DNA of 64,000 nucleotides, taken from a virus. Shown here in pieces: positions 1-64,000 of this stretch. The translations under genes and the position numbers were made by a program. The stretch is taken from IMG/VR virus record IMGVR_UViG_3300027797_000001, positions 1-64,000 of that record. One strand, given 5' to 3'. The number at the start of each line of letters is the position of its first letter. Within the stretch, counting starts at the first letter, position 1. Under the pieces are notes generated by a model. The model worked only from the letters and a program-made list of their open reading frames with translations, did not search any database and had not been told where the DNA came from.

Positions 1-64
1 AATAAAAAGTTTATAGACTTAAAATTTGTAAAGTTTTTTAAGTTTATAAGCCTATAACCTGATA

Positions 65-295
65 TTATTCAGGTAATTCTTCTCCATCTTTACCAGTAAC
101 TATACCCATTAGCTGTTGCATAATGGCTTCAGCATTCTCTCCCCAGAACATATTACATTCAAATACCTTATCTGTAATAGTATATGGTGGATTTAGGAAG
201 TATGCTTGCCAATGTTCACTAGGCTTTGCAGTAAATCTTTTACACTTTTCTTTTACAGGACATTCAAATCCATGGCATAAAGTTATATCTGGCAT
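65..295 (-). CDS. small Cys-containing phage protein
   Basis: 76 aa ORF in the co-oriented minus-strand operon; C-x4-C-x5-C N-terminus (DITLCHGFECPVKEKCKRF). Confidence 0.7.
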   Translation of the reverse strand: MPDITLCHGFECPVKEKCKRFTAKPSEHWQAYFLNPPYTITDKVFECNMFWGENAEAIMQQLMGIVTGKDGEELPE

Positions 296-298
296 ATC

Positions 299-661
299 TT
301 ATTTATTTATTGCTACTGTATCAACAATCTCTAAAGTTACAGATATTACTCCAGACTTTACAAAATTTAATTTCTTGGCACATCCATAACTTAAATCTGC
401 AATAAAGTGTGATGACTTTGGAAGTCTATCATTAACCTTTACAAATATTATGGAATCATTCTTTAGATTTGTCACCTTTAATAAAGTTCCAAACTTATAG
501 GTCTTGTGTGCACATGTTAAACTATCTGCATAAAATGTTTCTCCTGATGCTGTTTTCCTACCTGTCCAATGCTGTCCATAATAGCTGACAGTACCTTTAA
601 CAATAATTGGAATTGGATCAGCAAAACTAAATAGCATTGCTAATAATAAAATTGTTTTCAT
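299..661 (-). CDS. rlpA: RlpA-like double-psi beta-barrel (lytic transglycosylase family) protein with signal peptide
   Basis: G.VSYYG...GRKTASGE...LTCAHKTYKFGT.LKVTNL.N..IFVKVNDR...IADLSYGCAKKL is the DPBB_1/RlpA signature. Confidence 0.9.
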   Translation of the reverse strand: MKTILLLAMLFSFADPIPIIVKGTVSYYGQHWTGRKTASGETFYADSLTCAHKTYKFGTLLKVTNLKNDSIIFVKVNDRLPKSSHFIADLSYGCAKKLNFVKSGVISVTLEIVDTVAINK

Positions 662-852
662 TTCTGTTTTTTTTGTTCTAAGTAATCTATAGTAAATCCT
701 ATAGCTACTATGATGTTCATACCTAAAGACATTAATATCTCATGGATGTCTTTATATACATTCACGGATAAATGTATATGCCCTACCATCCAAAAAGGTA
801 TGGACAAGTTTTGGCTTATCCATACCATAAGATATTTAACAAAGTGCTTCAC
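658..852 (-). CDS. small membrane protein
   Basis: 64 aa, two hydrophobic segments, stop overlaps next start. Confidence 0.65.
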   Translation of the reverse strand: MKHFVKYLMVWISQNLSIPFWMVGHIHLSVNVYKDIHEILMSLGMNIIVAIGFTIDYLEQKKQK

Positions 853-854
853 AA

Positions 855-1313
855 TTACTTTTGATTAAACACTGTATTAAAGGCTGCTGTACTGCCTGTC
901 ATTTTAAATTCATAAATTTCTGTATCACATGTAGTATCATTAACTCTAATTCTTATAGAACTTGCAGCTTTAAAATCAGCAAGAAACTCTGAGTCTGAAT
1001 TAAGATCATCTACCATAAACAAAGTTTTCCGATTATCAGATACATTACCTTTTATATTATATTTTTGATACTCATTATTTACTAAGAATGAAATATCTAC
1101 ACTAACAGATTCATCGCAGATATATACTCCACCCATATAGAAAGCAATTCCTTTATAATTCTCTAATTTAAGATATTCATTTTGACCATCTTGTGTATAT
1201 GCTATATAATATGGAGTATCAAATCCATTCTCAATCTTTTTACTTATCCATTGAGAAAAAGATGTAGTTGTAAATAATGTAACTGTAGCTAAGGCTAATA
1301 ATAATTTTTTCAT
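855..1313 (-). CDS. secreted/periplasmic hypothetical protein
   Basis: Sec-type signal peptide MKKLLLALATVTLFTTTSFSQW. Confidence 0.75.
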   Translation of the reverse strand: MKKLLLALATVTLFTTTSFSQWISKKIENGFDTPYYIAYTQDGQNEYLKLENYKGIAFYMGGVYICDESVSVDISFLVNNEYQKYNIKGNVSDNRKTLFMVDDLNSDSEFLADFKAASSIRIRVNDTTCDTEIYEFKMTGSTAAFNTVFNQK

Positions 1314-1334
1314 TTTTTTGGTTTTTTAATTGTT

Positions 1335-1556
1335 TTACTTTCTTCTGACGGACTTTCCTTCAGAATCTTTTGCAGTCTCTCCCAGATCTGTTTGTTTATT
1401 AGATTGTAATCTGGTTCTTTCTTGCGCTCTTTCATACTCTTGCCAATTATAGATGTTTAACTCTCTCATTTTCAAGAAATCAGCCAAAGTCATATCCTCT
1501 GGTATACCATTGTTATTATTCATTATTTGAATGTATGCTTCTTTCATTCTTCCCAT
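1335..1556 (-). CDS. hypothetical protein
   Basis: 73 aa ORF in operon. Confidence 0.6.
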   Translation of the reverse strand: MGRMKEAYIQIMNNNNGIPEDMTLADFLKMRELNIYNWQEYERAQERTRLQSNKQTDLGETAKDSEGKSVRRK

Positions 1557-2004
1557 GTTCTTTAAACATTTTAGTTAACTCTTCTTTTGTCATTTTACTT
1601 GGAAGTTTTTCTAATATTCTCCAATCAAAGTTACCTGTTATGATAACCTTGGTTTCCTCTTCACCAAGATGTTTTATCTCAATATTATACTTACCATCAT
1701 CAATTTTTTCATTTTTTAATGCTTCATGTATTATATTTACTTGAGAAAGATATCCTTTATCCTTTATCTTCCACCAAAATTCATGTTGTTTAAGTCCATG
1801 AATAACAGATGAATGGTCTTTTCCAAAAAACTTACCAGTCATACTAGTTGTAAGATATCTCCTCCTTGTTAAAACATTATATAAATAGTATCTTTTATAT
1901 ACTGTTCCTCTTTCCCTTGTAGTAGATGTAAGATTAAACTCTTCAATGATATCTACAATATCTTTATTAGCAACTTTATAAAGTGCCAACACATCATCTC
2001 CCAT
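1516..2004 (-). CDS. DnaA C-terminal (domain IV)-like HTH DNA-binding protein
   Basis: TGKFFGKDHSSVIHG resembles the DnaA IG..F..RDHSTV.H helix-turn-helix signature. Confidence 0.7.
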   Translation of the reverse strand: MGDDVLALYKVANKDIVDIIEEFNLTSTTRERGTVYKRYYLYNVLTRRRYLTTSMTGKFFGKDHSSVIHGLKQHEFWWKIKDKGYLSQVNIIHEALKNEKIDDGKYNIEIKHLGEEETKVIITGNFDWRILEKLPSKMTKEELTKMFKEHGKNERSIHSNNE

Positions 2005-2009
2005 AAATT

Positions 2010-2285
2010 TTAAATTAGTTCTAAGTCAGCTTCTTTAACTGTTTCTTTTGTTTCTTCAAGTGCCTGTGATAGTAAGTCAATAGGTAAGAATCTTTCTGCA
2101 TCATATAGCTCATAAGGAAAAGATTCAGCTGATAGCTTAACTTCCTTTAATAATACTCCAAATTTATTGTCCTGTAATCCCATTCTAACAACTCTGGTAA
2201 TAGTATATACTTCACCTTCTATAACCCATTCACTCTCAGGCACTTTACTTGGTCTATTTGAAGCATCAATACATATTGCTCTCAT
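2010..2285 (-). CDS. hypothetical protein
   Basis: 91 aa ORF in operon. Confidence 0.7.
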   Translation of the reverse strand: MRAICIDASNRPSKVPESEWVIEGEVYTITRVVRMGLQDNKFGVLLKEVKLSAESFPYELYDAERFLPIDLLSQALEETKETVKEADLELI

Positions 2286-2520
2286 ATTGTTCTACTGTTG
2301 TTTTGAGATCTAAGTTACGCAAACTCTCTGAAATTTCCAACATGGTAAGAAAATCTCCATGTTTTACTGTGCACTTTCCCATCTCATGTACAAGCAAAGC
2401 ACACTGCTCTGCCTGTGTTGGATGGTGTTCACAAAATCTTATAAGACAAGCCATTACATATCCAAATGTGTTCTGGTCATCATTATGTAGAATAATCTTA
2501 TGTGTTACATTTTCTTCCAT
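2266..2520 (-). CDS. clpS: ATP-dependent Clp protease adaptor ClpS
   Basis: IILHNDDQNTF.YV..CL...C......AEQCALLVH..GKC.VK.G, Bacteroidota-type ClpS pattern. Confidence 0.9.
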   Translation of the reverse strand: MEENVTHKIILHNDDQNTFGYVMACLIRFCEHHPTQAEQCALLVHEMGKCTVKHGDFLTMLEISESLRNLDLKTTVEQYESNMY

Positions 2521-2535
2521 ATAATAATATAGTAA

Positions 2536-3630
2536 TTATACTGGTTGTAAATTATAGTTCCGCCATGCTATCTTGCTCTGGTCAAAATCTTCTAGAGCAT
2601 CTTTAACCCATTTCTCATCTACAGTTCCTATATAGCATAGTATGTGAACAATAGCCTTATCATCTGGATTTAAGCGCAAAAGTCTTCCTATTCTTTGACT
2701 AGCCTTACGCTCATTCCCATATGCATGCATAATAATGCCTTGTTTTAAACCTGGTATGTTTACACCTTCATTTAATTGCAATACACATGAGAGCTTTGTA
2801 ATATTACCAGCCTTAAATTCTTGCAAATTTGTTTCAGAATCAGGATTATTACTATGATAACTATGTGTACACATTCTATCAGCTTGATCTTGAGTATTAG
2901 CAAATACAATACACTTGCTTGTTATACTGTTTAACAAGACTTTTGCATATTTCTCTTTGCTTGGATACTCCATCATTGCTTTCATTCTCATTACTCTAAG
3001 TATGTGAGGTTGCCCTGATGCTGTATCAATCCTTGTACCCCAATAACCATAGTTTTGCAACTCAGATGTAAGGAAACTTCCTTTCTGTGTTGAGACTTTA
3101 TAGTTTTTTGTAGTATCAAGATTAATCTCATGCACAATTACTTGATAATCATTAATAATACCCGATTCTATTGCATCATCTGCCTTAAATGTAAAAGCAA
3201 CTGGACAATATTCAGATACTATTCTACCTTTCTCAGAGTTTTTATGTTTAGGTGGAGTGCCGGTTAAACCCAGCACTCTTCCTGTAAAACTATTTAGAAA
3301 TGGTCTATGACTATCTAATAAACTATGTACTTCATCAAAATAAACTGCATCAAAGTCATTAGGATTATGTTTATTTAAGCTGAGATAAGTAGAGAAAGTA
3401 GCATTTTCTAATACTTTACTTAATCCAAATTTCTCAGCTTCATATCTCCATGAACTAATGATAGACAGTTTGGGAGCAACAATCAGAATACTTTGCAATG
3501 GAGAGTAATGTTTCTCCATATGCTTTAAGCCCACAAGAGTTTTACCTACACCTGTACCCAGTACAATAGTGCATTTCTGTTTACCCTCAGTAGCTTTTAA
3601 AGCTTCATCTTGTATTTCCTGTCTTTCCAT
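2536..3630 (-). CDS. SF2 DExH-box helicase
   Basis: Walker A GTGVGKT, motif II DEVH, motif III TGT, motif VI QRIGRLLR. Confidence 0.92.
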   Translation of the reverse strand: MERQEIQDEALKATEGKQKCTIVLGTGVGKTLVGLKHMEKHYSPLQSILIVAPKLSIISSWRYEAEKFGLSKVLENATFSTYLSLNKHNPNDFDAVYFDEVHSLLDSHRPFLNSFTGRVLGLTGTPPKHKNSEKGRIVSEYCPVAFTFKADDAIESGIINDYQVIVHEINLDTTKNYKVSTQKGSFLTSELQNYGYWGTRIDTASGQPHILRVMRMKAMMEYPSKEKYAKVLLNSITSKCIVFANTQDQADRMCTHSYHSNNPDSETNLQEFKAGNITKLSCVLQLNEGVNIPGLKQGIIMHAYGNERKASQRIGRLLRLNPDDKAIVHILCYIGTVDEKWVKDALEDFDQSKIAWRNYNLQPV

Positions 3631-4373
3631 TATTTTGGTAAATTAAAGATTTTAGTTCTGATGTATGTACCAGTAGAATCTCCATCAGTTAGTAGTTTAA
3701 CTGTCTTCATATGTTTCTCAATATTAGACATAACTTTTGTGTGGTTATATGTTCCATATGCCTGCAAGAATGCTGCAAGAAACTGAAACTTAACACTTCT
3801 GTCTGACATACCAATCTTTAAGAAGATATCATTAAATGCTTTACACATTTCTTCTGCTTTTGGATTAGTAATTTGGAAATTACCAGTTTTAATAGTAGAA
3901 GTAGTATACTTAATTCCTGCATTGTTAACACCAATTGCAGCTAACATAGTTATTTCTATATCATACATGTTTTTCCATTTGAATAACTTCATATAATCTG
4001 GGCGGATCATTTTCCATGCATTGATGTAATTTATCATATCCCAAGACTTGCTTGAGTTATTTAAACAAGCCATTTTTGCAATTAAATCTTCTTCAGATTC
4101 AACAGCAATATCAATATGTGGTATTGGCAAACCTTCTCTTTCTAGTGCTGTAGCAAGATGCTGACCATCAATAATATAAGTTTTTACTTCTCCTTCAATA
4201 ACATTAGTAGTAGCTGTTACAACTGGTCTTACTACTCCCATTAATCTAATAGATGAAATCATCTTTTGTACATGTTTGCTATCAATTCCCCTATTCATAG
4301 GAAGTGTTGCAAACTTTGAATAATCATTAGTTAATTTTACTTTTAGTTCTTTTCCAATCAAATTCATAATCAT
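3630..4373 (-). CDS. ParB/Srx-like N-terminal domain protein
   Basis: NR.I...HV..M..SI...G...PV.....YIIDGQHL motif. Confidence 0.7.
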   Translation of the reverse strand: MIMNLIGKELKVKLTNDYSKFATLPMNRGIDSKHVQKMISSIRLMGVVRPVVTATTNVIEGEVKTYIIDGQHLATALEREGLPIPHIDIAVESEEDLIAKMACLNNSSKSWDMINYINAWKMIRPDYMKLFKWKNMYDIEITMLAAIGVNNAGIKYTTSTIKTGNFQITNPKAEEMCKAFNDIFLKIGMSDRSVKFQFLAAFLQAYGTYNHTKVMSNIEKHMKTVKLLTDGDSTGTYIRTKIFNLPK

Positions 4374-4383
4374 ATTTTTTAAA

Positions 4384-4794
4384 TTATTTTAAATAGCCAA
4401 GAGCCCTAGACTCTTTTGGATGTGCATGAACCCAGTCATGACAATTTCTACAAACGGCAAGCCATGTGGACTGTACCAAATAAAAAGCATCTCTATTAGC
4501 ACCAGCATATGTATGATGTACATCTGTGGCATTAATACTACAATCTTTCACTGCTATCTGACATAGACTGAAATCTGTAAGATATCTTTGTCTAAGTTTA
4601 AGATACTCTGCATCTTTCTTCTTTCGCTTAGAAGAAACCTGGGGAATTTTATAGTCAGTTGGTTTCTGTACACTGTCACTATCAATGGCTTTTTGGCAAC
4701 TCCAACAATATTTACAGTATTTAAATCCCCCATGGTTCTTCCATATAACGGTTTCTTTTCCACAACCGTCACATTCTTTAAGCTTTTGCTTCAT
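4384..4794 (-). CDS. HNH-type endonuclease with N-terminal Zn ribbon
   Basis: CxxC...CxxC N-terminus; ATDVHH...WLAVCRNCHDWVH C-terminus. Confidence 0.8.
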   Translation of the reverse strand: MKQKLKECDGCGKETVIWKNHGGFKYCKYCWSCQKAIDSDSVQKPTDYKIPQVSSKRKKKDAEYLKLRQRYLTDFSLCQIAVKDCSINATDVHHTYAGANRDAFYLVQSTWLAVCRNCHDWVHAHPKESRALGYLK

Positions 4795-5278
4795 TCTTTA
4801 GTCTTGGTAAAGTGACCGGTGCTTCCTGTAAACTTAAAAAGTTTTTAGGAAGTATACCTTCAGACATAAAGATACTGATAATATCACTCTTTCCAATGTT
4901 TAAATCTTTAAAAGTTAAAGTATTAGTATACTTCTCATCTACTTCAGAATAAGTTACCATAGCTTCTGTCCATGGACTTTTGGGAAATAAAGTTTGGAAT
5001 ATATAATTGCTGTATTGATTAGTAACTTGCTGTTTAAAAACATTAAGTACTTTCTGAGCACGCTTATATACATTTAGTATTCTTTGTTTCTTTTTGCTAC
5101 ACATTGTGTCTAGCTCTTCTTTTGTCAGCGCATTTAGGCCATACAATGCTCTTTTATACAGATAGTTTTGGTATTGAGAATACCCATCTGATTCATACTG
5201 CATATATGTTTTACCACTTTGCAACTGATAATTTCTAATTTCCTGCTTTAATTTTTCCATTTTATACATTTTTTTCAT
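4778..5278 (-). CDS. hypothetical protein
   Basis: 166 aa ORF in operon. Confidence 0.75.
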   Translation of the reverse strand: MKKMYKMEKLKQEIRNYQLQSGKTYMQYESDGYSQYQNYLYKRALYGLNALTKEELDTMCSKKKQRILNVYKRAQKVLNVFKQQVTNQYSNYIFQTLFPKSPWTEAMVTYSEVDEKYTNTLTFKDLNIGKSDIISIFMSEGILPKNFLSLQEAPVTLPRLKNEAKA

Positions 5279-5294
5279 AAATTAATAATCATAC

Positions 5295-5322
5295 AAATAA
5301 AAGGGGGCAGTTGCCCGCCCCC
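5295..5322 (-). terminator. intrinsic terminator
   Basis: GGGGGC/GCCCCC stem followed on the minus strand by TTTTATTT, just after ORF 5346-5825. Confidence 0.75.
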
Positions 5323-5345
5323 ATTTACCTAATCAACTTTATATC

Positions 5346-5825
5346 TTATAGATTAAAGTCTTGTCCTGCTGCATTTTTCAATGCTTCAGTATTTGCTCTT
5401 TGAGAATTTGCATAAGCTGCACGTAATTCTTCAACATTATCATGTTTAATAAGCATATCTTGCATACTACCATCTAAAGAAAATTTAGTTCTTCTGTAGA
5501 TAGGTAATCCACCATATGTACACACAATACCAGTTTCACCTGCTACTTTCAAATCACGCTCTGGTGTTTTCTTGTTAAATGGCTCAAGTGATTCTTCAAC
5601 CACAATTTTACCATCTAATTGCTGGCCTGCAAAGAAACCTGAAGCTTGTAAATCTGATAATAATCCAGGTACAATAGCAGATACTGATTTTCTTTTCAAG
5701 AAACCATTATCATCAATCATTGTTCTAATTTGTTCTACACGTAGATATCCCCATTCTGGATTTTCAGATACATTTACTACAGAATTTGTTGTTGCATCAG
5801 CTGTTACGATTACTTTAGAGTTCAT
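5346..5825 (-). CDS. hypothetical protein, possibly ssDNA-binding (beta-rich, tail ending DFNL)
   Basis: 159 aa; own leader and terminator; function is inference only. Confidence 0.7.
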   Translation of the reverse strand: MNSKVIVTADATTNSVVNVSENPEWGYLRVEQIRTMIDDNGFLKRKSVSAIVPGLLSDLQASGFFAGQQLDGKIVVEESLEPFNKKTPERDLKVAGETGIVCTYGGLPIYRRTKFSLDGSMQDMLIKHDNVEELRAAYANSQRANTEALKNAAGQDFNL

Positions 5826-5947
5826 CTTTCTTAATTTTAAGAGTTAATAAATAAATAAATAGATTGTTTGAGTGTAAATTTTACTATACCATTAGTTACT
5901 CAAGCTAAGTGATAAGTGTTTAGTATTGCATATCGCGATTAGCAATA

Positions 5948-6220
5948 CTAGTTATCCATTGGATCCTCTAAGTCAATGATATCATCAAATGGTAAATCAT
6001 CTGATGGTATATCATTAAGGTCATAATCTTCAAGTGGAAGAAAATCTGTATCAATATACTTTTCTCTGGTGTTTTTCTCAACAGCAGAACCGGTAAAAGG
6101 GTCTAAGATATGTTCACCATAATCTATAGACATTAAGAACTGTATATCAAGATCTGTAAGTTCTAGATATTCCTCTATGCTTAGATGCACAACCTTCCCG
6201 TTTGGTAACTGATATAACAT
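5948..6220 (-). CDS. small acidic protein
   Basis: 90 aa, very Asp/Glu-rich C-terminus. Confidence 0.75.
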   Translation of the reverse strand: MLYQLPNGKVVHLSIEEYLELTDLDIQFLMSIDYGEHILDPFTGSAVEKNTREKYIDTDFLPLEDYDLNDIPSDDLPFDDIIDLEDPMDN

Positions 6221-6301
6221 TATTTATTCTGTAGTAAAAATACGTGATAAAATCAAGTATAATTGCTTGTGCAAAATAAAATAATGTAGTATATAGCTAA
6301 C

Positions 6302-6327
6302 AATAAAAGGGGGCACTTCTACCCCCT
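6302..6327 (-). terminator. intrinsic terminator
   Basis: AGGGGG/CCCCCT stem, TTTTATT on the minus strand. Confidence 0.65.
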
Positions 6328-6377
6328 ATTATTTGGTCAGGAAAAGCATATTCGCAGGAATACACTGTCTTAAGTAT

Positions 6378-6605
6378 CTAGTCATTGTTTTTTCTATAGT
6401 CTAATATTTTGTTATATAGACCATCATTGAAATGTGTAAACCATTTTTTATTAGTAATTCTATTAATAGCTCTAGGTTTTTCATTTTTTGATATGTTAAT
6501 AGTATATTTTATACCCTGTTTAACCAATTGGTTATATTCATCTTTAACTGAAACAGCAAAGTTAAATCCCATAACAGATGTTATAAGTTTCTCATTGTAA
6601 TCCAT
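6378..6605 (-). CDS. hypothetical protein
   Basis: 75 aa ORF with TATTTATTAAC leader. Confidence 0.65.
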   Translation of the reverse strand: MDYNEKLITSVMGFNFAVSVKDEYNQLVKQGIKYTINISKNEKPRAINRITNKKWFTHFNDGLYNKILDYRKNND

Positions 6606-6630
6606 ATAAGTGATTTTAGTTAATAAATAG

Positions 6631-6704
<74 letters not shown>

Positions 6705-6711
6705 AAGAGTA

Positions 6712-6903
6712 TTACTTTTTGAGCTCTAATGTCTCATCATACTCAAAAGTTCCGGACTTAATATATTCCAGTATCTCAGCTTTATAGGCATAGTCTACAA
6801 CTTTGCCATCTTTAAAGAATAGAGCATACTGTTTATGTCCGTCCATTGTTTGTTGGTATTTGACAGTTCCTGTCATTAAGTACCATAAAAATACTATTTT
6901 CAT
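6712..6903 (-). CDS. hypothetical protein
   Basis: 63 aa ORF, overlapping start/stop with upstream gene. Confidence 0.65.
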   Translation of the reverse strand: MKIVFLWYLMTGTVKYQQTMDGHKQYALFFKDGKVVDYAYKAEILEYIKSGTFEYDETLELKK

Positions 6904-7151
6904 TTAGATAATATTAATCCGTAAATAACAAATGATACAGATGCAAATAAAAACAATGCAAGACCCCATTTGAAACCTAAGAAAATTTTCTCTTCTTCTA
7001 TTTCTCTGTCTAGTATGTCTATATCCCATATTAGATCACTTACTCTAATTATAACCACATCAGGATCTGCTCCGGACTGGTATGCAGCAATAATGAGGGA
7101 CTGTATGTCCCTCTTTTGCTCTTCTAGTTTTCTTAATTTTCTGTAAATCAT
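6900..7151 (-). CDS. small protein with C-terminal transmembrane helix
   Basis: 83 aa; coiled-coil N-terminus, hydrophobic C-terminus. Confidence 0.7.
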   Translation of the reverse strand: MIYRKLRKLEEQKRDIQSLIIAAYQSGADPDVVIIRVSDLIWDIDILDREIEEEKIFLGFKWGLALFLFASVSFVIYGLILSK

Positions 7152-7285
7152 TTGCTTACAGTTTTAGTTTCCACTTGCTTTGTCTGACCATAAGCGTCAC
7201 AGTGGTGACCGCTGGCACAACTAACAAAAGTTGCTAGTACACCAATAAATACAAACCATAATACTACAATTGCAATTGTTTTCAT
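7148..7285 (-). CDS. 45-aa lipoprotein (C-x5-CDAY), not in ORF track
   Basis: Translated by hand: MKTIAIVVLWFVFIGVLATFVSCASGHHCDAYGQTKQVETKTVSK*; lipobox-like FVSC; ATGA overlap with next gene. Confidence 0.75.
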   Translation of the reverse strand: MKTIAIVVLWFVFIGVLATFVSCASGHHCDAYGQTKQVETKTVSK

Positions 7286-7296
7286 AATCATAAATT

Positions 7297-7641
7297 TTAA
7301 AAAGGTAAATCTAAATCAACAGGCTGGATATAATTTTCCATACCTAATACACTATCTAATAGTGCTTGTTTCTGACATGCAAGTTTATGCATCTTAGCAT
7401 TAACTTGATATATTTTGAGTTTTTCAAACCATATCATGTACTTTTCACTTCCTGTTTTATTCCAACCTACAACACCTTCTATTCTATAGAGGTATGGATT
7501 CTTTCTGCTATTGCAGTACATGACATTGAAATCATATTCTTTCCTGATTTCAGCAGCATCTTCAGGTGTAAGGTTCATGTTAAGTTTAATCAGAGTGTGA
7601 CTACCAAATGAATGGTAACCAAAAGGGACAGTTTTATTCAT
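7297..7641 (-). CDS. hypothetical protein (C-terminal DLPF)
   Basis: 114 aa; ends in SSB-like acidic DLPF tail. Confidence 0.7.
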   Translation of the reverse strand: MNKTVPFGYHSFGSHTLIKLNMNLTPEDAAEIRKEYDFNVMYCNSRKNPYLYRIEGVVGWNKTGSEKYMIWFEKLKIYQVNAKMHKLACQKQALLDSVLGMENYIQPVDLDLPF

Positions 7642-7686
7642 AAGTTTATTTTTAAATTGTTAATCATAATATAAAATCATAGTCAC

Positions 7687-7969
7687 CCAGTGACAAGAAT
7701 ATATAGCTAAAGTCAAATTCAAATACTAAGTCAAAGGCCTTCTCTTCTTCAAAGGCAAATACAAATACTAAGTCTCAATGTTAGCCAATTGCATATAATG
7801 CATAACCTGTCTAACGTGGGAGTTCTATCTCAGTTTTTATAGTTTGAAGAGAAGCGGTAATTATTAGTAATTTTAATTTTATAAGTGGTATCACCACAAA
7901 CTTTATTAAAAAAATTCTTGTCACTAGATATAAAGAGTAGAGGAATCAGCTTGTGCCTATCCCCTACTC
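7687..7969 (-). ncRNA. candidate structured RNA downstream of coiled-coil gene
   Basis: Nested inverted repeats 7689-7700/7914-7925 (12 bp perfect), 7739-7747/7846-7854 (9 bp), 7935-7944/7960-7969; duplicated 13-mer CAAATACTAAGTC (7720, 7762) within 6-nt periodic tracts. Confidence 0.6.
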
Positions 7970-7985
7970 ACCTAGTATCAGTACA

Positions 7986-8897
7986 CTATTTTTCAGGTGT
8001 CATGAACAAGTCAATAACTTTCTGAAATCTAGGATCAACATTGATTCTCAATGCTGCAGCAGCTTTAACATCCAACTCTCGTTGAGCATTAAATTCCATA
8101 GTAAGTCTAAGCAACTCACCCTTGTATGCATCCATAGCAAGTCTATATTCTCTGTTAAGAGTTTCTTCAAGACTTAAGAAAGCAGCAGCCATGTCTGCAT
8201 TCTCACGCTGGATCCGTGCATTCTCATCACTAACCAAGTTTTTAACCTTAGCTTTGAAATAGTTTACACGTTGTTCATACTGACGGTGTTGCTCAGCAAT
8301 ATCCTCATGGATTTCTAATAAATCCTGAGAATTATGATGCTTAGTAATCTTAACCGGAGTCTTCTTACCATCCTCTACATTGAACCATTCAATGCTAGGC
8401 ATGTTAGATAACTCTTTTCTAAGACTAGACAACTTACCATTCTTATGGATAAATTGACCCAAGTGAGCTGCCATAGCTTCTGCTTGCAAATATTCTGAGT
8501 ATTCTGCATCAGTAAGCTTAGACCATCCCCATGATTCATCCACAGTATGAATAACATCATAGTCAGGTGCATACTCTCTCTGTGGTTCCACAAGATGAGA
8601 GAAATCAGGACGTGTGTTCTGTATTCTCTCTATCTCAGCATCTTTACCCTTGATAGCTTCCATAAGGAATGCTTGGCAAGCATGGAGATCACCCTTGAAC
8701 TTTAATTTCTCAAGGATATTATCCGGAATCACAGATGGCTCTTGCATCACATAAGACTGCTTGTCTATAACAATAGATTTACTGCAGTTGTTGTAAGATT
8801 CCAACTCACGCTGAATCTCTAAAGCATTTTGATTGCACAAGTTACTAATTGATTGTGCTTGGGACATGCTTAAACCCTTGGTAGATAAATTTCTCAT
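7986..8897 (-). CDS. 303-aa helical/coiled-coil protein of unknown function
   Basis: Long ORF with strong leader; heptad-like Glu/Ala/Leu-rich C-terminal half. Confidence 0.85.
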   Translation of the reverse strand: MRNLSTKGLSMSQAQSISNLCNQNALEIQRELESYNNCSKSIVIDKQSYVMQEPSVIPDNILEKLKFKGDLHACQAFLMEAIKGKDAEIERIQNTRPDFSHLVEPQREYAPDYDVIHTVDESWGWSKLTDAEYSEYLQAEAMAAHLGQFIHKNGKLSSLRKELSNMPSIEWFNVEDGKKTPVKITKHHNSQDLLEIHEDIAEQHRQYEQRVNYFKAKVKNLVSDENARIQRENADMAAAFLSLEETLNREYRLAMDAYKGELLRLTMEFNAQRELDVKAAAALRINVDPRFQKVIDLFMTPEK

Positions 8898-8949
8898 TGT
8901 TTTTGTTTTTGAGAGTTAATAAATAAATTGATTTTTAAGTTGATAAAGT

Positions 8950-8976
8950 GAGTAGTTTAATATCATACTCAGGATA
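8950..8976 (-). repeat. 27-nt repeat copy 1, predicted H-type pseudoknot
   Basis: Minus strand TATCCTGAGTATGATATTAAACTACTC; stems TATC/GATA and GAGTA/TACTC. Confidence 0.7.
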
Positions 8977-8991
8977 AATTTACTTGGAATA

Positions 8992-9411
8992 TTATCTATC
9001 TTCTTCAGTAAATCCTGCTGAATCAGTTTCAGGTCCATTATCAATGATAGCTTCATTAATAATTTTACCATCAACTAATCTAGAGATAGAACAAAATTCT
9101 ACATCATCATTATTTGATAAATGTTGTAGTAATTCTGCATATTCAGATTCTGTTTCTAATGAACCACATTGAGTAACAGTAGTATGGTATAATTTTAATT
9201 TATAAGCACCATAAGGATTTTTGATTTCAGATATTTCCCAATCTTGTTGTGTTAACTCAGATAATTTCTTGTCTCTGTTAACAATAGTAGCTGAATAATG
9301 ATAACCACAATTACTGCAGTTAATATATTCTTCACCTGTCTTGTAATAGAAGTCACTATATGCTTCTTGTTTGCAGTTAGGACATTCAATGTAATCAATT
9401 ACGCTTGCCAT
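8992..9411 (-). CDS. Zn-ribbon protein
   Basis: CPNC...CSNCGY at N-terminus. Confidence 0.8.
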   Translation of the reverse strand: MASVIDYIECPNCKQEAYSDFYYKTGEEYINCSNCGYHYSATIVNRDKKLSELTQQDWEISEIKNPYGAYKLKLYHTTVTQCGSLETESEYAELLQHLSNNDDVEFCSISRLVDGKIINEAIIDNGPETDSAGFTEEDR

Positions 9412-9465
9412 AATTTTAGTTTTAAGTTTAGTTTTAAGTTGATTAATAAAGTTTCTATAAGTTGT

Positions 9466-9857
9466 TTACCCCTCTGCACTCAGTTATAATATCCAATTAC
9501 ATCAATTAGTAATACTCAAAAGTATTATCTATATCAGATTTCTGGCTTATTACAACTGTCTAGCCTTGGGAAGTAGAAATGGTACATTACAAAGGCTTTA
9601 GACTAGTTAGGTCTCACTTACTTACCTTATTTCGAGGTAGCCTTATAAGCAAAGTTGTACTGTCCCCGTTACAGTTCTTTTGCAAGAGAACTGACAAGAT
9701 GACTATTCTTGTAGGAGCTTGGGCAACACGTATTTTAATTTGTACTCTCACAAGGTTGCAATCCTTGGTCATCGGTTTGTATTATCAGGAATCTAAACCC
9801 AATACCTAAGTATTATTAGTTTATCTATCTGTCTGTACCTGCTTGGATGAGAGTATA
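9466..9857 (-). ncRNA. cluster of candidate structured RNAs including a tRNA-like element
   Basis: Stems 9743-9750/9848-9855 plus 5-bp/7-nt T-like arm 9751-9767; 9672-9678/9687-9693; 9481-9490/9549-9558; no convincing minus-strand ORF. Confidence 0.5.
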
Positions 9858-9861
9858 TAAA

Positions 9862-9888
9862 GAGCAGTTTTATATCATGCTTAGGATA
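9862..9888 (-). repeat. 27-nt repeat copy 2 (variant), predicted pseudoknot
   Basis: TATCCTAAGCATGATATAAAACTGCTC; compensatory AGTA/TACT to AGCA/TGCT change. Confidence 0.7.
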
Positions 9889-9893
9889 GTTGG

Positions 9894-10016
9894 TTATCCC
9901 AACTGCTCAACAGCAATCGGGATGCCTTGCTTGTCTAATACTCTTTTAACAGTTTTACCATTAGAGTATTTAACATACTGTACAAGGTGTAAGTTACCTT
10001 GAAACATCTGAATCAT
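9894..10016 (-). CDS. 40-aa hypothetical protein, not in ORF track
   Basis: MIQMFQGNLHLVQYVKYSNGKTVKRVLDKQGIPIAVEQLG*; A-rich leader; flanked by pseudoknot copies 3 and 2. Confidence 0.55.
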   Translation of the reverse strand: MIQMFQGNLHLVQYVKYSNGKTVKRVLDKQGIPIAVEQLG

Positions 10017-10089
10017 AGTTTTAAAAATCATAGTAAATAGATTTAAGAATTAATAAATAAGTATATGATGAGTTGTTATTTTAAAACAA

Positions 10090-10116
10090 GAGTAGTTTAA
10101 TATCATACTCAGGATA
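10090..10116 (-). repeat. 27-nt repeat copy 3, predicted pseudoknot
   Basis: Identical to 8950-8976. Confidence 0.7.
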
Positions 10117-10679
10117 TGTAGCCATGCCTACCTGTTATACATGGAAGCAGAAATCTTACTGCATATCTGATTCGGTTTCCGTATGTGGTCAATCAGCTAA
10201 CCATAGGACATTAGTCCCGTAAATAAATAGACTACCCTGCAAGAGAGTAGTCTTGTTCCATAACTACCACTAATCCAACTGCCGGATGGTGGTATCTATA
10301 CACTTCCCGGAATCCCTCTTTAGTCTTTTCTTCTACAAGAGAACATAGAGGTTTATCTATAGAGAGACAATAGTCTTCTGTAAGGGTAATAGTATCTAAC
10401 ATATATATAGTTTTAGTTGGTTACTTAATAAATAGTTAGCTATATATATTTTTTATTTAATATAAATATTAAATCTAAATAATACATAGTAACTATAGTA
10501 GATAGATAGAAGAGGTGTTTAATTATCAGTTAGTTACATACACTTAATTAAACTAAAGTATACGCGCGCGTAGATAGTTATCACAGGAAAAAATATAAAA
10601 ATATAGTCTTTCAAGTGTCAATAACTATTAACTATTAACTAATTCACATAATCCTATGACCCAACCGCACTCTTATCTT

Positions 10680-10697
10680 TTTTAAATTTAGGGTTAG
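10680..10697. repeat. 18-bp direct repeat copy 1 (TTTTAAATTTAGGGTTAG)
   Basis: Identical copy at 11238-11255; both preceded by TTATC. Confidence 0.7.
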
Positions 10698-10710
10698 AAA
10701 AAAATGGGAG

Positions 10711-10750
10711 AAAGAAAAAAAAGAGAGAGTCATAAACTCTCTCTTATTTT
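10711..10750 (-). terminator. intrinsic terminator (possibly bidirectional)
   Basis: AAGAGAGAG/CTCTCTCTT stem with long T tract on the minus strand after ORF 10760-11203. Confidence 0.8.
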
Positions 10751-10759
10751 TTGCTATTC

Positions 10760-11203
10760 TTAAGAACCTACTGGATTCTTAAGATTAGCCTTTGCTTTTG
10801 GTGCAGACTCCTGTGGAGTCTCAGCATCAAATGCAGATGCCGCGGCAGAGGAAATGCCACTGCCCATTAGTTGACGAGCCTGTAGCTCCGCTACCTTGTC
10901 AGCTAATCTGGCAGAGCCTTTGCTCTCCGCAGTTTCAATAGATCCTGCAGCAGCAGTGATCTCATTGAAATCTACAAAATAACCAATACCATCGGTGAAG
11001 GTTATATTGTAGAGCCTTCCTTGGTCAAGCGGGCAAACCGCGAAGATTAAGGAAGTAGTGCCATCATCAGCAAAGCGGTGATTGGCACCTTGATAAGTTT
11101 TATACTTATCAAGTTCGGCAGGTGCACCGGTAACGGTAAACCTGGCACGGATCTTACCAGTAGCCTTGCTACGGTAAGAGTTAAGAAATTTTGCTTGTAG
11201 CAT
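10760..11203 (-). CDS. hypothetical protein, first gene of the left arm
   Basis: 147 aa, visibly higher GC than neighbours, own terminator. Confidence 0.8.
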   Translation of the reverse strand: MLQAKFLNSYRSKATGKIRARFTVTGAPAELDKYKTYQGANHRFADDGTTSLIFAVCPLDQGRLYNITFTDGIGYFVDFNEITAAAGSIETAESKGSARLADKVAELQARQLMGSGISSAAASAFDAETPQESAPKAKANLKNPVGS

Positions 11204-11237
11204 AATTTTTTAATTTAAAAGGTTAATATTATTATCC

Positions 11238-11255
11238 TTTTAAATTTAGGGTTAG
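11238..11255. repeat. 18-bp direct repeat copy 2
   Basis: TTTTAAATTTAGGGTTAG. Confidence 0.7.
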
Positions 11256-11463
11256 CAGAAGATGGAGAGTGCAGAGGCAATGACAAAGCTTTTTTCCCTA
11301 GAAAAAAATTTGTCTGAGCCTGTTAGAAGAAGGACACGTGCTGTGGAAAGACAAGGGGGGTCCCCCTCCTTGGCTTGGCCCGGGGGGTGTCTGCATAGGG
11401 GATCCATCACATCCTCTAAAATAAAATAATTTTATCCCCGTTTGGAATTTAAAAATTTAATTT

Positions 11464-11471
11464 TATATTTG
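11464..11471 (+). promoter_or_regulatory. Bacteroidota sigma-A-type -7 element (TAnnTTTG)
   Basis: TATATTTG; same element at 11538 (TACATTTG), 12942, 19866, 42794, all intergenic. Confidence 0.6.
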
Positions 11472-11472
11472 T

Positions 11473-11538
11473 CATGTTATTTTAAGGGTTAATAAATAGC
11501 ACAAAGGTCTGGAGTTGAAAGCCCAGGCCTTTGTTATT
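11473..11538 (+). ncRNA. candidate antisense sRNA
   Basis: Between TATATTTG and a 12-bp hairpin (11501-11534); body CATGTTATTTTAAGGGTTAATAAATAG is complementary to left-arm mRNA leaders. Confidence 0.4.
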
Positions 11539-11549
11539 ACATTTGTCTT

Positions 11550-11666
11550 ATGGAAAAATGGAAACTATTCTTCCTATATGTAATTAGTATATGTATAGGG
11601 TTTGCTATTGTGTCTGGGTGTAAGTCTTCCCAGAAATGTGATGCCTATAGTAAGTGTGCTAAATAA
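11550..11666 (+). CDS. 38-aa lipoprotein (C-x5-CDAY), not in ORF track
   Basis: MEKWKLFFLYVISICIGFAIVSGCKSSQKCDAYSKCAK*; lipobox-like VSGC; TACATTTG 4 nt upstream of ATG. Confidence 0.7.
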   Translation: MEKWKLFFLYVISICIGFAIVSGCKSSQKCDAYSKCAK

Positions 11667-11681
11667 TTTGTATATTAGTAT

Positions 11682-12128
11682 ATGAAGAAGATAGACATGG
11701 GCAAGTATGTCCTGCTTATTGGTAATGATGCTACTGAGATATTTGACTATTACAGGGTCCCGGAAATGCATGGTCTAAATAGAGCGGATGCTCAAGCTGA
11801 AGAAGTAGACAAGACTAAGGGCAATGGAGTTTACATATATGGGCTTACTAACTATGATCCCGCTGATAAGAAGTTAACAGGTAAAGCTCCAAACAAACCA
11901 TTCTTGTTTTTGAACATGGGTACTTTCAAGAAGTATAATCCTACAGAGAAAGCAACAGCTGTTATGCATGAAACTATGCACATGAGTATTTTACTAAACA
12001 ACTGGAATATCAAAGACAAGGAAGAAGAGGCTATTCAGTTTGCCGAAGATGAAGCAAATAAAATTATAGAGAAACTAAAGACTACCAAGGTGGAAGCACC
12101 TAAGAAAAACTTCTTCTCAAGAAAATAA
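11682..12128 (+). CDS. putative zincin metallopeptidase
   Basis: AVMHETMH (HExxH) with downstream EEE. Confidence 0.7.
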   Translation: MKKIDMGKYVLLIGNDATEIFDYYRVPEMHGLNRADAQAEEVDKTKGNGVYIYGLTNYDPADKKLTGKAPNKPFLFLNMGTFKKYNPTEKATAVMHETMHMSILLNNWNIKDKEEEAIQFAEDEANKIIEKLKTTKVEAPKKNFFSRK

Positions 12129-12760
12129 TGGCATATATTGAACACAACTTTTTTCCTCTTAAGGTATTTGTTAGGAATGAGTACATGTACCAACATACTA
12201 AAGGTCATGGAGAATTTACCCCGGGGGTCATTATATCTGTAAGATGTCTACCGGGACAAGCTGCATTGTTCCAGGTATTGTTAGAGAATGGCGTGCTACG
12301 AGATAAGTTACCATCACATGCCCTACTGACAGAGCCAAAGCTACCAGAGATTGATTTGCCATTTCACTTCTTACAGATATGGAATTGTTTCTCATATAAT
12401 TTCACTTTGATACAACTGAACTATTTAAAAGATGCTCCAGTAGAAGTATACATGAAAGACCATGAGTTCTATCCAGGTAAATACTATGCCACAATAAACT
12501 GGGGATCTAATGATATAAATACAGATATCACACTTTCAGAAGATCCAATGGAACATAAGTCACATCATATTATTCTTCTTGATAATGGGCAGATAGCTTT
12601 ACAACCAAACAATAGAATCAAATGGTCAGAGCCTAGCTTTGTTACTAAGCCTTTTCCTGAGAGACCAGATTATTTGGTGAACAAAGATTATTATAATTGC
12701 GAGGGGTTTGATAAGTGGCATACAGAAGATTCAGAAAGAATGTTTTATGATAACGAATAA
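12128..12760 (+). CDS. phage protein of unknown function
   Basis: 210 aa, translationally coupled (TAATG). Confidence 0.85.
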   Translation: MAYIEHNFFPLKVFVRNEYMYQHTKGHGEFTPGVIISVRCLPGQAALFQVLLENGVLRDKLPSHALLTEPKLPEIDLPFHFLQIWNCFSYNFTLIQLNYLKDAPVEVYMKDHEFYPGKYYATINWGSNDINTDITLSEDPMEHKSHHIILLDNGQIALQPNNRIKWSEPSFVTKPFPERPDYLVNKDYYNCEGFDKWHTEDSERMFYDNE

Positions 12761-12765
12761 TTGAG

Positions 12766-12772
12766 TATATTA
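12766..12772 (+). promoter_or_regulatory. candidate phage middle/late promoter core TATATTA
   Basis: Recurs in intergenic gaps at 11671, 14119, 27568, 35738, 40736, 42822 and on the minus strand at 2525-2531. Confidence 0.55.
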
Positions 12773-12795
12773 TATAGTACTTAATAATTTATATC

Positions 12796-12933
12796 ATGGC
12801 AAAAATAAAAGAAATATCAACTAAGATTGAAAGTCCAAAAGTATCCCGTCCAGGTGTACATGCTAAATCTAAAACTAGTAATCTAAAGTCTAGCAAAAAC
12901 TATAAAAAGTTATATAGAGGACAAGGTAAATAA
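12796..12933 (+). CDS. 45-aa basic protein ending YRGQGK, not in ORF track
   Basis: MAKIKEISTKIESPKVSRPGVHAKSKTSNLKSSKNYKKLYRGQGK*. Confidence 0.8.
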   Translation: MAKIKEISTKIESPKVSRPGVHAKSKTSNLKSSKNYKKLYRGQGK

Positions 12934-12971
12934 ATTTTGTTTATATTTGTCTATAATTAAAAATCAATACA

Positions 12972-13247
12972 ATGCAATTAAAAGGAAAAAGGATTTTGTT
13001 AAACAAACCAGAAGTAAAAGAATCTCCATTTGAATTAAGTGAATCTGACAAGATGGCTATTGAGATGGACATGAGAAAGACATGGACTAAGTTAGAAGTT
13101 TATGCTATAGGGGATGATGTAGAATCAGTAAAGGTGGGGGATAAAGTGTACATGGGAATCACTGGGCTACAAGCATCTGAAGCAGTAGAACTAGAAGATG
13201 GAGTTAAGTTAATGGTTGCTGAAAGAGACATTGCAATAATATGGTAA
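12972..13247 (+). CDS. groES: GroES/Cpn10-like co-chaperonin
   Basis: KRILL...V.AIGDDVESVKVGDKV......L.VAERDI; Cpn10 pattern with divergent mobile loop. Confidence 0.75.
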   Translation: MQLKGKRILLNKPEVKESPFELSESDKMAIEMDMRKTWTKLEVYAIGDDVESVKVGDKVYMGITGLQASEAVELEDGVKLMVAERDIAIIW

Positions 13248-13549
13248 ACTTTACAGAAGAATCAGAAGAACTGTATAGCAGTAGAATGTATACACCGTTT
13301 GATAAGATAGTATCTAAAGAGATACCATTAACAGATAGACTTGTAAATCTTGATAGGCCAGAGTATTATGGTGGAGCAGGAAATACTTATGAAGTATTTA
13401 ATGTACTAGAAGCTTGGGGATTAGATGAAGACTTTTATCTTGGTAATGTTATCAAGTATATTGTAAGAGCTGGTAAAAAAACTTCTACTAAAAAAGAAGA
13501 TTTACAAAAAGCTTTAGTATATTTACAACGAAGAATAGATAAACTATGA
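13241..13549 (+). CDS. DUF3310-like phage protein
   Basis: P.YYGG...EV......FYLGNVIKYIVRAGKK....EDLQKA.VYL. Confidence 0.85.
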   Translation: MVNFTEESEELYSSRMYTPFDKIVSKEIPLTDRLVNLDRPEYYGGAGNTYEVFNVLEAWGLDEDFYLGNVIKYIVRAGKKTSTKKEDLQKALVYLQRRIDKL

Positions 13550-13800
13550 GCGAAGAAGTAGCTTTTAAAGAAACTAAGATTTATTCTTTCGGGGATATCT
13601 TAGTTGGTTTAGACTCAGAAGAGATCACTGAGTCTGCAGAAATTATTGAACTTAAAGAAAAATTTTCTAAGATAGCTGAAGATCTTAAAGAGAATTATAA
13701 TCTTAACAGGTCTCCAGTAAAAAGTTTATTATTTGATCAGACTATAGGTGACTTGACAAGAGCTTTGCTTATGTCTGAGAAACTATTAAAAATGAAGTAA
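13546..13800 (+). CDS. small helical protein, possible Acb2/Tad1-like family
   Basis: SFGD.LVG...I..LK..F......L...  helical-hairpin pattern recalled from that family; divergent. Confidence 0.45.
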   Translation: MSEEVAFKETKIYSFGDILVGLDSEEITESAEIIELKEKFSKIAEDLKENYNLNRSPVKSLLFDQTIGDLTRALLMSEKLLKMK

Positions 13801-13991
13801 TGAGACTAGTTGCAGTTATTATTTTATTTACTGTTATTGCTATGTTATGGGCAATAGCACATATATTATACAAACCTGTGTTTGATAGAATCTCACAGAA
13901 ATATGTAATTAATGAAGATGATTTTAAACTTGCAAATATTTGTATTGCAATTATGTTAGGTCTTGCACTAGCAATTGGCCTAATACTCTAG
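13800..13991 (+). CDS. small two-TM membrane protein
   Basis: Two hydrophobic segments. Confidence 0.7.
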   Translation: MRLVAVIILFTVIAMLWAIAHILYKPVFDRISQKYVINEDDFKLANICIAIMLGLALAIGLIL

Positions 13992-14028
13992 CCTGTTTCC
14001 TTGTTTCTAGCGTACATATTACAGGTTG

Positions 14029-14059
14029 AATCCCCGGTTGCAAAGCTGGGGATTTTTTA
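14029..14059 (+). terminator. intrinsic terminator
   Basis: AATCCCCGG-TTGCAAAG-CTGGGGATT followed by T tract. Confidence 0.8.
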
Positions 14060-14166
14060 TATATTGGGATAAAGTATAAATACTTTTCTTATAAGTTTGC
14101 TATCTGAATAATTTTTATTATATTATAGATATAGTGTATACAAATTATTTATAAAAACAAAACGTC

Positions 14167-16548
14167 ATGGATATTTTAAATTTTATTTCTTGGATTAGAG
14201 GGAGACGCATAGTTACTACAGTTGACCCTAATAAAACATTATTACCAGTAGCTCTTCAAGATGAAGGAAGAGACGATGGTTATTTAACAGGTGCAATTAC
14301 AGTACAAGATTTCGCTAACCAAATTGGACAAGGTGCCCAAGGGCCACAAGGACCGACAGGACCTCAAGGGCCACAAGGCGTACAGGGTGTTCAAGGTGTT
14401 ACTGGTGTACAAGGTGCAGCTGGATCTCAAGGTCCTTTTGGACCACAAGGTGTTCAAGGCGTTCAAGGAATTCAAGGTATTGTAGGACCACTTGGTTCTA
14501 CTGGAGCCACAGGTGCTACTGGTCCTCAAGGTGTAGCAGGACCTCAAGGAATTCAAGGAGTTGCAGGTGCAGTAGGACCTGCTGGACTTAATTGGCAAAG
14601 TACATGGTCTGCATTAGGAACATATGTTATTGATGATGCAGTAGCATACGGAGGAGCATCATATTTTTGTATTACTAATGTTGGTCCAAATCCAACAACA
14701 CCAGATCTAGATCCTACAAACTGGGCTTTATTAGCTTCTCAAGGAGCAATAGGTCCTCAAGGCCCTGCAGGTATTCAAGGTCCTATAGGATTAACTGGTG
14801 CAATTGGACCTATTGGTTTGACTGGCCCTCAAGGTATACAAGGTATTACAGGATTAACAGGACCTCAAGGAGTACCTGGAACTACAGGAGCAACTGGTCT
14901 ACAAGGACCAATTGGATTAACGGGCTCAACAGGAATACAAGGACCTATTGGACCATCAGGTCCAACGGGACCACTGGGACCACAAGGAATTCAAGGCCCA
15001 GTAGGACCAGCAGGTTTAAACTGGCAGGGTGTTTGGAGTTCAGCTACAGGATATGGATTAAATGATGCGGTATCATTTGGAGGTTCATCATATTTTTGTA
15101 CTAATCCATTAGGGGTAGGTCCTTCTATCTCAGATCCATCAGTAGATACAGCTAACTGGGCTTTATTAACATCAATAGGTGCTACTGGTCCAGCAGGACC
15201 TGCGGGAGCAACAGGCCCAACAGGTTTACAAGGAGTTCCAGGTCCAACTGGTCCTACAGGTCCACTAGGAGCTACTGGAACTGCGGGAGCTATTGGCGCA
15301 ACTGGACCACAAGGTCCAGCTGGAGTGGCTGGTCCTCAAGGTCCAATCGGTCCTGCAGGATTAACATGGCAAGGAATTTGGAGCTCAGGAACACAATATT
15401 TTTTAAATGATGCTGTTTCTTTTGGTGGAGCATCTTATTTCTGTTATGTGCCAACAGTAGGACCATCTCTAAGTGATCCAACTGTAGACACTCTATCTTG
15501 GGCATTACTTGCTGCAGTTGGAGCAACAGGTCCGGCAGGCCCAGCAGGTGCTACAGGTGCTACAGGGGCACCAGGTGCAGTGGGTCCACAAGGTCTAGTA
15601 GGCCCAGTAGGTCCTGCAGGAGTAGCTGGTTCAGTAGGTCCAGCGGGTCCAACAGGTCCAACAGGTCCATCAGGTATTTCAATTTTAACTACAACTGGAA
15701 CAACTGGAGCTGCAACTTTAGTTGGATCAACTTTAAATGTACCTAACTATAGTTTACCACCACAATTTGAGTATAATAATACTAATAAAACTGTATGGTG
15801 TAATGGGTCGGGTAATAATGCAACTAATACACAGTTTGGAGAGACTGCATTATCAGCTGTAACATCTGGAAGTAATAATTCAGCTTTTGGTGAAGGTGCG
15901 TTGTCAAGTACTACAAGTGGTGCAAATAATAGTGCTATGGGTAGATTTGCTTTAAAAAATAATAACACTGGAAGTCAAAATACTGCTGTAGGAACTTTTG
16001 CGTTGGGAAGTAATACTACTGGTTTGGGTAATACAGCATTTGGTTTTCAAACCATGTCTAATAGTACAACAGCTAGTAATAACCTAGCTATGGGTTCAGC
16101 TCAAGTATTAAATTCATCATCATTAAGTGGATCATATAATATTGCAATTGGTAATAGTACTTACCAGAATCTTACAACTGGAGGTAACAACACAAGCGTT
16201 GGACATTTATCAGGTCAAATTATGACAACTGCAACCAATAATACATCTTTAGGATATACTACATTAGCTAGTAATGTTACAGGTTTAAAGAATACTGCAA
16301 TTGGATCTAGAGCAATGGCTTTTGCAACAGGTTCTAATAACACAACAATTGGTGCTGATACTGAAACTACTGTATTTAATAACTGTATTGTAATTGGTCA
16401 AGGAGCTTCTGCTACTGCAAGTGGTCAACTTGTAATTGGTAGCTCATCAACTCCAGTTGGTCCTGTAACAAATGCACCAGCAGCTCAAACTCATTACTTA
16501 CCAGTAACTATAAACGGTGTAGTATATAAATTATTATTATCAGTTTAA
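14167..16548 (+). CDS. collagen-like fibre protein with three Trp-rich modules and a YadA-head-like C-terminus
   Basis: Four Gly-X-Y tracts separated by 3x GL.WQ..WS...Y...DAV.(Y/F)GG.SYFC...WALL; C-terminal N(T/S)A.G..AL repeats. Confidence 0.88.
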
Positions 16549-16569
16549 TAACTAAATAAAACTATAATC

Positions 16570-17040
16570 ATGGATGTTTTAAATTTTATATCGTGGATTA
16601 AAGCTGGAAACTATAGAGCTCTTTTACCAATTGATGCAACTAATCTAATTGCTGTTGGATCTAAAGATCCTAATAGAGATGATAGTTACTTGCCAATGGC
16701 AATAAATGCTGCACCTTTGCAATCATTATATGATACGGATACTGTAACACAATTAACAAGTATTACAACACCAGTTACAGTAAATTCGCACAATGGAATA
16801 ATTACTACAGTATCTTCTACTCTTGCAGCAAATGCAAAAACAAGTTTCACTGTGTTTAATGATAAAGTTACTGCAACATCAAAAGTACTTCTTACAGTAC
16901 AATATGGAGGGGCAGCTGCTGGAATACCTTCTTTAATTTTAGGAGTTGTGCAAGCAGGATCTTTTGGTGTTACTATTGGAAATGGTGGAAATGCTGCATT
17001 AAACACAGCAGTAAGAATTCACTTTATGATCCTTAATTAA
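16570..17040 (+). CDS. virion protein sharing its N-terminal anchor with the collagen fibre
   Basis: MDVLNFISWIK...D..RDD.YL vs [11 protein letters not shown]...D..RDD.YL. Confidence 0.8.
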   Translation: MDVLNFISWIKAGNYRALLPIDATNLIAVGSKDPNRDDSYLPMAINAAPLQSLYDTDTVTQLTSITTPVTVNSHNGIITTVSSTLAANAKTSFTVFNDKVTATSKVLLTVQYGGAAAGIPSLILGVVQAGSFGVTIGNGGNAALNTAVRIHFMILN

Positions 17041-17050
17041 ATAAGAAACT

Positions 17051-17395
17051 ATGTCAATAGGAAATTTAAAAGACTACGGAAACAAGGGAAACAACTTTCC
17101 TTTTCAATTAAAAGTACTTGAGGGTATTCAAGCTGTTTTTAATGCATTAACTGGAACAACTAATGGTCAACAAAGAACACCTCAAATTTTATATTCTGTA
17201 GGAGTTGATAGTACACCCCTAGGAGTTTATAGCTTTTCTATTGCTAATGTAGGGGCTGCTGCCGGTTTTGTAGATGGCCAATTGTTACCAGCAGGAACAA
17301 CTATAAATTATGACGCTGGAGCTTTAAATAATACATTGGGCTCTATAGCATTTGATGCAACAGGTACAGCATTTTTAATTACTTGGATATCATAA
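17051..17395 (+). CDS. putative virion/fibre-associated protein
   Basis: 114 aa beta-rich, in structural operon. Confidence 0.75.
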   Translation: MSIGNLKDYGNKGNNFPFQLKVLEGIQAVFNALTGTTNGQQRTPQILYSVGVDSTPLGVYSFSIANVGAAAGFVDGQLLPAGTTINYDAGALNNTLGSIAFDATGTAFLITWIS

Positions 17396-17398
17396 ATA

Positions 17399-17599
17399 AT
17401 GAGTACTGAAATTTATTTACGTGGATCTGCAGCAACCACTAATGGTGTATTTGCTCAAACAGCAAACAGCACTATAATTACTAACACTACTGTTGATACA
17501 ACCATTTCTAATACATTAGATGTAACAGCGCAATGGGGCGCTGCCTCTGCAGGAAACAACATCTACTCTGACATTTTTATCTTAAATAAGACATACTAA
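17399..17599 (+). CDS. 66-aa Thr/Asn-rich protein, possibly an internally deleted structural protein
   Basis: Short beta-rich ORF between structural and lysis genes. Confidence 0.55.
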   Translation: MSTEIYLRGSAATTNGVFAQTANSTIITNTTVDTTISNTLDVTAQWGAASAGNNIYSDIFILNKTY

Positions 17600-17600
17600 A

Positions 17601-18089
17601 ATGAAAAGATTATTCTTATATTCTTTATTACTAGTATTTGTTACTTCTTGTTCATTAGAAAAAAGACTTGCTAAATACTGTCCATTGTGTACACAAAAAG
17701 ATAGTACAGTAATTATAACTCAAATTAGAGATACTACAATTAATATTCCGGGAGAAACTGTATATATAGAAGATACATTATTCTGTGATTCATTAGGTAA
17801 TGTATATGCTTCTAGACTTGCTGAAAAAGATGGAACTATTATTAAGTTACAATCAAGAGTAAGAGATAACAAATACAAAGTAATTGCTACTACAGATACT
17901 ATCTACAGAACTATAAAAGGTAACACTGTTTATAAAACTCAACTGATTACTAAAACTCAAAAGCCACAAAAAATAAAATACATCCCCGGTTGGGTCAATT
18001 TCCTAGCATGGTTGGGTGGTATATGGTTAATAATCATTATATTATATATTATATACCGTCTGATTAAAGCTCAAATACCTACAATATGA
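17601..18089 (+). CDS. putative unimolecular spanin
   Basis: Lipobox VTSC, beta-rich DT-repeat middle, C-terminal TM helix; next to holin and endolysin. Confidence 0.7.
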   Translation: MKRLFLYSLLLVFVTSCSLEKRLAKYCPLCTQKDSTVIITQIRDTTINIPGETVYIEDTLFCDSLGNVYASRLAEKDGTIIKLQSRVRDNKYKVIATTDTIYRTIKGNTVYKTQLITKTQKPQKIKYIPGWVNFLAWLGGIWLIIIILYIIYRLIKAQIPTI

Positions 18090-18583
18090 AAACAAAAATA
18101 ACATTGGCAGTTTTGACAATATCATCTTTCTTTGCACCCATTGAAATTATGGCTATAGTTTTAATGTTTATAATTTTTGTAGACACTGTAGTTAAACTGA
18201 TAGCCCTTAGAAAAATTGCTAAAGAATCTAAGAGAAACTACAGAGACGTATTTAAATCTAGAATCCTTAGACAAGGCTATATATACAAATCTCTAGGATA
18301 CTATATTACAGCTGGTGTAGTATTTCCTTTAGACTATTATGCATTAACCCCATTTATCAATGGATTACTAAAGTTTTTAAACTTTGATTTTGTTATAGCA
18401 GTACCTGCAATACTTACAAACATTCTACTTGGTATATTCTCAATTATAGAACTAGCTTCAATTAATGAAAACTGGTTTGATATTACAGGAAACAATGTAC
18501 TTAGAAAAACTTGTAATACTGTAAAGAAACTAAGAAAAGGTTTAAAAGACGTATCTGACACTTATAAAGACATCAAGAACTAA
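18086..18583 (+). CDS. holin
   Basis: 2-3 TM helices, IELASINEN motif of phage holin 4-like proteins, basic tail; upstream of amidase. Confidence 0.75.
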   Translation: MKTKITLAVLTISSFFAPIEIMAIVLMFIIFVDTVVKLIALRKIAKESKRNYRDVFKSRILRQGYIYKSLGYYITAGVVFPLDYYALTPFINGLLKFLNFDFVIAVPAILTNILLGIFSIIELASINENWFDITGNNVLRKTCNTVKKLRKGLKDVSDTYKDIKN

Positions 18584-19230
18584 TGAAACTAGATATTAGT
18601 AAAATAGTACAAGCCAGATTAGATTCAGATCAGTTTTATGCTGAGGAGTCTAAGAAGACACAAATCTATCTGCATCATACAGCAGGTGGAGGCAATGCAG
18701 TAGCTGTATCAAGATACTGGAATAGTAATGATACAAGAATAGCAACTGCATTTGTTATTGGTGAGAATGGAGACATTGTACAATGTTTCTCATCTAAACA
18801 CTGGGCATGGCATTTAGGTGTTGATTCAGAAGACTTTACTAAGAATGGTGCAAAGTATCAGAACCTTAATAAACTTTCTGTAGGTATAGAAGTTTGCAAC
18901 TGGGGGCCATTAAAACTCCGCAATGGCAAATACTATAACTATGTAAATGGTGTAGTTAAACCTGAGAATGTAACAACTCTTGAGACACCATTTAAAGGTA
19001 CCAAATATTGGTACAAATATTCAGATGCACAGATAGAATCTTTAAGACAACTAGTAGAGTACTTATGTGATACATATGATATTCCTAAGACTTATAGATC
19101 AGAAATCTGGGCTATTGACAAAGAAGCATTTAAAGGAGTACCTGGAATCTACACTCACAACTCTGTAAGAAGAGACAAGAGTGATATGTATCCAGATCCT
19201 AAAGTAATAGAAATATTAAAAAACCTATAA
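18583..19230 (+). CDS. endolysin, N-acetylmuramoyl-L-alanine amidase (Amidase_2)
   Basis: IYLHHTAG, AWHLG, SVGIEVCN, THNSVR.DKSD.YP. Confidence 0.92.
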   Translation: MKLDISKIVQARLDSDQFYAEESKKTQIYLHHTAGGGNAVAVSRYWNSNDTRIATAFVIGENGDIVQCFSSKHWAWHLGVDSEDFTKNGAKYQNLNKLSVGIEVCNWGPLKLRNGKYYNYVNGVVKPENVTTLETPFKGTKYWYKYSDAQIESLRQLVEYLCDTYDIPKTYRSEIWAIDKEAFKGVPGIYTHNSVRRDKSDMYPDPKVIEILKNL

Positions 19231-19231
19231 T

Positions 19232-19390
19232 ATGAAATTTAGAAACTCTTGGAAATCATCCACAAAACAATGGGATAAAATAATGATTAGAATTAGATTC
19301 TCATCATTAGACTTCTTCACATTTGAAATGGATATATCAAGAAACTTTTATCTACTAACTATATTTAATCTCACAATAAAAAATCGTTAA
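19232..19390 (+). CDS. 52-aa hypothetical protein, not in ORF track
   Basis: MKFRNSWKSSTKQWDKIMIRIRFSSLDFFTFEMDISRNFYLLTIFNLTIKNR* fills the gap exactly. Confidence 0.7.
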   Translation: MKFRNSWKSSTKQWDKIMIRIRFSSLDFFTFEMDISRNFYLLTIFNLTIKNR

Positions 19391-19392
19391 TC

Positions 19393-19779
19393 ATGAAAAA
19401 GATAACTAAAAAAATGCCTAAAGCACAAGCAGGCAAAATTGTAAAAGCAGTTAAAGCTGTGAAACCTGCAACAACTATTGCAAAAGATCTTCCAATAGTT
19501 TTAAACAGAATGAATAGAGCTGAATTAAAAAATATTCTAAAAGGAATAGAAAAAGATCTTCCAAAACCTAAAGGTATGGCTAAAGGTGGACCAATTAAAA
19601 AACTTAAAAAAGCTGAATTGGGAATGGCAACAGATGACTCATGTTGGCCAGGAAAACCAGGATGTGGTAAAACTAAAACAATAAGAGGTGCTAGAACTAA
19701 AAGAGTTAAAACAGGACCCTCTCCTGGTAGAACTTGGATGTCAAGTATGGCAAAAGGTGGAATGACAAAGAAAAAATAA
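19393..19779 (+). CDS. Lys-rich protein with MAKGG motifs
   Basis: AQAG, MAKGG x2, AELG. Confidence 0.8.
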   Translation: MKKITKKMPKAQAGKIVKAVKAVKPATTIAKDLPIVLNRMNRAELKNILKGIEKDLPKPKGMAKGGPIKKLKKAELGMATDDSCWPGKPGCGKTKTIRGARTKRVKTGPSPGRTWMSSMAKGGMTKKK

Positions 19780-19801
19780 ATTGTCCTTCTCTAAGTAATG
19801 T

Positions 19802-19836
19802 AATCCAGGTATATACTATGCCTGGATTTTTTATTT
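19802..19836 (+). terminator. intrinsic terminator
   Basis: AATCCAGGTAT/ATGCCTGGATT stem followed by TTTT. Confidence 0.85.
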
Positions 19837-19899
19837 AAACTTGTTTGATTTAAACTTATTTTATATATATTTGTGTAAACTAATATAAATTAATATCTT

Positions 19900-20202
19900 A
19901 TGGAAACAAACCAACAACCAGAAATGGAGATGACCCCAGATCAGTTAGCTGAGCAAAAAGAAAAAATGCTAGAGTTCTATAGAGAATCAATGCCTTATTT
20001 AAAATCTCAATTGGATTATGAAAAATTGTTATTAGAAATTGATGAAACAAGATTTAAAAGATCAAATATTCAATATCAGTATGCAATGATGATGAACCCT
20101 GCACAAGAAGAGGATGATGATGAAGATATGGGTTCAGATCATGATATTGATAATAATCCTAATATATCAGAACAGGGTAAAAGAAAACTTAAAAGAGGTT
20201 AA
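19900..20202 (+). CDS. hypothetical coiled-coil protein
   Basis: 100 aa, downstream of TATATTTG. Confidence 0.8.
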   Translation: METNQQPEMEMTPDQLAEQKEKMLEFYRESMPYLKSQLDYEKLLLEIDETRFKRSNIQYQYAMMMNPAQEEDDDEDMGSDHDIDNNPNISEQGKRKLKRG

Positions 20203-20204
20203 TC

Positions 20205-20573
20205 ATGGCATTAGTAAACCAAGTACAGAAGCGTGTAAAAATGCCTAAGTGGGAGGTTGTAAAATTTCAGATACTAGCTCATTGTTATATTAATCGGATA
20301 ACAATGAGTGAATCTGATCTTAATTGCTTGACTCTTTTAAGTTTTAATCAACCTATTGAACTTACTAATTTTTGCTATGATGCATCTTCAGAAGAAGATC
20401 CAATATTTAAATCAGCTCAAACTGTAAGGAACTGTATTAATAAAGCTGAAAAAATAGGTTTGGTAATAAAAGATGCTGATAATAAAAAGCAAATTTTAAT
20501 TAATCCAAATTTAAAAATACAAACAGAAGGTATGATACTTTTAGATTACAAGTTTTTAAGCAATGAATCCTAA
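20205..20573 (+). CDS. hypothetical protein, possible winged HTH
   Basis: QTVRNCINKAEKIGLV.K resembles a wHTH recognition helix and wing. Confidence 0.7.
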   Translation: MALVNQVQKRVKMPKWEVVKFQILAHCYINRITMSESDLNCLTLLSFNQPIELTNFCYDASSEEDPIFKSAQTVRNCINKAEKIGLVIKDADNKKQILINPNLKIQTEGMILLDYKFLSNES

Positions 20574-20937
20574 AAAGGCTAATAAATTTTATAAACAATT
20601 TGCTGAAGAAAATTCACATGAAGAGAATTTAGTTGAGAGTATAATTGAATTTTATTATAAAAACGTAAGAAGTTTACTTACAGATTTATCTTATCCAAGA
20701 ATAAACATAGATGGTTTAGGTCATATAACTGCAAAACCAATGATTGTAAAAAAAGGAATAGATAAATTATGTAAAATTTTAGATGGTCATGATACTTCAA
20801 CATTTAAGGCTTACCATAATAAAAAAGCAATGGAAATTAAACTAGATAATTTAATAAAACTTCAAGAGAAAATTCTAAAGGAAAAAGATAAAAAAACTAA
20901 TTTTTTTAAAACCAAAAACAATGAAGAACGTACTTAA
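20563..20937 (+). CDS. IHF/HU-like protein
   Basis: VESII..YY..V...L......INIDGLGHI resembles the HU/IHF core; such proteins are typical of crAss-like phages. Confidence 0.6.
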   Translation: MNPKKANKFYKQFAEENSHEENLVESIIEFYYKNVRSLLTDLSYPRINIDGLGHITAKPMIVKKGIDKLCKILDGHDTSTFKAYHNKKAMEIKLDNLIKLQEKILKEKDKKTNFFKTKNNEERT

Positions 20938-21214
20938 TCTTATTTGGCAAAACAGATCTCAAATTCTTGAGGGAATTAAGAACTCTGTAATTAGAGATGA
21001 AACTGTAGAAGAAATCTCTAGACTCAGATATGACATCTGTGATGAGTGTCCAGAAAAAGGTAAGAAGTGTGCAGTAAAAGGCACAGCTCCATGCTGTAAT
21101 GAATGTGGTTGCTCTCTTGCTTTTAAAACTAGATCTCTATCAGCATCATGCCCATTGGGTAAATGGGATGCTTTAATTACTGAAGAACAAGAAGAAGAAT
21201 TAGAAAAACTATGA
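20921..21214 (+). CDS. Cys-rich small protein
   Basis: R..IC..C...C..CGC....K.......CP.GKW. Confidence 0.75.
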   Translation: MKNVLNLIWQNRSQILEGIKNSVIRDETVEEISRLRYDICDECPEKGKKCAVKGTAPCCNECGCSLAFKTRSLSASCPLGKWDALITEEQEEELEKL

Positions 21215-22044
21215 GTATAGTATTTAATGCCAAAGATCATAGCTATAAAAGCAATGATGGGTCAGAAATTAATTGGGTAAGTGTTACTACACTAGTATCT
21301 CATTTTAAAAAATCTTTTGATGCTGAGAAGATAGCAAAGAAGGTTTGTAAGAATAAGAGATCTAAGTGGTATGGATTTGAACCAAAAGATATTATATCTA
21401 TTTGGAATGCAGAATCTCAAAGAGCAATTACTCTTGGTACATATTATCATAATCAAAGAGAAGCTGACTTATGTTCTTTAGCTTCAATAGAAAGAGAAGG
21501 TGTTACAGTTCCAGTGTTTAAACCTAATGATTTAACAAATGGAATTAAGACAGCTCCTTTACAAAAATTAGAACCAGGCGTGTATCCAGAGCATATGGTT
21601 TATCTTAAATCAGTAGGCATCTGTGGTCAATCAGATCTCGTAGAAGTAGTTAATGGTAAAGTAAACATTATTGACTATAAAACTAATAAAGAGATTAAGA
21701 CTGAATCTTACAAAGATTGGGAGGGAGTTTCTGAAAAACTACTCTCTCCTGTATCTAGTTTAGATGATTGTAATTTTAATCACTATGCTTTACAGTTAAG
21801 CATTTACATGTATATGATATTAAAACACAATCCTAAATTACAACCTGGGAAAATGTTTATTCATCATATCATTTTTGAGACAGAAGGACAAGATAGATAT
21901 GGGTATCCTTTAACAAGTTATGATCACAATGAAGATCCTATTGTTAAAGATGTATCACAAATTGAGATACCCTATTTAAAAGATGAAGTAGCAGCTATTA
22001 TGCATTACTTGCATGATAATAGAAATAAAATTAAAAAGAAATGA
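21211..22044 (+). CDS. PD-(D/E)XK (Cas4/RecB-like) nuclease
   Basis: SVTT, GT.YH, GQSDL, IIDYKT, Y.LQLSIY. Confidence 0.9.
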   Translation: MSIVFNAKDHSYKSNDGSEINWVSVTTLVSHFKKSFDAEKIAKKVCKNKRSKWYGFEPKDIISIWNAESQRAITLGTYYHNQREADLCSLASIEREGVTVPVFKPNDLTNGIKTAPLQKLEPGVYPEHMVYLKSVGICGQSDLVEVVNGKVNIIDYKTNKEIKTESYKDWEGVSEKLLSPVSSLDDCNFNHYALQLSIYMYMILKHNPKLQPGKMFIHHIIFETEGQDRYGYPLTSYDHNEDPIVKDVSQIEIPYLKDEVAAIMHYLHDNRNKIKKK

Positions 22045-22556
22045 TTGTAAAACTATTTGACATACAGAATGGTAAAGTAATTCCCACAGAGCATTGCTAT
22101 ACTTTAAAAGCACTTAAGATAGTGATGGATAACTATCCTGATAATTACATTAAAATCTATCAGTACTTATTTTATATGACATGTCCTAACCCAGACTTAA
22201 ATCCATTCTTCTATACACCGGAAGTAGATAAAGAGTCTCTTATTCTTGAGCAGATAGAAGCAGACTTCTCTACTGAAAATGAAGATGTGTTTATAGCATT
22301 ACAATTTTGCCAGAGGATGTTTGAAACACCTACATATAGAGCTTATAAAGGTATGGCATCTATGTTAGATAGATTGGCTAGATATATGGAGACTACAACA
22401 ATAACTGCAGGAAGAGATGGTAATATAAACTCACTAGTAGCTGCAGCCAAAAACTTTGATCAGATTAGAGCTTCATTTAAAGGAGTATATAAAGATCTAC
22501 AAGAAGAACAATCTAGTAGAGTAAGAGGTGGTATTGGAATGGCATATGATCAATAA
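22041..22556 (+). CDS. putative terminase small subunit
   Basis: Immediately upstream of and coupled to TerL; helical; positional inference. Confidence 0.55.
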   Translation: MIVKLFDIQNGKVIPTEHCYTLKALKIVMDNYPDNYIKIYQYLFYMTCPNPDLNPFFYTPEVDKESLILEQIEADFSTENEDVFIALQFCQRMFETPTYRAYKGMASMLDRLARYMETTTITAGRDGNINSLVAAAKNFDQIRASFKGVYKDLQEEQSSRVRGGIGMAYDQ

Positions 22557-24757
22557 TGGAGATATTTGAAAACATACCAACCTATGATAATGGAACTTGG
22601 ACTATTACAGATTTTTCCTCAAGAGAAGAGTTTACCAAGTTTGTAAGAAATATTTTTGATGAACCAGGTAAATATAAATTTGATGAAACTAGCTTATTAT
22701 TTAATTCTGAATCAAGAAAGTTCAGAAACAATGGATATTACTGCGACTCTCCATTTAAATCCAAAGATTTTGTCAATTACTGGGATGAACAAAAACTCAG
22801 ATGTAGGAGAGGAGTTATCTATAAATCAGGAGACAACATATGGTACCTTACTAGAGACTACTACATGTGGCTTAACTTCCTACCAATATTTGATAAAGAA
22901 CAGCAAATTTTTGACTTTGCCAAAATACGGGATGCACAGTATCACATGGCCCTCTATGAATTATTGGCAGAACTCAACTTTAAGCATGTAGCTATTCTTA
23001 AAAAACGTCAGATAGCTTCTTCTTATTTTCACATGGCCAAGCTATTAAATCAGATTTGGTTTGAATCTGGGGTTACACTAAAGATAGGAGCAAGTCTTAA
23101 AGACTATATAAATGAGAAAGGCTCATGGAAGTTCTTAGATGAATATGCTGCATTCTTAAATGAGCATACTGCATGGTATAGACCAATGACTCCTCATAAA
23201 GTAATGATGTGGCAGCAGAAGATAGAAGTTAGAAAAGGAGATAGAAAGAATGAGGTTGGTCTCAAAGGTACTATGCAAGGCATGTCATTTGAGAAAGATC
23301 CAACAAATGGTGTAGGGGGTCCGGTAAAGTTCTTCTTCCATGAGGAGGCAGGCATTGCTCCTAAGATGGATCAGACATATGAGTATATGAGACCAGCAAT
23401 GAGATCTGGTTTAATGACAACAGGTATGTTTATAGCTGCAGGATCTGTGGGGGATTTATCTCAGTGTAATCCACTTAAAGATATGATCCTAAATCCCACA
23501 TCTAAAGATATCTATGCAGTAGAAACAAATCTTCTTGATAAGAATGGTACAGAAGGTCTCTCAGGTTTGTTTATTCCTGAGCAATGGTCTATGCCACCAC
23601 ATATAGATCAATATGGTAATTCACTTGTAGAAGATGCATTAGAAGCTTTAGATAGACAATTTGAAGAATGGAAAAAAGATCTATCTCCAGAAGACTATCA
23701 GTTAAGAATATCTCAGCATCCTAGAAATATTGAAGAAGCATTTGCACATAGATCAGTATCTGTATTTCCACCACATCTTGTAACAGCACAACAGAGAAGA
23801 ATAAATGAAAAAGAATATGCATATGAATTCCTAGATATTTCCTATGATGAGAATGGAAAACCTGCAGTAAAGGAAACTAGTAAATTACCTATTATGCAGT
23901 TCCCTGTATCTAAGAAGTTAGAAGATAAAACAGGAACTCTTGTTGTATGGGAAAGACCAATTAAAGATCCTACATTTGGACAGTATTATGCATCTATTGA
24001 CCCGGTATCAGAGGGAAAGACGACTACCTCAGAATCACTGTGTTCTATATATGTAATGAAAGCTCCAATTCAAGTAACTAAACATTCAGGTACTGAATCA
24101 GAGACATATATAGAACAAGATAAGATAGTAGCTGCATGGTGTGGTAGATTTGATGATATTAATAAAACCCACCAAAGATTAGAACTAATAATAGAATGGT
24201 ATAACGCATGGGCACTTATAGAAAGTAACGTGTCTTTATTTATACAATATATGATATCTAGAAAGAAACAAAGATATCTTGTACCTAAAAGTCAAATCAT
24301 GTTTTTAAAAGATCTTGGTTCAAATACCAATGTTTATCAGGAATATGGATGGAGAAATACCGGTAGTTTATTTAAGGCTCACTTATTAAGTTATGTGATA
24401 GAGTATTGTAAAGAAGAACTAGATACAGAAACAAAACCTGATGGTACAATTGTAAGAACAAAATATGGAATAGAGAGAATTCCAGACCCCATGTTGATCA
24501 AAGAGATGCAAGAATATGCAGATGGAGTTAACGTAGATAGACTTGTAGCATTTACAGCATTAGTTGCATTCATGAGAGTTCAGCAATCAAATAGAGGATA
24601 TGCTAAAAGAGTGATAATGGATGATGCTGCTAAAAACTTGCAAAAGTCAGAAAATTTGTTTAAATTAAATAGTAGTCCATTTAGGCATATAGGTAACAAT
24701 GGTAGATTAACAAATGGTAATGTATTTAAAAAATCACCATTTAAAAATATAAAGTAA
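22556..24757 (+). CDS. terL: terminase large subunit
   Basis: Walker A-like LKKRQIASS, Walker B FFHEEAG, nuclease ASIDP...IESN...DRL; precedes portal. Confidence 0.92.
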   Translation: MEIFENIPTYDNGTWTITDFSSREEFTKFVRNIFDEPGKYKFDETSLLFNSESRKFRNNGYYCDSPFKSKDFVNYWDEQKLRCRRGVIYKSGDNIWYLTRDYYMWLNFLPIFDKEQQIFDFAKIRDAQYHMALYELLAELNFKHVAILKKRQIASSYFHMAKLLNQIWFESGVTLKIGASLKDYINEKGSWKFLDEYAAFLNEHTAWYRPMTPHKVMMWQQKIEVRKGDRKNEVGLKGTMQGMSFEKDPTNGVGGPVKFFFHEEAGIAPKMDQTYEYMRPAMRSGLMTTGMFIAAGSVGDLSQCNPLKDMILNPTSKDIYAVETNLLDKNGTEGLSGLFIPEQWSMPPHIDQYGNSLVEDALEALDRQFEEWKKDLSPEDYQLRISQHPRNIEEAFAHRSVSVFPPHLVTAQQRRINEKEYAYEFLDISYDENGKPAVKETSKLPIMQFPVSKKLEDKTGTLVVWERPIKDPTFGQYYASIDPVSEGKTTTSESLCSIYVMKAPIQVTKHSGTESETYIEQDKIVAAWCGRFDDINKTHQRLELIIEWYNAWALIESNVSLFIQYMISRKKQRYLVPKSQIMFLKDLGSNTNVYQEYGWRNTGSLFKAHLLSYVIEYCKEELDTETKPDGTIVRTKYGIERIPDPMLIKEMQEYADGVNVDRLVAFTALVAFMRVQQSNRGYAKRVIMDDAAKNLQKSENLFKLNSSPFRHIGNNGRLTNGNVFKKSPFKNIK

Positions 24758-24759
24758 CT

Positions 24760-27504
24760 ATGCAAGTATATAACGCATTACAGTTAAAGAAAGGTGCTAA
24801 GGTTGAGCAAAATAGGATGGGTAGTATTACCCAGCCTTTACAGTTTTTATCTAAAGTTGATAAAGATGAGGAATGGGCTGCCTGGAATTTAGACTGGTTG
24901 GAATGGAATGGTCTTAAGCAAATCAGAAGAAATGCTAGAAGATTAATGAAAAACTATAAACTTGCAAAAGGTATTATTGATAGATCAGATTATATAATTG
25001 AAGAAAATAATGAATATAAAGACATTGTAGAATTACTTACAAGAGAAGAAGCAACAGCATTAGAATTAAAGTTCTATCCTATTATTCCAAATGTTATTAA
25101 TGTCTTAGTAGCTGAATTTGCTAAAAGATCTACCAAGCTTACATATAAAACTGTTGATGAGTATTCTTATAATGAGATGATGGAGCAAAAGAGAAAGATG
25201 TTGGAAGAAACTCTTCTTTCTCAAGCGCAAGTAAAAATTTCAGCAGCATTATTAGAGCAGGGATTAGATCCTCAATCAGAAGAAGCACAACAACAATTAA
25301 ATCCAGAACAATTAAAATCTCTTCCTGAAATTGAGAGCTTCTTTAAAAAAGATTATAGATCTCTTGTTGAACAATGGGCTTCTCATCAACATAAAGTAGA
25401 TGTAGAAAGATTTAGAATAGAAGAATTAGAAGAAAGAGCATTTAGAGATATGCTCATTACTGATAGAGAGTTCTGGCATTTTCATATGATGGAAGATGAT
25501 TATGAAGTAGAACTTTGGAATCCAGTAGTTACTTTCTATCATAAATCTCCAGATATAAGATATATTTCTCAAGGTAACTGGGTAGGTAAAATAGACATGT
25601 TAACGGTATCAGATGTAATAGACAAGTATGGTTACATTATGACTGAAGAACAGTTAAAAGCTTGTGAGGCTATTTATCCAATTAGATCTGGTGGTTATAT
25701 TGTTGGAGGATATCAAAATGATGGTACATATTATGATGGAACAAAATCTCATGAATGGAATACTAATATGCCTTCTCTTGCATATAGACAATATACTACA
25801 GCTAGAGCAAATTCAATTACTGACGGTGGTGATATTATAAACCAGATATTATCTCAGGGAGAAGATTATTTTGACCAAGGTACTGCATACTTACTTAGAG
25901 TAACTCAAGCATACTGGAAGTCTCAAAGAAAAGTTGGGCATTTGACTAAAATAACTGAGAATGGTGAAGTAACTAATGAAGTAGTTACTGAAGATTACAA
26001 AGTTATTGATAAACCAATGTATGATACTAGATTATTTAAAAATAAAACAAGAGATAATTTACTCTTTGGTGAACACATAGATTGGATCTGGATTAATGAA
26101 GTTTGGGGTGGTATAAAAATTGGACCAAATATTCCTTCATTCTGGGGTATGAATAATCCTGGAGGATTCTCACCTATTTATATTGGCATACAAAAAAATA
26201 AAATAGGTCCACTTAAGTTTCAATTTAAAGGGGATCAAAGTCTTTATGGTTGTAAACTTCCTGTAGAAGGATCTGTATTCTCTGATAGAAATACTAAGTC
26301 TACAGCACTTATTGATTTAATGAAGCCATATCAGATTGGATATAACATTGTAAACAATCAGATTGCAGACATCTTAGTAGATGAACTTGGTACAGTAATT
26401 CTTTTAGATCAAAATGCTTTACCTAAACATTCACTTGGTGAAGACTGGGGTAAAGGAAACTATGCTAAGGCATATGTAGCCATGAAGAATTTCCAGATGT
26501 TACCTTTAGATACATCTATTACAAATACTGAGAATGCATTAAACTTTAACCATTTCCAAAAACTAGATCTAGAACAAACAAATAGATTAATGTCTAGGAT
26601 ACAATTAGCCAATTACTTTAAACAACAGGCATATGAGGTTATAGGGGTAAATCCTCAAAGAATGGGGCAGCAATTATCTCAGACAACAGCTACTGGAGTG
26701 GAACAAGCAGTAAGTGCGTCATATGCTCAAACAGAAGTATTCTTTATTCAGCACTGTGACTATTTAATGCCAAGAGTACATCAAATGAGAACTGACTTAG
26801 CTCAGTATTATAATTCTACTAAACCATCTACAAGATTAACTTATATTACAGCGGCTGATGAGAAAGTTAATTTTGAAATTAATGGTACAGATCTTTTAAT
26901 GAGAGATCTAAATATATTCTGTTCTACTACTGCAAACCATAGAGCTATTCTTGAACAATTAAAACAAATGTCTATTCAAAATAATACTACTGGTGCTAGT
27001 ATTTATGATCTTGGTAAAATTGTTCAAGCAGATTCTATTGCTGAAGTAAATACAGTTCTAAAAGCTTCTGATCAAAAACAACAGCAGATGAAGCAACAAG
27101 AAATGCAGAATCAGCAGCAAATGCAAGAACAACAACTTCAAAAACAACAGGAGATTGAGCAAATGAAAATTGATTCTCAAGCTGCTGAGAAAGAGAAAGA
27201 TAGACAAAGAGATATCTTAGTTGCAGAAATCAGAGCTGCTGGTTATGGGTCTATGGCTGACGTAAATAAAAATGAGATGTCAGATTATGCAGATCAAATG
27301 AAAGAGATTAGATCTTCTGAACAATATCAGCAACAAACTGATTTACAGAGAGAAAAGGAAGTAAATAGAATGTCTATTGAATCTCAAAAGTCTCAGATTG
27401 AAAGAGAAAAGATTCAAGCTCAAAGAGATATAGCTGATAAACAACTTCAGATAGCTCAAGAAAATAAAAATAAATATGATAATAAAAACAACAAAAATAA
27501 ATAA
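24760..27504 (+). CDS. portal protein
   Basis: 914 aa after TerL; YPIIPN.IN.L..E, MKPYQ..YN, G..PQR.G motifs; Gln-rich coiled-coil C-terminal barrel. Confidence 0.9.
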   Translation: MQVYNALQLKKGAKVEQNRMGSITQPLQFLSKVDKDEEWAAWNLDWLEWNGLKQIRRNARRLMKNYKLAKGIIDRSDYIIEENNEYKDIVELLTREEATALELKFYPIIPNVINVLVAEFAKRSTKLTYKTVDEYSYNEMMEQKRKMLEETLLSQAQVKISAALLEQGLDPQSEEAQQQLNPEQLKSLPEIESFFKKDYRSLVEQWASHQHKVDVERFRIEELEERAFRDMLITDREFWHFHMMEDDYEVELWNPVVTFYHKSPDIRYISQGNWVGKIDMLTVSDVIDKYGYIMTEEQLKACEAIYPIRSGGYIVGGYQNDGTYYDGTKSHEWNTNMPSLAYRQYTTARANSITDGGDIINQILSQGEDYFDQGTAYLLRVTQAYWKSQRKVGHLTKITENGEVTNEVVTEDYKVIDKPMYDTRLFKNKTRDNLLFGEHIDWIWINEVWGGIKIGPNIPSFWGMNNPGGFSPIYIGIQKNKIGPLKFQFKGDQSLYGCKLPVEGSVFSDRNTKSTALIDLMKPYQIGYNIVNNQIADILVDELGTVILLDQNALPKHSLGEDWGKGNYAKAYVAMKNFQMLPLDTSITNTENALNFNHFQKLDLEQTNRLMSRIQLANYFKQQAYEVIGVNPQRMGQQLSQTTATGVEQAVSASYAQTEVFFIQHCDYLMPRVHQMRTDLAQYYNSTKPSTRLTYITAADEKVNFEINGTDLLMRDLNIFCSTTANHRAILEQLKQMSIQNNTTGASIYDLGKIVQADSIAEVNTVLKASDQKQQQMKQQEMQNQQQMQEQQLQKQQEIEQMKIDSQAAEKEKDRQRDILVAEIRAAGYGSMADVNKNEMSDYADQMKEIRSSEQYQQQTDLQREKEVNRMSIESQKSQIEREKIQAQRDIADKQLQIAQENKNKYDNKNNKNK

Positions 27505-27597
27505 GCTATTTAGCTATATAGTGAGAAAAAAGTTTTTTAGCATTATAAATTTTTGAAGTTTATTTCTTATATTAAATTATAAACAAAACCAACACAT

Positions 27598-28842
27598 ATG
27601 GATGAATTAAATAAAGCACTAGGTGAAGACCAAGTGCAAGATTCTACAAAGGTAGAACAAGTAGATGTAAACATTGATGAGATGTTTGGAATGCCAGGAG
27701 CAGAAAATGTAATGCTTCCAGCAGATGAAGAAAAACCCAAGTCCATGTTCTCTAAAGAAAATGTAGACACAACGTTCCTTGACAAGCCTACTTCTAAAGA
27801 AGAAGTAGCAAAGAAAGAAGAAGTAGAAGAAACTATTGCTGAGTTAGACAATCTAATTACTCAGGAAGAGGATGCTGGTAATAAAGGCAGACCAAAGGTT
27901 GATAAATCAGGTCTTGCTGAACTAGCATCTAAAATGATTGAGGAAGGAGCTTTAGTACCTTTTGATGATGATAAGCCATTAGAAGAATATACTACAAAAG
28001 ATTTCCGTGAACTGTTTGAAGCTAACTTCCAAGAAAGAGAAAATGCAGTAAGAGAAAATACTCCAAAAGAGTTTTTCCAAGCATTGCCTGAAGAACTTCA
28101 AGTTGCAGCTAAATATGTAGCTGATGGTGGGCAAGATTTAAAAGGTTTATTTAGAACTCTTGCACAAGTAGAAGAGATGTATGATCTTGACACATCAAAT
28201 GAATATGATCAAGCAGAAATTGCAAGACAATATTTATATGCTACACAATTTGGAACACCAGAAGAAATTGAATCAGAGGTTCAAGAATGGCATGAAATGG
28301 GAAGACTTCAACAAAAGGCTGAACAATTTAAGCCAAAGTTGGATAGAATGCAAGAGGAGATTGTAGCAAGAAAGCTTGCAGAACAAGAATACAAAAAAGA
28401 ACAACAGGCTTCACAAGCTAAAGCTTATCAAGATAGTGTTTATAATACACTTTCTGTAGGTGAATTAGGAGGTTTGAAGTTAGATAGAAAAGTTCAAAGT
28501 CTTTTATTCTCAGGATTAGTTCAACCTAACTACCCTTCTATTTCTGGTAAACCTACAAACTTACTTGGACACTTATTAGAGAAGTATCAGTTTGTAGAAC
28601 CAAGACACGATCTTATTGCAGAAGCACTTTGGTTACTTGCAGATCCAGATGGATACAAAACCAAAATTAAAGATCAAGGTGGAAAACAAGCTGTAGAAAA
28701 AACAGTAAGGCAATTGAAAACAGAACAATCTAGAAAATTAACTTCTTCAGTTAATGATGATAGAGAGTATGATAATAAAACAAAAACTAGTAAACCACAA
28801 AAAACAATATCTAGACAAAATAATATGTTTAGACGATTTTAA
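27598..28842 (+). CDS. putative scaffolding/head assembly protein
   Basis: Acidic N-terminus, helical, between portal and MCP. Confidence 0.7.
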   Translation: MDELNKALGEDQVQDSTKVEQVDVNIDEMFGMPGAENVMLPADEEKPKSMFSKENVDTTFLDKPTSKEEVAKKEEVEETIAELDNLITQEEDAGNKGRPKVDKSGLAELASKMIEEGALVPFDDDKPLEEYTTKDFRELFEANFQERENAVRENTPKEFFQALPEELQVAAKYVADGGQDLKGLFRTLAQVEEMYDLDTSNEYDQAEIARQYLYATQFGTPEEIESEVQEWHEMGRLQQKAEQFKPKLDRMQEEIVARKLAEQEYKKEQQASQAKAYQDSVYNTLSVGELGGLKLDRKVQSLLFSGLVQPNYPSISGKPTNLLGHLLEKYQFVEPRHDLIAEALWLLADPDGYKTKIKDQGGKQAVEKTVRQLKTEQSRKLTSSVNDDREYDNKTKTSKPQKTISRQNNMFRRF

Positions 28843-28870
28843 TTAAGTAACAAATAAAACAAATATAAAA

Positions 28871-30490
28871 ATGGCAACTCCAATTTTAAACAATGGGATA
28901 TTCCTAAGAGACACAGCCTACCAAGCGTCATCGCATGTAGACTCTTATCACTTAGTGAATATGCTAAAAGATGCTGAACCTATGGATTTAGGTCCAGTTG
29001 ACCTTTGGGCTATGGCTCAAAAAGTAGAAATGCCGCTTTACCAGCTTTCTAGCTTTGGTGGCAAAAATGTAATTATGGTTGATAATGCTCGTGGAGAGTA
29101 TAAGTGGCAGACTCCTGTCTCTACAGATCTTCCATATGTAATTGAAGACATTGAGCCAATGAATGACTTCAAAGGAGTAGATGGTTCTACTTTTAGAATT
29201 AAATTAAGCCGCAGAGAATTTGGACATGGTGATATCATCACTTATGACAAATACAATGGGGTTGAGATGTACATTACAGATGAGGATATCCTTACAATAG
29301 GTGATGGTTATATTTACACAGTTCAACTTGTAAACAATGACAACACAAGATTCTTGGATAACAGATTCTTAGCTAATGGAACAAGAATGTTCAGAAAAGG
29401 TTCTGCAAGAGGTGAGTATGGTGAAAGATTCTCTGACATCATTACACAAGCTGGTTTCCGTGAATACTATAACTTTGTTGGTGGTGCAGAAGCTCACGTA
29501 CATTATTCTATCTCTTCTAGAGCAGACTTAATGATCAAAGGTGGTATGAATGCAGATGGTACAGTTCCTGTAACTGAGATCTGGAGAACATTTGACAAAA
29601 ACACTTTAGACCCATCAATCACATCTTTAGAAGATATGGTTAAAGTTATGGGTAAAGATGCTGTTAAGAAAGCATTTGATAACGGAGATTTGTCTAGAAC
29701 TTTCTTGACAAACATGGAAGCAGCTCACCTTTCTAAAATTGCAACTGACATTGAGACTTACTTAATGTGGGGACAAGGAGGTAGAGTTAAGCAAGATGGT
29801 CCAGATGATATTAGATTATCTGTTGGACTTTGGCAACAGTTGAACAATGCGTTCAAAAGAGTATACAATAAGAATAACTTTACTCTTGACTTATTCCGTG
29901 GAGAAATCTATAACTTTTTCAATGGTAAAGTTGAGTTCCAAGGACCAGATCCAAAAAGAGCTCTTATTGTACAAACTGGTATGGGTGGTATGCGTATGGT
30001 TAATGAAGCCATTAGACAAGAAGCTATTGCATCAGGTTTGTTAATTCAGGCTGCTGATATTGGTGCTATCACTGGTAAAGGTATGGACTTGAACTTTGGA
30101 TTTGCTTATACTTCATATGTAATTCCATTCTTGGCAAATGTTAAGTTTGTTCTTAACCCAGCATTTGACAATGTTCATACAAATGATATTGAGAACCCAA
30201 TCATTGATGGTTTCCCATTATCTTCTTATAGCTATATCATCTTTGATATCACTGATAACACTAATGATAACATCTTTATGTTGAAACTTTCTTGGGATAA
30301 CCAATTGAAGTGGTGGTATCAAAATGGTACTATGGACTACATGGGTAGAACTCAAGGGTTCCAGTCTTCTGGACAATTCAACGGGTACCGTGTGATGATG
30401 TCTCAAACAATGCCAGCTATTTGGGTAAAAGACCCAACTAAAGTCTTGAAAATTGTTATGAGAAACCCAATCACCGGAGGCTCTCTATAA
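28871..30490 (+). CDS. major capsid protein (crAss-like HK97 fold)
   Basis: 539 aa, position after portal/scaffold, followed by strong terminator; ETYLMWG..G, GL..Q, V.TG.GG motifs. Confidence 0.88.
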   Translation: MATPILNNGIFLRDTAYQASSHVDSYHLVNMLKDAEPMDLGPVDLWAMAQKVEMPLYQLSSFGGKNVIMVDNARGEYKWQTPVSTDLPYVIEDIEPMNDFKGVDGSTFRIKLSRREFGHGDIITYDKYNGVEMYITDEDILTIGDGYIYTVQLVNNDNTRFLDNRFLANGTRMFRKGSARGEYGERFSDIITQAGFREYYNFVGGAEAHVHYSISSRADLMIKGGMNADGTVPVTEIWRTFDKNTLDPSITSLEDMVKVMGKDAVKKAFDNGDLSRTFLTNMEAAHLSKIATDIETYLMWGQGGRVKQDGPDDIRLSVGLWQQLNNAFKRVYNKNNFTLDLFRGEIYNFFNGKVEFQGPDPKRALIVQTGMGGMRMVNEAIRQEAIASGLLIQAADIGAITGKGMDLNFGFAYTSYVIPFLANVKFVLNPAFDNVHTNDIENPIIDGFPLSSYSYIIFDITDNTNDNIFMLKLSWDNQLKWWYQNGTMDYMGRTQGFQSSGQFNGYRVMMSQTMPAIWVKDPTKVLKIVMRNPITGGSL

Positions 30491-30503
30491 TAGATCAGAG
30501 TAT

Positions 30504-30532
30504 GAGAGGGAGTGTAAAAGCTCCCTCTTTTT
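30504..30532 (+). terminator. intrinsic terminator after MCP
   Basis: AGAGGGAG/CTCCCTCT followed by TTTT. Confidence 0.85.
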
Positions 30533-30565
30533 ACTTATTTTTTAAAATTTAAAACCAACAAAAAA

Positions 30566-31591
30566 ATGGAAAGTACAGGATTTACAATGGTGGAAATTAA
30601 TAAAGCTGCCACCGCAAGAAAAACAGCTATTGCTATTAGACCGTTCTTTGATAAAAATGCTTCTAACATGGGGCTAGAAATTTATGATCAAGTATTGTTT
30701 GATGGTGTAAAACATCAAGAACAATTATGTTGCTTAGAGGTTAATGGAGTAATTAGATATGTAACAGGTTTAAATGAATTTGCACCTGAGATTAAACTAC
30801 TACCAGCTGATCAAAGAGAAGCTAAGATTAGAGAAATCAGAACTGCTATTGCTGAACTAGAAAGAGAATTAGCAGCAAATGTTATTGATGTTGAAGATAA
30901 AGATTTTTGGAATAAAGTAAAGTTACTTACTCCAAATAATAAAGATTTCTGGAATAAGATAGAATTAAAATGTGGTAATGAGCCAGTTTATCTTGATCCA
31001 AAAGATCCTTTTGATAGAATTAAACTTTATGCTATTGAGGCTGGAGGATTTTCAATTGTTGCAAAAAGTTTTGAAGATGCACGATCAAAATCTAAACCAC
31101 CAAAGTTTTATTTAGATAAAGAAGAAGAAACTGTAATGGTCAGAACTGAGTATAAGAAAATGCGTAATAAAGCACTTTCTGAATTACAGAAGTTATTTGA
31201 CAAGAACAGTACAAAACTATTCTATGTTGCTAAAGTAGTAGATATTAATAGCACACAGTATAGAAAATCCACTCCAAATGATGTCATTTATGAAAATATG
31301 GACATGTACATAAATGGTGAAGGAGGAGAAAGCAACAAGGAAAGAGCAGCTAAATCTTTCATGGATGCAGTAAATATGGATATGGAAACACTAAAAATTA
31401 AATCAGTTGTTCGTGATTCCGTATTTTTTAAGTATATTATTAGTAAGGCAGATGGATACATTTACCATGCTAAGTCTAATAGTTTACTTGGTAGAAATGT
31501 ATCAGATGTTGTAGAGTATTTTAAGAACCCTTTAAATGAGGATATTCTTAAAGATGTTACAGCTTCTGTTGAAAAACTATGGAACTCGTAA
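30566..31591 (+). CDS. conserved crAss-like morphogenesis-module protein
   Basis: 341 aa directly after MCP; C-terminal LG.......YF.NP.N..I. Confidence 0.75.
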   Translation: MESTGFTMVEINKAATARKTAIAIRPFFDKNASNMGLEIYDQVLFDGVKHQEQLCCLEVNGVIRYVTGLNEFAPEIKLLPADQREAKIREIRTAIAELERELAANVIDVEDKDFWNKVKLLTPNNKDFWNKIELKCGNEPVYLDPKDPFDRIKLYAIEAGGFSIVAKSFEDARSKSKPPKFYLDKEEETVMVRTEYKKMRNKALSELQKLFDKNSTKLFYVAKVVDINSTQYRKSTPNDVIYENMDMYINGEGGESNKERAAKSFMDAVNMDMETLKIKSVVRDSVFFKYIISKADGYIYHAKSNSLLGRNVSDVVEYFKNPLNEDILKDVTASVEKLWNS

Positions 31592-31604
31592 ATATTAAAA
31601 TAAA

Positions 31605-32105
31605 ATGAAAACAAAAAAAATGCAAGATGGTGGACCTATTGATGCAATGCGTAAACAGATGGGACAAAAAAAACCATCTTTAAAGAAAACACTTAAATAT
31701 GTGAAAAAACATGGTTCAGGTTATAATCCACCAAGTGAAGCACCTAAAATGCAAGATGGTGGACGCACAATTAGTGAAAAAGCTGCTGCAAGAAAAGTTG
31801 CAAAAGGTAAAGGAACAATTAGTAAATCATACCCATCTGGACCAGAAGAAAAAGGATCATATATTGGATATAGCAAAGAAGCTAAAAAATCTGATAGTCC
31901 TTTTAAATCTATGAAAGATTCTAAACCTGCAAGACCAATTATGAAGACAGGTGGTATGGTTAATTCTAATGCAAAAGTTTCTGCATTAAAAGTTGCTGGT
32001 ACTAAAGGTACAAAGTCTGGAGTTAACTCTAAAGTCTCTGCATCTAAAGTAGCTAAAGGGCGTTCAGGTGGTGTATCTAAAGCTCCTAAAAAAGCAAACC
32101 CATAA
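31605..32105 (+). CDS. Lys-rich protein with MxxGG motifs
   Basis: MQDGG x2, MKTGG. Confidence 0.8.
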   Translation: MKTKKMQDGGPIDAMRKQMGQKKPSLKKTLKYVKKHGSGYNPPSEAPKMQDGGRTISEKAAARKVAKGKGTISKSYPSGPEEKGSYIGYSKEAKKSDSPFKSMKDSKPARPIMKTGGMVNSNAKVSALKVAGTKGTKSGVNSKVSASKVAKGRSGGVSKAPKKANP

Positions 32106-32443
32106 TGCCAAAGGATTCTTGCTATCATAGTGTAAAAGCACGGTATGCTGTGTTCCCTTCTGCAAGAGCTTCACAAGCTATTGCTAAATGTAGGAAAGGT
32201 TCTGGTACTGTTAGAAAAACTAAAGCTGGAACAGACTTAAAAAGATGGCAAGCAGAAAAATGGCAAGATACTAAATCAGGAAAAGCTTGTGGTGCCGGTG
32301 GTAAGAATGAATACTGCCGGCCTACAAAAAGAGTATCTAAGGATACACCAAAAACGAAGTATGAACTAACTCCTTCTAAACTAGCTGCTAAGAAAGCTGA
32401 GAAGTCAAGAGTAGGTATGGGAAGTAGAGTTAAAAAAGCATAG
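32105..32443 (+). CDS. small basic phage protein
   Basis: FPSARAS..IAKCR, LKRWQAEKW, YCRP.KRVS..TPKT. Confidence 0.8.
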   Translation: MPKDSCYHSVKARYAVFPSARASQAIAKCRKGSGTVRKTKAGTDLKRWQAEKWQDTKSGKACGAGGKNEYCRPTKRVSKDTPKTKYELTPSKLAAKKAEKSRVGMGSRVKKA

Positions 32444-32445
32444 TT

Positions 32446-32688
32446 ATGGCAATTAGAAAAACAACTACAAAAAAAGCACCAGCTAAGAAGTCAACTTCTT
32501 CAGTTGGTATTTCTATTTTAGGTGGTAATAAAGCAGACATGAGAAAATGGGAAATTGAATCTGCTATGTCTACATTACAAAGAGCTTCTGAGATTCAGAA
32601 GAATGCTAAGCTCATGAATGATGTTAAGAAGATGGCTGCTGAAAAAGCAAAAGAATTCAATAGCATTGCCGCTGGTAAAAAGTTTTAA
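32446..32688 (+). CDS. small basic protein
   Basis: KWEIESAMSTL.RA.EI.K helical motif. Confidence 0.8.
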   Translation: MAIRKTTTKKAPAKKSTSSVGISILGGNKADMRKWEIESAMSTLQRASEIQKNAKLMNDVKKMAAEKAKEFNSIAAGKKF

Positions 32689-32690
32689 TC

Positions 32691-32951
32691 ATGGCACAGG
32701 CAAAAGCAAAGAAAGTAAAAGTTACTGCCGGTGGAGAAAAACATGTAGTCTATAAAAAGACTACAAAAAAAGGTGAAGGAAAGGTTGGCAATATAATGGT
32801 TAACCATCCCACAAAAGATAAAGGTCAGTGGGATACAATAGATCTTACTGCAAAAGGTAGAGCTAAGACAATTAAACAAGGAGTGGCAGCTACAAAGAAA
32901 TGGCATAAGGACAACCCTTATCCTAAAAATAAAAAGAATGGCAAAAAGTAA
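32691..32951 (+). CDS. small basic protein
   Basis: 86 aa, Lys-rich. Confidence 0.8.
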   Translation: MAQAKAKKVKVTAGGEKHVVYKKTTKKGEGKVGNIMVNHPTKDKGQWDTIDLTAKGRAKTIKQGVAATKKWHKDNPYPKNKKNGKK

Positions 32952-33288
32952 AGCACAACAAGCAGCAATTGCTATCTCTATGAAGAAAGCTGGTAAAACT
33001 CCTAAGATGAAATCTGGTGGTTCTACTCCTGCTTGGACACGTAAAGAAGGTAAGAATCCAGAAGGAGGTCTTAATGCTAAAGGAGTAGCTTCTTATAGAG
33101 CAGCTAATCCTGGAAGTAAACTTCAGACAGCTGTAACTACTAAGCCGTCAAAGCTTAAGCCTGGTAGCAAAGATGCAAAGAGACGTAAAAGTTTCTGTGC
33201 TAGAATGTCTGGAATGCCTGGACCAATGAAAGATGAAAAAGGAAGACCAACTAGAAAAGCTCTTTCTTTAAGAAAATGGAATTGTTAA
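32938..33288 (+). CDS. small basic phage protein (DUF6321-like)
   Basis: MKSGG then PAWTRKEGKNPEGGLN.KG...RRKSFCARM...LRKWNC. Confidence 0.8.
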   Translation: MAKSKAQQAAIAISMKKAGKTPKMKSGGSTPAWTRKEGKNPEGGLNAKGVASYRAANPGSKLQTAVTTKPSKLKPGSKDAKRRKSFCARMSGMPGPMKDEKGRPTRKALSLRKWNC

Positions 33289-33304
33289 CTTATTATATAT
33301 AATT

Positions 33305-34159
33305 ATGAAAACTTGTAAAGTAGGTTGTGGTAAGATGAAATCTGGGGGCACAATCAAGAAAGTAAAAAAGATGGCTAAAGGTGGTGCCGCAGACTATAAT
33401 TATGGTATTCCATTAAATGGTTTACCAATGCGCCCTACTAATGGTAACACAGATATTTCTAAAAATCAAATGGGAACTAACCCTACCATGAAAAAAGGTG
33501 GCACCATGAAAAAAATGCAAAATGGTGGTCCTAATAACCTAAAAAAAAAAATAGGAAGATTAGAAAATAAAAAAGAAAGACTTGCAAATAAACGTTCAAG
33601 AGCCAGCTCTATAAGTAGGAACTTTCAAGGGGATCCTGATACTTTAAGTAAAGTTGTTGATAATGCTCTTCAGAAAAGAGCTATTAATGTAATGGAAAAA
33701 GTTTCAAATAAACGAGAAATGATTAATAAAAAAATTAAAGAACTAAAATCTTCAAATGCTTCATCAAGTATGAAAAAAATGGCAAAAGGTGGTGCTAAGA
33801 AAACTTTAATTAAAGCTCAAGCTGGACGTTCAATAGTCAATCCTAAAGAAATGTCTGATAAAATCAGAAGAGGACCAGGAATGCCACCTCCGACACCATT
33901 TGGTAAAGTTGATTCAGGTCCAATGGTAAATACAAGAGTTGATTCAGGTCCAACGATGAACCCATATTCTTCTACAAAAGAAGCTAAACTTCCTATTTCT
34001 GGACCTTCTTTTAAGAAGGGTGGTTCTACTTCCTTTGGTATGTTATCAGTTAAAGCTGGTGTAGATAAAAATCCTAAAGCAACTGCAGCAGATAGAATTG
34101 CTGGTGCAAAGATGAGTAAGAAACAAATGGGTGGTATGACAAAATCTAAAAAGAAGTAA
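33305..34159 (+). CDS. Lys-rich multi-xxGG-motif protein
   Basis: MKSGG, MAKGG, MKKGG, MQNGG, MAKGG, FKKGG, KQMGG. Confidence 0.8.
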   Translation: MKTCKVGCGKMKSGGTIKKVKKMAKGGAADYNYGIPLNGLPMRPTNGNTDISKNQMGTNPTMKKGGTMKKMQNGGPNNLKKKIGRLENKKERLANKRSRASSISRNFQGDPDTLSKVVDNALQKRAINVMEKVSNKREMINKKIKELKSSNASSSMKKMAKGGAKKTLIKAQAGRSIVNPKEMSDKIRRGPGMPPPTPFGKVDSGPMVNTRVDSGPTMNPYSSTKEAKLPISGPSFKKGGSTSFGMLSVKAGVDKNPKATAADRIAGAKMSKKQMGGMTKSKKK

Positions 34160-34203
34160 TCATGTGTAGCTGCAGAAATAAAGGTAAAGTTAAAAAGTAA
34201 GTC

Positions 34204-34488
34204 ATGGCAACTAAGAAGGCTACTGCAAAATTTGGTGCATCTGTAAAAGTGCAAAGAGGATATCCTGGAAAAATTAGATCTGCTAAAGATCAGGGATATA
34301 CTCCTGTGGGAGAAAGAGAACCTGACAGAACTAAGTTTAAAAAAGGTGGATCAACTGATAAAAAGTGGATTCAAAAAGCAATTAATCCTGCACATAAAGG
34401 ATATTGTACTCCTATGACTAAAGCTACTTGCACTCCTAAAAGAAAAGCTCTTGCTAAGACCTTAAAGAAAATTGCTAAAAATAAATAG
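34204..34488 (+). CDS. small basic protein
   Basis: FKKGG then KKWIQKAINPAHKG...LAKTLKK. Confidence 0.8.
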   Translation: MATKKATAKFGASVKVQRGYPGKIRSAKDQGYTPVGEREPDRTKFKKGGSTDKKWIQKAINPAHKGYCTPMTKATCTPKRKALAKTLKKIAKNK

Positions 34489-34490
34489 TA

Positions 34491-35192
34491 ATGTTAAATA
34501 GTACTATAACTGTAAAGATTAAACAAAGGCTAAATAAATTAGATAGTCAAGACTATGACAACTTAGAATGTTGGCAGATAGTTGAGGCATTTAATAAAGC
34601 CCAAGTAGAGTGGTCTAGAAGACAGTTGCATGGTATTAATATAACTAAAGAAGGTGATGAGCAATCAACCCGGAGAAAAGATGACCTACAAGTTCTTCTT
34701 AATAAAACTGCCATAACTAATTTAACGGATAAAGGAGACTATTCTTTCTTAGCTATTCCTAATAACTATTTACAATGGAAAAGAGTAGATGTATTTGCAC
34801 AAAGAGACTGTTGCGATAAAAGAAGAATGGTAATCTATCTTGCAGAAGAAGGTAATGTATCCATACTGCTGAGAGATAAATTAAAACAACCCAGTTTTGA
34901 ATGGGCAGAAACATTTGCAACATTAATTGATGATGGTATAAATATTTATACAAATAATCAATTTAATATTCCTGAAGTTGAATTAACCTATTACAGACAA
35001 CCTATTAAGATTCAAATCCAGGGTTGTGTAGATCCCTATACAAATTTACAATCTCAAGTAAATGTGGAATGTGAATTTAAAGATGATATAATTGAAGTAA
35101 TAATTGATGAAGCAGTTAGTATTATAGCTGGGGATATTGAGTCTGGAAACCAATTCTCTAGAGGTACAGAAACTGCAGAACGTAACAACTAA
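34491..35192 (+). CDS. tail ring/adaptor (tubular) protein
   Basis: FNKAQ..W, LTYYRQP, CEF....E.IIDEAV pattern of crAss-like ring proteins. Confidence 0.7.
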   Translation: MLNSTITVKIKQRLNKLDSQDYDNLECWQIVEAFNKAQVEWSRRQLHGINITKEGDEQSTRRKDDLQVLLNKTAITNLTDKGDYSFLAIPNNYLQWKRVDVFAQRDCCDKRRMVIYLAEEGNVSILLRDKLKQPSFEWAETFATLIDDGINIYTNNQFNIPEVELTYYRQPIKIQIQGCVDPYTNLQSQVNVECEFKDDIIEVIIDEAVSIIAGDIESGNQFSRGTETAERNN

Positions 35193-35194
35193 TA

Positions 35195-35713
35195 ATGGAA
35201 ACAAAATCTAGACTTTTAAAAAGAAATCCTGAGCCTACTAGAACATTGAGTAGACCACAGGTAACAGTAACTCAACCTAAATCAGAACCTTCAAAACCAC
35301 AACCAACTCCTGACACTGGGGTGGGTGGTAGCTCATTAGATAACATGGTATCTTCTTGTGCTAGTGAATTAATGAATGCAAGAACAAGTTTTCATAAACT
35401 TCATTTAAAAGTAACAGGAGAAGGATCTTATGCGGCACATAAAGCATTAAATGAATTATATGATGCATTACCTGATCATGCAGACACTCTTGTAGAAGGA
35501 TATCAAGGAGCGGCAGAGAAAATTCTTTCATACAAAGAAGTGTCACCAAGAACTCTTGATACTGTAGCAGATGGTGTAAATTATCTTAGAGATATTTATG
35601 CAATGATAAATAAACTACAAGGTATGCTACCTTATTCTGAAATTGTAAACAACTTAGATTTAGTAAAAGATTCAATTAATTCTACTAAGTATAAATTACT
35701 TTTCCTAAAATAA
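35195..35713 (+). CDS. ferritin/Dps-like protein (DUF5856-like)
   Basis: H.LHL....SYAAHKALNELYD......D.LVE.YQG, KYKL.FLK. Confidence 0.8.
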   Translation: METKSRLLKRNPEPTRTLSRPQVTVTQPKSEPSKPQPTPDTGVGGSSLDNMVSSCASELMNARTSFHKLHLKVTGEGSYAAHKALNELYDALPDHADTLVEGYQGAAEKILSYKEVSPRTLDTVADGVNYLRDIYAMINKLQGMLPYSEIVNNLDLVKDSINSTKYKLLFLK

Positions 35714-35777
35714 TTTTGATATTGTAAATATTTTTACTATATTATACTATATATATGTTTAACTAAAATTTAAAAAA

Positions 35778-37445
35778 ATGGCTTATTTTAATCACGCGTT
35801 TAAGAAAACGTTTCTTGCTACAGGAGCTACAATTGCTTCTGTTCCAATCACAAATCCTGCAGGTGGGTCTTTAGGTAATGCTGCTGCAACTGGTGGTTAC
35901 ATGACTACTGCTAGTTTACCTACTTATGCATTAAATCAAATTGCTGCAGCATCTACTCTAGTTAATGGTAGTTACGAAAACAACTATGTTGCTTTTTTTG
36001 ATCCTAGAACTAGTTTATCTGTTAATCCTTCTACATTAACTGACTGTTGTCCTCTTTATCTTGCAGGTTCTGCTATCTATTGTAAAGATAAAATTAGTCC
36101 TTTCTTAGGTGGGTACCAAGAGACAAACAAGTCTAAAGTTATCAATCCTAAATATGTTTCTAGATATTATAGTGTAGGTTCTTGCCCTCCATCTAATAAC
36201 GTAGTACACGTTGGTTCAACTTACTGGACTGCAGGTACTGCTGTTGCTACATTGGATGCTACAACTTTAGTTGGTGGTACTACTTATACTAATGGTACTA
36301 TTTGTTCTGTAACAGGTGGTACAGGTGAAGGTCTTGTAGTTCAAGTAACTACAGCTGGTGTACCTGGTCCTGTAGTTGCTGTAACAATTGTTTCTCCAGG
36401 GAAAGGATATTCTATTGGTGATACAGTAACTATTGCATGTGGAACTGGTGATGCTACTATTGATGTAGATACATTAATTCCTGCTGGAGTTGATCCATTA
36501 ACAGGAGCTGGTGGTGCATCTTGTTGCAAAGAGTTCTTATGTGGTGAGACTTACAGTCTACGTTTAGATGTTAAAGGTTCTCCTGCTTTAAGATTCTTAG
36601 ATCACAATGCTTACTATATTGCTACAGCTTATACTGGATGTTGTCCTGCAGGAGCTATTGCTCCAGTTGCAGTTGATTCAACTGAAGTTATGATCCTTTG
36701 GGCTAATGATTTATTAAATTCTCCAATTGTATCTCCATTTATTCAGATTGCAGTACAAGATGAGATGGGTGTTATCTGGTATGCTCCAGGAACAAATGCT
36801 ACTTTCTTAGCTTCAGTAGGTGCTGATACTTGGAATAACTATGTATCTCCGGGACATACAGCTAATGCTTGTGCTGGTTTAATCATCAATGGTGCTTATG
36901 TAGATACTAGATTTGGAGATTGTACTTTCCAAATTTCTGACTTCTATGAAAAACAACCAGTTAATTTATATCCAAGTGAAGTAGATTTAAATGGTGATCC
37001 ATGTGAGTTTACAGGAGTTTGTATTGTTAATGAGTGTTTAGGATCTCAAGCAATGGGTCTTGGAGAAACTGTTCTTAGAGATATCATTCTTTCTGAGTCT
37101 TACAGACAAAACTTCTTCTCTTCTGACTTCAGAATCCGGGAGATTACTCAAGGTAACCAAATTGTAAATGCTGTTAACAGACAAGCACTTTACTATAGAA
37201 ACTATATTCAACACAGCGTACCTAGATTTAACAATCCATCTGGAACATTTGATAATGATCAATACTTGTTAGAAGTTATCTTTACTAATGCTGGTACTGC
37301 AGCTGCATTTGAATTTAATACTACAACGTGGTTAAATAACTGTGGAGTATGTGAAATTGAAGTTGGTGCTATTGACGGATTTAACTGCTTGTCTACTTGT
37401 ACAGCAATTGAATTCCCTGTTCTTCCAGCTCAGTGTGGATTCTAA
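35778..37445 (+). CDS. virion structural protein (auxiliary capsid-type)
   Basis: 555 aa, own promoter and terminator; H...R.NNP...FD.DQY C-terminus; Cys pairs. Confidence 0.7.
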   Translation: MAYFNHAFKKTFLATGATIASVPITNPAGGSLGNAAATGGYMTTASLPTYALNQIAAASTLVNGSYENNYVAFFDPRTSLSVNPSTLTDCCPLYLAGSAIYCKDKISPFLGGYQETNKSKVINPKYVSRYYSVGSCPPSNNVVHVGSTYWTAGTAVATLDATTLVGGTTYTNGTICSVTGGTGEGLVVQVTTAGVPGPVVAVTIVSPGKGYSIGDTVTIACGTGDATIDVDTLIPAGVDPLTGAGGASCCKEFLCGETYSLRLDVKGSPALRFLDHNAYYIATAYTGCCPAGAIAPVAVDSTEVMILWANDLLNSPIVSPFIQIAVQDEMGVIWYAPGTNATFLASVGADTWNNYVSPGHTANACAGLIINGAYVDTRFGDCTFQISDFYEKQPVNLYPSEVDLNGDPCEFTGVCIVNECLGSQAMGLGETVLRDIILSESYRQNFFSSDFRIREITQGNQIVNAVNRQALYYRNYIQHSVPRFNNPSGTFDNDQYLLEVIFTNAGTAAAFEFNTTTWLNNCGVCEIEVGAIDGFNCLSTCTAIEFPVLPAQCGF

Positions 37446-37469
37446 GGATTAAACGTTAATAAATAAATA

Positions 37470-37508
37470 AAGGGGAGAGAGAGTTTATACTCCTCTCCTT
37501 TTTTATTA
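37470..37508 (+). terminator. intrinsic terminator
   Basis: AAGGGGAGAG/CTCCTCTCCTT imperfect stem followed by TTTT. Confidence 0.75.
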
Positions 37509-37520
37509 AAATAAAGCTAT

Positions 37521-38090
37521 ATGGCAAATCATGTATTAAGTTTAGAGGTGCCTCAAGTAATGAATGAATGCATTCTTAAGATACTTGACACAAGTGTATA
37601 TCAAACGGCAAATCCTGCTATTCCAATAGTATGCCCTACACTAAATGTTACAGTACCTGGATTTGGTTATTCTAACCAGATAGAAGGAACTGCTATGACT
37701 AATTTTGTTAATACAGGTCACATAACTTTAACTGCTTGTGATTTACAATTACAGACTGTAAATTGCGGAACTAAGTATTTTAATTTACCTGATGGCATAT
37801 ATATTATAAAATACAGTGTATCTCCAAATGATACTGTATATGTAGAGTATAATCATTTAAGATTTACAGCAGCATTAAATAAATATTACAAGATTCTTTG
37901 TGATGTAGATGTAGCTGCATGTGAGCCTCCATTTAAAATACAACAAAGATTAGAAGAACTTAGATTAATTTTTATGTATCTTCAAGCAGCAAAGTCTAAA
38001 GTAGAGTTTTGTCATGAGCCACAGAAAGGTATGAGCTTATACAACTATGCTGTTAAACTTTTGAATAAAATGGAATGTAGAAATTGTTAA
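37521..38090 (+). CDS. putative tail/structural protein
   Basis: LPDGIYIIKYSV motif; in structural block. Confidence 0.7.
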   Translation: MANHVLSLEVPQVMNECILKILDTSVYQTANPAIPIVCPTLNVTVPGFGYSNQIEGTAMTNFVNTGHITLTACDLQLQTVNCGTKYFNLPDGIYIIKYSVSPNDTVYVEYNHLRFTAALNKYYKILCDVDVAACEPPFKIQQRLEELRLIFMYLQAAKSKVEFCHEPQKGMSLYNYAVKLLNKMECRNC

Positions 38091-38111
38091 ACCAAATAAA
38101 AACCAATAATT

Positions 38112-38255
38112 ATGTCAACATGTTCTAATTGCAAAGCAAAATTATCTTGTGGATGTCAGAAAAGAAAAGCATCTGATGGACAACAAGTATGTTCTAATTG
38201 TATAACAAAATATGAAGCAGGGTTAAAAGCTAATTTACAAAAGAAGAAAATTTAA
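38112..38255 (+). CDS. 47-aa Cys-rich protein, not in ORF track
   Basis: MSTCSNCKAKLSCGCQKRKASDGQQVCSNCITKYEAGLKANLQKKKI*. Confidence 0.75.
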   Translation: MSTCSNCKAKLSCGCQKRKASDGQQVCSNCITKYEAGLKANLQKKKI

Positions 38256-38277
38256 AGAAATTTATAAAATAAATAAA

Positions 38278-40728
38278 ATGTCAGTACCTGTTCCTTATTA
38301 TTTAATAACTAGTTGTTGTTCTCAAGAAACAATGTCTGGTTTATATAGAATACCAGGTTTAGGAACAGTTCCAGATGGAGTATATGAATATACCGGACCT
38401 ACTTTTATAGAATCTGTAACAGGTATGGTATTTAATTCTAATTTTTGTTATACAGTAGTATTTCAAGGAACAGTTAATACAGCATATCCGTCAGCTTTTA
38501 ATTCATCTACTATAATATTAACTGCAAGCAATGACTGTGATGATCCAGTATGTGCACCATGTGGTTCTAAATTTCCAGCATATTCTATTTTTAATTGTTG
38601 TGATACTGCCAATGTTATTAGTTTAAATATTGATACAGATACCTGTTTACCAATAGATGGTGTCTGGGTATATAATGGTCCTGGTTATATAGTACCTATT
38701 AGTGGATTTATTTTTACTCCAGGAGAGTGTTATAATTTTACTGAGTTACCTGATGGAATATTTGAACAAGGTCCAGATTGTACAGATTTTGATATAACAA
38801 TTTATGACACATGTCAAGAAGCACAAGCTGATGCTGAATGTCCTGCTTGCGCATTAGCTTTAGAATTTTTAATATTCACAAGCTGTTGTGATGATACTCA
38901 AATTTTATTTAAAGGTCCTTTTCCTACATCAACTTATTATGGTGTAAAAGAATATTTAGGACTTCCAATAAATGGATTAGAAAATGTATGTTATTCAATT
39001 GAAACTGGTGTTGTAGGAGATCCATTAGTTCCAGATATTACAGCATATAATCTTTTACCAGATCCTCCAGTATATGTTGAAGGTCTTACTTTTAGTAGCT
39101 TATCGTCAATAAATACTGATTGTGCAATTTATGTTGATGAATGTCCAAGCTGCATTAAACAATGTTATACACTATATGATTGTGATGGTAACTCCTTTAA
39201 TACTGAGATAGATTTATCAGCATATTTAAATACTTTTATAACAATAATTCAATTAGGAGTTCCTTCAGGACCCTGGTATGTTATAGAAAATAATACTGGA
39301 TCTTGTAACAATGCTGTAACTGGATTTACAGTAAGTCCTACAGTTCCAGAGCCATGTGATTGTAATTGTTATATAGTTATTGCATCAGCTCAAAATTGTA
39401 TTTACCTAGATTGTGATGGAAATTTACAAAGCACAGGTTTTTTAAGTAATAATACTGCTGTACAATTTTGCTCATTAATATATCCTTCTATAATAGGTAA
39501 TGCTCAACTTCCTACTGGTGGACCTAGTCCCATATACATACAGAATGAAGGTCTTTGTATTGATGGGGAATGTCCACTTATATGTTACGTATTAGAAGAT
39601 TGTGCAGGTATTCAAGATCCTATTTATGCCACTAAACCTTCATTAAGTCCATATGCAATTTTAGGTCAAGTTGTAGTATTAGATAATTATCCAGGTACTT
39701 GTTGGGAGGTAATAGATACTGCAGAATGTGATTGTGCAATAGATGTTGTTGTAATACAATCATATGAAGATTGCCCTACATGTCAAAATGCACCAAAATA
39801 TAAACTAACTAATTGTGATGATAAAACATTAATAGTTTATACTAGTACAGATTTAAGTGCATATGTTGGACAAGTAATTATTAGATTAGACTGTCCAGGT
39901 TGTTGGTATGTAGAAGAAATAGAAGACATACCATCTGATGTACCTATCACTGTAGATGTAGCATATATAGATTGTATAGAGTGTGCTAGAGATTATTATT
40001 TACTTACAGATTGTACAGGATATAAAGATCCAATTATTACATATACTGATCTTAGTCAATATGTAGGTTCTGTAATTAAAATCAAATATTGTCCAGAAAC
40101 TTGTTGGACCGTAACTACTACACTATTAGCTACAAATGCTGGTATAGTAATTCCAGAAGTAGAATATGAAGATTGTCCAGAGTGTTTACTAACATTCCCA
40201 TGTATTTGTACTACAGTAAGAAATGACAGTGCTACATCAAAAGAATATAGATACTATGACTGCAATCTAGATATTCAGTTATTTACACTTGCACCGGGAG
40301 AAAAATCAGAAAGATTCTGTATCCGTGTATGGGCAATATATTTTCCAGAAACTGATTACATAGAAACATATGGTAATTGCTCAGAAACTACACCTGATAT
40401 TTGGGAATGCCCAGATATTATTTATCCAAGAAGAAGTGTGCAACCTGGATATAATACACCAGCATGTACTATAGTAAAGTATGAAAAAATTTCATGTAAA
40501 TCTGCAGAGGTATATTATAAGCAAGTACTTTATTTAAGATATGGTATATCAGATTGCTGTCCAGATGAAAATGATAAGTGGTTAATCAAAAAGGAATTAA
40601 TAGACTTAGATGCACTAAGAGATCCAGACTACGAATGTTCAGTAGTAAATTCATGTTGTCCAAGCACACCATCATGTGGACAATCTTCTTGTGGATGTAC
40701 TTCATCTATTCCTTGTAATTCTCATTAA
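38278..40728 (+). CDS. Cys-rich repeat structural protein
   Basis: Tandem ~65-95 aa repeats Y.L.DC...DLS.YVG.V....C..CW.V...CxxC. Confidence 0.8.
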   Translation: MSVPVPYYLITSCCSQETMSGLYRIPGLGTVPDGVYEYTGPTFIESVTGMVFNSNFCYTVVFQGTVNTAYPSAFNSSTIILTASNDCDDPVCAPCGSKFPAYSIFNCCDTANVISLNIDTDTCLPIDGVWVYNGPGYIVPISGFIFTPGECYNFTELPDGIFEQGPDCTDFDITIYDTCQEAQADAECPACALALEFLIFTSCCDDTQILFKGPFPTSTYYGVKEYLGLPINGLENVCYSIETGVVGDPLVPDITAYNLLPDPPVYVEGLTFSSLSSINTDCAIYVDECPSCIKQCYTLYDCDGNSFNTEIDLSAYLNTFITIIQLGVPSGPWYVIENNTGSCNNAVTGFTVSPTVPEPCDCNCYIVIASAQNCIYLDCDGNLQSTGFLSNNTAVQFCSLIYPSIIGNAQLPTGGPSPIYIQNEGLCIDGECPLICYVLEDCAGIQDPIYATKPSLSPYAILGQVVVLDNYPGTCWEVIDTAECDCAIDVVVIQSYEDCPTCQNAPKYKLTNCDDKTLIVYTSTDLSAYVGQVIIRLDCPGCWYVEEIEDIPSDVPITVDVAYIDCIECARDYYLLTDCTGYKDPIITYTDLSQYVGSVIKIKYCPETCWTVTTTLLATNAGIVIPEVEYEDCPECLLTFPCICTTVRNDSATSKEYRYYDCNLDIQLFTLAPGEKSERFCIRVWAIYFPETDYIETYGNCSETTPDIWECPDIIYPRRSVQPGYNTPACTIVKYEKISCKSAEVYYKQVLYLRYGISDCCPDENDKWLIKKELIDLDALRDPDYECSVVNSCCPSTPSCGQSSCGCTSSIPCNSH

Positions 40729-40747
40729 TAATTAGTATATTATAGAT

Positions 40748-42457
40748 ATGAAACCTATAAATTTAGATAACAGTCCATGTAGTCCAATATCAAGTAATTG
40801 TGTGATTTGGCAAGGTCCAGATATTCCATGCATTAAACTTTGTAATGGTGACACAGTATCTGATGTAGTTTACAAGCTAGGAATGGAGCTTTGTAATATT
40901 ATGGATCTTTTGGATGTTAATGGTTATGACTTATCTTGTTTTGATTTAGCAAGTTGTAAGCCTCAAAATATTCAAGAGTTAATTCAATTTTTAATTGGAA
41001 GAATCTGTGATCTTGAAGCAGTGAATGCAGCAGAAGCTGCAATACCAACTACAACAGGAAGTGCAGCAAGATCTTCAGGTGCAGATACATTAGTTACTGT
41101 AGCATCTTGTTTTGTTGTAGGAACAACTACAGTAATGACTATTGCTGAGTATGCTCAAGCAATGGGAACTAGAATCTGTGGAATTATAGACCAGATTGCT
41201 ATCATAAATAATCAGATTAGTAATTTAAATACTAGAGTTACAGTTTTAGAAGGAGCCACTACTCCAGTATTTACAATGCCTTCAATTTCTGTTGACTGTA
41301 CTTTAAGTACCATTATTGTTTCTCCAGGAACATATACTATTACCGAAGTATTAGATGCATTAGTTAATGACAATACTTATGGTTATTGTGCTCTTACGTC
41401 AACTACAGGATTACCATCTGCTATTTTAGCAGCAGTGCAGTCACAATGTATAGTTGATACAGATACATCATTGGTATATGGAACTCCTTTCTCAATTGCT
41501 TATTTGGGACAGTGGGTGCCAATTGCATCTACAGATACTGTAGCAGATGCAATAAATAATATTTGGATAGCATTGTGTGATGTATATCAGTATGTAAGTT
41601 CACTTACATTTACTGGAAGCACAACATCTACAATTGCACTTTCTGTATCAACTGGTCCAGCTTATTCATTCTCTGCAAAAATTCTTGACACAGGTTGGGT
41701 AGATCTTAATGGATTTGGATATTATTCAGGAACTACAGGATCAACATTAGTACCACAAGCAAGAAGAATTGGTAATGTTGTATATTTTAGAGGACTATTA
41801 GTTGTTCCAATTGATGATGGAACAGGTTCTGTTTTAGGATGGAATTATAGCTTTGGACCTGCTGTAGATACGTATTATCTTTCTACTACTGTTACTCCAG
41901 CTTCTGTTGGAGCAGGATCAGTAGTTACATCAGCTGCTGGTTCAATTACATTTAACCAAGGTGTTTCAGTTATACCAACATCAATTATGGCTACTGGTGA
42001 ATTATTTGATAATGGATATTCAACTAATTTTTTAATTGGCGCAAGACCTGTAGAAATTGATGCTGCTCCAGTTACTAGTACAATTTTATCTGGATTATTT
42101 AATATTTCAATTTCTGAAAATAAACTATTAACAATTTCTCTTCCAAAAAATGCAGAACAAAATGCATTTTCAGGAACTGGAGCATTTGATACATCTCATT
42201 TAAATTACATTGTTTCTCATGTAATTGCAGGAGACAATGTACCTAAATTTGATAATGCTAATACTAATGTAAATAGTAATACTGGAGCTGGTACAATTGC
42301 ACTTGATTTAGAATATGATGCAACATTAGTATATCCTTTTACATGTAATGCAAATAATGAACAACAAGTAGCTGGATTTAGAATGCAACTTGACGGATTA
42401 GTTGCTTATATAGATCCTTGTACTACTGATATACCAACACCAATTGTTTGTCCTTAA
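40748..42457 (+). CDS. putative tail fibre/spike protein
   Basis: N-terminal C.P.SSNCV.WQGPD..C, short coiled coil, DTGW..L / R.IGNVVY.RG receptor-binding-like module. Confidence 0.7.
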   Translation: MKPINLDNSPCSPISSNCVIWQGPDIPCIKLCNGDTVSDVVYKLGMELCNIMDLLDVNGYDLSCFDLASCKPQNIQELIQFLIGRICDLEAVNAAEAAIPTTTGSAARSSGADTLVTVASCFVVGTTTVMTIAEYAQAMGTRICGIIDQIAIINNQISNLNTRVTVLEGATTPVFTMPSISVDCTLSTIIVSPGTYTITEVLDALVNDNTYGYCALTSTTGLPSAILAAVQSQCIVDTDTSLVYGTPFSIAYLGQWVPIASTDTVADAINNIWIALCDVYQYVSSLTFTGSTTSTIALSVSTGPAYSFSAKILDTGWVDLNGFGYYSGTTGSTLVPQARRIGNVVYFRGLLVVPIDDGTGSVLGWNYSFGPAVDTYYLSTTVTPASVGAGSVVTSAAGSITFNQGVSVIPTSIMATGELFDNGYSTNFLIGARPVEIDAAPVTSTILSGLFNISISENKLLTISLPKNAEQNAFSGTGAFDTSHLNYIVSHVIAGDNVPKFDNANTNVNSNTGAGTIALDLEYDATLVYPFTCNANNEQQVAGFRMQLDGLVAYIDPCTTDIPTPIVCP

Positions 42458-42468
42458 TAAATTAAACT

Positions 42469-42723
42469 ATGCCTACTAATACTTGTACAACTTGCGGATG
42501 TAGAAAATGTGGATGTTCAGATAATGCTCTGATATCTCCTGCACCATGTCCAACTCCAGAAGGTTGCCCAGACCCAATACTTTGTTCAGAAGTTTTTAAT
42601 GCAGAATGCGTGGTATATACTGGAGAACCAATTCTTTGTAATAATGATATTGTCGTTCCCACAGATACAAATATGGCAGAAGCTTTGCAATTAATTGTTG
42701 CATATTTCTGCCCAAACCTATGA
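42469..42723 (+). CDS. small Cys-rich protein related to the N-terminus of 40748-42457
   Basis: C.E...AECVVYTG..I.C motif. Confidence 0.75.
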   Translation: MPTNTCTTCGCRKCGCSDNALISPAPCPTPEGCPDPILCSEVFNAECVVYTGEPILCNNDIVVPTDTNMAEALQLIVAYFCPNL

Positions 42724-42758
42724 AGTTGCAGTTTGTTGGTTTCTGTAACAACTGGTAG

Positions 42759-42789
42759 AACCCCTGCACTTGCGGGGGTTTTGCTTTTA
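42759..42789 (+). terminator. intrinsic terminator
   Basis: AACCCCTGC-ACTT-GCGGGGGTT followed by TTGCTTTT. Confidence 0.8.
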
Positions 42790-42839
42790 TTCCTATATTT
42801 GTTAAAGTCATTTATTTTTAGTATATTAAATAGTATAGC

Positions 42840-43421
42840 ATGAGGGATTTTAAAAAACCAAACTTAAATGCTTCAAGGTATAGACCTGAAGTTTATAGCG
42901 TAATGAACAAAGAGTTCTTTGACAGTTTTAAAAAAAAGTATCCAAAGTATAAAAATTTGGATAATAAAGACATAAGAAAGATAGTTAAATCCTTTAATGA
43001 ATTTTTATGTGAAAAAATAATTGACACTAGAGATGGTATACAATTACCAGAAGCAGTGGGTTGGTTATTTATTGGTACATGTCAAAGTCCTATTAAGGAA
43101 AATATTGACTATGCAAAATCAAATAAATATGGTGTTGCTGTATCAAATAAAAATTGGGAGACAGACGGCAAACTTGCTAAAATATTTTTTACAAATTATG
43201 CGTTAAAACACAAAATGAAGAATAGAGAATTTTGGAGTTTTACAGCTTGTAGAGAATTTAAAAGAAATGTTTCAAAAGCATATTCTGAAAATTGGAATAT
43301 GTATGTTGTAGTAAACCCAAATAAAAAATTAAAATTAGAGCATAAAAGAATATCTTTAAAAGAAAGTCTTATAAATAAAACTGCACAAGAACTAAAACAA
43401 TATAATGAATTTGAACTATGA
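42840..43421 (+). CDS. IHF/HU-like protein
   Basis: IVKSFN......I....GIQLPE.VG.LFI ... W.F.ACR.FKR.V. Confidence 0.65.
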   Translation: MRDFKKPNLNASRYRPEVYSVMNKEFFDSFKKKYPKYKNLDNKDIRKIVKSFNEFLCEKIIDTRDGIQLPEAVGWLFIGTCQSPIKENIDYAKSNKYGVAVSNKNWETDGKLAKIFFTNYALKHKMKNREFWSFTACREFKRNVSKAYSENWNMYVVVNPNKKLKLEHKRISLKESLINKTAQELKQYNEFEL

Positions 43422-44083
43422 CAAGCATTGGTGAAGCTATATCAAGAGTTAGAAATACTTTAAAAGCAGTTAAGGAAGATCCATTCTTAACTGATAGAGT
43501 AATCTATAGTTCATTAATTAAATATGGCCAGACTCTTTTAAAGAGAGAGGATAACCAGTTTAGATTAATGAAGATAAGCTCTATCTTTCAGGTATTGCCT
43601 TACATTGAACTTATAGATGTAGATAAAGTAGAAGCTGGTTGTGTAGGCGTTTATTCTGGATGTTACTTTAAAAGATCTAAAGACAAACTTCCAACAATCC
43701 TTGAAGGAGCAATGGGTCCTATTATACGTACTACATCTTCAATAGATGGTACAATAGAAATGTTTAGAACAGATCCTGGTACTTGGGTATCCATGGTTAG
43801 AACAACAACTTTTAAATATAATACAAGAAAATATTTCTGGTACCTTAATGGATACTTATATGCACCAAACATTGATTGGGAAGCTGTAAGAATGGAAGCT
43901 ATATTTCAAGGAGTTACAGATCCATGTGATCCAAAACAAGAATGTGAAATAGCCCAAGATAAACCATTAACTATTCCAGAATATTTATTTTCTGAAGTAG
44001 AGCAATTTGTAATCAAAGAACTATCTATGTCTATGCAAATTCCAACGGATGGACAAGATGATGGTCAAAACTCACTTAGATAA
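43418..44083 (+). CDS. tail ring protein
   Basis: Y.WYLNGYLY motif; position before muzzle gene. Confidence 0.7.
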   Translation: MTSIGEAISRVRNTLKAVKEDPFLTDRVIYSSLIKYGQTLLKREDNQFRLMKISSIFQVLPYIELIDVDKVEAGCVGVYSGCYFKRSKDKLPTILEGAMGPIIRTTSSIDGTIEMFRTDPGTWVSMVRTTTFKYNTRKYFWYLNGYLYAPNIDWEAVRMEAIFQGVTDPCDPKQECEIAQDKPLTIPEYLFSEVEQFVIKELSMSMQIPTDGQDDGQNSLR

Positions 44084-45141
44084 TGGATTTTAATTATACT
44101 CTTAAATACAGAACATTTGATCAATTGTTAGAAGATGTAACAGTTGACTTAAGTACTTTTGCTCTAGAAAACATGATAGAGCCTCAACAACTTATTAAAG
44201 TTGCTAAAAGAGTTAATTATGATTTGGGCTTAAGATTGAATCAGCAAAAAGAAATTATATTAGAAGTATGTCATGGAAGAGTAAAGCTTCCTGATGATTT
44301 TTATACATTTAATTTTGCATTCATCTGTGGAAACTTTGTACAGCAACTTGGTTATGGAGCACACGCTTCAGGAACTCATATTGTAGAAGTACCTTATCAA
44401 GAAGTACCAGCTAATGTAGATATATGCGCTCCGCCAACTGTAAACTGTAGAACATGTAATTCTAATCCATGTAATCAAACTGCAGGGTGTGATCTTAATT
44501 TCCCCATAGTAGATCCAATACCTACAGAGTATGATCCATTAAATCCTTATGGTAATACATGTATTGCTCCAAGAGTATTTATGAACTGTAAAGGTGAGAA
44601 GTGGGAACTTGTTCAAGTTTTAAATAACTCAGGTGCAACAAGAGTTTATACTGAACTTATTCCATTAAGAATGAAAGCCAGTCAAGAAATAGAATGTGAC
44701 TGTCCAAATCTTTATTGGAATACTGCAAACCAAGGATGGATTAAAGGAGGATTTTTATTTACAACATTTGAAACTGGAAAAGTATATTTAAACTATCAGG
44801 GACAATTGGAAGATGATAATGGAAACCTATTAGTTCCAGATCATGATCTTTTAAATGACTATTATGAATATGCATTTAAATCAAGAATTTTTGAAAACCT
44901 ATATCTTAATGGAGAGGATGTAGCACAAAGAATGCAGCTTATAGAACAAAGACTTAAGACAGCAAGAAATAATGCATTGAGCCTTGTAAACACTCCAAAC
45001 TTTAGAGAGCTTGAAGATATGTGGTGGACAAATAGAAAAGCCATGTATGGTAAATACTATTCTATGTTCCAAAGTCATTCACCTAATCAAGCATATCTTA
45101 GAAATAGAAATTATACTGGAAGCGCAAATAGAATAGTATAA
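44083..45141 (+). CDS. tail ring protein
   Basis: KLPDDF, G.VYLNY.G...D..G.L.VPD motifs. Confidence 0.7.
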   Translation: MDFNYTLKYRTFDQLLEDVTVDLSTFALENMIEPQQLIKVAKRVNYDLGLRLNQQKEIILEVCHGRVKLPDDFYTFNFAFICGNFVQQLGYGAHASGTHIVEVPYQEVPANVDICAPPTVNCRTCNSNPCNQTAGCDLNFPIVDPIPTEYDPLNPYGNTCIAPRVFMNCKGEKWELVQVLNNSGATRVYTELIPLRMKASQEIECDCPNLYWNTANQGWIKGGFLFTTFETGKVYLNYQGQLEDDNGNLLVPDHDLLNDYYEYAFKSRIFENLYLNGEDVAQRMQLIEQRLKTARNNALSLVNTPNFRELEDMWWTNRKAMYGKYYSMFQSHSPNQAYLRNRNYTGSANRIV

Positions 45142-45142
45142 C

Positions 45143-48100
45143 ATGGCAAAGCAAAGTGGTGAAAATAGTGCACAGTTAATTAGTAATAGTTTTACTAAAG
45201 GTCTCAACAAAGATTCAGATCCAACATATATCTCAGAAGGTATGTGGACGCATGCAAGAAATGCGTCTAATAATACTTGGGAGGGAGATGTTGGTACAAT
45301 ATCAAATGAGTCCTCAAATTATTTATGTGCTACAGCAGGTGCAACTATGCCATCTTCTGGACAATATCTTGCACCAAATAAATATATAATAGGTGCTATT
45401 CAATTATATAGTGATAGATGGATAATCTATACCGCAGCACATAATCAAATTGGTGTTCCTATTTTATCTGAGATAGGTTTATTAATTGAAGATAGATGTA
45501 TCTATATGCCTATTGTTCAAGATACATGTTTAGGTTTTGATAAAAGATATTTGATTACAGGATCTGCTAGAGAAAAAGAAGATTGTACATGGCAAGTATA
45601 TTGGGCAGATGGTTTAAATCCAGATAGATTTTTAAATATTGGAGATCCACAGACTTGGCCAGATCCATCTGTTTATACAACCTTTGGACAATATGGTACA
45701 GTTAATCAAAATACTTATTTGTCTGCAACCGGAAATACTTTACAATGGCCTGGTGTAACTTGGACTCAAATATGTTGTGCAAGTACAACCTGTTGTCAAA
45801 CTGCACCTGGAGTTTGGCCTACTAATATTCCAAACTGTCCACCAGATAATGCATGTATTACTTGTACAGATACTAAAGATCTTGACTGTAATGCATTAAG
45901 ACTTGCAAGATTAATGGAGACACCATGTCTTAATTTAGAACTTGGTGTATCAGGTGGAACATTATTAAATGGAACTTATTTTGCAGTTATAGCCTATAGC
46001 ATTAAAGGACAAAGAGTAACTGATTATTTTTCACCAAGTAATACTCAACCTATTTGGTATCCATCAGATAGTCAAGGATCTCTTACACTTAATCTAGAAG
46101 TTGATAGTGATAATTTTGATGAGTTTATTTTAGTAATGGTTCAAAATGTAAATCAAGGAACTGTTGCTAAACAAATTGGAATTTACTCTACTAGAACTAC
46201 TAGAATTGAATTAGATAGAATTAAGGAAGATTTAATAACTGTTCCTATTGAACAATTACCAATTCTTAATCCGGTATATGAAACATCTGATCAAATAACA
46301 GAAGCAAATAATTATCTATTAAGAATAGGACCAAGATCTAAATTTGATTTTAACTATCAACCACTAGCTAATTTAATTAGAGCTAAATGGGTTTCAGTAG
46401 AATATCCTGCAGACTATTATATAAAGGGAGGAAATAAAGGAAGTTATTATAGAGATGAAGTTTATGCTTTCTTTATCAGATGGGTATACGATACAGGAGA
46501 CAAATCTTCTTCTTATCACATACCAGGAAGACCTCCTGGAAATTATATTTATCAACCACCAAATGGTGGACCTTTACAGATTATTCCTGAAACTACAGAT
46601 GGTATAAATGATATAAATACACTTGATGATTCAGATAGAATTTTTGAGATGTATAATACAGCAACAGTACAACCTATTCCTGCAACATTAAATACTACTA
46701 TTAATGATGGTGGAGTTGTAATAGGTTATGGTGATATGGGATATTGGGAATCAACAGAAAGATATCCAGATGATAAACCTGAGATATGGAATTCAAGTTC
46801 ACATTGTTGGACGGGTCCATTAGGTAATTCACCTATTATTGTTAATGGATCTCAATGGTATCCAAATGACTTATGTGCTCAACAAATTAGACATCATAAA
46901 TTTCCAGACAATAGTTTAGTTGATAGTAATGGTAACCCAGTTGGTTTACATTATAGGCCAAATCCTGGTATTAATACTCAAGAACTTAAGATAAGAATAA
47001 TGGGGGTAACCTTTGAAGACATTATTCTTCCTGTAGATAATGATGGTAATTTAATTCCAAATATTGTAGGGTTTGAAATATTAAGGGGGTCAAGAGAAGG
47101 TAGTAGAACAATACTTGCAAAAGGTATGATTAATAACTTTAGAAGTTATGCATTACCTGAATATCCTCTTGGTCTTTCTGGAACATCAATACAACAAGGT
47201 CTTTATGCGAATTACCCTTTTAATACAATAACACCAGTACAAGCAGTTAATATTCCTGGAGGACCATATTCAGATCCATACGTTAAATCTAATTTGTTTC
47301 AACAAGTTCCACAGGATATAGTAAGTATACATTCACCTGACTTAATGTTTTCAACCCCATATCTTTCAGCAACAGAATTAAAGATATATGGTGAGTTAAG
47401 AGGAAATTCACAGCAGTTTTTTAAGTATCCTGATAATCATCCTAGGCACAAGTTGCTTAGTGATGTTGTTCCTATTACGGCATTTGTTGCTGGAGTAGCA
47501 GAAGCTATAATTGCAATGATTGGTAAGAGAACAACTAATCAACCAGAAATATCTTCATATGCTACAAACTACAGTGGTTCTGTTTTTACTGTACCAGGTG
47601 CTTCAACTCTTGTAACAGCTCCTCTTCAAACAACAGCTTTAACAGCAATAGGTACAGCAGTAACAGGTTGGAATGGTTTTATAAGTAGTTATTATACTGG
47701 TACCGCAATACTAGATGCACTAGCACCATTACTAAGTTTACCAACAACATATGAAACAACATTAAATGCATTTCTTACAACTGTAAATACTGCAGCAAAT
47801 AGTGCTAGAATTCCAAAATTAACAATAGCAGGAAGTATTGAATTACCTCCACATGCGTACTTACCAGTTGGTTTAAGATCTCTTGGTGCATTAAATGTTT
47901 TTTCTTACTATTGGTCAGAAGGTGCAAATGTTGCAATTGATGCTGTATACACATTTGTTAAATATGAACAATATGCATTACAATCAATTGCACATGGGTT
48001 TTATCCTAAGTGGGGACAAGCAAGAATTAATGAAGCAAAAAGATTTAAAATAGATGACTCATTTTATATTAGAGATAATATACAACAAATGAGTGCTTAT

Positions 48101-50653
48101 CAAAATAATACTACAGGTATTTACAAAAGATACACAATTAATAATTTACAAAGAGGAGATACTGCAGTCATAAGAACTTTATCTGGTCCATATTTTAATC
48201 CGGCAAATCCAAATGGTACAAGTACAGGACCATATTTTATTACGGGTGCTAATAGAGATGTTTCACTAGTAACAATGTCTGGTTTAAATGGAAACACAAG
48301 TATTAATAATAACGTTACAATTAACACTTTAAATAATCAAACTCCAAATTGGACAGATGTTGACCAACCATTTAGTTTACCAATTGCCAGTCATTATGCA
48401 GCATTAAAGTATAGAATAAGAAATCAATATGGACAATTAGAAAGTATTAAACAAATTCAAATTACTCCATGTGAGCAAAAACTTTCAGATTATTCTATTG
48501 TGACAGCAGGTAATGTTTTTTGTCCAGGTAATCAAAGTGTTCTTACTGGAATTGCAAGAACTAATATTTTCTTTGGCGGGGATGTATTTATAAATAGATA
48601 CACAGAAAAGAATACTATGTTATTCTTTTATAATTGGTTATATGGTCAACCAGATGGTTTTGAGTTTAATTATTATTTATACTCAATGATTCCAAAATCT
48701 AGATTCTGGGCTAATACTCTCGAGTATGAAGCTCAAAATATGGCAATCTCAAACTGGAATGCATCAATCACTAGTGTTACAGGGGTATTCCCTACTGCAT
48801 TTTATAAATTAGATAATACTAATTATAATTTTAATAATGATTCAGTATCTAATTATCCAGGTTTTTGGAGAGCAAAAGAATCTTATTTTTATTTAGCTAA
48901 TTCTGGAGTAAGAGATTTCTTTGTAGAAAGTGAAGTACTTGTAGATTTTAGAATTTCTGGAGACCTTGAATTTGAAAAACATTATGACCCATACAGATAT
49001 ACAGATTTATACTCTATGTTTAATATGGACCCTCAAGTTATTACAAGAGGTAACATATGGAGATATGATTATTCTTTTAGCATAACTAAATTATACAATC
49101 AATATTTTTCATCAGGTAATTTACAAAGTAGATACTATGATCCATTTGTTGCTCAGTTATGTTATACATATCTTCCAGATAGAATTATATATTCATTACC
49201 GCAGCAAGAAGCAGCATTTAAAGATAGTTGGTTTATATACTTAGTGAATAACTATAAGGATTTTATATCTCAAGTTTCTGGAGTTAAGTCAATTAATAAG
49301 AGTGGTATATTCATTACATTTAAAAATGATAGTCCAACAATGTACCAGGGTGTTGATACATTACAAACAGATTTAGGTACTAAGATTACTATAGGTGACG
49401 GAGGTTTGTTTAGTCAACCTGGACAGTTTGCATCTAATGCAGATAAGCCATATGAGTATGGATCTTCACAAGATAAGTTTTCAATTATAGGTACACCTGC
49501 AGGTATTTATTATATCTCACAAAATCAAGGTAAGATATTTTTATATTCTGGAAATTTAAAAGAGATTTCTCAAGCAGGTATGAAGTGGTGGTTTAATTAC
49601 TTTTTACCTTATAAACTTACAGAAGATTTTCCTGACTATCCTTGGCAAGATAATCCTGTAGCAGGTATCGGGTGCCAATCTACATATGATAACCAAAACT
49701 CTATAGTATATTTTTCTAAAAAAGATTATCAATTAAAACCTGAGTTTAAAGATAAAGTAAACTATATTCCTTTGATAACTTATGGTAAACGAAAAGGACA
49801 AGGTGACTACTTTACTCATGTTGATTATCCAGGATCTCATTTTTTATTGGGTGATGAAACTTTATTTTTACCAGCATCTTGGACTATTAGTTTTGACCCT
49901 AAGAATCAGTTCTTTATTTCATTCCATGATTGGCATCCTGATTTAGCAATACCTACTAAGAAAACATTCTTAACAACTAAGTTTGCTGGAATGTGGAAGC
50001 ATAATGATTTATGTGATAACTTCTGTAATTACTATGGATCTAATTACCCATTTGAAATTGAGTTGCCTGTAAATACTGGTCAAACAGTAACAACTTTAAA
50101 ATCAATTGAGTATATGCTTGAATCATATAGAAGAAAGAATAATTGTTATGATCAATTCCATGTATTAGACTTTAACTTTGATAGAGCTATTATATTTAAT
50201 TCAGAACAAGTTTCCGGATATTTAAATTTAAACTTATTTCCTAAAAACAATATTACATTAAGTTTGGACTACCCAAACCTAAATGCAAACAATAATTCAT
50301 TTGATGTATTATTTTCAAAAGAAGAAAATAAATATAGAATAAATCAATTCTGGGATATTACAAAAGATAGAGGTGAATTCCCTATAGGATCAAATTATCC
50401 TCCTACTGGACCAGTAATTCCAGGAAGTACAATTTTATTAGGTAACTATGATCAAGAAGCTATTTGGAGTACTGAGCCAAACGGATATATTAAAACACTA
50501 AATCCTATTAATCTTAATTACGCTAAACCTGAAATGCAAAGAAAAAAGTTTAGACATTACTTAAACTTTATTACATTTATTAAAGATATCTCAGGTGACA
50601 CAAATATGTTATTGAAAATAACTAATACTAAAAATCAAATTTCTCCAAGATAA
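45143..50653 (+). CDS. tail muzzle/stabilisation protein (P22 gp10-like)
   Basis: 1836 aa; F.KGL.KD..P, YRDEVYAFFI, IRHHKFP, FGGD.FI.RY, WTISF......ISFHDW.P. Confidence 0.85.
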   Translation: MAKQSGENSAQLISNSFTKGLNKDSDPTYISEGMWTHARNASNNTWEGDVGTISNESSNYLCATAGATMPSSGQYLAPNKYIIGAIQLYSDRWIIYTAAHNQIGVPILSEIGLLIEDRCIYMPIVQDTCLGFDKRYLITGSAREKEDCTWQVYWADGLNPDRFLNIGDPQTWPDPSVYTTFGQYGTVNQNTYLSATGNTLQWPGVTWTQICCASTTCCQTAPGVWPTNIPNCPPDNACITCTDTKDLDCNALRLARLMETPCLNLELGVSGGTLLNGTYFAVIAYSIKGQRVTDYFSPSNTQPIWYPSDSQGSLTLNLEVDSDNFDEFILVMVQNVNQGTVAKQIGIYSTRTTRIELDRIKEDLITVPIEQLPILNPVYETSDQITEANNYLLRIGPRSKFDFNYQPLANLIRAKWVSVEYPADYYIKGGNKGSYYRDEVYAFFIRWVYDTGDKSSSYHIPGRPPGNYIYQPPNGGPLQIIPETTDGINDINTLDDSDRIFEMYNTATVQPIPATLNTTINDGGVVIGYGDMGYWESTERYPDDKPEIWNSSSHCWTGPLGNSPIIVNGSQWYPNDLCAQQIRHHKFPDNSLVDSNGNPVGLHYRPNPGINTQELKIRIMGVTFEDIILPVDNDGNLIPNIVGFEILRGSREGSRTILAKGMINNFRSYALPEYPLGLSGTSIQQGLYANYPFNTITPVQAVNIPGGPYSDPYVKSNLFQQVPQDIVSIHSPDLMFSTPYLSATELKIYGELRGNSQQFFKYPDNHPRHKLLSDVVPITAFVAGVAEAIIAMIGKRTTNQPEISSYATNYSGSVFTVPGASTLVTAPLQTTALTAIGTAVTGWNGFISSYYTGTAILDALAPLLSLPTTYETTLNAFLTTVNTAANSARIPKLTIAGSIELPPHAYLPVGLRSLGALNVFSYYWSEGANVAIDAVYTFVKYEQYALQSIAHGFYPKWGQARINEAKRFKIDDSFYIRDNIQQMSAYQNNTTGIYKRYTINNLQRGDTAVIRTLSGPYFNPANPNGTSTGPYFITGANRDVSLVTMSGLNGNTSINNNVTINTLNNQTPNWTDVDQPFSLPIASHYAALKYRIRNQYGQLESIKQIQITPCEQKLSDYSIVTAGNVFCPGNQSVLTGIARTNIFFGGDVFINRYTEKNTMLFFYNWLYGQPDGFEFNYYLYSMIPKSRFWANTLEYEAQNMAISNWNASITSVTGVFPTAFYKLDNTNYNFNNDSVSNYPGFWRAKESYFYLANSGVRDFFVESEVLVDFRISGDLEFEKHYDPYRYTDLYSMFNMDPQVITRGNIWRYDYSFSITKLYNQYFSSGNLQSRYYDPFVAQLCYTYLPDRIIYSLPQQEAAFKDSWFIYLVNNYKDFISQVSGVKSINKSGIFITFKNDSPTMYQGVDTLQTDLGTKITIGDGGLFSQPGQFASNADKPYEYGSSQDKFSIIGTPAGIYYISQNQGKIFLYSGNLKEISQAGMKWWFNYFLPYKLTEDFPDYPWQDNPVAGIGCQSTYDNQNSIVYFSKKDYQLKPEFKDKVNYIPLITYGKRKGQGDYFTHVDYPGSHFLLGDETLFLPASWTISFDPKNQFFISFHDWHPDLAIPTKKTFLTTKFAGMWKHNDLCDNFCNYYGSNYPFEIELPVNTGQTVTTLKSIEYMLESYRRKNNCYDQFHVLDFNFDRAIIFNSEQVSGYLNLNLFPKNNITLSLDYPNLNANNNSFDVLFSKEENKYRINQFWDITKDRGEFPIGSNYPPTGPVIPGSTILLGNYDQEAIWSTEPNGYIKTLNPINLNYAKPEMQRKKFRHYLNFITFIKDISGDTNMLLKITNTKNQISPR

Positions 50654-53600
50654 TGTTTAATAAGAAGCTCCTTTCAAGTATAGATTTAGGGAAGTATAAA
50701 AAAAAGAATCCCTATAAGAAAGATATGATTTTAGATCCTATGGGTCAATGGAAACATCCTGGGAAAAATACTAGAATACCCTCTGACCGGATTACAATGA
50801 AAGGAGTTAATTATCCTGTCTTGGGTGTATCAAATACTGGACAAAAACAAATGATGCAACCCGGAAGAGAATATAATTTTCCTGGAGCAGATTATGTTGA
50901 TGAATATCCACAGATGAAAAACGGTGGTTTACCTAAAGCTCAAAAAGGTGCAGCTACATACCAAGATAGTTTAGATGTATATAATAATGCTTTAAAACTA
51001 AAAGCTTTTTATGATTCAAAAAAACAATTATATAATATATCTACTAGACCATGGTATGGTACAAGCAATTTAAAAAAGGAAGAAAAAGAAACATATGATT
51101 ATGATAAAAATCCGGCTAACAATCCGGATGTAAAAACTTGGACACCTCAACAAAAAAGAAATTTTCAAAAAACAAAAGATTTAATTAAAGCAAATAAAGA
51201 TCCAAACATTGCTTATATTACAGATCTAATAACAGGTGCTTTAGATCCAGATGCTCCTGCTTCAAGATATGATAATAGAATTAAACCTCAATCAGAAATA
51301 GCATATTCGCCTTATAAAGCTCAATATTCAAAAACAGAAGACTCACTTTATGACAAACTTCAGAAAAACTATGATGGTATGAGTAGTTATGGTGATCCAA
51401 GATTTCCTACCTTAACTCCAAGTAAAAAAGATCTTTTAGATTATGCTAAAAAACTTGGTTATAGTCAAAAAGATGCTATAAGTCTTTTATATAAACTTAA
51501 AAGAGAAAATCTTGCTATGGCAAACACACCTGGAGTTAATACTATCTTACCATATTATGATCCTCTTGCAGTAAAACCTGGGAAACTCCTTACAGATGAT
51601 GAAATAAGAATTAGAGTTAAGAAATATGGTACAACTGGTATTCCTCAAAATAGATTAGACAAACTTGGTTTAAATAGTTCAAACCCACCAAAAAGTTCAA
51701 ACCCACCGAAAAAAAGTACATCTTCTACAGTTACTAAATCACCATGTTCAAATCCAACAACTACTGTTATAAATAATGTACCAGATAAAATTCCTTTTGG
51801 AAAAAAGTTAGTTGGTACAGATGAAGAAACATTACCAGTAACTGGGAAAAAATGTGAGTATGTTAAAACTATAAATCCAATTTATGAGGATGTTACAATA
51901 GATCCTATTAAACCCCCAGCAATTGCATTAAGAGTAGACAATGGTATTTTACCACCATTGCAACAATCAACTTATGTTCCACAAGAACCTATTGAAGCTC
52001 CACAATATGCATTAGGCCCTTATACTGCTGATAGATTACGTTTATCAGTAACACCTGGAAAAACAAAAAAAGTAACAAAACGTGGAAGATTGTTTGATGG
52101 TAAAGGTCAAGGATATAAACATACAGAATATAAATCAACTAAAGATTTGGAGTTTGGAAAAAAAGAAGTTACTAGATTAATACCAAGAATTGTTCAGAAG
52201 ATTACTGGTTATGATCCAGAATACTTTGAAGGTTCTTATGATGAAGAAGGTAACTATATTCCTGGAGAATTAGACTTTGGTAATGAGGTTGGTGGTAGAA
52301 TGGAATTTAGAGGAGCTGCATCTTTACAAGATTTAATAAATCAACAGAAGTATGCAAAAGACTGGGAAGAGTATGAAAGAAAGATTGATGAGAGAGAAGA
52401 ACAATCAAAGAAAAAACAAGAAGAGGGTAGAGCATTTAAAAAAGGTGGAACAAAGAAAAGAATATATAACCCTAATGCAAAGTATTATGCGGATGGTGGA
52501 GAAAATTTACAAGAAGAATGTCCACCATATCACTATTGGAATGGAGAAACTTGTGTTCCAGTTAGTAGAGAGCTTGCTCCTCTTGATCCACAATACTTAT
52601 CAGAAAATCCAGATGTTGCAACAAACATGCAAATTGAACCAGAAGTAAGTGTTAGTCCATTAGGTTCGGATTTTTCCAAGGCAAAGTCATGGATTGATAA
52701 ATGGCATGATTCTCCAATGCATGATAAAATGCTTATGAAATCATTACAGGGTAATAAAAAACTTTTTAAAGAATATAAGGATAAAAGAAAAAAAAATATA
52801 CAAACTATTCCAGCACTAAATATTAGTTTAGATAAAAGTGATCCTTTATATAAAGAAATAAAAGATTATTATGGGTTTGCTCCATGGGGAGCATCGGATA
52901 GTAATACAGGTGCTGTTTCAATATATAATTCTCATCCTGGAAATAAACAAATGTTAATTCATGAGGTTACTCATTCTTCTGATAGACCAGATGATAAATT
53001 AGGTAGACTTATTCCACCTAATGACCAATTAACAATACAATATAGAATCCCATTAAATTGGAAATATAGTCAATATGGTAAAGATATGATGAAAGAATAT
53101 AAAGAAAAAGGGTGGCGGTTAGATGATGAATATATGGGTGAAGAAGAAATACCAAGAGATATATATGAACAACAACAATTTAATGATTGGAATAAATATT
53201 TATTAAGTGACCAAGGAACTGAGGTTAGAGCAAGATTAAGTGAGATAAGACAGGATGCACAAGAACAAAATATTTATGACCCTTTTAATAAAAAAATAAC
53301 AAGAAGGCAATTTAAAAATTTAAAAAATATAAAATATCCTGATTCATTAGATGACCTTAAAAAAACTTTTTCTGATAAAGATATAAAGTGGATGTTAAAT
53401 AACATTTCTAAAAACAATAATGAAACTGAAGATGCTATTCAATATGGTAAAAAAGGTGGGGCAAAGAAAAAATACACAAGTGATATAATTAATAGTACTA
53501 ATTATCTTTTTGCGGAACATCCTTTATTTAAAAAGAAGAAACAATCTAAGAAAAGAATATATAACCCTAATGCAAAGTATTATCAATTAGGTGGATTAAC

Positions 53601-56463
53601 ACGATTTGTACCACAAGCTGGTAGAATGTTTGCTTTACCACCTATTACTAATACAATTGCAAATACTGCACCAGGTATTTTAAATTCTATAAAGACTATA
53701 TCGCAAAAACTTCCTACTAATTTATTAGATGAAGGTGCAAGAGATTTATTACATTATCCTAGTTTTGATGTTACACTTGGAGAATCAAATTTAACAGGAG
53801 TTGATGCTGCAAAGTATTTGGGAGACTTTGGCTTTAAACCATATTCAGAAGGTTGGACAGCTCTAAGTGACATGAAAAATGCATTTGAAGGAAAACAATG
53901 GAATCCTAGTAAAGAAGATTATTATACTCTTGATGAAATTTATAATTTAATAAATAAGCAAACAAATTATTTAAATGATCTTGCTAAGTTTAATGAAACA
54001 AATCCTGATGAATTAGGTGAGTATGGAAATTTATTAAGATGGATGCAAAATGATTTTAGTAGAGATGAATTATTTTCATTGTTATTTCCAAATTCTAGTA
54101 GACCAAATTTTAAAGAAAAATTTTATCGCCCAGAACATATAAATTTATTAAAACAAACTACACCCAATCCTGAAACTGGTATAAATTTATATGATAATTT
54201 AATTAAAAATACCAATTTTGGAGATAAAGGTTTAGTAGATAAGTATACATTAAGAAGATCAATAACAGAACCTAATACTGAAATATTACCGGGATCTGAA
54301 GATCTAATGTTATATAGACAAAGATATGAACCCTACAGAGGTTTAGATGCTGGTAATTTAAGTGAACGTAAAGATGTAATAGAGTTTCTTAAAGATCATG
54401 ATGGCATTTTAGGTTTTGAATTTAAAGATCTTAATAATGAATATTCCAATAATTTAAATTATTGGAAAGAACAAATATTTGAAAAGTTTGATAATCGACA
54501 ATATAAAAAATTTCAAAAGAAGTTTAAAGAACAATCTAAACCTGGAACTAGCTCTAAACTTAAAGGATTAGATGCTTATAATCAAATAATTAATAGAACT
54601 GGTTCTAGAAATAAATACGGAGGAGAACTACCTAAAGGTAAATACGGATACTCTGTTGGTAATCTTATAAGAAAACAATTTGGTGGTTTAGGTAGAGATC
54701 AAAGTTTATCAGTTTCACCATATGATCTTGATACTTACATTGGAGCTTCTGGAAATCAAATATATAATCCAGGATATAGTCTTACATATAATAAGCCAAA
54801 CCTTTTTAAAAAATTAGATGTAGTTGGAACTCCTTTTCAAGTATCAATAGGAAGACCTTATAATACTGATCCAAATAGTTTAACTAATCAATCTTTAAAT
54901 TTTGGAACATCATATGACTATGAATATATGGATCCAGGAGTACAACAAGGTCCACAACAAGAAGCTATAAATAATGCAGCTGCACAATATTTAGGAAAGG
55001 ATGTTCAAGATTTAAACCAATCTGATTTAAATAAATTTTCAGCATTTAAATCATTAGGGGAAATTAAAAATGCTTATGCTCCAGGAAAACCAATTAATTT
55101 ATCTACAAAACTTTCATTTTTAGGTAAAGCATTTAGTGACCAACCTGTTAGAGGTTTTGGATCAATATCTGGTGGTTATAATCCTGAAGCAGGTTTTTGG
55201 GCAGGAGCTGATCTTGGAGGTTTTGGAGTAATCTCAAATAAAAAACCAAAAACATATTTTGATAGAGGTTTATCTAGAAAAGGAGATTGGGCGGTTATTC
55301 CTAGTCTTTCTTTATTCTCTCCAGCAATTAGACAAAAAGGAATTGCAAATCTAGAACAATCTGCAGAGTATAAACGCTTATTAGAAAAAGATATACAAGA
55401 GGGTACTGATTCAGCACAAAATTATTATGATAATCAATTAGATGATCAGGGTAAGTCAACAATGACATTTAATGCAAGACCGGAAATTAAAGCGCAACTT
55501 AAACCATTTAAAAAGTTTCCCGGAATCTTAGAAGGGGTAGTTGGAGCTAATATAGATTTTATAAGTGGTGGTAAGGATTCTATGGATAAAATTACAACTA
55601 ATATAAACCCATACGGCAAAATATCATATGCTGTTTCTATTCAAGATGAGTTAGATAGAATGAAACGTAAGATGAAAAATGTAGAATTTCCTGATAAAAA
55701 ACACTATGAAGATTACGTAGAAGAATATGAAAATCAAACTACAGAAGAAACTCCTACAGAAACTGATAATCAAATTAATCCACCGGAGGTTGAATTAAAT
55801 TTTGATGGTCAAGGAGTAGGAAAAGCAGACTGCCCTAAAGGCTATGAAAGACCATGTGAAAAATGCAGATGTCAAAAAATAAAAATGCCTCAAATGTATA
55901 CAGACAAAAGAGGTAAACAGTTATTTGGCAATGAGCCTATTAGATTTCAAGATGGTGGAGAACAGGATGCAATGAATGCTATGATGAAAGCAAGACTTGC
56001 TTATGCTAATATGTTTGGTAATCCCTCAGCACAAAGAATGATTAATCTTCCAGATCAACCTTATGAATTTGATAATGGGAATACAGGCACACACTACATG
56101 GCAAGTATGGATAACTATGCTGTACCTCAAATTCAAGATGAGAATGGAGTATTACAGATTGGAAACTATGGTCCAGAATCTACTGAGGCAATGAGATTTG
56201 ACTCAGATGAAGATGCTAATTATTTTGCAGAAAACTATAAAGATGTTTCACCAGGATTTATGGATCTAGAACTTGATGATAATGAGATAGAAGAATACAG
56301 AAAAGGTGGTTATATAATAGAAGATATTTCTGTGCCTTCACTAACTAGAATGCAGCCTGTTGGTAAATATCAAGATGGTGGAGAATATCAATTGGGTGAT
56401 GAAGTAGATGAAGCTACTATGAAACAATTAAAAAAATTAGGTTTTACATTTGAACAAATTTAG
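50653..56463 (+). CDS. giant modular cargo/ejection-type protein with a zincin (HEVTH) module
   Basis: 1936 aa; about 10 xxGG motifs separating unrelated segments; LIHEVTH...TEVRARL. Confidence 0.8.
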   Translation: MFNKKLLSSIDLGKYKKKNPYKKDMILDPMGQWKHPGKNTRIPSDRITMKGVNYPVLGVSNTGQKQMMQPGREYNFPGADYVDEYPQMKNGGLPKAQKGAATYQDSLDVYNNALKLKAFYDSKKQLYNISTRPWYGTSNLKKEEKETYDYDKNPANNPDVKTWTPQQKRNFQKTKDLIKANKDPNIAYITDLITGALDPDAPASRYDNRIKPQSEIAYSPYKAQYSKTEDSLYDKLQKNYDGMSSYGDPRFPTLTPSKKDLLDYAKKLGYSQKDAISLLYKLKRENLAMANTPGVNTILPYYDPLAVKPGKLLTDDEIRIRVKKYGTTGIPQNRLDKLGLNSSNPPKSSNPPKKSTSSTVTKSPCSNPTTTVINNVPDKIPFGKKLVGTDEETLPVTGKKCEYVKTINPIYEDVTIDPIKPPAIALRVDNGILPPLQQSTYVPQEPIEAPQYALGPYTADRLRLSVTPGKTKKVTKRGRLFDGKGQGYKHTEYKSTKDLEFGKKEVTRLIPRIVQKITGYDPEYFEGSYDEEGNYIPGELDFGNEVGGRMEFRGAASLQDLINQQKYAKDWEEYERKIDEREEQSKKKQEEGRAFKKGGTKKRIYNPNAKYYADGGENLQEECPPYHYWNGETCVPVSRELAPLDPQYLSENPDVATNMQIEPEVSVSPLGSDFSKAKSWIDKWHDSPMHDKMLMKSLQGNKKLFKEYKDKRKKNIQTIPALNISLDKSDPLYKEIKDYYGFAPWGASDSNTGAVSIYNSHPGNKQMLIHEVTHSSDRPDDKLGRLIPPNDQLTIQYRIPLNWKYSQYGKDMMKEYKEKGWRLDDEYMGEEEIPRDIYEQQQFNDWNKYLLSDQGTEVRARLSEIRQDAQEQNIYDPFNKKITRRQFKNLKNIKYPDSLDDLKKTFSDKDIKWMLNNISKNNNETEDAIQYGKKGGAKKKYTSDIINSTNYLFAEHPLFKKKKQSKKRIYNPNAKYYQLGGLTRFVPQAGRMFALPPITNTIANTAPGILNSIKTISQKLPTNLLDEGARDLLHYPSFDVTLGESNLTGVDAAKYLGDFGFKPYSEGWTALSDMKNAFEGKQWNPSKEDYYTLDEIYNLINKQTNYLNDLAKFNETNPDELGEYGNLLRWMQNDFSRDELFSLLFPNSSRPNFKEKFYRPEHINLLKQTTPNPETGINLYDNLIKNTNFGDKGLVDKYTLRRSITEPNTEILPGSEDLMLYRQRYEPYRGLDAGNLSERKDVIEFLKDHDGILGFEFKDLNNEYSNNLNYWKEQIFEKFDNRQYKKFQKKFKEQSKPGTSSKLKGLDAYNQIINRTGSRNKYGGELPKGKYGYSVGNLIRKQFGGLGRDQSLSVSPYDLDTYIGASGNQIYNPGYSLTYNKPNLFKKLDVVGTPFQVSIGRPYNTDPNSLTNQSLNFGTSYDYEYMDPGVQQGPQQEAINNAAAQYLGKDVQDLNQSDLNKFSAFKSLGEIKNAYAPGKPINLSTKLSFLGKAFSDQPVRGFGSISGGYNPEAGFWAGADLGGFGVISNKKPKTYFDRGLSRKGDWAVIPSLSLFSPAIRQKGIANLEQSAEYKRLLEKDIQEGTDSAQNYYDNQLDDQGKSTMTFNARPEIKAQLKPFKKFPGILEGVVGANIDFISGGKDSMDKITTNINPYGKISYAVSIQDELDRMKRKMKNVEFPDKKHYEDYVEEYENQTTEETPTETDNQINPPEVELNFDGQGVGKADCPKGYERPCEKCRCQKIKMPQMYTDKRGKQLFGNEPIRFQDGGEQDAMNAMMKARLAYANMFGNPSAQRMINLPDQPYEFDNGNTGTHYMASMDNYAVPQIQDENGVLQIGNYGPESTEAMRFDSDEDANYFAENYKDVSPGFMDLELDDNEIEEYRKGGYIIEDISVPSLTRMQPVGKYQDGGEYQLGDEVDEATMKQLKKLGFTFEQI
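52453..52488 (+). repeat. 36-bp perfect direct repeat copy 1 (KKRIYNPNAKYY)
   Basis: AAGAAAAGAATATATAACCCTAATGCAAAGTATTAT; copy 2 at 53548-53583. Confidence 0.9.
53548..53583 (+). repeat. 36-bp perfect direct repeat copy 2
   Basis: Identical to 52453-52488. Confidence 0.9.
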
Positions 56464-59400
56464 TGATGGCAAAGTATAGAATTACAAGTTTACCGCAGTC
56501 TTTACCTAAAGCACAAAAAGGATTATTTAATAAAAGAAATAAAATATCTGTTAGAAACGGTGAAGTTAAATTGTTTCCAAATTTATTTGGTGATAAAAAA
56601 AGAAACAATATAGATACTCAAGATCAATCAGATGATACACAATATAACTGGTCTGGCACAACTCCAGAATTAATGCAACCTGATCAAGAGTCTTTTGAAT
56701 TAAAACCTACATATGCACCAACACCAGAGTTTACTCAAGCAGATGTTAATTTAAGTTCTACTCTTAGTAAAATACAAGAGGAGAGAGACAGATTAGCTCA
56801 AGAAAAAGAAAACAAGGATTGGGAAGAGATGATGAAAAAAAGAGATGAGAAATTTAAAACTTCTAAAAAATATGATAAAATAGAACCTTTGCTTACAATT
56901 GATTCTGAAGGATATGCAGATGAGGATCTTGCTTATTTTCAAGAGGCTGGATATTTTCCAGTAAAAGATTCAAAAACAAATAAAATAAATTTATATCCAT
57001 CAAATGAAATAAATTCAAAAATTATTAATAATGGTTTAAGAACAGATGAGATTGTTAAAAAACTTGGAATAGGTGATGCTGAATCTGTGAAGTCTGCTTT
57101 TGGAGATTTAATGACTGCTGCAGATCAACAGTATTCGGCTACTGTTCAAAACAAATTATTACAAAAATCACTAGATGAAGGTATTAGTTTAGAAGACGCA
57201 GTTAAAAAATTATCTGGTAAACTTGGAACTGAAAAAGGTCTTCAAAAATATGTTGCGCCTACTACTGATTTAATAAATAATTATATTGATGAAATTAAAA
57301 AAAATGTAAACCAACCTGCGGAGAAAGAACTTCAGTCAATGTACTATGATAATAGAAATCCTAATCAAGGTTATTCTCCAAAGATTGATTATAATTCATA
57401 TGATCCAGGGTTAAAATATAACACGGATTATTATAATACTACAAATAATTGGGGACAATTTCTTAAAGACTATTCTGATTATAATAAAGAGTATGATAAA
57501 GAATATGCAGATTCATTTTATAATAAACAAAATCAAACTGCTGATAAATTAAATTTACCTGTGTCAGATAGAACAGGAAATTTAAAAAATCAACAAGATG
57601 TGATTAATCAAAATATATCATTAACTAAACAAGTTGGAGATGTTTCTACAGAAGCAGGAAATAAAACAATAAATAAGAAGTATATAGAACAACTACAGGC
57701 AGACATGGCAAGAGTTTCTGATCCTTTAGTTAAATATGAACTAAGTAAAAAACTTGATGCAGTAAAAAATAATCCAGAAGCTTTTTCTAAACTCTTAAAA
57801 GGTTTTGAATCTGGAGAAGTCTTTACAAAAGAAGATGAAGATAATATCAATGCTTTAACTTTTAGTATCCTTCAAAAAGAATCAAATCCAGATACTATAA
57901 AAGCTGGTGTAGATAGACCTAAACTTACAACATCAGATAAAGTATTTGATGTATTAACTAATCCATTTGACGCATTTAAATATTCAAACCAAGGAGGTTT
58001 AGATAATATGTGGACTAGCGGTATGGGTTATAATGAAAGAAAACTTTTAGAAAGAGCTAATCCAGAATTAAATCTTGGAACACAAGATAATCTAGTTGGT
58101 AATGCTTTGAATACATGGAATCCAATGAGATTTGCAAGAGATGTAGATTCTGATCTAGATAGAGAAGACTATGCTTCTGCTGGTTTAGAGGCACTTGAGT
58201 TTGCTACTCCTGCAATGTTTTCAAAAGCTGCAAGAGCTGGTAGATTAGCTAGAGACGCAAGTAAGTTTTTTCCAACTGGTTCAATCACACCAGGATTAAA
58301 AGGATTTACCGGATCTGCTTTTGAATCATTAAATCCCTATTTTGCATATGAGGCAATAAGACCAGGGGGAGAATTAAATAGATCATACGATTTACTTAAA
58401 GAAGGAAATATTAAAGAAGGACTTCAAGAAGGTGCTTTTGGTCTATTAAATCTTTTACCTGCAGCTGGTACTTTTAAAAGTTTAAAAAGTGCTGAAAACA
58501 TAGGTGGTGCTAAACCATTTGTATCACAACAATTAAGTTTTAAGAAAGGAGGAGAGTTACCTACTTATCAAGGGCCAATAAGATCAATTGTAAAAAGTAT
58601 TCCTTCTAAACTTGGTAATTTAGCAATGAAGACTGGAATAAAAACATTGCAACTTCCCGGAGTTAAACCTTTTTTTAGAAGTAACTATAATCCAATTAGT
58701 TATCCAATTAGTTATCCAATAAAACTTTTAGGTGAAAAAATAGCTAGACAATCTCTTAGTCCAAGTAGAAATAAAGAACAAGTTATTGCTGCACTTACTA
58801 AAAAAGCAGCCCCAGAAGAAAACCTTTATTTTGGTAATGTAACTGCTGTGGATCCAGAATATGGTTATGGTAAAAGAGATTTAATTGCTAATTATTTTAG
58901 AGGTATAGATACTGGTTTTAAACCAATTGACTATGATATTTATTCAGATCCTGGTTTAAAAAAATATATAGATAGATATGGACCTTTAAAAACATATGAA
59001 CTTAATTCATCTGTTAAACATGGTCAACCTTTAGACATTGCTGATTTTACTAGGCTGCTAAATATAGATGATACTAAATTAAGTAATTTTGATCAAGATC
59101 TTTATGAAGATGAAGTTTTTCAAAATATGCCTGGTTTAGAAGATTATTACTATAATGAGTATATGAATAATCTTCCTGGAACTAGTACTCCTAGTCCATA
59201 TAAAGCACAAAGACAATACTATAAAAAAATGTTACATCAATATTTTGATAAACGCGGTATAGAAGTTCTCCCTCTAGTTGTTGATCCAGATTTGAATACA
59301 TTAGGTAATGTTAAAAATTATTTAAGCCGTAATCCCGCTATATCATATGATGATCTTGCTGGTCATATGGGTTATTTAAAAAGATTGCCAAACAAAGAAG

Positions 59401-59654
59401 ATTTTGAATTTACTACAAGAGATATATGGAAATTTACACCTGATGACTATCATTCTAAATGGGCAGGATCTTCAAATAAAGATGAACTGTTTAAACAATT
59501 ACAAGTTGAGGCTATGGATGCATTTGGAAAACCATTTGTTTTAACCCAAACAAATCCAATGAAATTTAAAAACGGTGGTTCAATGGAATTAGAATTAACA
59601 CCAAAACAAATTAAAGAGTATATAAAAGCTGGATATATCATTGAAGATATCTAA
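56463..59654 (+). CDS. large putative cargo/ejection protein
   Basis: 1063 aa; AQKG, FKKGG, FKNGG; C-terminal MELELT..QIKEY.KAGYIIEDI. Confidence 0.8.
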   Translation: MMAKYRITSLPQSLPKAQKGLFNKRNKISVRNGEVKLFPNLFGDKKRNNIDTQDQSDDTQYNWSGTTPELMQPDQESFELKPTYAPTPEFTQADVNLSSTLSKIQEERDRLAQEKENKDWEEMMKKRDEKFKTSKKYDKIEPLLTIDSEGYADEDLAYFQEAGYFPVKDSKTNKINLYPSNEINSKIINNGLRTDEIVKKLGIGDAESVKSAFGDLMTAADQQYSATVQNKLLQKSLDEGISLEDAVKKLSGKLGTEKGLQKYVAPTTDLINNYIDEIKKNVNQPAEKELQSMYYDNRNPNQGYSPKIDYNSYDPGLKYNTDYYNTTNNWGQFLKDYSDYNKEYDKEYADSFYNKQNQTADKLNLPVSDRTGNLKNQQDVINQNISLTKQVGDVSTEAGNKTINKKYIEQLQADMARVSDPLVKYELSKKLDAVKNNPEAFSKLLKGFESGEVFTKEDEDNINALTFSILQKESNPDTIKAGVDRPKLTTSDKVFDVLTNPFDAFKYSNQGGLDNMWTSGMGYNERKLLERANPELNLGTQDNLVGNALNTWNPMRFARDVDSDLDREDYASAGLEALEFATPAMFSKAARAGRLARDASKFFPTGSITPGLKGFTGSAFESLNPYFAYEAIRPGGELNRSYDLLKEGNIKEGLQEGAFGLLNLLPAAGTFKSLKSAENIGGAKPFVSQQLSFKKGGELPTYQGPIRSIVKSIPSKLGNLAMKTGIKTLQLPGVKPFFRSNYNPISYPISYPIKLLGEKIARQSLSPSRNKEQVIAALTKKAAPEENLYFGNVTAVDPEYGYGKRDLIANYFRGIDTGFKPIDYDIYSDPGLKKYIDRYGPLKTYELNSSVKHGQPLDIADFTRLLNIDDTKLSNFDQDLYEDEVFQNMPGLEDYYYNEYMNNLPGTSTPSPYKAQRQYYKKMLHQYFDKRGIEVLPLVVDPDLNTLGNVKNYLSRNPAISYDDLAGHMGYLKRLPNKEDFEFTTRDIWKFTPDDYHSKWAGSSNKDELFKQLQVEAMDAFGKPFVLTQTNPMKFKNGGSMELELTPKQIKEYIKAGYIIEDI

Positions 59655-59712
59655 ACCTTTGAAGTTTACTCATTAAATTTATTTTTAGTATATTTAATAT
59701 ATAACGTGCACA

Positions 59713-62700
59713 ATGACAAAAAAGAAAGTAAGAATATACAAGGCTCCAGATGGTAAAGGTCAGTATATAAATAAAACTGCAAAGTTCTTAAAGAAAGCTG
59801 CATTTGGTGGTCAATCAGATACTCCGCAAGAGGATATGTATTCTCAATTGGCACAAGCTTCATATATGTCTATTAAAAAGGGACAAAGTCCAAAGGCAGT
59901 ATATGACTTTTTAATTAATAATAAAATTAGTAAAGATGTTGCTGAGAAAATTGTGACAAGTGTTATACAGTTCATGATGTCAAAAGGTGAATTAGAACAA
60001 GAAGACCTTGACGAAGATCAGCAAAAAGAGCAACAGATGCAAGCTCAAATGCAACAACAGCAACAAGAAAAAGAACAAATGGCTTCTGAACAAGATGCTG
60101 CTAATGAAGCACAGATGGACATGTACAACAAACAAAGTATGGATGTTGCTAATGACATGTCTCAGTATGATCAAGAAGCAGAAGCTAACTTAGATACAGA
60201 AGATATATTAGGTTTTCAGGCTGGTGGTCAAATGACTACAGATGATTTATTGTCAGAACTTAATAAGCATGATAATGATATTAATTTCCAAGATTTAGAA
60301 TCATTAATTCAGTCTACTCCTGGAACACAAAGTGCATCATTCCCAGGGATTGAAGAATACTACTTACCTTATATTCCACTTTATAGTGAAAGCAATGAGA
60401 TTCCAATTTATAATCCAATACAAAGTGATAATCAATATAAGTTTGGGGGAAAAACAAAAAAGAAATTTATAGGATCAGTACTAGAACTTTTAAAGAAAGA
60501 AGAGGGTGGCGAGGATGAAGTAATTAATAATACTACAGCTACTCCTAAAGATGATCTTACAAATACTGTTAAGAGAAAACAAGATTCATTTGTATCAGCA
60601 TTAAGTGACGAAGCTAAAAAAATAAAAATAGAAGAGTATTATAATCAAATTAAAAATACAAATGATCCAGATACTCAAGAAATTTTAGGTGGAGGCCCTG
60701 ATCAAATGAAAAGGGGTGGCAGAACTAAAAGAAAAGATAATAGACTGCTTAGAAAATTAAATAGAATACTAGGACAAAATGATATGTATGGTATGCAAGG
60801 GTATATGCCATATAATTATTTTAATAAGCGTAGTGGAGATTTTGCAAATCAAAGATTTGATACTTTAGACTATCCATCAATTGCAGAATACTATAAAGCA
60901 TTGTTAGAGAAAATGCCAGTGTTAAATCAAATGTCAAGAGTATTGCCTCAAGTAGATGTTTATGACACAGGTTTATTTGGTAGACCAAAGAAGTATAAGA
61001 TTTCATATAACATTCAACCAGTAGATAAATCTGCAGAAAGACAAGCTATGGAAGCTGTTATTAAGAACAATACTGGATCATCTTTCCCAATGTTATATCC
61101 AAATCCTGGTTATGATGGTTCTCCTGCTCCAGCTGGTACAATGTTAGATGTAGTTAATGACCGCTCTATAGCTCCTATACAATATGATGCATCTGTAAAA
61201 CCTATGGTTCCTACAGGTCCAATGGCTTTTCAGTTTGGAGGTTCAGCTATTTTTGATCCTTCTGCAAGTACATTAGCAAAATATATCTATGGTGGCAATG
61301 ATTTTCCAGAAGATTCTAAGAATGTAAATGATCCATACTTTTCAGATACTACACCATATCCACAAATGCAAAATGGCGGAGATCCCACTGAATATACACA
61401 TTATACTCATGGAGCTAATGATGTATTTCATGATAACATGAATATGATAAATCAAGCTAAGGATGGTTTAGAAACTGGTGGTGATGAATATGCTCTTGAT
61501 TATATAAGACAACTTGCTGGTCAAATGAAGCAGTATAATAAAGCTTCTAGAAAATTAGGAAGGCAGGCAAGAAGAATGACTGGAAATACCATGTTAGATT
61601 ATTTAATTCCTATCAATAGACCTTTTGAGTATGCAGGAAGTTATGGTCAACAAAGGGGAATGCCATTTGATTATGAGACCGGTGAAGAATACACCGGTGA
61701 AATAGACCCATCTAATTTTGTAGCAAGGGATAATTATAAAATAGGAATGTTTGGTAAACCTAAAAAATTTATAGATTATTATTCAGTAGGTAATGAAGGA
61801 CTTAATGTTCCAGATGATTTTTCAGAAATTGAACCATATACAAAGTCAAAACAAAAAGCTCCTGCTCAACAAGATGTTTATAATGAACAAGAAGAGGAAG
61901 ACATTTCTTTTCGTCAAGCAAGAAGGAATGATGGCGTAAGTAATATTAGAGGTGCTTTTGCAAGAATGTTTCCTGAAAGTTCAGGTAGAGAAGATAGAGA
62001 AAGAATGTTTCCTATGCTCAGAGCTCAAGACTCAGATAGAAGTGAAGACAGAAGATTGTTTCCAATGATGAGGGCGGATAAAAAACAAGAAGGTGGAGAA
62101 CCAAACCAGGATGATTATTATAATGATTTATTTTCTAAATTAAACTATAGTAATACCTATAGCAATTATTACAATGAATTAGAATTTAGAAAAGGTGGAA
62201 GAGTATTAAGAAAAGCATTTGCGGGTTTAGAAAATACACCTGTTTCATATAATGACAATCCAGTTACTTCACAAAATATTATTAGTCAAAATACTCCAGA
62301 TCCTATGGAGCAAATGACAGCATTTCAAGGACCTATTATAGAAGATAGTGACTTTAATTTTCCAACTGATCTTCCTGGACCAGTTTCTACAACTAAACCT
62401 TATGTTGAACCTGCAGAAGATGATTGGTCAGGTCCTCAAATGAGTAATCCAGACATAGATTATCCTGCTGGTCCTGAGAAACTTAAAAATAAATTAGTAG
62501 GTGTTAAGAGAAAAAGAAAAGATATGTTTAATATAGATCCAGAAGCAGGTGTTAATGCATTTAATGCTGGAGCTAGAGGAGTTCTTGGTGGTATTGATAG
62601 AATGAGGAATAAGAAACAAGAAGCAAACATGTATGCTAAAAACTTTGACCCTACTAAAATTTATGGACAAAAATCAAGAATAGATAAAGGTGACTATGAT

Positions 62701-63069
62701 GTAAATAAAGGATTGTATAGAGTAAATCAAATGGGTGCTGATAGATTAGGCCGCTCTAAAAAGTATGGAGGTTATATGCAACCAGGAGGATCAGTAGATC
62801 AACAAATGTATTACCCTGAAGACAATATGGTTTATCCTCCAGGAGATAGTCAGTATCCAATGATTCCTTTGAATCAAGATATTATGGATATGATGTATAA
62901 CCAATACTATTCTGATCCTAACTTTGCACCTTATATGGAAGACCCATATATGGAAGAAACTCCAGAGCAAATGGACTACAGAATGGTAAAAGAAGGTGGA
63001 GAAACCTATATGTCAGATGAACAAATAAATGCCTTCTTAGCTGAAGGAGGAGAAATTGAATATTTATAA
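59713..63069 (+). CDS. large low-complexity cargo protein with many xxGG motifs
   Basis: 1118 aa; at least 12 xxGG motifs; Gln/Met/acidic segments. Confidence 0.8.
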   Translation: MTKKKVRIYKAPDGKGQYINKTAKFLKKAAFGGQSDTPQEDMYSQLAQASYMSIKKGQSPKAVYDFLINNKISKDVAEKIVTSVIQFMMSKGELEQEDLDEDQQKEQQMQAQMQQQQQEKEQMASEQDAANEAQMDMYNKQSMDVANDMSQYDQEAEANLDTEDILGFQAGGQMTTDDLLSELNKHDNDINFQDLESLIQSTPGTQSASFPGIEEYYLPYIPLYSESNEIPIYNPIQSDNQYKFGGKTKKKFIGSVLELLKKEEGGEDEVINNTTATPKDDLTNTVKRKQDSFVSALSDEAKKIKIEEYYNQIKNTNDPDTQEILGGGPDQMKRGGRTKRKDNRLLRKLNRILGQNDMYGMQGYMPYNYFNKRSGDFANQRFDTLDYPSIAEYYKALLEKMPVLNQMSRVLPQVDVYDTGLFGRPKKYKISYNIQPVDKSAERQAMEAVIKNNTGSSFPMLYPNPGYDGSPAPAGTMLDVVNDRSIAPIQYDASVKPMVPTGPMAFQFGGSAIFDPSASTLAKYIYGGNDFPEDSKNVNDPYFSDTTPYPQMQNGGDPTEYTHYTHGANDVFHDNMNMINQAKDGLETGGDEYALDYIRQLAGQMKQYNKASRKLGRQARRMTGNTMLDYLIPINRPFEYAGSYGQQRGMPFDYETGEEYTGEIDPSNFVARDNYKIGMFGKPKKFIDYYSVGNEGLNVPDDFSEIEPYTKSKQKAPAQQDVYNEQEEEDISFRQARRNDGVSNIRGAFARMFPESSGREDRERMFPMLRAQDSDRSEDRRLFPMMRADKKQEGGEPNQDDYYNDLFSKLNYSNTYSNYYNELEFRKGGRVLRKAFAGLENTPVSYNDNPVTSQNIISQNTPDPMEQMTAFQGPIIEDSDFNFPTDLPGPVSTTKPYVEPAEDDWSGPQMSNPDIDYPAGPEKLKNKLVGVKRKRKDMFNIDPEAGVNAFNAGARGVLGGIDRMRNKKQEANMYAKNFDPTKIYGQKSRIDKGDYDVNKGLYRVNQMGADRLGRSKKYGGYMQPGGSVDQQMYYPEDNMVYPPGDSQYPMIPLNQDIMDMMYNQYYSDPNFAPYMEDPYMEETPEQMDYRMVKEGGETYMSDEQINAFLAEGGEIEYL

Positions 63070-63078
63070 TTTTGTATT

Positions 63079-64000
63079 ATGTATCATAGAGTAAGAATTA
63101 AAAAATTGCCACAGGCAAGAACAGGTTACCAAGTACAAGGTTCACTAGCTAATGATGTACCAGCTTTTGGTGGAGCAGATTATAATGCATATATAGGAAA
63201 ACCAAATCTTAGACAAAGTAAATATATTACAGCTGTACCAAGAGATGAAGCTAACTTAGAAGCAGAAGGTGGAGAAACTGTATATGGTGACATCAATGGA
63301 GATGGTTTTCCAGAACACAAAGTTATAAAAGGACCAAGACACTCAGCAGGTGGTGTACCATTATCATTACCAGATGATACATTTATTTTTAGTGATACTA
63401 AATCAATGAAGATAAATGATCCTAATGTTTTACAAATGTTTGGTAAAGCACCTAAGAAAGGAAAAGGTCAACATGGCTTTACTCCAGCAGATCTTGCTAA
63501 GCAATATGATATAGATAAGTATAGAAAAATATTACAAGATCCTGACTCAGATCATATTGCTAGAAAAACTGCTGAACTAATGATCCGTAACTATAATATG
63601 AAGTTAGGAGCTTTAGCATTAGCACAAGAAGCTAAAAAAGGATTTCCTCAAGGTATACCAGTAGTAGCTAAACCTTACATGGAAGCTATGGGTCTTACAG
63701 AAGATAAACTTCTACCAGCTGAATATAGAACATTGTCAGCTCCACAAGAAGAAGAAGAAATGCCAGAAGATCAAATGCAAGATCCTTCACAACAATATGC
63801 TTCTGATGATTATGATGTAGAGAATACACCATATGATACAGAAGAAGAAATGGGAATGCAACCTGGTATGGGATTAGATCAAGCAGCCATGGAAGGGCAA
63901 ATGCAAATGCCACCTATGGCTATGTATGGTATGGAGATGGGAGGTTATGATATGCCTTTTGCTGCATATGGTATGCCTATGGGAGCTAATTCTAGTAACT
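63079..64000 (+). CDS. cargo protein with EAEGGE/GPxHxxGG domain (partial, runs off window; not in ORF track)
   Basis: MYHRVRIKKLPQARTG...ANLEAEGGETV...IKGPRHSAGGVPL.LP..TFIFSD; appears open to window end. Confidence 0.85.
   Translation, partial: MYHRVRIKKLPQARTGYQVQGSLANDVPAFGGADYNAYIGKPNLRQSKYITAVPRDEANLEAEGGETVYGDINGDGFPEHKVIKGPRHSAGGVPLSLPDDTFIFSDTKSMKINDPNVLQMFGKAPKKGKGQHGFTPADLAKQYDIDKYRKILQDPDSDHIARKTAELMIRNYNMKLGALALAQEAKKGFPQGIPVVAKPYMEAMGLTEDKLLPAEYRTLSAPQEEEEMPEDQMQDPSQQYASDDYDVENTPYDTEEEMGMQPGMGLDQAAMEGQMQMPPMAMYGMEMGGYDMPFAAYGMPMGANSSN

What the first reader, a model, noticed from the sequence alone, without database searches (positions are those of the whole stretch)
7687..8976. 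Coiled-coil protein gene coupled to a ~280-nt rod-like RNA with hexamer-periodic tracts: candidate novel RNP system
Directly after the stop of the 303-aa gene the minus strand can form a 10-bp hairpin, then a long rod. The rod has a 12-bp perfect outer stem (7914-7925/7689-7700), a 9-bp middle stem (7846-7854/7739-7747) and apical stems. The 3' side of both big internal loops carries 6-nt units (GACTTA GTATTT GTATTT GCCTTT and GACTTA GTATTT GAATTT GACTTT), including an exact 13-mer duplication; the 5' sides are A-rich. The gene's 5' UTR holds a pseudoknot. I recognise no named family. Inference: oligomeric protein subunits bind the repeated units (scaffold, toxin-antitoxin-like or anti-defence decoy RNP).
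Basis: partly seen in the sequence, partly recalled or inferred. Interest (0 to 1): 0.8.

Follow-up and report, generated by a model that had tools for sequence, protein, structure and literature searches.

The report
Phage protein plus hexamer-track partner RNA
Right behind a conserved phage gene of unknown fold lies a real, folded RNA of about 300 bases that is in no RNA catalogue and carries two rows of evenly spaced U-U-U-G units; it followed that gene in every related phage I could test, so the two probably work as an undescribed RNA-protein pair whose function is untested.

Summary
Window 7679-7975 (minus strand) folds better than all shuffles (z -4.6). It belongs to a large family of structured elements: on 57 non-redundant relatives 94% of cells pair (78% in shuffles), and 40 of 43 pairs show compensatory changes. 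G-U outnumbers A-C 192:38, which points to the gene-sense strand. I add a 3-bp closing helix (P0) that ties the post-stop hairpin to the rod, so the unit is about 297 nt.

Searches that ignored the protein found the RNA in 194 testable loci. All had the 303-aa homologue just upstream on the same strand. The RNA core is more conserved (72-81% identity) than the protein (43-50%). The pair sits beside or inside co-oriented tRNA/tmRNA arrays and occurs in crAss-like 115-kb phages and in 340-675-kb phages.

There is no Rfam, Pfam, PHROG or PDB match, by sequence or by fold.

Best reading: a dedicated RNP in which protein protomers read the hexamer tracks. VIPR is the closest working analogue, but membership fails.

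This scan had already reported the same family in other genomes.

The parts
7986..8897 (-). 303-aa protein gene, the partner of the RNA. Helical bundle with two beta-hairpins. Conserved motifs: GLSMSxAxxISN, AAHIGKFIHK and HRxxExRVNYFKAK.
   Evidence: ORF list. More than 2400 clusters at 90% identity and 463 at 50%. Alignment A3. AF2 pLDDT 89.5, pTM 0.82. No match in Pfam, PHROG, PDB sequences, Foldseek or VIA.
7679..7975 (-). The whole structured RNA, about 297 nt. It is a three-way junction: P0 closes hairpin P1 and the rod P2-P3-P4.
   Evidence: nhmmer finds a single copy in the 114,922-bp genome at 7679-7974.
7972..7974 (-). P0, 5' strand (UAG).
   Evidence: Pairs with 7680-7682. Alignment columns 4-6 with 454-456: one pair is an invariant G-C, one is paired in 56/56 rows with 15 double changes, and one in 54/57 with 14 double changes. 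Slid controls give 17-51%.
7680..7682 (-). P0, 3' strand (CUA), inside the conserved tail GGUGACUA and followed by a U-rich stretch.
   Evidence: The terminator-like site 7682-7694 plus a U run was flagged.
7935..7969 (-). P1 hairpin, 14 nt after the stop codon. It has a 10-bp stem, a conserved internal loop and an apical 3-bp stem with an ACAA loop.
   Evidence: All 12 pairs show compensatory changes. One pair is mostly G-U or A-U.
7914..7930 (-). P2 outer stem, 5' strand.
   Evidence: 14 of 14 pairs have changes on both sides; 90.6% of cells pair.
7684..7700 (-). P2 outer stem, 3' strand.
7885..7897 (-). Small variable hairpin (P2a) in the length-variable 5' side of the outer internal loop.
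   Evidence: Covarying 5-bp stem in the close clade. Replaced by other hairpins in distant lineages.
7846..7856 (-). P3 middle stem, 5' strand, within the conserved ACCGCUUCUCUUC.
   Evidence: 8 of 9 pairs are compensatory; 98.8% of cells pair.
7738..7747 (-). P3 middle stem, 3' strand (GAAGAGAAGG), lying between the two tracks.
7820..7833 (-). CUGAGAUAGAACUC block on the 5' side of the inner loop, identical in 55 of 57 relatives. Not explained by the secondary structure.
   Evidence: Replaced only in the two 640-675 kb phage loci.
7780..7815 (-). P4 (GUUAG-A-CAG with UUG-G-CUAAC, including a conserved A/G mismatch) capped by a variable apical hairpin.
   Evidence: 6 of 8 pairs are compensatory; 99.1% of cells pair. 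The apical hairpin differs in sequence and length and carries a conserved insertion domain in some lineages.
7750..7774 (-). Track 1: four hexamers N-N-U-U-(U/A)-G on the 3' side of the inner loop.
   Evidence: No indels in 57 relatives. U-U-U-G is fixed and the N positions vary.
7707..7737 (-). Track 2: five hexamers on the 3' side of the outer loop, followed by the conserved CUAUAUAUU (7698-7706).
   Evidence: Diversity at N positions is 0.3-0.6, against 0.36 at four-fold codon sites of the neighbouring gene.
8950..8976 (-). 27-nt hairpin/pseudoknot upstream of the gene. A separate repeated element, followed by a conserved promoter-like AACUUAAAAAUCAAUUUA.
   Evidence: Three copies in the window. 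Both the stem and the flank-loop pairing covary among relatives.
6630..6704 (-). tRNA-Arg(UCU), the only tRNA of this genome, 975 nt downstream on the same strand (context).

Best explanation
Window 7679-7975 (minus strand) encodes a stand-alone structured non-coding RNA of about 297 nt. It is made from the same strand as the 303-aa gene just upstream, and most likely from the same transcript.

A 3-bp helix (P0) closes a three-way junction. The junction holds a 5' hairpin with a conserved internal loop (P1) and a long rod (P2-P3-P4). The 3' strands of the rod's two internal loops present single-stranded tracks of four and five hexamers N-N-U-U-(U/A)-G.

The RNA and the 303-aa protein form a dedicated ribonucleoprotein. 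Protein protomers, or a protein oligomer, each grip one fixed U-U-N-G unit. The covarying helices act as a ruler that fixes the number and geometry of the units.

The particle acts in trans. It belongs to the tRNA/tmRNA gene block of large phages that probably infect Bacteroidota. Its most likely field of action is therefore translation or RNA take-over, or sequence reading through the exposed variable bases.

Shown here: the RNA fold, its boundaries, the strand, the obligate linkage, and the genomic context.
Inferred: transcription and processing, protein binding, stoichiometry and function.
For: Fold:
- z -4.56.
- 94.3% of cells pair against 78% in shuffles; 40 of 43 pairs are compensatory.
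- P0 closing helix.

Strand:
- 192 G-U cells against 38 A-C cells. 94.3% pair on the sense strand, 88.0% on the antisense strand.

Linkage:
- Searches made with the invariant 14-mer and with a gapped RNA pattern, blind to the protein, found 106/106 viral and 88/88 metagenomic testable loci with the homologue on the same strand.
- The stop codon usually lies 2-26 nt before the RNA.
- No other neighbouring gene is shared across lineages.

Conservation:
- The RNA core is 72-81% identical where the protein is 43-50% identical.
- Track length has no indels in 57 relatives.
- A distant homologue in GenBank PQ006092.1 is followed by an analogous post-stop hairpin, a 16-bp closing stem and five U-N-G triplets at 6-nt spacing (z -4.3).

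Context:
- 211 tRNAs on the same strand and none on the opposite strand in the held loci. The module usually sits at the end of the array.
- A tmRNA lies directly upstream in L183.
- In two of the 57 loci an ARAGORN-called tRNA-like gene (no amino-acid assignment) starts 6 nt after the RNA end.

Precedent for one protomer per short repeat: TRAP and HutP (established knowledge) and Vipr-vrRNA (bioRxiv 10.64898/2026.04.26.720920).
Against: - No expression data.
- No binding or oligomer test. The complex predictor was closed.
- The protein has no recognisable RNA-binding domain, by sequence or by fold.
- Gene linkage does not prove physical binding.
- The variable N positions evolve at about the neutral rate. 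That fits plain spacers as well as any code.
- The invariant blocks in the loops could instead mean RNA tertiary structure or catalysis without the protein.
Confidence: 0.55

Rival explanations
1. The RNA works on a host factor rather than on its neighbour. It would be a sponge or decoy, for example for a host single-strand RNA-binding protein. Alternatively it could act in 6S-RNA style on the Bacteroidota sigma-A RNA polymerase. Overlapping hexamers read U-G-n-n-U-U-U-G, one base away from the host -7 box TAnnTTTG. The 303-aa protein would be a helper or a separately acting factor.
For: - Rod shape with large internal loops.
- The phage is crAss-like by TerL, and the matching phages have Bacteroides, Flavobacterium or Cellulophaga hosts.
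- The RNA is more conserved than the protein.
- The near-match to the -7 box is read from the sequence. The consensus itself comes from established knowledge of Bacteroides promoters.
Against: - No hit to 6S or 6S-Flavo models even at E <= 10.
- The best-conserved A of the -7 box is a G in every unit.
- The distant relative keeps only U-N-G.
- Obligate linkage to one protein family (194/194) is not needed for a pure host decoy.
Confidence: 0.15
2. A VIPR-like guide. Protomers clamp the fixed U-U-N-G and expose the variable bases. Those bases together read a gapped target in a competing phage or in the host.
For: - Fixed/variable alternation with a strict period.
- The variable positions are the most diverse columns of the conserved core.
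- VIPR shows that such a code exists in phages, including variants with a fixed repeat number.
Against: - The protein shows no RAMP/RRM signature.
- The period is 6, not 5.
- There are only 9 units, with one or two free bases each.
- Track 1 is nearly constant within the clade.
- Diversity at N positions is about neutral.
- No target was found in the phage's own genome under skip rules 0-4 apart from the locus itself.
Confidence: 0.1
3. A cis-acting part of the operon transcript: a 3'-UTR stabiliser, terminator, exonuclease block or processing platform for the gene or for the tRNA array. There would be no trans function.
For: - It starts a few bases after the stop codon.
- A U-rich stretch follows P0/P2.
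- It lies within co-oriented tRNA units that need processing.
Against: - 300 nt with invariant loop blocks and fixed hexamer tracks is far more than such roles need.
- The downstream neighbour varies between ORFs, tRNAs and inserts of 160-1180 nt, while the RNA stays the same.
Confidence: 0.08
4. A DNA-level element: a replication origin or single-strand initiation site with iteron-like repeats, served by the adjacent protein as initiator.
For: - Strict pairing of a protein gene with a neighbouring repeat-bearing, AT-rich structured element.
- In the window it lies in a block with helicase and ParB-like genes.
- The duplicated 13-mers lie about 36 bp apart.
Against: - A 5:1 excess of G-U over A-C shows folding of one particular strand, always the transcribed one.
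- Nested long-range helices are unlike protein-bound palindromes.
- The 6-nt period does not fit the DNA helical repeat.
- It is embedded in tRNA/tmRNA arrays in other phages.
Confidence: 0.07
5. A type III toxin-antitoxin-like or abortive pair, in which the RNA neutralises a toxic protein.
For: A protein plus a repeat-bearing RNA encoded side by side.
Against: - The RNA lies downstream, not upstream, of the protein gene.
- There is no tandem ~36-nt array.
- The only hit in 185,579 bacterial and archaeal species genomes is a 3.7-kb contig of a metagenome bin.
- It is carried by lytic-type large phages with terminal repeats.
- No PADLOC scan was run.
Confidence: 0.05

Closest known systems
VIPR systems (Vipr protein + vrRNA; bioRxiv 10.64898/2026.04.26.720920 and 10.64898/2026.04.26.720927)
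   Same: Phage-encoded. A short fixed motif alternates with variable bases at a strict period in an RNA encoded next to its protein, together with a structured conserved part. In VIPR, protomers polymerise along the repeats.
   Different: The period here is 6 (N-N-U-U-N-G), not 5 (Y-N-N-G-G). There are two short tracks (4 + 5 units) set inside a 300-nt rod, not a ~100-nt RNA with 9-16 repeats and a tail. The protein shows no RAMP/RRM features. There is no accessory vap gene. The N positions are not clearly hypervariable.
TRAP and HutP with their triplet-repeat RNA sites (established knowledge)
   Same: U/G-A-G-type triplets spaced by 2-4 unconserved bases, each read by one subunit of an oligomer. 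Here U-(U/A)-G triplets have 3-nt spacers.
   Different: Those are bacterial attenuation proteins with beta-rich ring folds that act on mRNA leaders. Here the RNA is a stand-alone structured phage RNA and the protein is helical with no Pfam match.
GOLLD, ROOL and the stable species 1/2 RNAs of the phage T4 tRNA cluster
   Same: Large or stable phage RNAs of unknown function encoded beside tRNA genes.
   Different: No Rfam match to GOLLD or ROOL. Those have no dedicated protein partner and no hexamer tracks. The T4 RNAs could not be compared here.
6S RNA
   Same: A rod-like RNA with large internal loops, closed by a long terminal stem.
   Different: No hit to the 6S or 6S-Flavo models. 6S has no repeat tracks and no dedicated protein gene.
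Bacterial and phage Ro60/Y-RNA modules
   Same: A rod RNA with internal loops encoded next to its binding protein, often near tRNA genes.
   Different: No TROVE/vWA protein, no Y-RNA model hit, no tRNA-like domain.

Membership tests
Any Rfam 15 family (incl. GOLLD, ROOL, 6S, 6S-Flavo, Y RNA, tmRNA, RNase P, ribozymes) | Score at or above the family's gathering threshold | tested here: not met
   The whole window at gathering threshold gives only tRNA-Arg. Region 7500-8100 at E <= 10 gives three chance-level hits to eukaryotic families.
VIPR | Vipr protein with RAMP features (RRM core, G-loop, thumb) | tested here: inconclusive
   The AF2 model is helices plus two beta-hairpins, with no beta-alpha-beta-beta-alpha-beta unit. 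No Cas or RAMP chain appears among the listed Foldseek or VIA matches. A missing fold match does not exclude a relationship.
VIPR | vrRNA with at least 4 tandem 5-nt repeats YNNGG or a related pentamer | tested here: not met
   The repeats are hexamers N-N-U-U-(U/A)-G, in two tracks of 4 and 5 units.
VIPR | Hypervariable NN that match natural targets under a skip rule | tested here: inconclusive
   N diversity is 0.3-0.6, against 0.36 at four-fold sites. There is no self-target under skip rules 0-4. Foreign targets are not searchable with so little information.
TRAP-type triplet-repeat RNA binding | Repeated (G/U)AG-like triplets with 2-3 nt spacers in the RNA | tested here: met
   U-(U/A)-G every 6 nt, in runs of 4 and 5, conserved without indels. 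U-N-G x5 in the distant relative.
TRAP-type triplet-repeat RNA binding | TRAP (TrpBP) or HutP protein family | tested here: not met
   No Pfam family reaches its curated cut-off for the window protein; among the other 33 members the best hit is a single protein to an unrelated coiled-coil family at E 1e-4.
6S RNA | Match to the covariance model; binds the RNA polymerase holoenzyme and templates pRNA | tested here: not met
   No model match. The binding part is not testable with these tools.
Type III toxin-antitoxin | Tandem array of ~36-nt repeats upstream of an endoRNase toxin gene | tested here: not met
   The RNA is downstream and has no such array. The only hit in the bacterial and archaeal species genomes is a 3.7-kb contig of a metagenome bin.
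tRNA / tmRNA | Detected by ARAGORN or by the Rfam tRNA clan | tested here: not met
   A true tmRNA lies separately upstream of the module in L183.
Ro60/Y RNA | TROVE-domain protein and a Y-RNA model match | tested here: not met
   No Pfam hit. No Rfam hit.

The most novel reading that the evidence does not exclude
The pair is a new class of repeat-reading RNP with VIPR-like logic, built on an unrelated, non-RAMP helical protein and a 6-nt register. Protomers clamp U-U-N-G, and the exposed variable bases of the nine units read a gapped nucleic-acid target. It is carried by phages ranging from 115-kb crAss-like genomes to 675-kb genomes. That would be a second, independent invention of noncontiguous RNA-guided recognition.
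Probability: 0.1. Interest if true: 0.95.

Novelty: categorically new. Interest (0 to 1): 0.75.

Why it matters
The family is large. The protein has more than 2400 clusters at 90% identity and 463 at 50%. The RNA turned up in every testable locus of two large collections.

It spans very different phages, from crAss-like 115-kb genomes to 640-675-kb genomes. Neither partner is in Pfam, PHROGs, PDB or Rfam.

An RNA that is better conserved than its partner protein, has a fixed number of phased repeats and sits in the tRNA/tmRNA block points to a core activity of large aquatic phages. It could be a new RNP, a ribozyme with a cofactor, or a host take-over RNA.

The unit is short (1.3 kb), self-contained and directly testable by expression and pull-down.

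Tried and rejected
- The look-up of encoding contigs.
- Complex prediction for a homo-oligomer.
- The look-up of sequencing runs.

So there is no expression, oligomer or extra-context evidence.

Searches that gave nothing usable:
P0173 found nothing.
- GenBank phages have no DNA or protein match for the window pair or for the L024/L178 variants.
- Bacterial species genomes: the protein scan was empty. Of 22 RNA-pattern hits, 21 were chance.
- The ESM Atlas had no usable neighbour.
- Fold searches gave only generic helical matches: Foldseek best E 0.011, VIA Z <= 7.5.

Readings considered and dropped:
- The tracks as a coding frame. The frame is open, but U-U-U never alternates with U-U-C and codon positions 2-3 vary.
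- Pairing of CUGAG (7829-7833) with CUUAG of track 1. CUUAG varies without compensation.
- The small hairpin 7682-7694 as a conserved alternative to P2. It is broken in several lineages.
- A covariation scan for partners of the track bases gave only phylogenetic noise apart from P0.
- The capsid protein of the window phage is not found in five other carrier phages, so the carriers are not one phage lineage.

Full report
**Setting.** The window is the first 64 kb of a 114,922-bp virus record with direct terminal repeats. TerL, portal and capsid match phage families. TerL is about 25% identical to crAss-like phages of Bacteroides, Flavobacterium and Cellulophaga. The carrier is therefore a divergent crAss-like phage, probably of a Bacteroidota host. 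Genes from 1 to about 11.5 kb run on the minus strand.

**Observation.** The 344-nt gap between the 303-aa ORF (7986-8897) and the next ORF (7297-7641) folds to -82.8 kcal/mol. Shuffles give -62.9 +/- 4.4 (z -4.56). Four or more phased TT(T/A)G hexamers occur nowhere else in the genome.

**Conservation and structure.** Twenty related viral loci found through the protein all keep a gap of 320-360 nt with blocks of near-identity, although the downstream gene differs.

RNAalifold on 16, 46 and then 57 non-redundant sequences (at most 95% identical) gave the same helices. On the 57 sequences:
- 94.3% of cells pair, against 78.0% in column shuffles (0/500) and 38-51% when partners are slid.
- 40 of 43 pairs have changes on both sides.
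- G-U cells outnumber A-C cells 192 to 38. The fold is therefore that of the gene-sense strand: 94.3% paired, against 88.0% on the other strand.

A scan for further covarying columns gave one clear new helix, P0 (7972-7974 with 7680-7682). One of its pairs is an invariant G-C. The other two are paired in 56/56 and 54/57 rows, with 15 and 14 double changes.

P0 joins the hairpin after the stop codon (P1) to the rod. P1 is therefore part of the RNA and not merely the gene's terminator. The unit is bounded at about 7975 and 7679.

**The tracks.** The 3' strands of the two internal loops carry four and five hexamers N-N-U-U-(U/A)-G.
- Across 57 relatives the tracks have no indels.
- U-U-U-G is fixed, and one or two N positions per unit vary.
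- The diversity at N positions (0.3-0.6) is about that of four-fold codon sites in the neighbouring gene (0.36). This fits unconstrained spacers. It neither supports nor excludes a code.
- The opposite 5' strands vary in length, so the tracks are not consistently paired with them.
- Other loop blocks are essentially invariant and are unexplained by the secondary structure, above all CUGAGAUAGAACUC (7820-7833).

**Linkage.** I searched viral contigs with the invariant 14-mer and with a gapped RNA pattern, both blind to the protein. I then scored all held loci with an RNA profile and a protein profile.
- 110 loci have the RNA.
- All 106 with enough upstream sequence have the homologue on the same strand. 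The stop codon lies 4-26 nt before the RNA in most. About a dozen loci, mostly copies of two variants, show gaps of 120-170 nt by the profile hit, and four loci have inserts of 300-750 nt.
- The same pattern in metagenome contigs gave 100 RNAs: 88 of 88 testable were linked and 12 were cut by contig ends. The two collections overlap in origin.
- No other neighbouring gene family is shared across lineages.
- Where the protein is 43-50% identical to the window's, the RNA core is still 72-81% identical.
- A far relative in GenBank, PQ006092.1 from rodent faeces, has diverged beyond profile recognition. It keeps a post-stop hairpin, a perfect 16-bp closing stem and five U-N-G triplets at 6-nt spacing (z -4.3). 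A 58-aa CDS is annotated over it.

**Context.**
- In many lineages the pair sits at the end of, or inside, arrays of 5-25 co-oriented tRNA genes. In the 57 held loci there are 211 tRNAs on the same strand and none on the opposite strand.
- In L183 a tmRNA lies directly upstream.
- In two of the 57 loci an ARAGORN-called tRNA-like gene with no amino-acid assignment begins 6 nt after the RNA; if RNase P cuts there, that would set the RNA's 3' end.
- Carriers include records of 343-373 kb and 640-675 kb. Two of these four have terminal repeats, and none has ribosomal protein L2, so they are huge phages and not host DNA.
- They lack the window's capsid protein, so the module crosses phage lineages.
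- Its only hit in 185,579 bacterial and archaeal species genomes is a 3.7-kb contig of a metagenome bin.
- The close family is absent from deposited phage genomes.

**The protein.**
- It has more than 2400 clusters at 90% identity and 463 at 50%, nearly all about 300 aa long.
- AF2 with a 34-sequence alignment gives pLDDT 89.5 and pTM 0.82. The order of elements is helix, beta-hairpin, long helix; then helices, beta-hairpin and a 50-residue helix that folds back on another helix.
- Invariant residues are N19, G147, H204 and N212. Conserved basic motifs are AAHIGKFIHK and HRxxExRVNYFKAK.
- Pfam and PHROGs give no hit at or above a curated cut-off or significance limit, and PDB sequence and profile searches give only chance-level hits (best E 0.015).
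- Foldseek against PDB has no match at E <= 0.001. BFVD returns only a member of the same family. The wide VIA search gives generic helical matches with Z <= 7.5.

**Interpretation.** The data establish a new structured RNA family and an obligate RNA-protein gene pair. I read it as a dedicated RNP in which protomers grip the fixed U-U-N-G units and the helices set the number and geometry of units (confidence 0.55).

The precedents are TRAP and HutP, which read triplets with unconserved spacers, and the phage VIPR system. In VIPR, Vipr protomers polymerise on GGY/NN pentamer repeats and the variable bases read DNA. Membership in VIPR fails on the repeat and is unsupported for the protein. A self-target search under skip rules 0-4 found only the locus itself.

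The rivals are a host-factor decoy, a VIPR-like guide, a cis element, a DNA-level origin and a toxin-antitoxin pair. They are listed separately with their odds.

**What was not shown.** Transcription, RNA ends, binding, oligomer state and function were not tested.

**Earlier work in this scan.** Earlier follow-ups in this scan reported the same family in other genomes, and one of them gave me the VIPR lead. I checked that paper myself. Those notes are not independent evidence. As far as the short notes show, the additions here are helix P0, the strand asymmetry count, the blind linkage counts in two collections, the spread to 640-675-kb phages and the GenBank analogue.

Noticed in passing
window 8950-8976, 9850-9876 and about 10090-10116, minus strand: There are three copies of a 27-nt element, UAUCCUGAGUAUGAUAUUAAACUACUC. 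One copy carries compensating changes in the stem. In relatives both the stem and a pairing between the 5' flank and the loop covary, so it is a small pseudoknot. It often precedes the 303-aa gene and has no Rfam match.
   Followed up: partly
window 8905-8935, minus strand, and the same place in L003-L176: A conserved promoter-like box AACUUAAAAAUCAAUUUA lies about 25-40 nt before the start codon of the 303-aa gene. It does not match the Bacteroidota TAnnTTTG box and may be a phage-polymerase promoter.
   Followed up: no
L206 3418-3594 (GenBank PQ006092.1, CDS XHH63432.1): A 58-aa 'hypothetical protein' is annotated over what looks like the structured RNA partner of the upstream homologue. It is probably a false gene call.
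   Followed up: partly
L183 2424-2866: A phage-encoded tmRNA (Rfam, 91.9 bits) sits directly upstream of the protein-RNA module.
   Followed up: no
L047 1745-1822: A suppressor-type tRNA with anticodon UUA, which reads the stop codon UAA, lies in a carrier phage. This hints at stop-codon recoding in some carriers.
   Followed up: no
L024, L059, L081, L133 (alignment A4, columns 278-325): A conserved insertion of about 45 nt (CUGAAA...GAGAAAGAGGAAUCUUUACCACUAGACAGAUAA) replaces the simple apical hairpin in one group of large-phage RNAs. It is an extra domain.
   Followed up: no
L020 and L021 (records of 675,678 and 639,979 bp): These huge phage records carry the module but replace the otherwise invariant CUGAGAUAGAACUC with a U-rich/A-rich hairpin. 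One record has terminal repeats, and neither has ribosomal protein L2.
   Followed up: partly
L032, L058, L123, L138 and several metagenome loci: Inserts of 160-1180 nt lie between the protein stop codon and the RNA in a minority of loci. They may be mobile genes; their content was not examined.
   Followed up: no

Follow-up and report, generated by a model that had tools for sequence, protein, structure and literature searches.

The coremin xrRNAs of plant viruses are built from a 3-5-bp hairpin, important for its structure more than for its sequence, that is closed by a Y-R pair and whose loop reads YGAD (4 nt) or YGNNAD (6 nt), followed by a spacer of sequence UUAAACUAC and an obligatory second hairpin (hp2) on which Xrn1 resistance depends, and they stall both Xrn1 and scanning ribosomes and stimulate frameshifting (PMC6546385, PMC10520033, PMC10321173). 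They occur, as xrRNA-C and as the Watson-Crick variant xrRNA-WCC, in beny-, cucumo- and other eukaryotic RNA viruses (PMC6546385, PMC10520033, PMC10321173). The -1 frameshift pseudoknots of the luteovirus type (BWYV, PLRV; about 28 nt) combine a short stem 1 with a 2-nt loop 1, a 1-nt junction and an A-rich last loop suiting minor-groove triples, and begin 5-8 nt past the ribosomal A-site codon. REP elements and terminator hairpins are intergenic, lie after stop codons and confer segmental mRNA stability in operons, and the preQ1-I riboswitch (RF00522) is a small H-type pseudoknot with an A-rich tail. The triple helix of MALAT1 and MEN-beta is reportedly followed by the tRNA-like mascRNA; in MALAT1 an A-rich tertiary structure lies upstream of a tRNA-shaped RNase P substrate, and the 3′ end made by cleavage is shielded from 3′ exonucleases.

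An element with likenesses to each of these occurs three times in the first 64,000 nucleotides (the window) of IMG/VR virus record IMGVR_UViG_3300027797_000001, which is 114,922 bp in length with direct terminal repeats. The record encodes a crAss-type major capsid protein, muzzle protein, portal and terminase, identifying it as a crAss-like phage of 115 kb. The window has a GC content of approximately 32%; its genes are read leftward from position 1 to about 11.2 kb and the structural genes rightward, and the three repeats, at intervals of 228 and 912 nt, are found close to where the leftward block begins (Table 1). The preliminary description of this DNA reported three dispersed copies of a 27-nt pseudoknot, and these prove to be real: copies 1 and 3 are identical throughout, none of 100 shuffles of the window gave such a match, and there is no copy beyond these three in the whole genome (a reversed-sequence control gave zero). 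Copy 2 differs from the others at positions 7, 10, 18 and 24. The change at pair 10/24, from U-A to C-G, is compensatory, which bears out the earlier statement that both strands of stem 2 are altered in this copy, and because pair 7/27 has gone from G-C to A.C its stem 2 has 4 bp. The copies were also said to sit at boundaries between units of the transcript, and each does follow the stop codon of a leftward ORF, at the distances listed in Table 1; in a relative (L027) the stop orthologous to that of the 56-aa ORF is only 6 nt upstream of the knot.

Table 1. Positions of the pseudoknot copies and of neighbouring features in the 64,000-nt window.
Feature	Position	Strand	Description
Pseudoknot copy 1	8950..8976	-	Stem 1 UAUC/GAUA, stem 2 GAGUA/UACUC; starts 15 nt after the 139-aa ORF stop; ends 52 nt before a 303-aa ORF
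Pseudoknot copy 2	9862..9888	-	Stem 2 AGCA/UGCU; starts exactly 5 nt after the 45-aa ORF TAA; followed by about 450 nt without an ORF
Pseudoknot copy 3	10090..10116	-	Identical to copy 1; 115 nt after the 56-aa ORF stop
139-aa ORF	8992..9411	-	Upstream cistron of copy 1; zinc-ribbon-like; weak Lar/Elf1 ribbon matches
45-aa ORF	9894..10031	-	Upstream cistron of copy 2; without family match
56-aa ORF	10232..10402	-	Upstream cistron of copy 3; end overlaps hairpin 10229-10253
ORF-free stretch, about 450 nt	9412..9861	-	Downstream of copy 2; blocks conserved in related contigs; candidate non-coding RNA
Sigma-70-like promoter match	10592..10621	-	Best in the region; TTGACA, 18 nt, TATATT; 11/12; consensus match only
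11-bp hairpin with T-runs on both strands	10721..10745		Bidirectional terminator-like site after a 147-aa ORF; consensus match only

The fold has H-type topology, with nucleotides 1-4 paired to 13-16 (stem 1, 4 bp) and nucleotides 7-11 to 23-27 (stem 2, 5 bp), a loop 1 of CU, a 1-nt junction and an A-rich loop 3 of the form WWAAAC. When this structure, ((((..[[[[[.))))......]]]]], is laid on 150 distinct members of the family, 95.9% of the cells are paired, compared with 76.2% in shuffles and 26-43% in slid controls, and the covariation score of the 150-copy alignment is 0.539 versus 0.170, with none of 500 shuffles reaching that score. Covariation among homologues had been suggested as a check, and both stems covary strongly in two scans of IMG/VR, one of which left stem 1 free and the other stem 2. 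Among the matches listed for the first, all four stem 1 pairs are present in 170 of the 207 distinct copies and three in the remaining 37, and stem 1 takes some 70 different sequence forms; the chance of pairing at the three free pairs is about 5%. Among the matches listed for the second, 66 of 99 have all five stem 2 pairs, and approximately 21 look like chance matches to the 16-base pattern; covariation is seen at four of the five pairs (7/27, 8/26, 9/25 and 10/24).

In pairs read on the sense strand G.U occurs 51 times and A.C only 15, and since G.U pairs are the more numerous, the RNA strand that folds must be the gene-sense strand. Several letters do not vary (C4, C5, U6, A11, G13, A19-A21, C22 and U23), the C4-G13 pair closes stem 1, an A directly follows the knot in two thirds of the copies, and the family consensus of the spacer is WWAAACURC. 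Nested folding recovers just a weak stem 2 hairpin (-1.7 to -4.2 kcal/mol; z-scores of -0.6 to -1.7) that is no better than those of shuffles; because neither hairpin is stable alone, any stability, and with it the function, must come from the knotted tertiary fold and its contacts. The preference expressed in the preliminary description for RNA structure over a DNA operator is thus supported: two interleaved helices both covary, G.U is tolerated on the sense strand only, and the element is oriented with its flanking genes. An intrinsic terminator was also considered and rejected, because nested folds are no better than shuffles and U-tracts are few (67 of 383 copies have at least 6 T in the next 10 nt).

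The closest known look-alike of this pseudoknot is the coremin xrRNA. Both have a short first stem with a pyrimidine-purine closing pair, which in the phage element is the invariant C4-G13 of a 4-bp stem with some 70 forms, and in both the loop opens with a pyrimidine. The spacer UUAAACUAC is matched exactly in copies 1 and 3, the variant UAAAAC is found in both systems, and tandem copies are known in both. Stem 2 further includes an antiparallel pairing of G7A8G9 with C25U26C27 that recalls the GAG/CUC-A of xrRNA-WCC. There are nonetheless substantial differences. The phage loop is 8 nt long (CUGAGYAW) and fits the YGAD/YGNNAD consensus only at its first Y and last A-D, stem 2 is a full 5-bp Watson-Crick helix, and hp2 is absent, the flanks being unrelated, with a tRNA, a ribozyme, a ribosome-binding site or A/T-rich sequence within 2-30 nt. 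The carriers are the mRNAs of double-stranded DNA phages and bacteria, whose hosts lack Xrn1, and the context points to protection of the upstream rather than the downstream RNA. Since the loop consensus is not matched and hp2 is missing, the phage knot, while it looks coremin-like and may work in a similar way, is by definition not a coremin; the class 3 xrRNA (PMC11702639) has a different fold.

The luteoviral knots share the short stem 1, 2-nt loop 1, 1-nt junction, A-rich last loop and distance from the A site, but the phage knot has a stop codon upstream of it, an unconserved spacer, and neither a slippery heptamer nor an overlapping -1 frame. It resembles REP elements and terminator hairpins in being intergenic and placed after stop codons, whereas those are long GC-rich hairpins and the phage element is a 9-bp knot with a barely stable nested fold and a sequence conserved across phyla. 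Its H-type fold, size and A-rich tail are similar to those of preQ1-I, but it has no match to RF00522 at E values up to 10, its 1-nt loop 2 leaves no ligand pocket, and the adjacent genes are unrelated to queuosine. More generally, Rfam 15 returned nothing on the knots either at the gathering threshold or at E values up to 10, and a literature search by sequence strings and by concept found no description of the motif in phages.

The window's three copies are not peculiar to this phage but further members of a very large family carried by thousands of unrelated phages, with at least 115-120 matches in each of the two IMG/VR scans and in one scan of bacterial genomes. The pattern with its four variable positions set to N matched 63 IMG/VR contigs with wholly unrelated flanks. 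One verified copy each is present in four cultured phages, namely Mycobacterium phage Labelle (56442-56468), Vibrio phage D456, the T7-like Paracoccus phage ParMal1 (25299-25325) and the Synechococcus cyanomyovirus S-RIM4, and Streptococcus phage Javan271 has a weaker copy. Among the matches listed from bacterial and archaeal genomes, which include metagenome-assembled genomes (MAGs) and represent many phyla, stem 1 is fully paired in 65 of 122; about 280 matches to the pattern used would be expected by chance in the 596 Gb scanned, so some of these are chance matches, and many of the bacterial-genome copies are probably prophages or mis-binned phage contigs. The bacterial phyla of the carriers number at least six (Bacteroidota, Actinomycetota, Pseudomonadota, Cyanobacteriota, Bacillota and CPR bacteria), and tandem knots are found, for example in contig L013. 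The counts that follow are to be read with three points in mind: every locus was gathered by means of the motif, many of the copies share a common descent, and genes were called simply as ORFs.

The knot is tied to the gene that precedes it. Knot and upstream gene share a strand in 162 cases and lie on opposite strands in 9; with the downstream gene the corresponding figures are 145 and 26. Convergent arrangements account for 24 cases. There is an exact 5-nt wall after the upstream stop codon, a feature of the family reported here for the first time: independently of any ORF calling, 107 of approximately 380 copies have a stop triplet, predominantly TAA, exactly 5 nt ahead of the knot across an unconserved spacer, compared with about 20-30 at each of the offsets 3-4 and 10-30 nt, the 3-4 nt values being background. 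By ORF calls almost no stops are closer than 5 nt, 68 are at exactly 5 nt, and 27, 17, 17 and 14 are at 6, 7, 8 and 9 nt. The downstream ATG shows merely a broad hump at 19-37 nt from the knot, and terminator-like hairpins are equally rare on its two sides (13 and 13 of 371). About a third of the copies, including copy 3, have no ORF of at least 60 aa within 40 nt, copies in relatives are also placed between ORF-free modules, and in some bacterial MAGs the stop codon falls within the knot.

Two further junctions are informative, and both are new. In 32 cases the knot lies 2-13 nt upstream of a tRNA that is the first in its array, and a knot is present within 15 nt upstream of 29 of 103 first-in-array tRNAs versus none of 71 internal ones; no knot was found within 45 nt downstream of any tRNA. 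Twenty-one of the 32 belong to one module (a DUF932 gene, the knot and tRNA-Asp) and are in part a single lineage. Since the knot precedes the first tRNA, cleavage by RNase P would leave it at the 3′ end of the upstream RNA. Approximately nine copies abut type III hammerhead ribozymes, with the cleavage site 5-8 nt past the knot. Two hammerheads in L315 are confirmed by Rfam (50.5 and 41.2 bits) and the rest were read by eye; four hammerhead-like sequences recognized by eye (L309, L026, L076 and L190) were not recovered by Rfam at E values up to 0.1. The contrast of first with internal tRNAs, the absence of knots after tRNAs and the hammerhead cleavage geometry sharpen the direction of any proposed function. 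The order of knot and then first tRNA follows the same logic as MALAT1, which is the nearest functional analogy, although there is no homology of sequence or fold, the eukaryotic structure is a U.A-U triple helix some 60-80 nt long, and protection by the phage knot is a proposal.

Building on the observed fold, strand, family and position relative to stop codons, tRNAs and ribozymes, we tentatively favor the interpretation that the knot acts as an end-cap beside the ribosome, at the 3′ end of the upstream cistron. The repeat would be transcribed within the leftward mRNA and fold into the 27-nt pseudoknot, a compact and mechanically tough structure set as near to the upstream stop as the terminating ribosome permits. 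The mRNA helicase site of the ribosome is at about +11 from the P site, so a position 5 nt past a stop codon in the A site is the nearest spot that needs no unwinding. With the 5-nt spacer, base pairing would begin at about +12 from the P site, at the mouth of the mRNA entry tunnel, and the knot would therefore remain folded while the upstream ORF is translated. Once the long transcript is cut or terminates downstream, the knot would come to form the 3′ terminus of the upstream fragment, where it would block 3′-to-5′ exonucleases such as PNPase, RNase II and RNase R, such that the upstream cistron retains its stop codon and outlives its neighbors, a form of segmental mRNA stabilization. RNase R and PNPase have 3′ tail requirements, and at the tRNA and hammerhead junctions the tail remaining after cleavage would be too short for most 3′ exonucleases to grip. 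Of the functions offered in the preliminary description, an exonuclease roadblock comes closest to this; the context argues for protection of an upstream 3′ end and not for a generic processing signal.

Support for the end-cap comes from the covarying fold with its sense-strand G.U excess, the strand bias toward the upstream gene, the fixed distance from the upstream stop, the tRNA and hammerhead junctions, the tandem copies and, in this window, the 5-nt spacing of copy 2 and the 15-nt spacing of copy 1, but several observations run against it. The nearest look-alikes, coremin and the luteoviral frameshift knots, resist machines arriving from the 5′ side rather than the 3′ side. In a compact genome, the pile-up at 5 nt would be expected whatever the function, as long as it required the knot to be intact. 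Part of the tRNA-linked knots represent one lineage, copy 3 is 115 nt from the nearest sizeable ORF, and there are the MAGs in which the stop codon is inside the knot.

These same points bear on the alternatives. The exact 5-nt stop spacing agrees with the geometry seen in frameshift-stimulating knots, coremin RNAs halt scanning ribosomes and promote frameshifting (PMC10520033, PMC10321173), and tRNA-associated knots precede the first tRNA of an array only, all of which would suit a ribosome barrier or insulator that stops ribosomes reading through, sliding or scanning after termination from unfolding the next unit (a tRNA, ribozyme, non-coding RNA or start site) and that may modulate termination too. 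We regard this as unlikely, given the third of copies, copy 3 among them, that are remote from any sizeable ORF, the copies lying between ORF-free modules in relatives, the 24 that face a convergent gene and have nothing downstream to insulate, and a spacer without a recoding signal. A roadblock in the other direction, stalling RNase J or 5′-end-dependent RNase E so as to shield downstream RNA such as the 450-nt ORF-free RNA after copy 2, in the way that coremin gives rise to stable non-coding RNAs, is suggested by the identity of the loop 3/stem 2 sequence UUAAACUAC of copies 1 and 3 with the conserved coremin spacer and by the GAG/CUC pairing shared with the Watson-Crick variant (PMC6546385, PMC10321173), as well as by the conserved ORF-free region that follows copy 2. 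A further point in its favor is that stable non-coding RNAs are produced in abundance early in infection by the crAss-like phage phi14:2, whose early transcripts are reported to be without a common motif (10.1101/2020.03.07.982082); phi14:2 itself, however, contains no copy of the knot at up to 3 mismatches. Since it is the upstream stop, rather than the downstream start, to which the knot keeps a fixed distance, cleavage at tRNA and hammerhead junctions severs the knot from the downstream RNA, no knot lies behind tRNA 3′ ends where a 5′ shield is needed, and the hp2 required by coremin is absent, such a 5′-to-3′ roadblock seems decidedly improbable.

The location of knots at cistron boundaries, in a slot that in other phages holds self-cleaving ribozymes or tRNAs, together with the invariant loop nucleotides, could also indicate a recognition site at which a host or phage endoribonuclease cuts the polycistronic transcript, in the manner of T7 RNase III sites. 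We consider this very improbable: a phage-encoded enzyme is hard to reconcile with a family whose phages come from at least six bacterial phyla, no protein was seen to accompany the knots, and the knot adds to the tRNA or hammerhead cleavage device rather than replacing it. Two remaining readings are essentially excluded. The suggestion that the repeats mimic type III antitoxin RNAs (ToxI, CptI, TenpI) and neutralize a host abortive-infection toxin draws on a resemblance, in that the RNA is small and pseudoknotted, includes an A-rich stretch and comes from a region that appears to be early, but it is unsupported; the copies are dispersed and not in tandem, there is no Rfam ToxI match at E values up to 10 and no toxin-like neighbor, and strict placement after stops and before tRNAs or ribozymes would be meaningless for an antitoxin. 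As for a promoter or operator acting at the DNA level, the motif does include letters resembling TGnTATAAA and precedes genes and tRNAs, yet interleaved covarying helices and strand-specific G.U pairs are unreadable from duplex DNA, the element is tied to the upstream gene and loosely to the downstream ATG, it is present before convergent genes, and L013 has a separate near-perfect sigma-70 promoter after the motif. The promoter reading was dropped on account of the covariation and the association with upstream stops.

A broader claim than the end-cap, that the knot marks boundaries within polycistronic mRNA as a mechanically robust element, is likely to hold. A bolder version of the end-cap, which we think doubtful, is that it serves as a near-universal 'full stop' of phage mRNA that docks on the terminating ribosome at its mRNA entry tunnel and, in combination with a device that cleaves downstream of it (a hammerhead, a host endonuclease, or RNase P acting at a tRNA), makes nuclease-proof 3′ ends, a bacterial counterpart of the MALAT1 triple helix and mascRNA on the minimal fold of the coremin xrRNA. 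Were this so, one 27-nt RNA machine would be shared very deeply, or have converged strikingly, across virus realms. The control of message lifetime within long phage operons is poorly understood, and a knot that marks cistron ends across phages of many phyla would amount to a general principle in phage gene expression, one absent from Rfam and from annotation pipelines. It would also connect bacterial mRNA decay, in a way open to testing, with the exonuclease-resistant RNAs found in eukaryotic viruses, and supply a tiny portable part for stabilizing or insulating cistrons in synthetic operons.

Scans of the ORFs neighboring the knots in the window against PHROG and Pfam returned no informative family, and among GenBank phages the region has no megablast match. 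Each of 15 RNA runs contained part of the stretch only (at most 39% of sampled words). In four of these, represented by assembled contigs, the contigs break off in or close to the 27-nt repeat, an effect to be expected of assembly, and they bear on neither RNA ends, strand nor level. Contigs from one freshwater RNA library are at least 99% identical to the window over 8173-8871, 10111-10334 and 10731-11268, which is no proof of transcription. The sigma-70-like match in Table 1, judged by its consensus, may be the start of the leftward unit that carries the three copies.

In the window, copies of the 27-nt H-type pseudoknot (the knot) lie at discontinuities between related phages. Relative to the window, contigs assembled from RNA libraries and belonging to related phages are missing 457 nt between 8974 and 9432 and 101 nt between 9888 and 9990, and in both of these skipped segments one edge falls at a knot. 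The related contig L027 is without the 450-nt region behind its own copy 2. The positions of the knots thus match those of mosaic (indel) boundaries among the relatives.

Behind copy 2 in the window lies an ORF-free stretch for which Rfam gives no match, and blocks of which are found again in four related contigs (L052, L021, L029 and L059), with a knot preceding one such block in L021 and L052. This stretch is a candidate modular non-coding RNA, reminiscent of the abundant early non-coding RNAs of the model crAss-like phage phi14:2. The A/T-rich leader abuts start codons on their 5′ side, both in the window phage and in related contigs (L004, L020, L056 and L066), and could serve as a promoter or, in a host whose translation does not depend on Shine-Dalgarno sites, as a translation leader.

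Features of the window other than the knots
Feature	Position	Strand	Remark
Conserved A/T-rich leader, AACTTATAGAAACTT-ATTAAT...	9412-9470	minus	
ORF-free stretch, ~450 nt	9412-9861	minus	3′ of copy 2
Hairpin, 11 bp, T-runs on both strands	10721-10745		directly 3′ of 147-aa ORF
Collagen-repeat tail-fibre gene, 793 aa	14167-16548	plus	

Elsewhere the knot occurs in two other recurrent settings. Nine IMG/VR contigs (L075, L084, L106, L134, L138, L009, L022, L042 and L053) share a module in which a DUF932 / phrog_1221 gene of 330-350 aa is followed by 5 nt, the knot, 2-8 nt and a tRNA-Asp gene, and it is because this module recurs that tRNA-Asp predominates among the knot-tRNA cases. In eight contigs from bacterial MAGs (L264, L266, L274, L282, L328, L339, L343 and L378) there is a conserved mini-ORF of ~20 codons whose product ends in ...PR(V/I)(A/S)HCxxGCxxxS; knot nucleotides 6-8 supply its TGA stop codon, so that the ribosome must enter the knot there. 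An intrinsic terminator lies 3′ of the mini-ORF and knot in L264, L282 and L378. These cases are the same fold put to a different use.

Further to the right in the window, the 11-bp hairpin resembles a bidirectional terminator; on each of its strands, Rfam matched several sRNA families weakly. The tail-fibre gene falls within a 2-kb bin at 43% GC in a genome of ~32% GC, which suggests either recent acquisition or a composition driven by its collagen repeats. We also note a possibly fortuitous resemblance at the nucleotide level between the motif with its flank and a 32-nt stretch within nrdD (anaerobic ribonucleotide reductase) of T4-like phages, with 81-84% identity in Vibrio phage VPMCC14, Enterobacteria phage U5 and Escherichia phage vB_EcoM_G4498.

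Follow-up and report, generated by a model that had tools for sequence, protein, structure and literature searches.

Phage P22 sar and phage lambda OOP are non-coding antisense RNAs of about 70 nt that are made by the host polymerase from a promoter of their own and finish in a hairpin end. They pair with the leader or the end of a phage mRNA, thereby lowering its expression, and each is encoded opposite a single, fully complementary target. The c4 RNA of phages P1/P7 and the CI RNA of phage P4 expose a loop whose complement is a short box that recurs in phage leaders, and variants of this box occur among relatives. Both are cut from the same transcript that they control and have an immunity role in temperate phages. 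The PR'-tR' arrangement of lambda, the source of '6S', consists of a strong constitutive promoter with a terminator close behind it at the head of the late/structural operon. Bacteroidetes are a phylum without Shine-Dalgarno-led initiation of translation.

In the Bacteroidetes, small RNAs encoded on the chromosome include Rfp18 of Flavobacterium psychrophilum (PMC9723704) and the sRNAs of Bacteroides thetaiotaomicron (PMC7366714). Abundant early non-coding intergenic RNAs are found in phi14:2, a crAss-like phage of a flavobacterial host; these early-region RNAs are long, probably made by the virion polymerase, and share no upstream motif (doi 10.1101/2020.03.07.982082). In phi14:2 the virion polymerase transcribes the early genes, and these yielded no early promoter motif (doi 10.1101/2020.03.07.982082). 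No small regulatory RNA is described for crAss-like phages in the literature that we searched, and the crAss001 transcriptome paper mentions none.

The locus analysed here, a predicted promoter-hairpin unit at the divergence point of two gene arms, can be compared with each of these systems. As with sar and OOP, the RNA predicted from the sequence would be short and non-coding, with its own promoter and a hairpin end; the differences are that its gene lies 1.4-5.7 kb away from the candidate targets, that there are several such targets, and that the match extends over 19-21 bp. The likeness to c4 and CI lies in a small structured RNA with an exposed loop, a box that is repeated in leaders, and box variants in relatives. 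However, the unit here has a separate promoter and belongs to a virulent crAss-like phage, and the boxes of its relatives did not co-vary with any target found. As at PR'-tR', a promoter is closely followed by a terminator at an operon head, whereas no Q-like antiterminator turned up here, and most homologues have a second promoter box behind the terminator. With the Bacteroidetes sRNAs the unit shares a TAnnTTTG promoter, a short structured RNA (here a predicted one), an intrinsic terminator and targets predicted by base pairing, but it is encoded by a phage, matches no Rfam family and gave no sequence relative in 185,579 bacterial and archaeal genomes beyond chance coding matches. Finally, a predicted non-coding intergenic transcript in a crAss-like phage recalls phi14:2, from whose RNAs the present one would differ in being short and in having a host-type promoter.

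The window, by which we mean the whole stretch of DNA analysed, is the first 64 kb of a 114,922-bp freshwater virus record with 127-bp direct terminal repeats. It encodes a portal, a terminase and a major head protein of crAss type, and by its sequence the phage is crAss-like. The genome has a G+C content of about 32%, and phage GenBank records yielded no DNA match to positions 10000-18000. Leftward genes run from 11203 down to 1 and rightward genes from 11550 on, leaving a divergent gap at 11204-11549; the unit therefore sits in a divergent control region. The coordinates of its elements and of the leader boxes considered below are collected in Table 1.

Table 1. Positions of the promoter-hairpin unit, its downstream neighbours and the leader boxes in the window.
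Feature	Position	Strand	Remarks
P1 -33 element TTTG	11441..11444	+	19 nt upstream of the -7 box; conserved in near relatives, spacer varies
P1 -7 element TATATTTG	11464..11471	+	matches TAnnTTTG; Bacteroidetes sigma-A type
Predicted transcription start	11476 (+/- 2 nt)	+	inferred from F. psychrophilum sigma-A box spacing
HP1, weak AU hairpin forming the 5' arm	11476..11500	+	stem 11476-11482 with 11494-11500, loop UAAGGGUUAAU; holds the box 11480-11499
HP2, GC-rich hairpin with bulged A and near-invariant top CTGGAGTTGAAAGCCCRG	11501..11534	+	read as terminator stem
U-rich tract after HP2, TTTGTTATTACATTTGTCTT	11530..11549	+	from sequence; TTTGTTATTTTATT in relatives
Second -7 box TACATTTG, candidate promoter P2	11538..11545	+	4 nt before ATG
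38-aa ORF with lipobox-like VSGC, first rightward gene	11550..11666	+	in most relatives; absent in L114
Leader box, best candidate target	5835..5853	-	before gene 5346..5825; 21 contiguous pairs, -20.3 kcal/mol, -30..-8 from AUG
Leader box	10043..10059	-	before gene 9894..10031; 19 pairs, -16.2 kcal/mol, -30..-10
Leader box	8909..8925	-	before gene 7986..8897; -15.9 kcal/mol, -30..-6
Shorter leader box	6619..6630	-	before gene 6378..6605, directly after tRNA-Arg; -14.2 kcal/mol, -26..-4
Core-only copy TATTTATTAA	10425..10434	-	before gene 10232..10402; weak duplex, -12.0 kcal/mol

The two gene arms differ in their promoters. In the left arm (window 1-11203, minus strand) no leftward gene is preceded within 45 nt by a TAnnTTTG box of host type, and several rightward genes do have one (12949, 19873, 42801, 63074). 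A plus-strand ORF of 3,509 aa at about 84,435, outside the window, contains DFDID, the catalytic motif of crAss-like virion RNA polymerases (doi 10.1101/2020.03.07.982082), and by this motif it is a virion RNA polymerase of the crAss-like type. Since the left arm is without host-type -7 boxes and the phage encodes a DFDID polymerase, a different polymerase may make the leftward mRNAs; transcription by another polymerase fits the absence of host-type boxes, and the virion polymerase may be the one that does so. The earlier note had called the leftward genes early, and this label is reasonable on the same two grounds.

The leftward half of the divergent region contains a stretch, 11252-11430, whose G+C content is far above that of its surroundings (GGGGGG and CCCGGGGGG runs). 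This stretch has ORFs of 52-55 aa on both strands, no Rfam match and folding z values of only -1.8 and -1.3; for 11245-11440, neither strand gives a fold that clearly surpasses shuffles. G-run elements resembling it occur at the same position in five relatives (L032, L033, L036, L068, L080). In addition, a short repeat at 11212-11246 and 10680-10707 flanks the first leftward gene, and its 11212-11246 copy also matches itself reversed.

The earlier note had placed a host-type promoter at the start of the unit, and such a promoter is indeed present: TTTG-N19-TATATTTG agrees in full with the -33/-7 consensus of Bacteroidetes sigma-A. The 115-kb genome contains only three full matches to TTTG-N18-21-TAnnTTTG, this one included. 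The sigma-A box of F. psychrophilum spans -12 to -5 (PMC9723704), so that with the G at 11471 as position -5, transcription would start at about 11476. The absence of an ORF from the predicted RNA of about 60 nt was likewise confirmed, its sole plus-strand frame being ATG TTA TTT TAA (3 codons). The proposal that the RNA begins with an anti-AUG did not hold. With a start near 11476, the CAT at 11474-11476 would fall mostly outside the predicted RNA; it is not conserved in relatives, the predicted duplexes never cover an AUG, and the 'anti-AUG' is probably not transcribed. The unit is single-copy in this genome. When four freshwater metatranscriptome runs were compared with 9000-14000, the assembled contigs, which cannot show small RNAs, left 11338-11504 uncovered, and an exact RNA-library contig spanned 10731-11268.

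A strong hairpin after the promoter had also been noted, and it was recovered as HP2: the fold of 11472-11549 reaches -22.9 kcal/mol (z = -3.46), which none of 200 shuffles equalled. In the alignment of homologues, 99.1% of the HP2 cells are paired and 16 cells are changed on both sides. Covariation in HP2 is 0.283 versus 0.174 in shuffles (0/500), in an alignment fitted to the model, and RNAalifold, run independently, gave a result in agreement with this. Across the alignment the HP2 cells comprise 305 Watson-Crick pairs, 85 G.U pairs and no A.C pair. Read from the minus strand, the 85 G.U pairs would be 85 mismatches, and by these pair counts the HP2 fold is therefore a plus-strand RNA structure. 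In seven distant homologues (L093, L097, L110, L131, L036, L033 and L050) an A-tract and a stem with U6-U7 directly after it make up a textbook terminator. The U tract of this phage is interrupted (UUUGUUAUUACAUUU), and therefore termination in this phage may be partial.

HP1 has a weak folding energy, -1.5 to -4.8 kcal/mol, which is no better than that of shuffles. In near relatives 86.6% of its cells are paired and two pairs are changed on both sides, and the HP1/box region holds 15 G.U versus 3 A.C cells in the alignment. Support for HP1 thus comes from pair counts and is modest.

The top of HP2 has a counterpart in another phage contig (L120:1440-1560), where it (CTGGAGTTGAAAGCCCAG) carries a different outer stem and a U tail and ends a 295-aa gene with no promoter before it. 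Judged by this context, the hairpin top is reused there simply to terminate a gene.

The unit is retained in about 50 contigs of related phages. The gene to its right (11682-12128) has 298 relatives among viral contigs. The 18-nt hairpin core was found in 52 viral contigs, one copy each, of which two are GC-rich coding chance matches and one is the gene-end terminator of L120 just described. The hairpin core was the search pattern, so its invariance among these hits is partly by construction, and a covariance-model search did find core variants (L033, L036, L050). Every one of 28 non-redundant homologues has a TAnnTTTG -7 box, at a distance of 36-55 nt upstream of the hairpin core. The combination of promoter, about 60 nt without an ORF and hairpin is therefore not only present in this phage, as the earlier note had it, but conserved as a unit in its relatives. 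The unit precedes a different gene in L114 and is located elsewhere in the right arm in L033, L036, L037 and L050.

Among 185,579 bacterial and archaeal genomes, 70 matches to the 18-nt core were obtained, all of them chance-like and none with a longer stem and a U tail; an origin from the host is therefore not supported. Searches of the window against Rfam returned tRNA only and no family for the unit at gathering or loose thresholds (best weak matches at E about 3), and nine related loci gave none.

The 5' arm evolves fast, with at least 8 variants among close relatives. In type C relatives (L088, L099, L119) the promoter and the hairpin are kept and most of the 5' arm, including the box, is gone; the conserved function therefore probably resides in the hairpin and not in leader pairing. 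In distant homologues a core, GGTTAAWA, is semi-conserved, often inside TTTAARGGTTAAWA.

On this sequence evidence, we consider it somewhat more probable than an even chance that the locus is a discrete small-RNA gene that specifies an RNA of about 60 nt whose conserved core is a terminator hairpin with a near-invariant top. Host RNA polymerase with sigma-A would start at P1, at about 11476, and would terminate at the intrinsic terminator formed by the hairpin 11501-11534 and the U-rich tract, releasing an RNA of about 60 nt without an ORF. P2 would then start the next gene, probably without a leader. The 5' arm of the RNA would be a weak AU hairpin exposing UAAGGGUUAAU. Should the RNA exist, the near-invariance of its hairpin top would suggest that it has a specific partner.

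The same arrangement may instead be a promoter-proximal terminated leader of the rightward operon, with P1 as the promoter of that operon and the hairpin as a regulated terminator like that of lambda PR'-tR'. A phage or host factor binding the invariant hairpin top would then permit read-through, the short RNA would be a by-product, and the likeness to leftward leaders would be functionless. We regard this alternative as rather unlikely, though it is the main rival: in every case the unit heads a block of rightward genes, conservation of the hairpin top goes far beyond the needs of a plain terminator, as would suit a binding site, and type C loses the box region and neither the promoter nor the hairpin. 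L093 has a divergent gap of just 157 nt and an imperfect box (TACCTTTA) ahead of the next ATG, and P1 may therefore be the sole promoter there. However, about 29 of 33 non-redundant homologues have a second consensus TAnnTTTG box after the hairpin and ahead of the next ATG (rows read by eye), no antiterminator-like protein was found among the neighbours, and the semi-conserved GGTTAAWA of the 5' arm would be left unexplained. When the neighbour proteins were compared with PHROG and Pfam, nothing bearing on RNA binding or antitermination was found, and most neighbours are without a known family. If the unit is a regulated terminator, it marks a control point of the rightward operon.

In most relatives P2 itself has no correctly spaced -33 box. 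This genome shows the order of terminator and then promoter again at 42.8 kb. If the box occupies -12 to -5, the gap of only 4 nt between it and the ATG predicts that transcription from P2 starts on the A of the ATG (11550) and thus gives a leaderless mRNA. The exact 4-nt spacing between box and ATG is found at two genes, the 38-aa lipoprotein ORF (11538-11552) and a 975-aa ORF (63067-63081), for which a leaderless mRNA is predicted too; the spacing is kept in most relatives.

We now turn to the likeness between the 5' arm and the leaders of leftward genes. The box repeats that the earlier note had seen upstream of minus-strand genes are all in place, the copy at 5835-5853 being 18/19 identical, and an additional core copy was found at 10425-10434. 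Read on the minus strand, the copies have the form TATTTATTAAC(Y)CTTAAAA. The box 17-mer has five matches at three or fewer mismatches versus 1.22 expected. Hits of the box fall on one strand only (7 vs 0). Six of the 11 exact TATTTATTAA cores of the genome fall within 5853-11498 (5.7 kb), all six in minus sense. Of these six clustered cores, five precede called minus-strand gene starts by 13-22 nt; the remaining one is the box of the unit itself, 13 nt before the ATG of an 8-codon minus-strand ORF. A further copy, 37449-37465, is located next to a terminator where a gene ends and probably represents an AT-rich chance match. An RNA-library contig of a relative runs through the leader box at 10032, which weakly suggests that the leader box is transcribed.

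The left arms of relatives (e.g. L130, L134, L090, L115) have a second junction form, TTAAAAY-TATTTATT-ATG, in many leftward genes, in which the TATTTATT core abuts the start codon; the TATTTATT core and the TTAAAA block appear as modules of the relatives' leaders. In the window, an element of about 27 nt, ATCCTGAGTATGATATTAAACTACTC, is common to 8950-8985 and 10085-10119 on the minus strand, 19-26 nt upstream of two leader boxes and behind the preceding genes.

Pairing was assessed by duplex folding of the 5' arm against start regions only, those of 18 leftward ORFs, with dinucleotide shuffles as the null; an ungapped complementarity score was also used across relatives. In this phage the best duplexes reach -22.8, -18.3 and -16.9 kcal/mol versus -14.2 +/- 2.0 in shuffles, none of 100 shuffles being as good, and duplexes with rightward start regions reach only -12.3 kcal/mol. 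The GGG of the RNA faces CTC, TTC or CCC in the leaders, and therefore G.U pairs would tolerate the leader variants. Towards the gene start the predicted duplexes stop at -8 to -4; they overlap the upstream portion of the ribosome footprint and never the AUG.

Among relatives with a like box (type A and L090), three of the four tested resemble the window; L112 and L090 each had 0/100 shuffles as good and L094 was marginal (7/100), so that pairing beats shuffles at 0/100 only in the window, L112 and L090. Among the 16 relatives with a differing 5' arm, 15 form duplexes with the leaders of their own leftward genes that do not surpass shuffles; the remaining one, L131, is marginal (3/100). The 15 include L115, whose box is one base off that of the window. 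In G001-G003 (two complete relatives and one that is 75%-complete) the relative's own box is single-copy, and the loci of distant homologues contain no sites complementary to their conserved 5' core. The proposed pairing with several early leaders thus stands for this phage, where it exceeds an AT-matched null (0/100), but most relatives are without a match. The shut-off proposed in the earlier note is not supported as a conserved function: the 5' arm varies fast, the 15 differing relatives do not pair better than shuffles, and the box is single-copy or, in type C, lost. As judged from these comparisons, the antisense match to leaders is not a property of the unit's family.

The box at 11480-11499 might also be a DNA-level copy of the leftward upstream element, the plus-strand RNA being irrelevant to it; the element could be a virion-polymerase promoter, the binding site of a regulator, or the leader of the 8-codon minus-strand ORF. 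In favour of such an element, the copies are all direct repeats on a single strand, with six exact cores in 5.7 kb of which five precede called gene starts, and the leader motif persists in relatives whatever their sRNA type. Several observations make this explanation improbable. The G.U pairs of the box region fit the plus strand (15 G.U vs 3 A.C), relatives show variation or deletion of the box between a promoter and a hairpin that are both retained, and distant homologues preserve GGTTAAWA in loci that contain no further copy. Neither the 8-codon ORF nor its ATG is conserved, and for this reason the ORF was rejected as an explanation. A chance likeness in AT-rich, TTAA-rich sequence, for which the partial self-complementarity of TTAA-N3-TTAA, the genomic G+C of about 32% and the plainly AT-rich gene-end stretch at 37449 would speak, is very improbable, as 0/100 shuffles reach five box matches, 0/100 dinucleotide shuffles reach the observed duplex energy, and the matches are all on one strand.

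Returning to the small-RNA reading, in this phage and its closest kin the 5' arm would form duplexes of 19-21 bp with the shared box UAUUUAUUAACYCUUAAAA, which three or four leftward mRNAs carry at -30 to -8 (5346..5825, 9894..10031, 7986..8897 and perhaps 6378..6605). Pairing at the box would lower the translation or the stability of those mRNAs. That such pairing works as regulation in this phage is possible but doubtful on the sequence comparisons above. The full scenario, in which a small RNA made by the host polymerase would silence several virion-polymerase mRNAs through one leader box as part of an early-to-middle switch, with lineage-specific 5' arms on one hairpin scaffold, is unlikely as a whole. 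If the pairing works, the RNA would be a trans-acting, multi-target phage antisense RNA in Bacteroidetes. The locus, at the divergence of the two gene arms, offers a putative RNA unit that is compact, conserved and amenable to testing, together with a natural series of 5'-arm variants on one scaffold.

Relatives carry more short units in which a promoter is followed by about 50 nt and a U-tailed hairpin, the hairpins being different. Such units were seen at L036:3159-3257, L037:4770-4867 and L068:4793-4892, at L044:4858-4942 (also in L059, L035 and L052), and at L069:3272-3368 and L032:3584-3677. By their sequence, these phages may hold several families of small RNAs or attenuators. Some of the promoters of these extra units are bracketed by inverted repeats, GTCACA ... 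TGTGAC, which are operator-like.

Follow-up and report, generated by a model that had tools for sequence, protein, structure and literature searches.

A conserved Gly-Gly tag at module boundaries of small basic and cargo proteins in an aquatic crAss-like phage

Few viruses are as abundant in guts and waters as the crass-like phages. Elsewhere in the viral world, adenain sites of the form (M/I/L)xGG-x and (M/I/L)xGx-G lie in basic core protein precursors, and the ASFV protease pS273R has GG-x sites, while the capsid-targeting sequence of T4 and the cargo-loading peptides of encapsulins are short, come as one terminal copy and mark the cargo of HK97-fold shells, the T4 sequence being a stretch of about 10 aa at the N-terminus that is removed by the prohead protease. 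In crAss001, the protein C1 (gp45) is stored inside the particle in a largely unstructured state (Bayfield et al. 2023, PMC10172136; PDB 7QOG chain M and related entries), and that study neither reported cleavage of C1 nor described the motif considered here. In this work we describe a Gly-Gly tag which marks the swappable cargo proteins of an aquatic crAss-like phage as well as its small basic proteins, and is the most conserved feature of both; our literature searches returned no published description of it.

The stretch of DNA analysed (the window, 64,000 nucleotides) covers the opening 64 kb of a 114.9-kb genome with a Crassvirales-type virion gene set: muzzle, paralogous ring proteins R1 and R2, portal (PHROG match at 8.4e-94), terminase (1.9e-60) and capsid protein (2.8e-30). 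The genes that lead into its cargo block are the following:

43418-44083, plus strand: tail ring protein R2 (Pfam matches of the R2+R1 pair: PF25702, E=2.4e-20, and PF24228, E=2.1e-9)
44083-45141, plus strand: tail ring protein R1 (same Pfam matches of the pair)
45143..50653, plus strand: muzzle protein (PF25731 crAss_MUZ, E=4.5e-18)

The muzzle gene opens the cargo block, and ORFs 50653, 56463, 59713 and 63079 sit between it and the giants 69309, 77028 and 87559, which match crAss001 gp47, gp50 and gp49. By their context, R1 and R2 are possible docking surfaces for tagged cargo. Between the portal and capsid genes, ORF 27598 encodes an acidic, helical product with no Cys and no family match that looks scaffold-like; family searches found no prohead protease in the head module. 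Relatives were gathered through the capsid protein and genome searches, a search with ORF 59713 as the query having found nothing. The closest isolate by portal, Leptolyngbya phage Lbo-JY46, is almost tagless and lacks the basic-protein array.

The tag consists of Met, Phe or Tyr followed by Lys or Gln, any residue and Gly-Gly, with the fuller consensus h-x-K-[M/Y/F/A]-[K/Q]-x-G-G-[S/A/T/M/Y]. It is found in two sets of proteins, namely small basic proteins encoded beside the capsid gene and proteins whose genes lie between those of the muzzle and of the RNA polymerase giants:

19393..19779, plus strand: small basic protein, 128 aa; MAKGG at aa 62 and 119, KAQAG at aa 10
31605..32105, plus strand: small basic disordered protein, 166 aa; MQDGG at aa 6 and 49, MKTGG at aa 113
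32938..33288, plus strand: DUF6321 protein, 116 aa (PF19846, E=1.1e-24); MKSGG at aa 24
33305..34159, plus strand: basic low-complexity protein, 284 aa; 7 tags, KAQAG at aa 170
34204..34488, plus strand: small basic protein, 94 aa; FKKGG at aa 45
50653..56463, plus strand: first cargo protein, polyvalent, 1936 aa; 8 [MFY]xxGG tags (aa 88, 595, 612, 977, 1636, 1765, 1882 and 1906), AQAG/AQKG variant at aa 95
56463..59654, plus strand: cargo protein, 1063 aa; FKKGG at aa 693, FKNGG at aa 1035, KAQKG at aa 16
59713..63069, plus strand: cargo protein, mostly disordered, 1118 aa; 8 [MFY]xxGG tags, 18 GG pairs
63079..64000, plus strand: start of a 975-aa cargo protein, partly in the window and ending at genome position 66006; tags at aa 285 and 343 and, C-terminally, at aa 953 and 958

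An earlier note on this DNA had estimated roughly 35-40 copies, which agrees with our count of 37 [MFYK]xxGG in these nine ORFs (19393, 2; 31605, 3; 32938, 1; 33305, 7; 34204, 1; 50653, 9; 56463, 2; 59713, 11; the window part of 63079, 1) and 41 over all plus-strand ORFs. When [MFY]xxGG was scored against per-protein shuffles as a composition-matched null, 36 copies were found in all 61 ORFs versus 10.9 expected, with 32 versus 4.0 in the nine tagged ORFs and 4 versus 6.9 in the remainder. Individual proteins were strongly enriched, with 6 versus 0.34 in ORF 33305, 8 versus 1.28 in ORF 50653 and 8 versus 1.03 in ORF 59713 (reached in 0/2000 shuffles), as well as 3 versus 0.18 in ORF 31605 (P=0.001) and 2 versus 0.08 in ORF 19393 (P=0.0025). 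These shuffles rule out an artefact of composition. A DNA-level cause such as Shine-Dalgarno-like GGAGG sites or internal starts was also rejected, as GGAGG is absent and Tyr, Phe or Ala can substitute for Met. The tag glycines are encoded by GGT-GGA/GGT, as they are in non-motif GG pairs, and these ordinary codons, the fixed spacing and the class-conserved swaps at position -3 together argue that selection acts on the peptide and not on DNA or composition. Enzymes and tail proteins largely lack the tag, as had been remarked from the sequence: the large terminase has none, the portal and the major capsid protein one each, the muzzle one in 1836 aa (versus 1.17 expected, i.e. effectively untagged) and the collagen-like fibre none. 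Four giants downstream of the window (1080, 2571, 3508 and 2377 aa; 9,536 aa in total) have no tags either. The tag is specific to the two sets of proteins, which are probably internal to the virion.

The same genes are tagged in relatives, even at only 25-40% protein identity. Of the cultured relatives, Cellulophaga phage phi17:2 bears FQAGG, YQNGG, FQIGG and FQSGG in gp41. Across the ORF 59713 family (29 sequences; columns on average 23% identical), GG pairs account for 16 of the 53 columns with a conservation of 90% or more; 46% of the glycines in GG pairs are conserved, versus 16% of single glycines and 3% of other residues, and position -3 varies only among M/F/Y/A/L. The homologues of the first cargo protein (n=108, 1084-3304 aa) carry 617 tags versus 114 expected, and 60 homologues of ORF 63079 have large variable inserts between conserved copies of the tag.

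Tag positions are not only conserved but conserved at module boundaries, where gene fusions, gene splits and the edges of modules all coincide with the tag. The suggestion that tags sit at junctions between unrelated segments is borne out by BLAST matches between the cargo proteins of four related genomes, in which 27/108 match ends lie within 8 aa of a tag compared with 7.8 for random positions (P<0.0005). Pfam domain edges do not always adjoin a tag, the distances ranging from 7 to 504 aa. Among the small basic proteins, in ORF 32938 the MKSGG directly precedes the conserved DUF6321 domain (STPAWTRKEGKN...), and in ORF 34204 the FKKGG directly precedes a conserved, Cys-containing C-terminal domain (alignment with 14 relatives); both have hypervariable N-terminal extensions, with the conserved domains beginning immediately after GG. 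The gene itself starts at that post-GG point in relatives L003, L007 and L051 as well as in a pelagiphage and a Methylophilales phage, and stand-alone DUF6321 genes of close relatives have no tag. In four relatives the ORF 32691 module is joined to DUF6321 via PKM-xxGG. ORF 31605 has a hypervariable N-terminal half and a C-terminal unit, from MKTGG on, that is kept in 44 relatives; in the ESM Atlas its product appears as viral and disordered (model pLDDT 0.45) and provided no lead. Among 164 tagged basic ORFs, the tag falls within the first 13 residues in 46 and within the last 12 in 32. A junction also coincides with repeated DNA in ORF 50653, at the following feature:

52453..53583, plus strand: zincin-like cassette (aa 617-976 of ORF 50653), HEVTH at aa 770

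It is flanked by two identical 36-bp repeats (52453-52488 and 53548-53583), each of which encodes KKRIYNPNAKYY and continues into a tag (YADGG, YQLGG); identical DNA at two junctions of one gene reveals recombination or duplication at the joint. In relative G001, a 55-aa junction unit is duplicated.

The cargo proteins differ in what they carry between their tags. ORF 50653 itself has no Pfam match and the HExxH cassette is its sole effector-like module, while its homologues include Amidase_2, Phage_lysozyme, SET, ART-PolyVal, LysM, CBM_14 and DUF5872 modules. ORF 56463 ends in the unit FKNGG-SMELELTPKQIKEYIKAGYIIEDI and ORF 59713 in the unit ...EGGETYMSDEQINAFLAEGGEIEYL. AlphaFold2 modelled ORF 59713 with a mean pLDDT of 39 and 82% disorder, so its helix boundaries are only indicative; in this model, helices end 0-1 residues before GG (H21-30/GG32, H247-264/GG265, H520-526/GG527, H1102-1110/GG1112) or start just past it (GG246 then H247; GG336 then H339), and the tags lie in predicted disordered linkers near short helices. 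The N-terminal ~205 aa of ORF 63079 are the most conserved cargo segment, which AlphaFold2 fails to fold alone, and every tag of ORF 63079 lies in the disordered stretches 220-357 and 930-975, adjoining folded parts. Foldseek and VIA-align found no clear match to the ORF 63079 model, whose N-terminal 100 aa were not confidently predicted, and no protease or receptor was recognisable in the domain.

Residue preferences were derived from 342 unique GG contexts in relatives. Met, Tyr and Ala prevail at position -3, with Leu, Ile and Val not among the common residues. Directly after GG there is an excess of Ser (88 versus 24.9 expected), Ala (65 versus 32.4), Thr (50 versus 24.3) and Met (44 versus 13.5) and a deficit of Lys (8 versus 64.2), while Pro (14 versus 16.3) is not depleted. 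Proteins almost never end at GG (1/389 basic ORFs, 1/152 cargo homologues); instead, the last GG is followed by another 4-15 residues in 46/184 basic ORFs and 99/152 cargo homologues, and such short tails are conserved (GGEIEYL, GGFVYxDxxYPF).

What remains of the original interpretation is a tag that is real, restricted to two groups of proteins probably located inside the virion and conserved in position at module boundaries; a role in capsid targeting or in double-glycine cleavage of polyproteins is conjectural. Tagless giants of the packaged type speak against a universal address tag, and undepleted Pro speaks against a simple cut right after GG. The explanation which we tentatively favour is that the tag is an uncut joint, acting as a helix stop, hinge or docking site. 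It would form a helix-capping box: the final turn of a short helix would be closed by the bulky residue at position -3, Gly-Gly would end that helix and give the chain freedom to turn, and the next residue would open a strand or another helix. Along largely disordered internal proteins, such joints would set apart exchangeable modules and short docking segments. In storage the chain could be extended, its short helices or strands holding it to portal, tail barrel or adjacent cargo, and it could leave through the tail as a thread. We also propose that, with every module ending in the same joint, insertion, loss, fusion and splitting at that point would be harmless. Helix-capping rules favour Ser or Thr as the N-cap and tolerate Pro at the start of a helix. 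The Schellman motif (Aurora and Rose 1998) combines a hydrophobic residue at C3 with Gly at C' and an apolar or small residue at C''. The residue statistics around GG fit these rules, and four helices of the low-confidence ORF 59713 model end at GG, as putative Schellman C-caps would; this cap is, however, a general structural rule that leaves the restriction to M/F/Y/A and the Lys or Gln at -2 unexplained. Also on the side of an uncut joint are the conserved GG columns of the ORF 59713 family, the rarity of proteins that end at GG together with their conserved tails, the docked segments of crAss001 C1 that start just past an aromatic-GG, and the exchange of modules at tags; the capping geometry, the docking role and a chain that stays uncut are inferred. 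No binding partner for the tag was identified, and a hinge accounts less well for seven copies in the disordered, basic 284-aa protein of ORF 33305.

A cutting site would also account for the small post-GG residues and for the domains and stand-alone genes that begin at this point. In this serious rival reading, to which we give a somewhat lower probability, a packaged protease would cut basic proteins and polyvalent cargo at or near Gly-Gly, during head maturation or after injection; the enzyme could be one of the zincin-like HExxH modules, come from the host or be a phage protease not yet recognised. The starts of the conserved domains of ORFs 32938 and 34204 and of the relatives' genes, the fused and split arrangements that join at the tag and the exclusion of Lys after GG are all on its side, as is the presence of HExxH in 65/108 homologues of the first cargo protein versus 1.7 expected, a frequency that overturned our view of the ORF 50653 cassette as a private insertion (based on three relatives without a match). 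A second module, [WY]HEA[WF]H, is common to ORF 77028, two relatives and crAss001 gp47 (BLASTP E=3.7e-4). Yet 43/108 of these homologues lack HExxH, a search of the post-muzzle cargo in G001 and G002 turned up none, and for the modules that do occur no family was matched in Pfam, NCBIfam or PDB, so that metallopeptidase catalysis is only putative. A scan of about 70 ORFs or segments, many of them without any family match, against Pfam, PHROGs and NCBIfam detected no known protease family except for a DUF2201_N/VWA metallopeptidase-like gene in the early region; the 'MPP' of Yutin et al. is a metallophosphatase and not a metallopeptidase. Tolerance of Pro, the near absence of proteins ending at GG, the conserved post-GG tails and the KAQxG variant without a second Gly also speak against cutting. 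Published crAss001 gel data offer a further hint in its favour: by peptide-mass matching, gp20, gp22, gp23, gp25 and gp26 were found in the 70-100 kDa bands (12-25 matches versus 0.5-4.4 for decoys), whereas the 90.8-kDa C1 was absent from them (4, 4, 5, 1 and 1 matches versus 4.2, 4.5, 3.7, 1.0 and 1.3), which is weak, negative evidence from the peak lists used, in which bands 11-13 are missing. Slightly less likely is a wider proposal, by which the tag would serve crassviruses and their aquatic kin as a processing code read by particle-borne zincin-like modules (the order-wide [WY]HEA[WF]H and the HExxH cassettes). If true, cuts in the head or after injection would free separate effectors and DNA-binding peptides, making it a phage counterpart of adenovirus core-protein maturation.

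The tag could instead be an address, by which a repeated receptor of the procapsid (scaffold, inner face of the capsid or portal) loads the tagged proteins. Its confinement to proteins expected inside the virion, with shell, portal, terminase and fibres essentially free of it, its frequent terminal position in the basic ORFs and the avidity that multiple copies would provide are consistent with this, but several observations make it unlikely. The giants 69309, 77028 and 87559 are tagless even though their crAss001 counterparts gp47, gp49 and gp50 are virion proteins (PMC10172136), a difference from T4 and encapsulin peptides; stand-alone DUF6321 proteins do without the tag; twelve portal subunits are too few for so many copies; and no receptor was found. 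In particular, a T4-type capsid-targeting sequence was rejected, as the copies are many, often internal at module joints as well as C-terminal, and no prohead protease was found. Least likely, in our view, is a tag without any specific partner, be it a sticker in a cohesive protein-DNA condensate, formed by Gly and an aromatic residue or Met within disordered chains rich in Lys and Gln, or a linker conserved mainly to permit the recombination of modules. The disordered, low-complexity nature of the tagged proteins, the 36-bp repeat pair and the unit duplicated in G001 are what such a role predicts; against it stand the fixed spacing from bulky residue to GG, the class-conserved swaps at -3, the ordinary Gly codons and tag positions kept across proteins that are only 25% identical.

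The tag bears on how crass-like phages pack several megadaltons of protein and eject it via the tail. An uncut joint, the reading preferred here, would explain how modules can be swapped freely alongside storage and ejection, while a cutting code read by packaged zincins would amount to an unrecognised system of maturation or effector release. In either case, a conserved joint that organises the non-polymerase cargo provides an experimental handle, as it can be mutated and cuts can be sought, and the tag can be used to locate cargo genes and module boundaries in uncultured phages.

How, then, does the tag compare with known systems? It shares with adenain sites a hydrophobic residue followed by Gly-Gly, a setting in basic, DNA-associated internal proteins and small post-GG residues, but its bulky residue is at P5 and not P4, is Met, Tyr, Phe or Ala with L/I/V not common, and Pro is tolerated after GG; no clan CE protease was matched in Pfam or PHROGs among the roughly 70 ORFs or segments scanned, many of which had no match at all. 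The double-glycine leader of class II bacteriocins (LSxxELxxIxGG, cut by C39) was rejected as a model, the tags being multiple and internal with a register of -5/-8 and not -4/-7, and family scans found no C39 peptidase or ABC exporter gene. To our knowledge, the description of polyvalent proteins includes no shared junction peptide. As regards crAss001, no significant sequence match to gp45 was found for window cargo (best BLASTP E=0.78, nothing by phmmer against PDB, no PF25725 crAss_CARG1 at E<=0.01), and a homology of ORF 63079 to gp45 received no support from BLASTP, phmmer, Foldseek or VIA-align, the two sharing only a by-eye pattern (EGG ... FSD). The likeness is one of position and pattern: the gp45 gene comes right after the muzzle gene, as does the cargo block here, and gp45 has 21 GG pairs, many beside an aromatic residue (FDTGG within residues 12-37, for instance), in a looser register of the bulky residue than in the window and with no array of small basic tagged proteins in the genome. 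The ordered, docked segments of C1 start 0-4 residues past an aromatic-GG, with residues 214-245 following AYGG at 207-210 and residues 425-552 beginning with AFGG. Finally, the homologues of ORF 50653 resemble polyvalent proteins, the large virion-borne proteins with swappable effector modules (Iyer, Burroughs, Anand, de Souza, Aravind 2017; ART-PolyVal PF18760), in their Amidase_2, lysozyme, SET, ART-PolyVal, LysM and many HExxH modules, and this family carries what defines such proteins, several unrelated effector domains per polypeptide that differ among relatives.

The earlier note had described a short peptide tag that recurs in nine ORFs (named by start coordinate: 19393, 31605, 32938, 33305, 34204, 50653, 56463, 59713 and 63079) and is largely missing from enzymes and tail proteins, and both observations hold. 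The wider form, [MFYK]xxGG, occurs in 37 copies across all nine, and [MFY]xxGG is found 36 times versus 10.9 expected from per-protein shuffles (32 versus 4.0 in the nine named ORFs); terminase, portal, capsid protein, muzzle and fibre all stay at or below expectation. The signal resides in the peptide, because the glycine codons of the tag are those of other GG pairs and no GGAGG is formed. Basic ORFs of 80 relatives yield 664 unique GG contexts, whose consensus reads h-x-K-[M/Y/A/F]-[K/Q]-x-G-G-[S/A/T/M]-[V/T/K]-K, with a variant [L/I/M]-x-K-A-Q-x-G. Leu, Ile and Val are unused at position -3, and Lys is strongly avoided after GG (8 versus 64 expected). Literature searches turned up no earlier account of this motif.

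The window covers the opening 64 kb of a phage genome of 114,922 bp and has the following landmarks (start coordinates):

22556, large terminase (Pfam and PHROGs)
24760, portal (Pfam and PHROGs)
28871, major capsid protein (Pfam and PHROGs)
43418, crAss tail ring protein R2 (Pfam/PHROGs)
44083, crAss tail ring protein R1 (Pfam/PHROGs)
45143, crAss muzzle protein (PF25731, E=4.5e-18)

Past the window lie the remainder of ORF 63079 (975 aa in all) and four giants of 1080, 2571, 3508 and 2377 aa, which contain no tag in 9,536 residues; ORFs 69309, 77028 and 87559 match the RNA polymerase-associated virion proteins gp47, gp50 and gp49 of Bacteroides phage crAss001. IMG/VR lists at least 598 relatives, of which the best 80 have capsid proteins 88-98% identical, and the nearest isolates are distant by portal identity (Leptolyngbya phage Lbo-JY46, 33%; Cellulophaga phages phi17:2 and phi4:1, 27%); the lineage is therefore abundant, uncultured, aquatic and crAss-like. 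A ferredoxin-like auxiliary gene (12128-12760; phrog_3704, E=4.3e-64) heads the plus-strand block.

The tag persists where the surrounding sequence does not. Three near-complete relatives have capsid proteins 91% identical, yet their cargo proteins, encoded between muzzle and giants, are 25-60% identical to those of the window and differ in length; tag enrichment in these genomes is limited to three or four post-muzzle proteins (e.g., 12 versus 1.5 expected). Homologues of ORF 50653, the first cargo protein, carry 617 tags versus 114 expected (n=108). Aligned, the 29 sequences of the ORF 59713 family have a mean column identity of 23%; GG pairs make up 16 of the 53 columns conserved at 90% or more, and substitutions at -3 stay within M/F/Y/A/L. 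Among 60 homologues of ORF 63079, the tag at aa 288 is retained in 56 and that at aa 346 in 39 of 42, with a variable insert of hundreds of alignment columns between them. The first 100 residues of this protein (window 63079-63999) are the best-conserved cargo segment, with 1757 homologues and invariant residues including GPRHxxGGVPLxLPDDxFIFSD. Four CxC pairs (PCPC...CPCP...CPCG...CKPC) cluster at aa 649-690 (genome 65020-65150) and are present in the family consensus.

The claim that tags sit at junctions between modules was also borne out: 27 of 108 BLAST match ends among the cargo proteins of four genomes fall within 8 residues of a tag, versus 7.8 for random tag positions. One 144-residue module, 77% identical where shared, spans tag to tag. 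In ORFs 32938 (DUF6321) and 34204 the conserved domain starts directly after GG, and the region ahead is hypervariable or a different module; the start of the DUF6321 gene coincides with the post-GG point in three relatives and two unrelated marine phages, and the ORF 32691 module is joined via PKM-xxGG in four relatives. A cassette of 360 residues in ORF 50653, containing HEVTH, is flanked by identical repeats, each leading into a tag:

52453-52488 and 53548-53583, perfect 36-bp direct repeat encoding KKRIYNPNAKYY, spacing 1095 bp, in frame

This pair points to a recent insertion or duplication at the junction unit.

DUF5872 and DUF6321, carried by small basic proteins (window 32105-33288; loci L086, L087 and L088), have a wide distribution among marine cyanophages, pelagiphages and Methylophilales phages, with 546 phage records; Synechococcus phage S-CAM8 has them fused in one 455-aa protein, and in pelagiphage HTVC104P a 43-aa basic ORF with MKYGG adjoins the DUF6321 gene. 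The first cargo protein has an N-terminal SET-domain (lysine methyltransferase-like) module in related genomes G004 and G002, as judged by eye, which in homologue P0187 sits right behind the first tag; other relatives carry Amidase_2, lysozyme or ART-PolyVal modules. These module observations draw on G004, G002 and homologues P0187, P0211 and P0216.

Zincin-like HExxH sites are found in 65 of the 108 ORF 50653 homologues, where 1.7 proteins would be expected; the 100 sites fall into at least five sequence types, including the window's own HExSHSxDRP, and such modules are characteristic of the cargo protein that comes first after the muzzle. A second module is common to ORF 77028, relatives G002 and G004, and crAss001 gp47:

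genome 77028-87554, residue 966 (L082:16575-17477), [WY]HEA[WF]H, at residue 2157 in crAss001 gp47 (BLASTP E=3.7e-4)

It is an order-wide, virion-packaged candidate metallopeptidase, and goes unnamed in one comparative-genomics paper checked for such terms (PMC7886860). None of these modules has a family match in Pfam, NCBIfam or PDB. The genome's sole protease-like Pfam match is a DUF2201 putative metallopeptidase/VWA protein in the early region (101495-103854, minus strand; L084); a neighbouring ORF matches AAA_5 weakly and below threshold (E=0.009).

With family alignments as input, AlphaFold2 predicts disorder over most of ORF 59713 (mean pLDDT 39); the short helices in the model stop at GG pairs or begin just behind them. 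The tags of ORF 63079 are placed in disordered stretches beside folded parts. Its invariant N-terminal 100 residues fail to fold in isolation (pLDDT about 30), which suggests that the segment probably orders only on a partner, the portal being a guess. A classical helix C-cap followed by an N-cap has an apolar residue three before, Gly-Gly, then Ser or Thr, with Pro tolerated; the residue pattern of the tag fits this arrangement. Cargo C-termini form a conserved helix-GG-acidic strand unit (...KEYIKAGYIIEDI, ...AFLAEGGEIEYL; end of 56463-59654, and 59713-63069), and the next cargo protein opens with a basic strand and a KAQxG-type turn (MTKKKVRIYKAPDGKG..., MYHRVRIKKLPQARTG...; starts of 59713 and 63079). 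Both units are kept in relatives, and ends and starts could pair head to tail.

The initial interpretation of the tag, as a capsid-targeting or cleavage signal, stands in part: the motif is confirmed, but it does not act as a general pass for entry into the head, because stand-alone DUF6321 genes are untagged and so are the giants, the homologues of which are packaged in crAss001. An address is improbable, and a sticker or recombination linker seems to us less probable still. Our tentative preference is for an uncut joint, acting as helix stop, hinge or docking site, that also renders modules exchangeable. Proteolytic processing at the tag, a serious though somewhat less probable rival, would accommodate domains that begin at GG, fused and split gene forms that join there, the small residues favoured after GG, which are compatible with a cutting site, and the HExxH and [WY]HEA[WF]H modules. 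However, a simple cut after GG is hard to reconcile with Pro at background in the following position (14 versus 16.3 expected), with the scarcity of chains that end at GG (one among 389 basic ORFs, one among 152 cargo homologues), with common and conserved tails of 4-15 residues beyond the last GG (GGEIEYL, GGFVYxDxxYPF), with the variant KAQxG, which lacks the second Gly, and with the finding of no known protease family among about 70 ORFs or ORF segments scanned.

Published data on crAss001 bear on both an uncut joint and processing. MALDI peak lists of gel bands 1-10 (PMC6235969 source data), compared with theoretical tryptic masses, assign bands to gp44, gp47+gp50, gp49, gp20, gp26+gp22, gp22+gp25, gp25 and gp23, with gp47/gp50 and gp49 migrating at full size. 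Between 70 and 100 kDa, the bands clearly represent gp20, gp26, gp22, gp25 and gp23, and matches there to the 90.8-kDa cargo protein C1 (gp45) are no higher than for shuffled decoys. As negative evidence this is weak: three bands are missing from the data, and poor staining or ionisation of C1 is possible. In the crAss001 virion, C1 has two ordered, docked pieces, each beginning 0-4 residues downstream of an aromatic-GG (PMC10172136).
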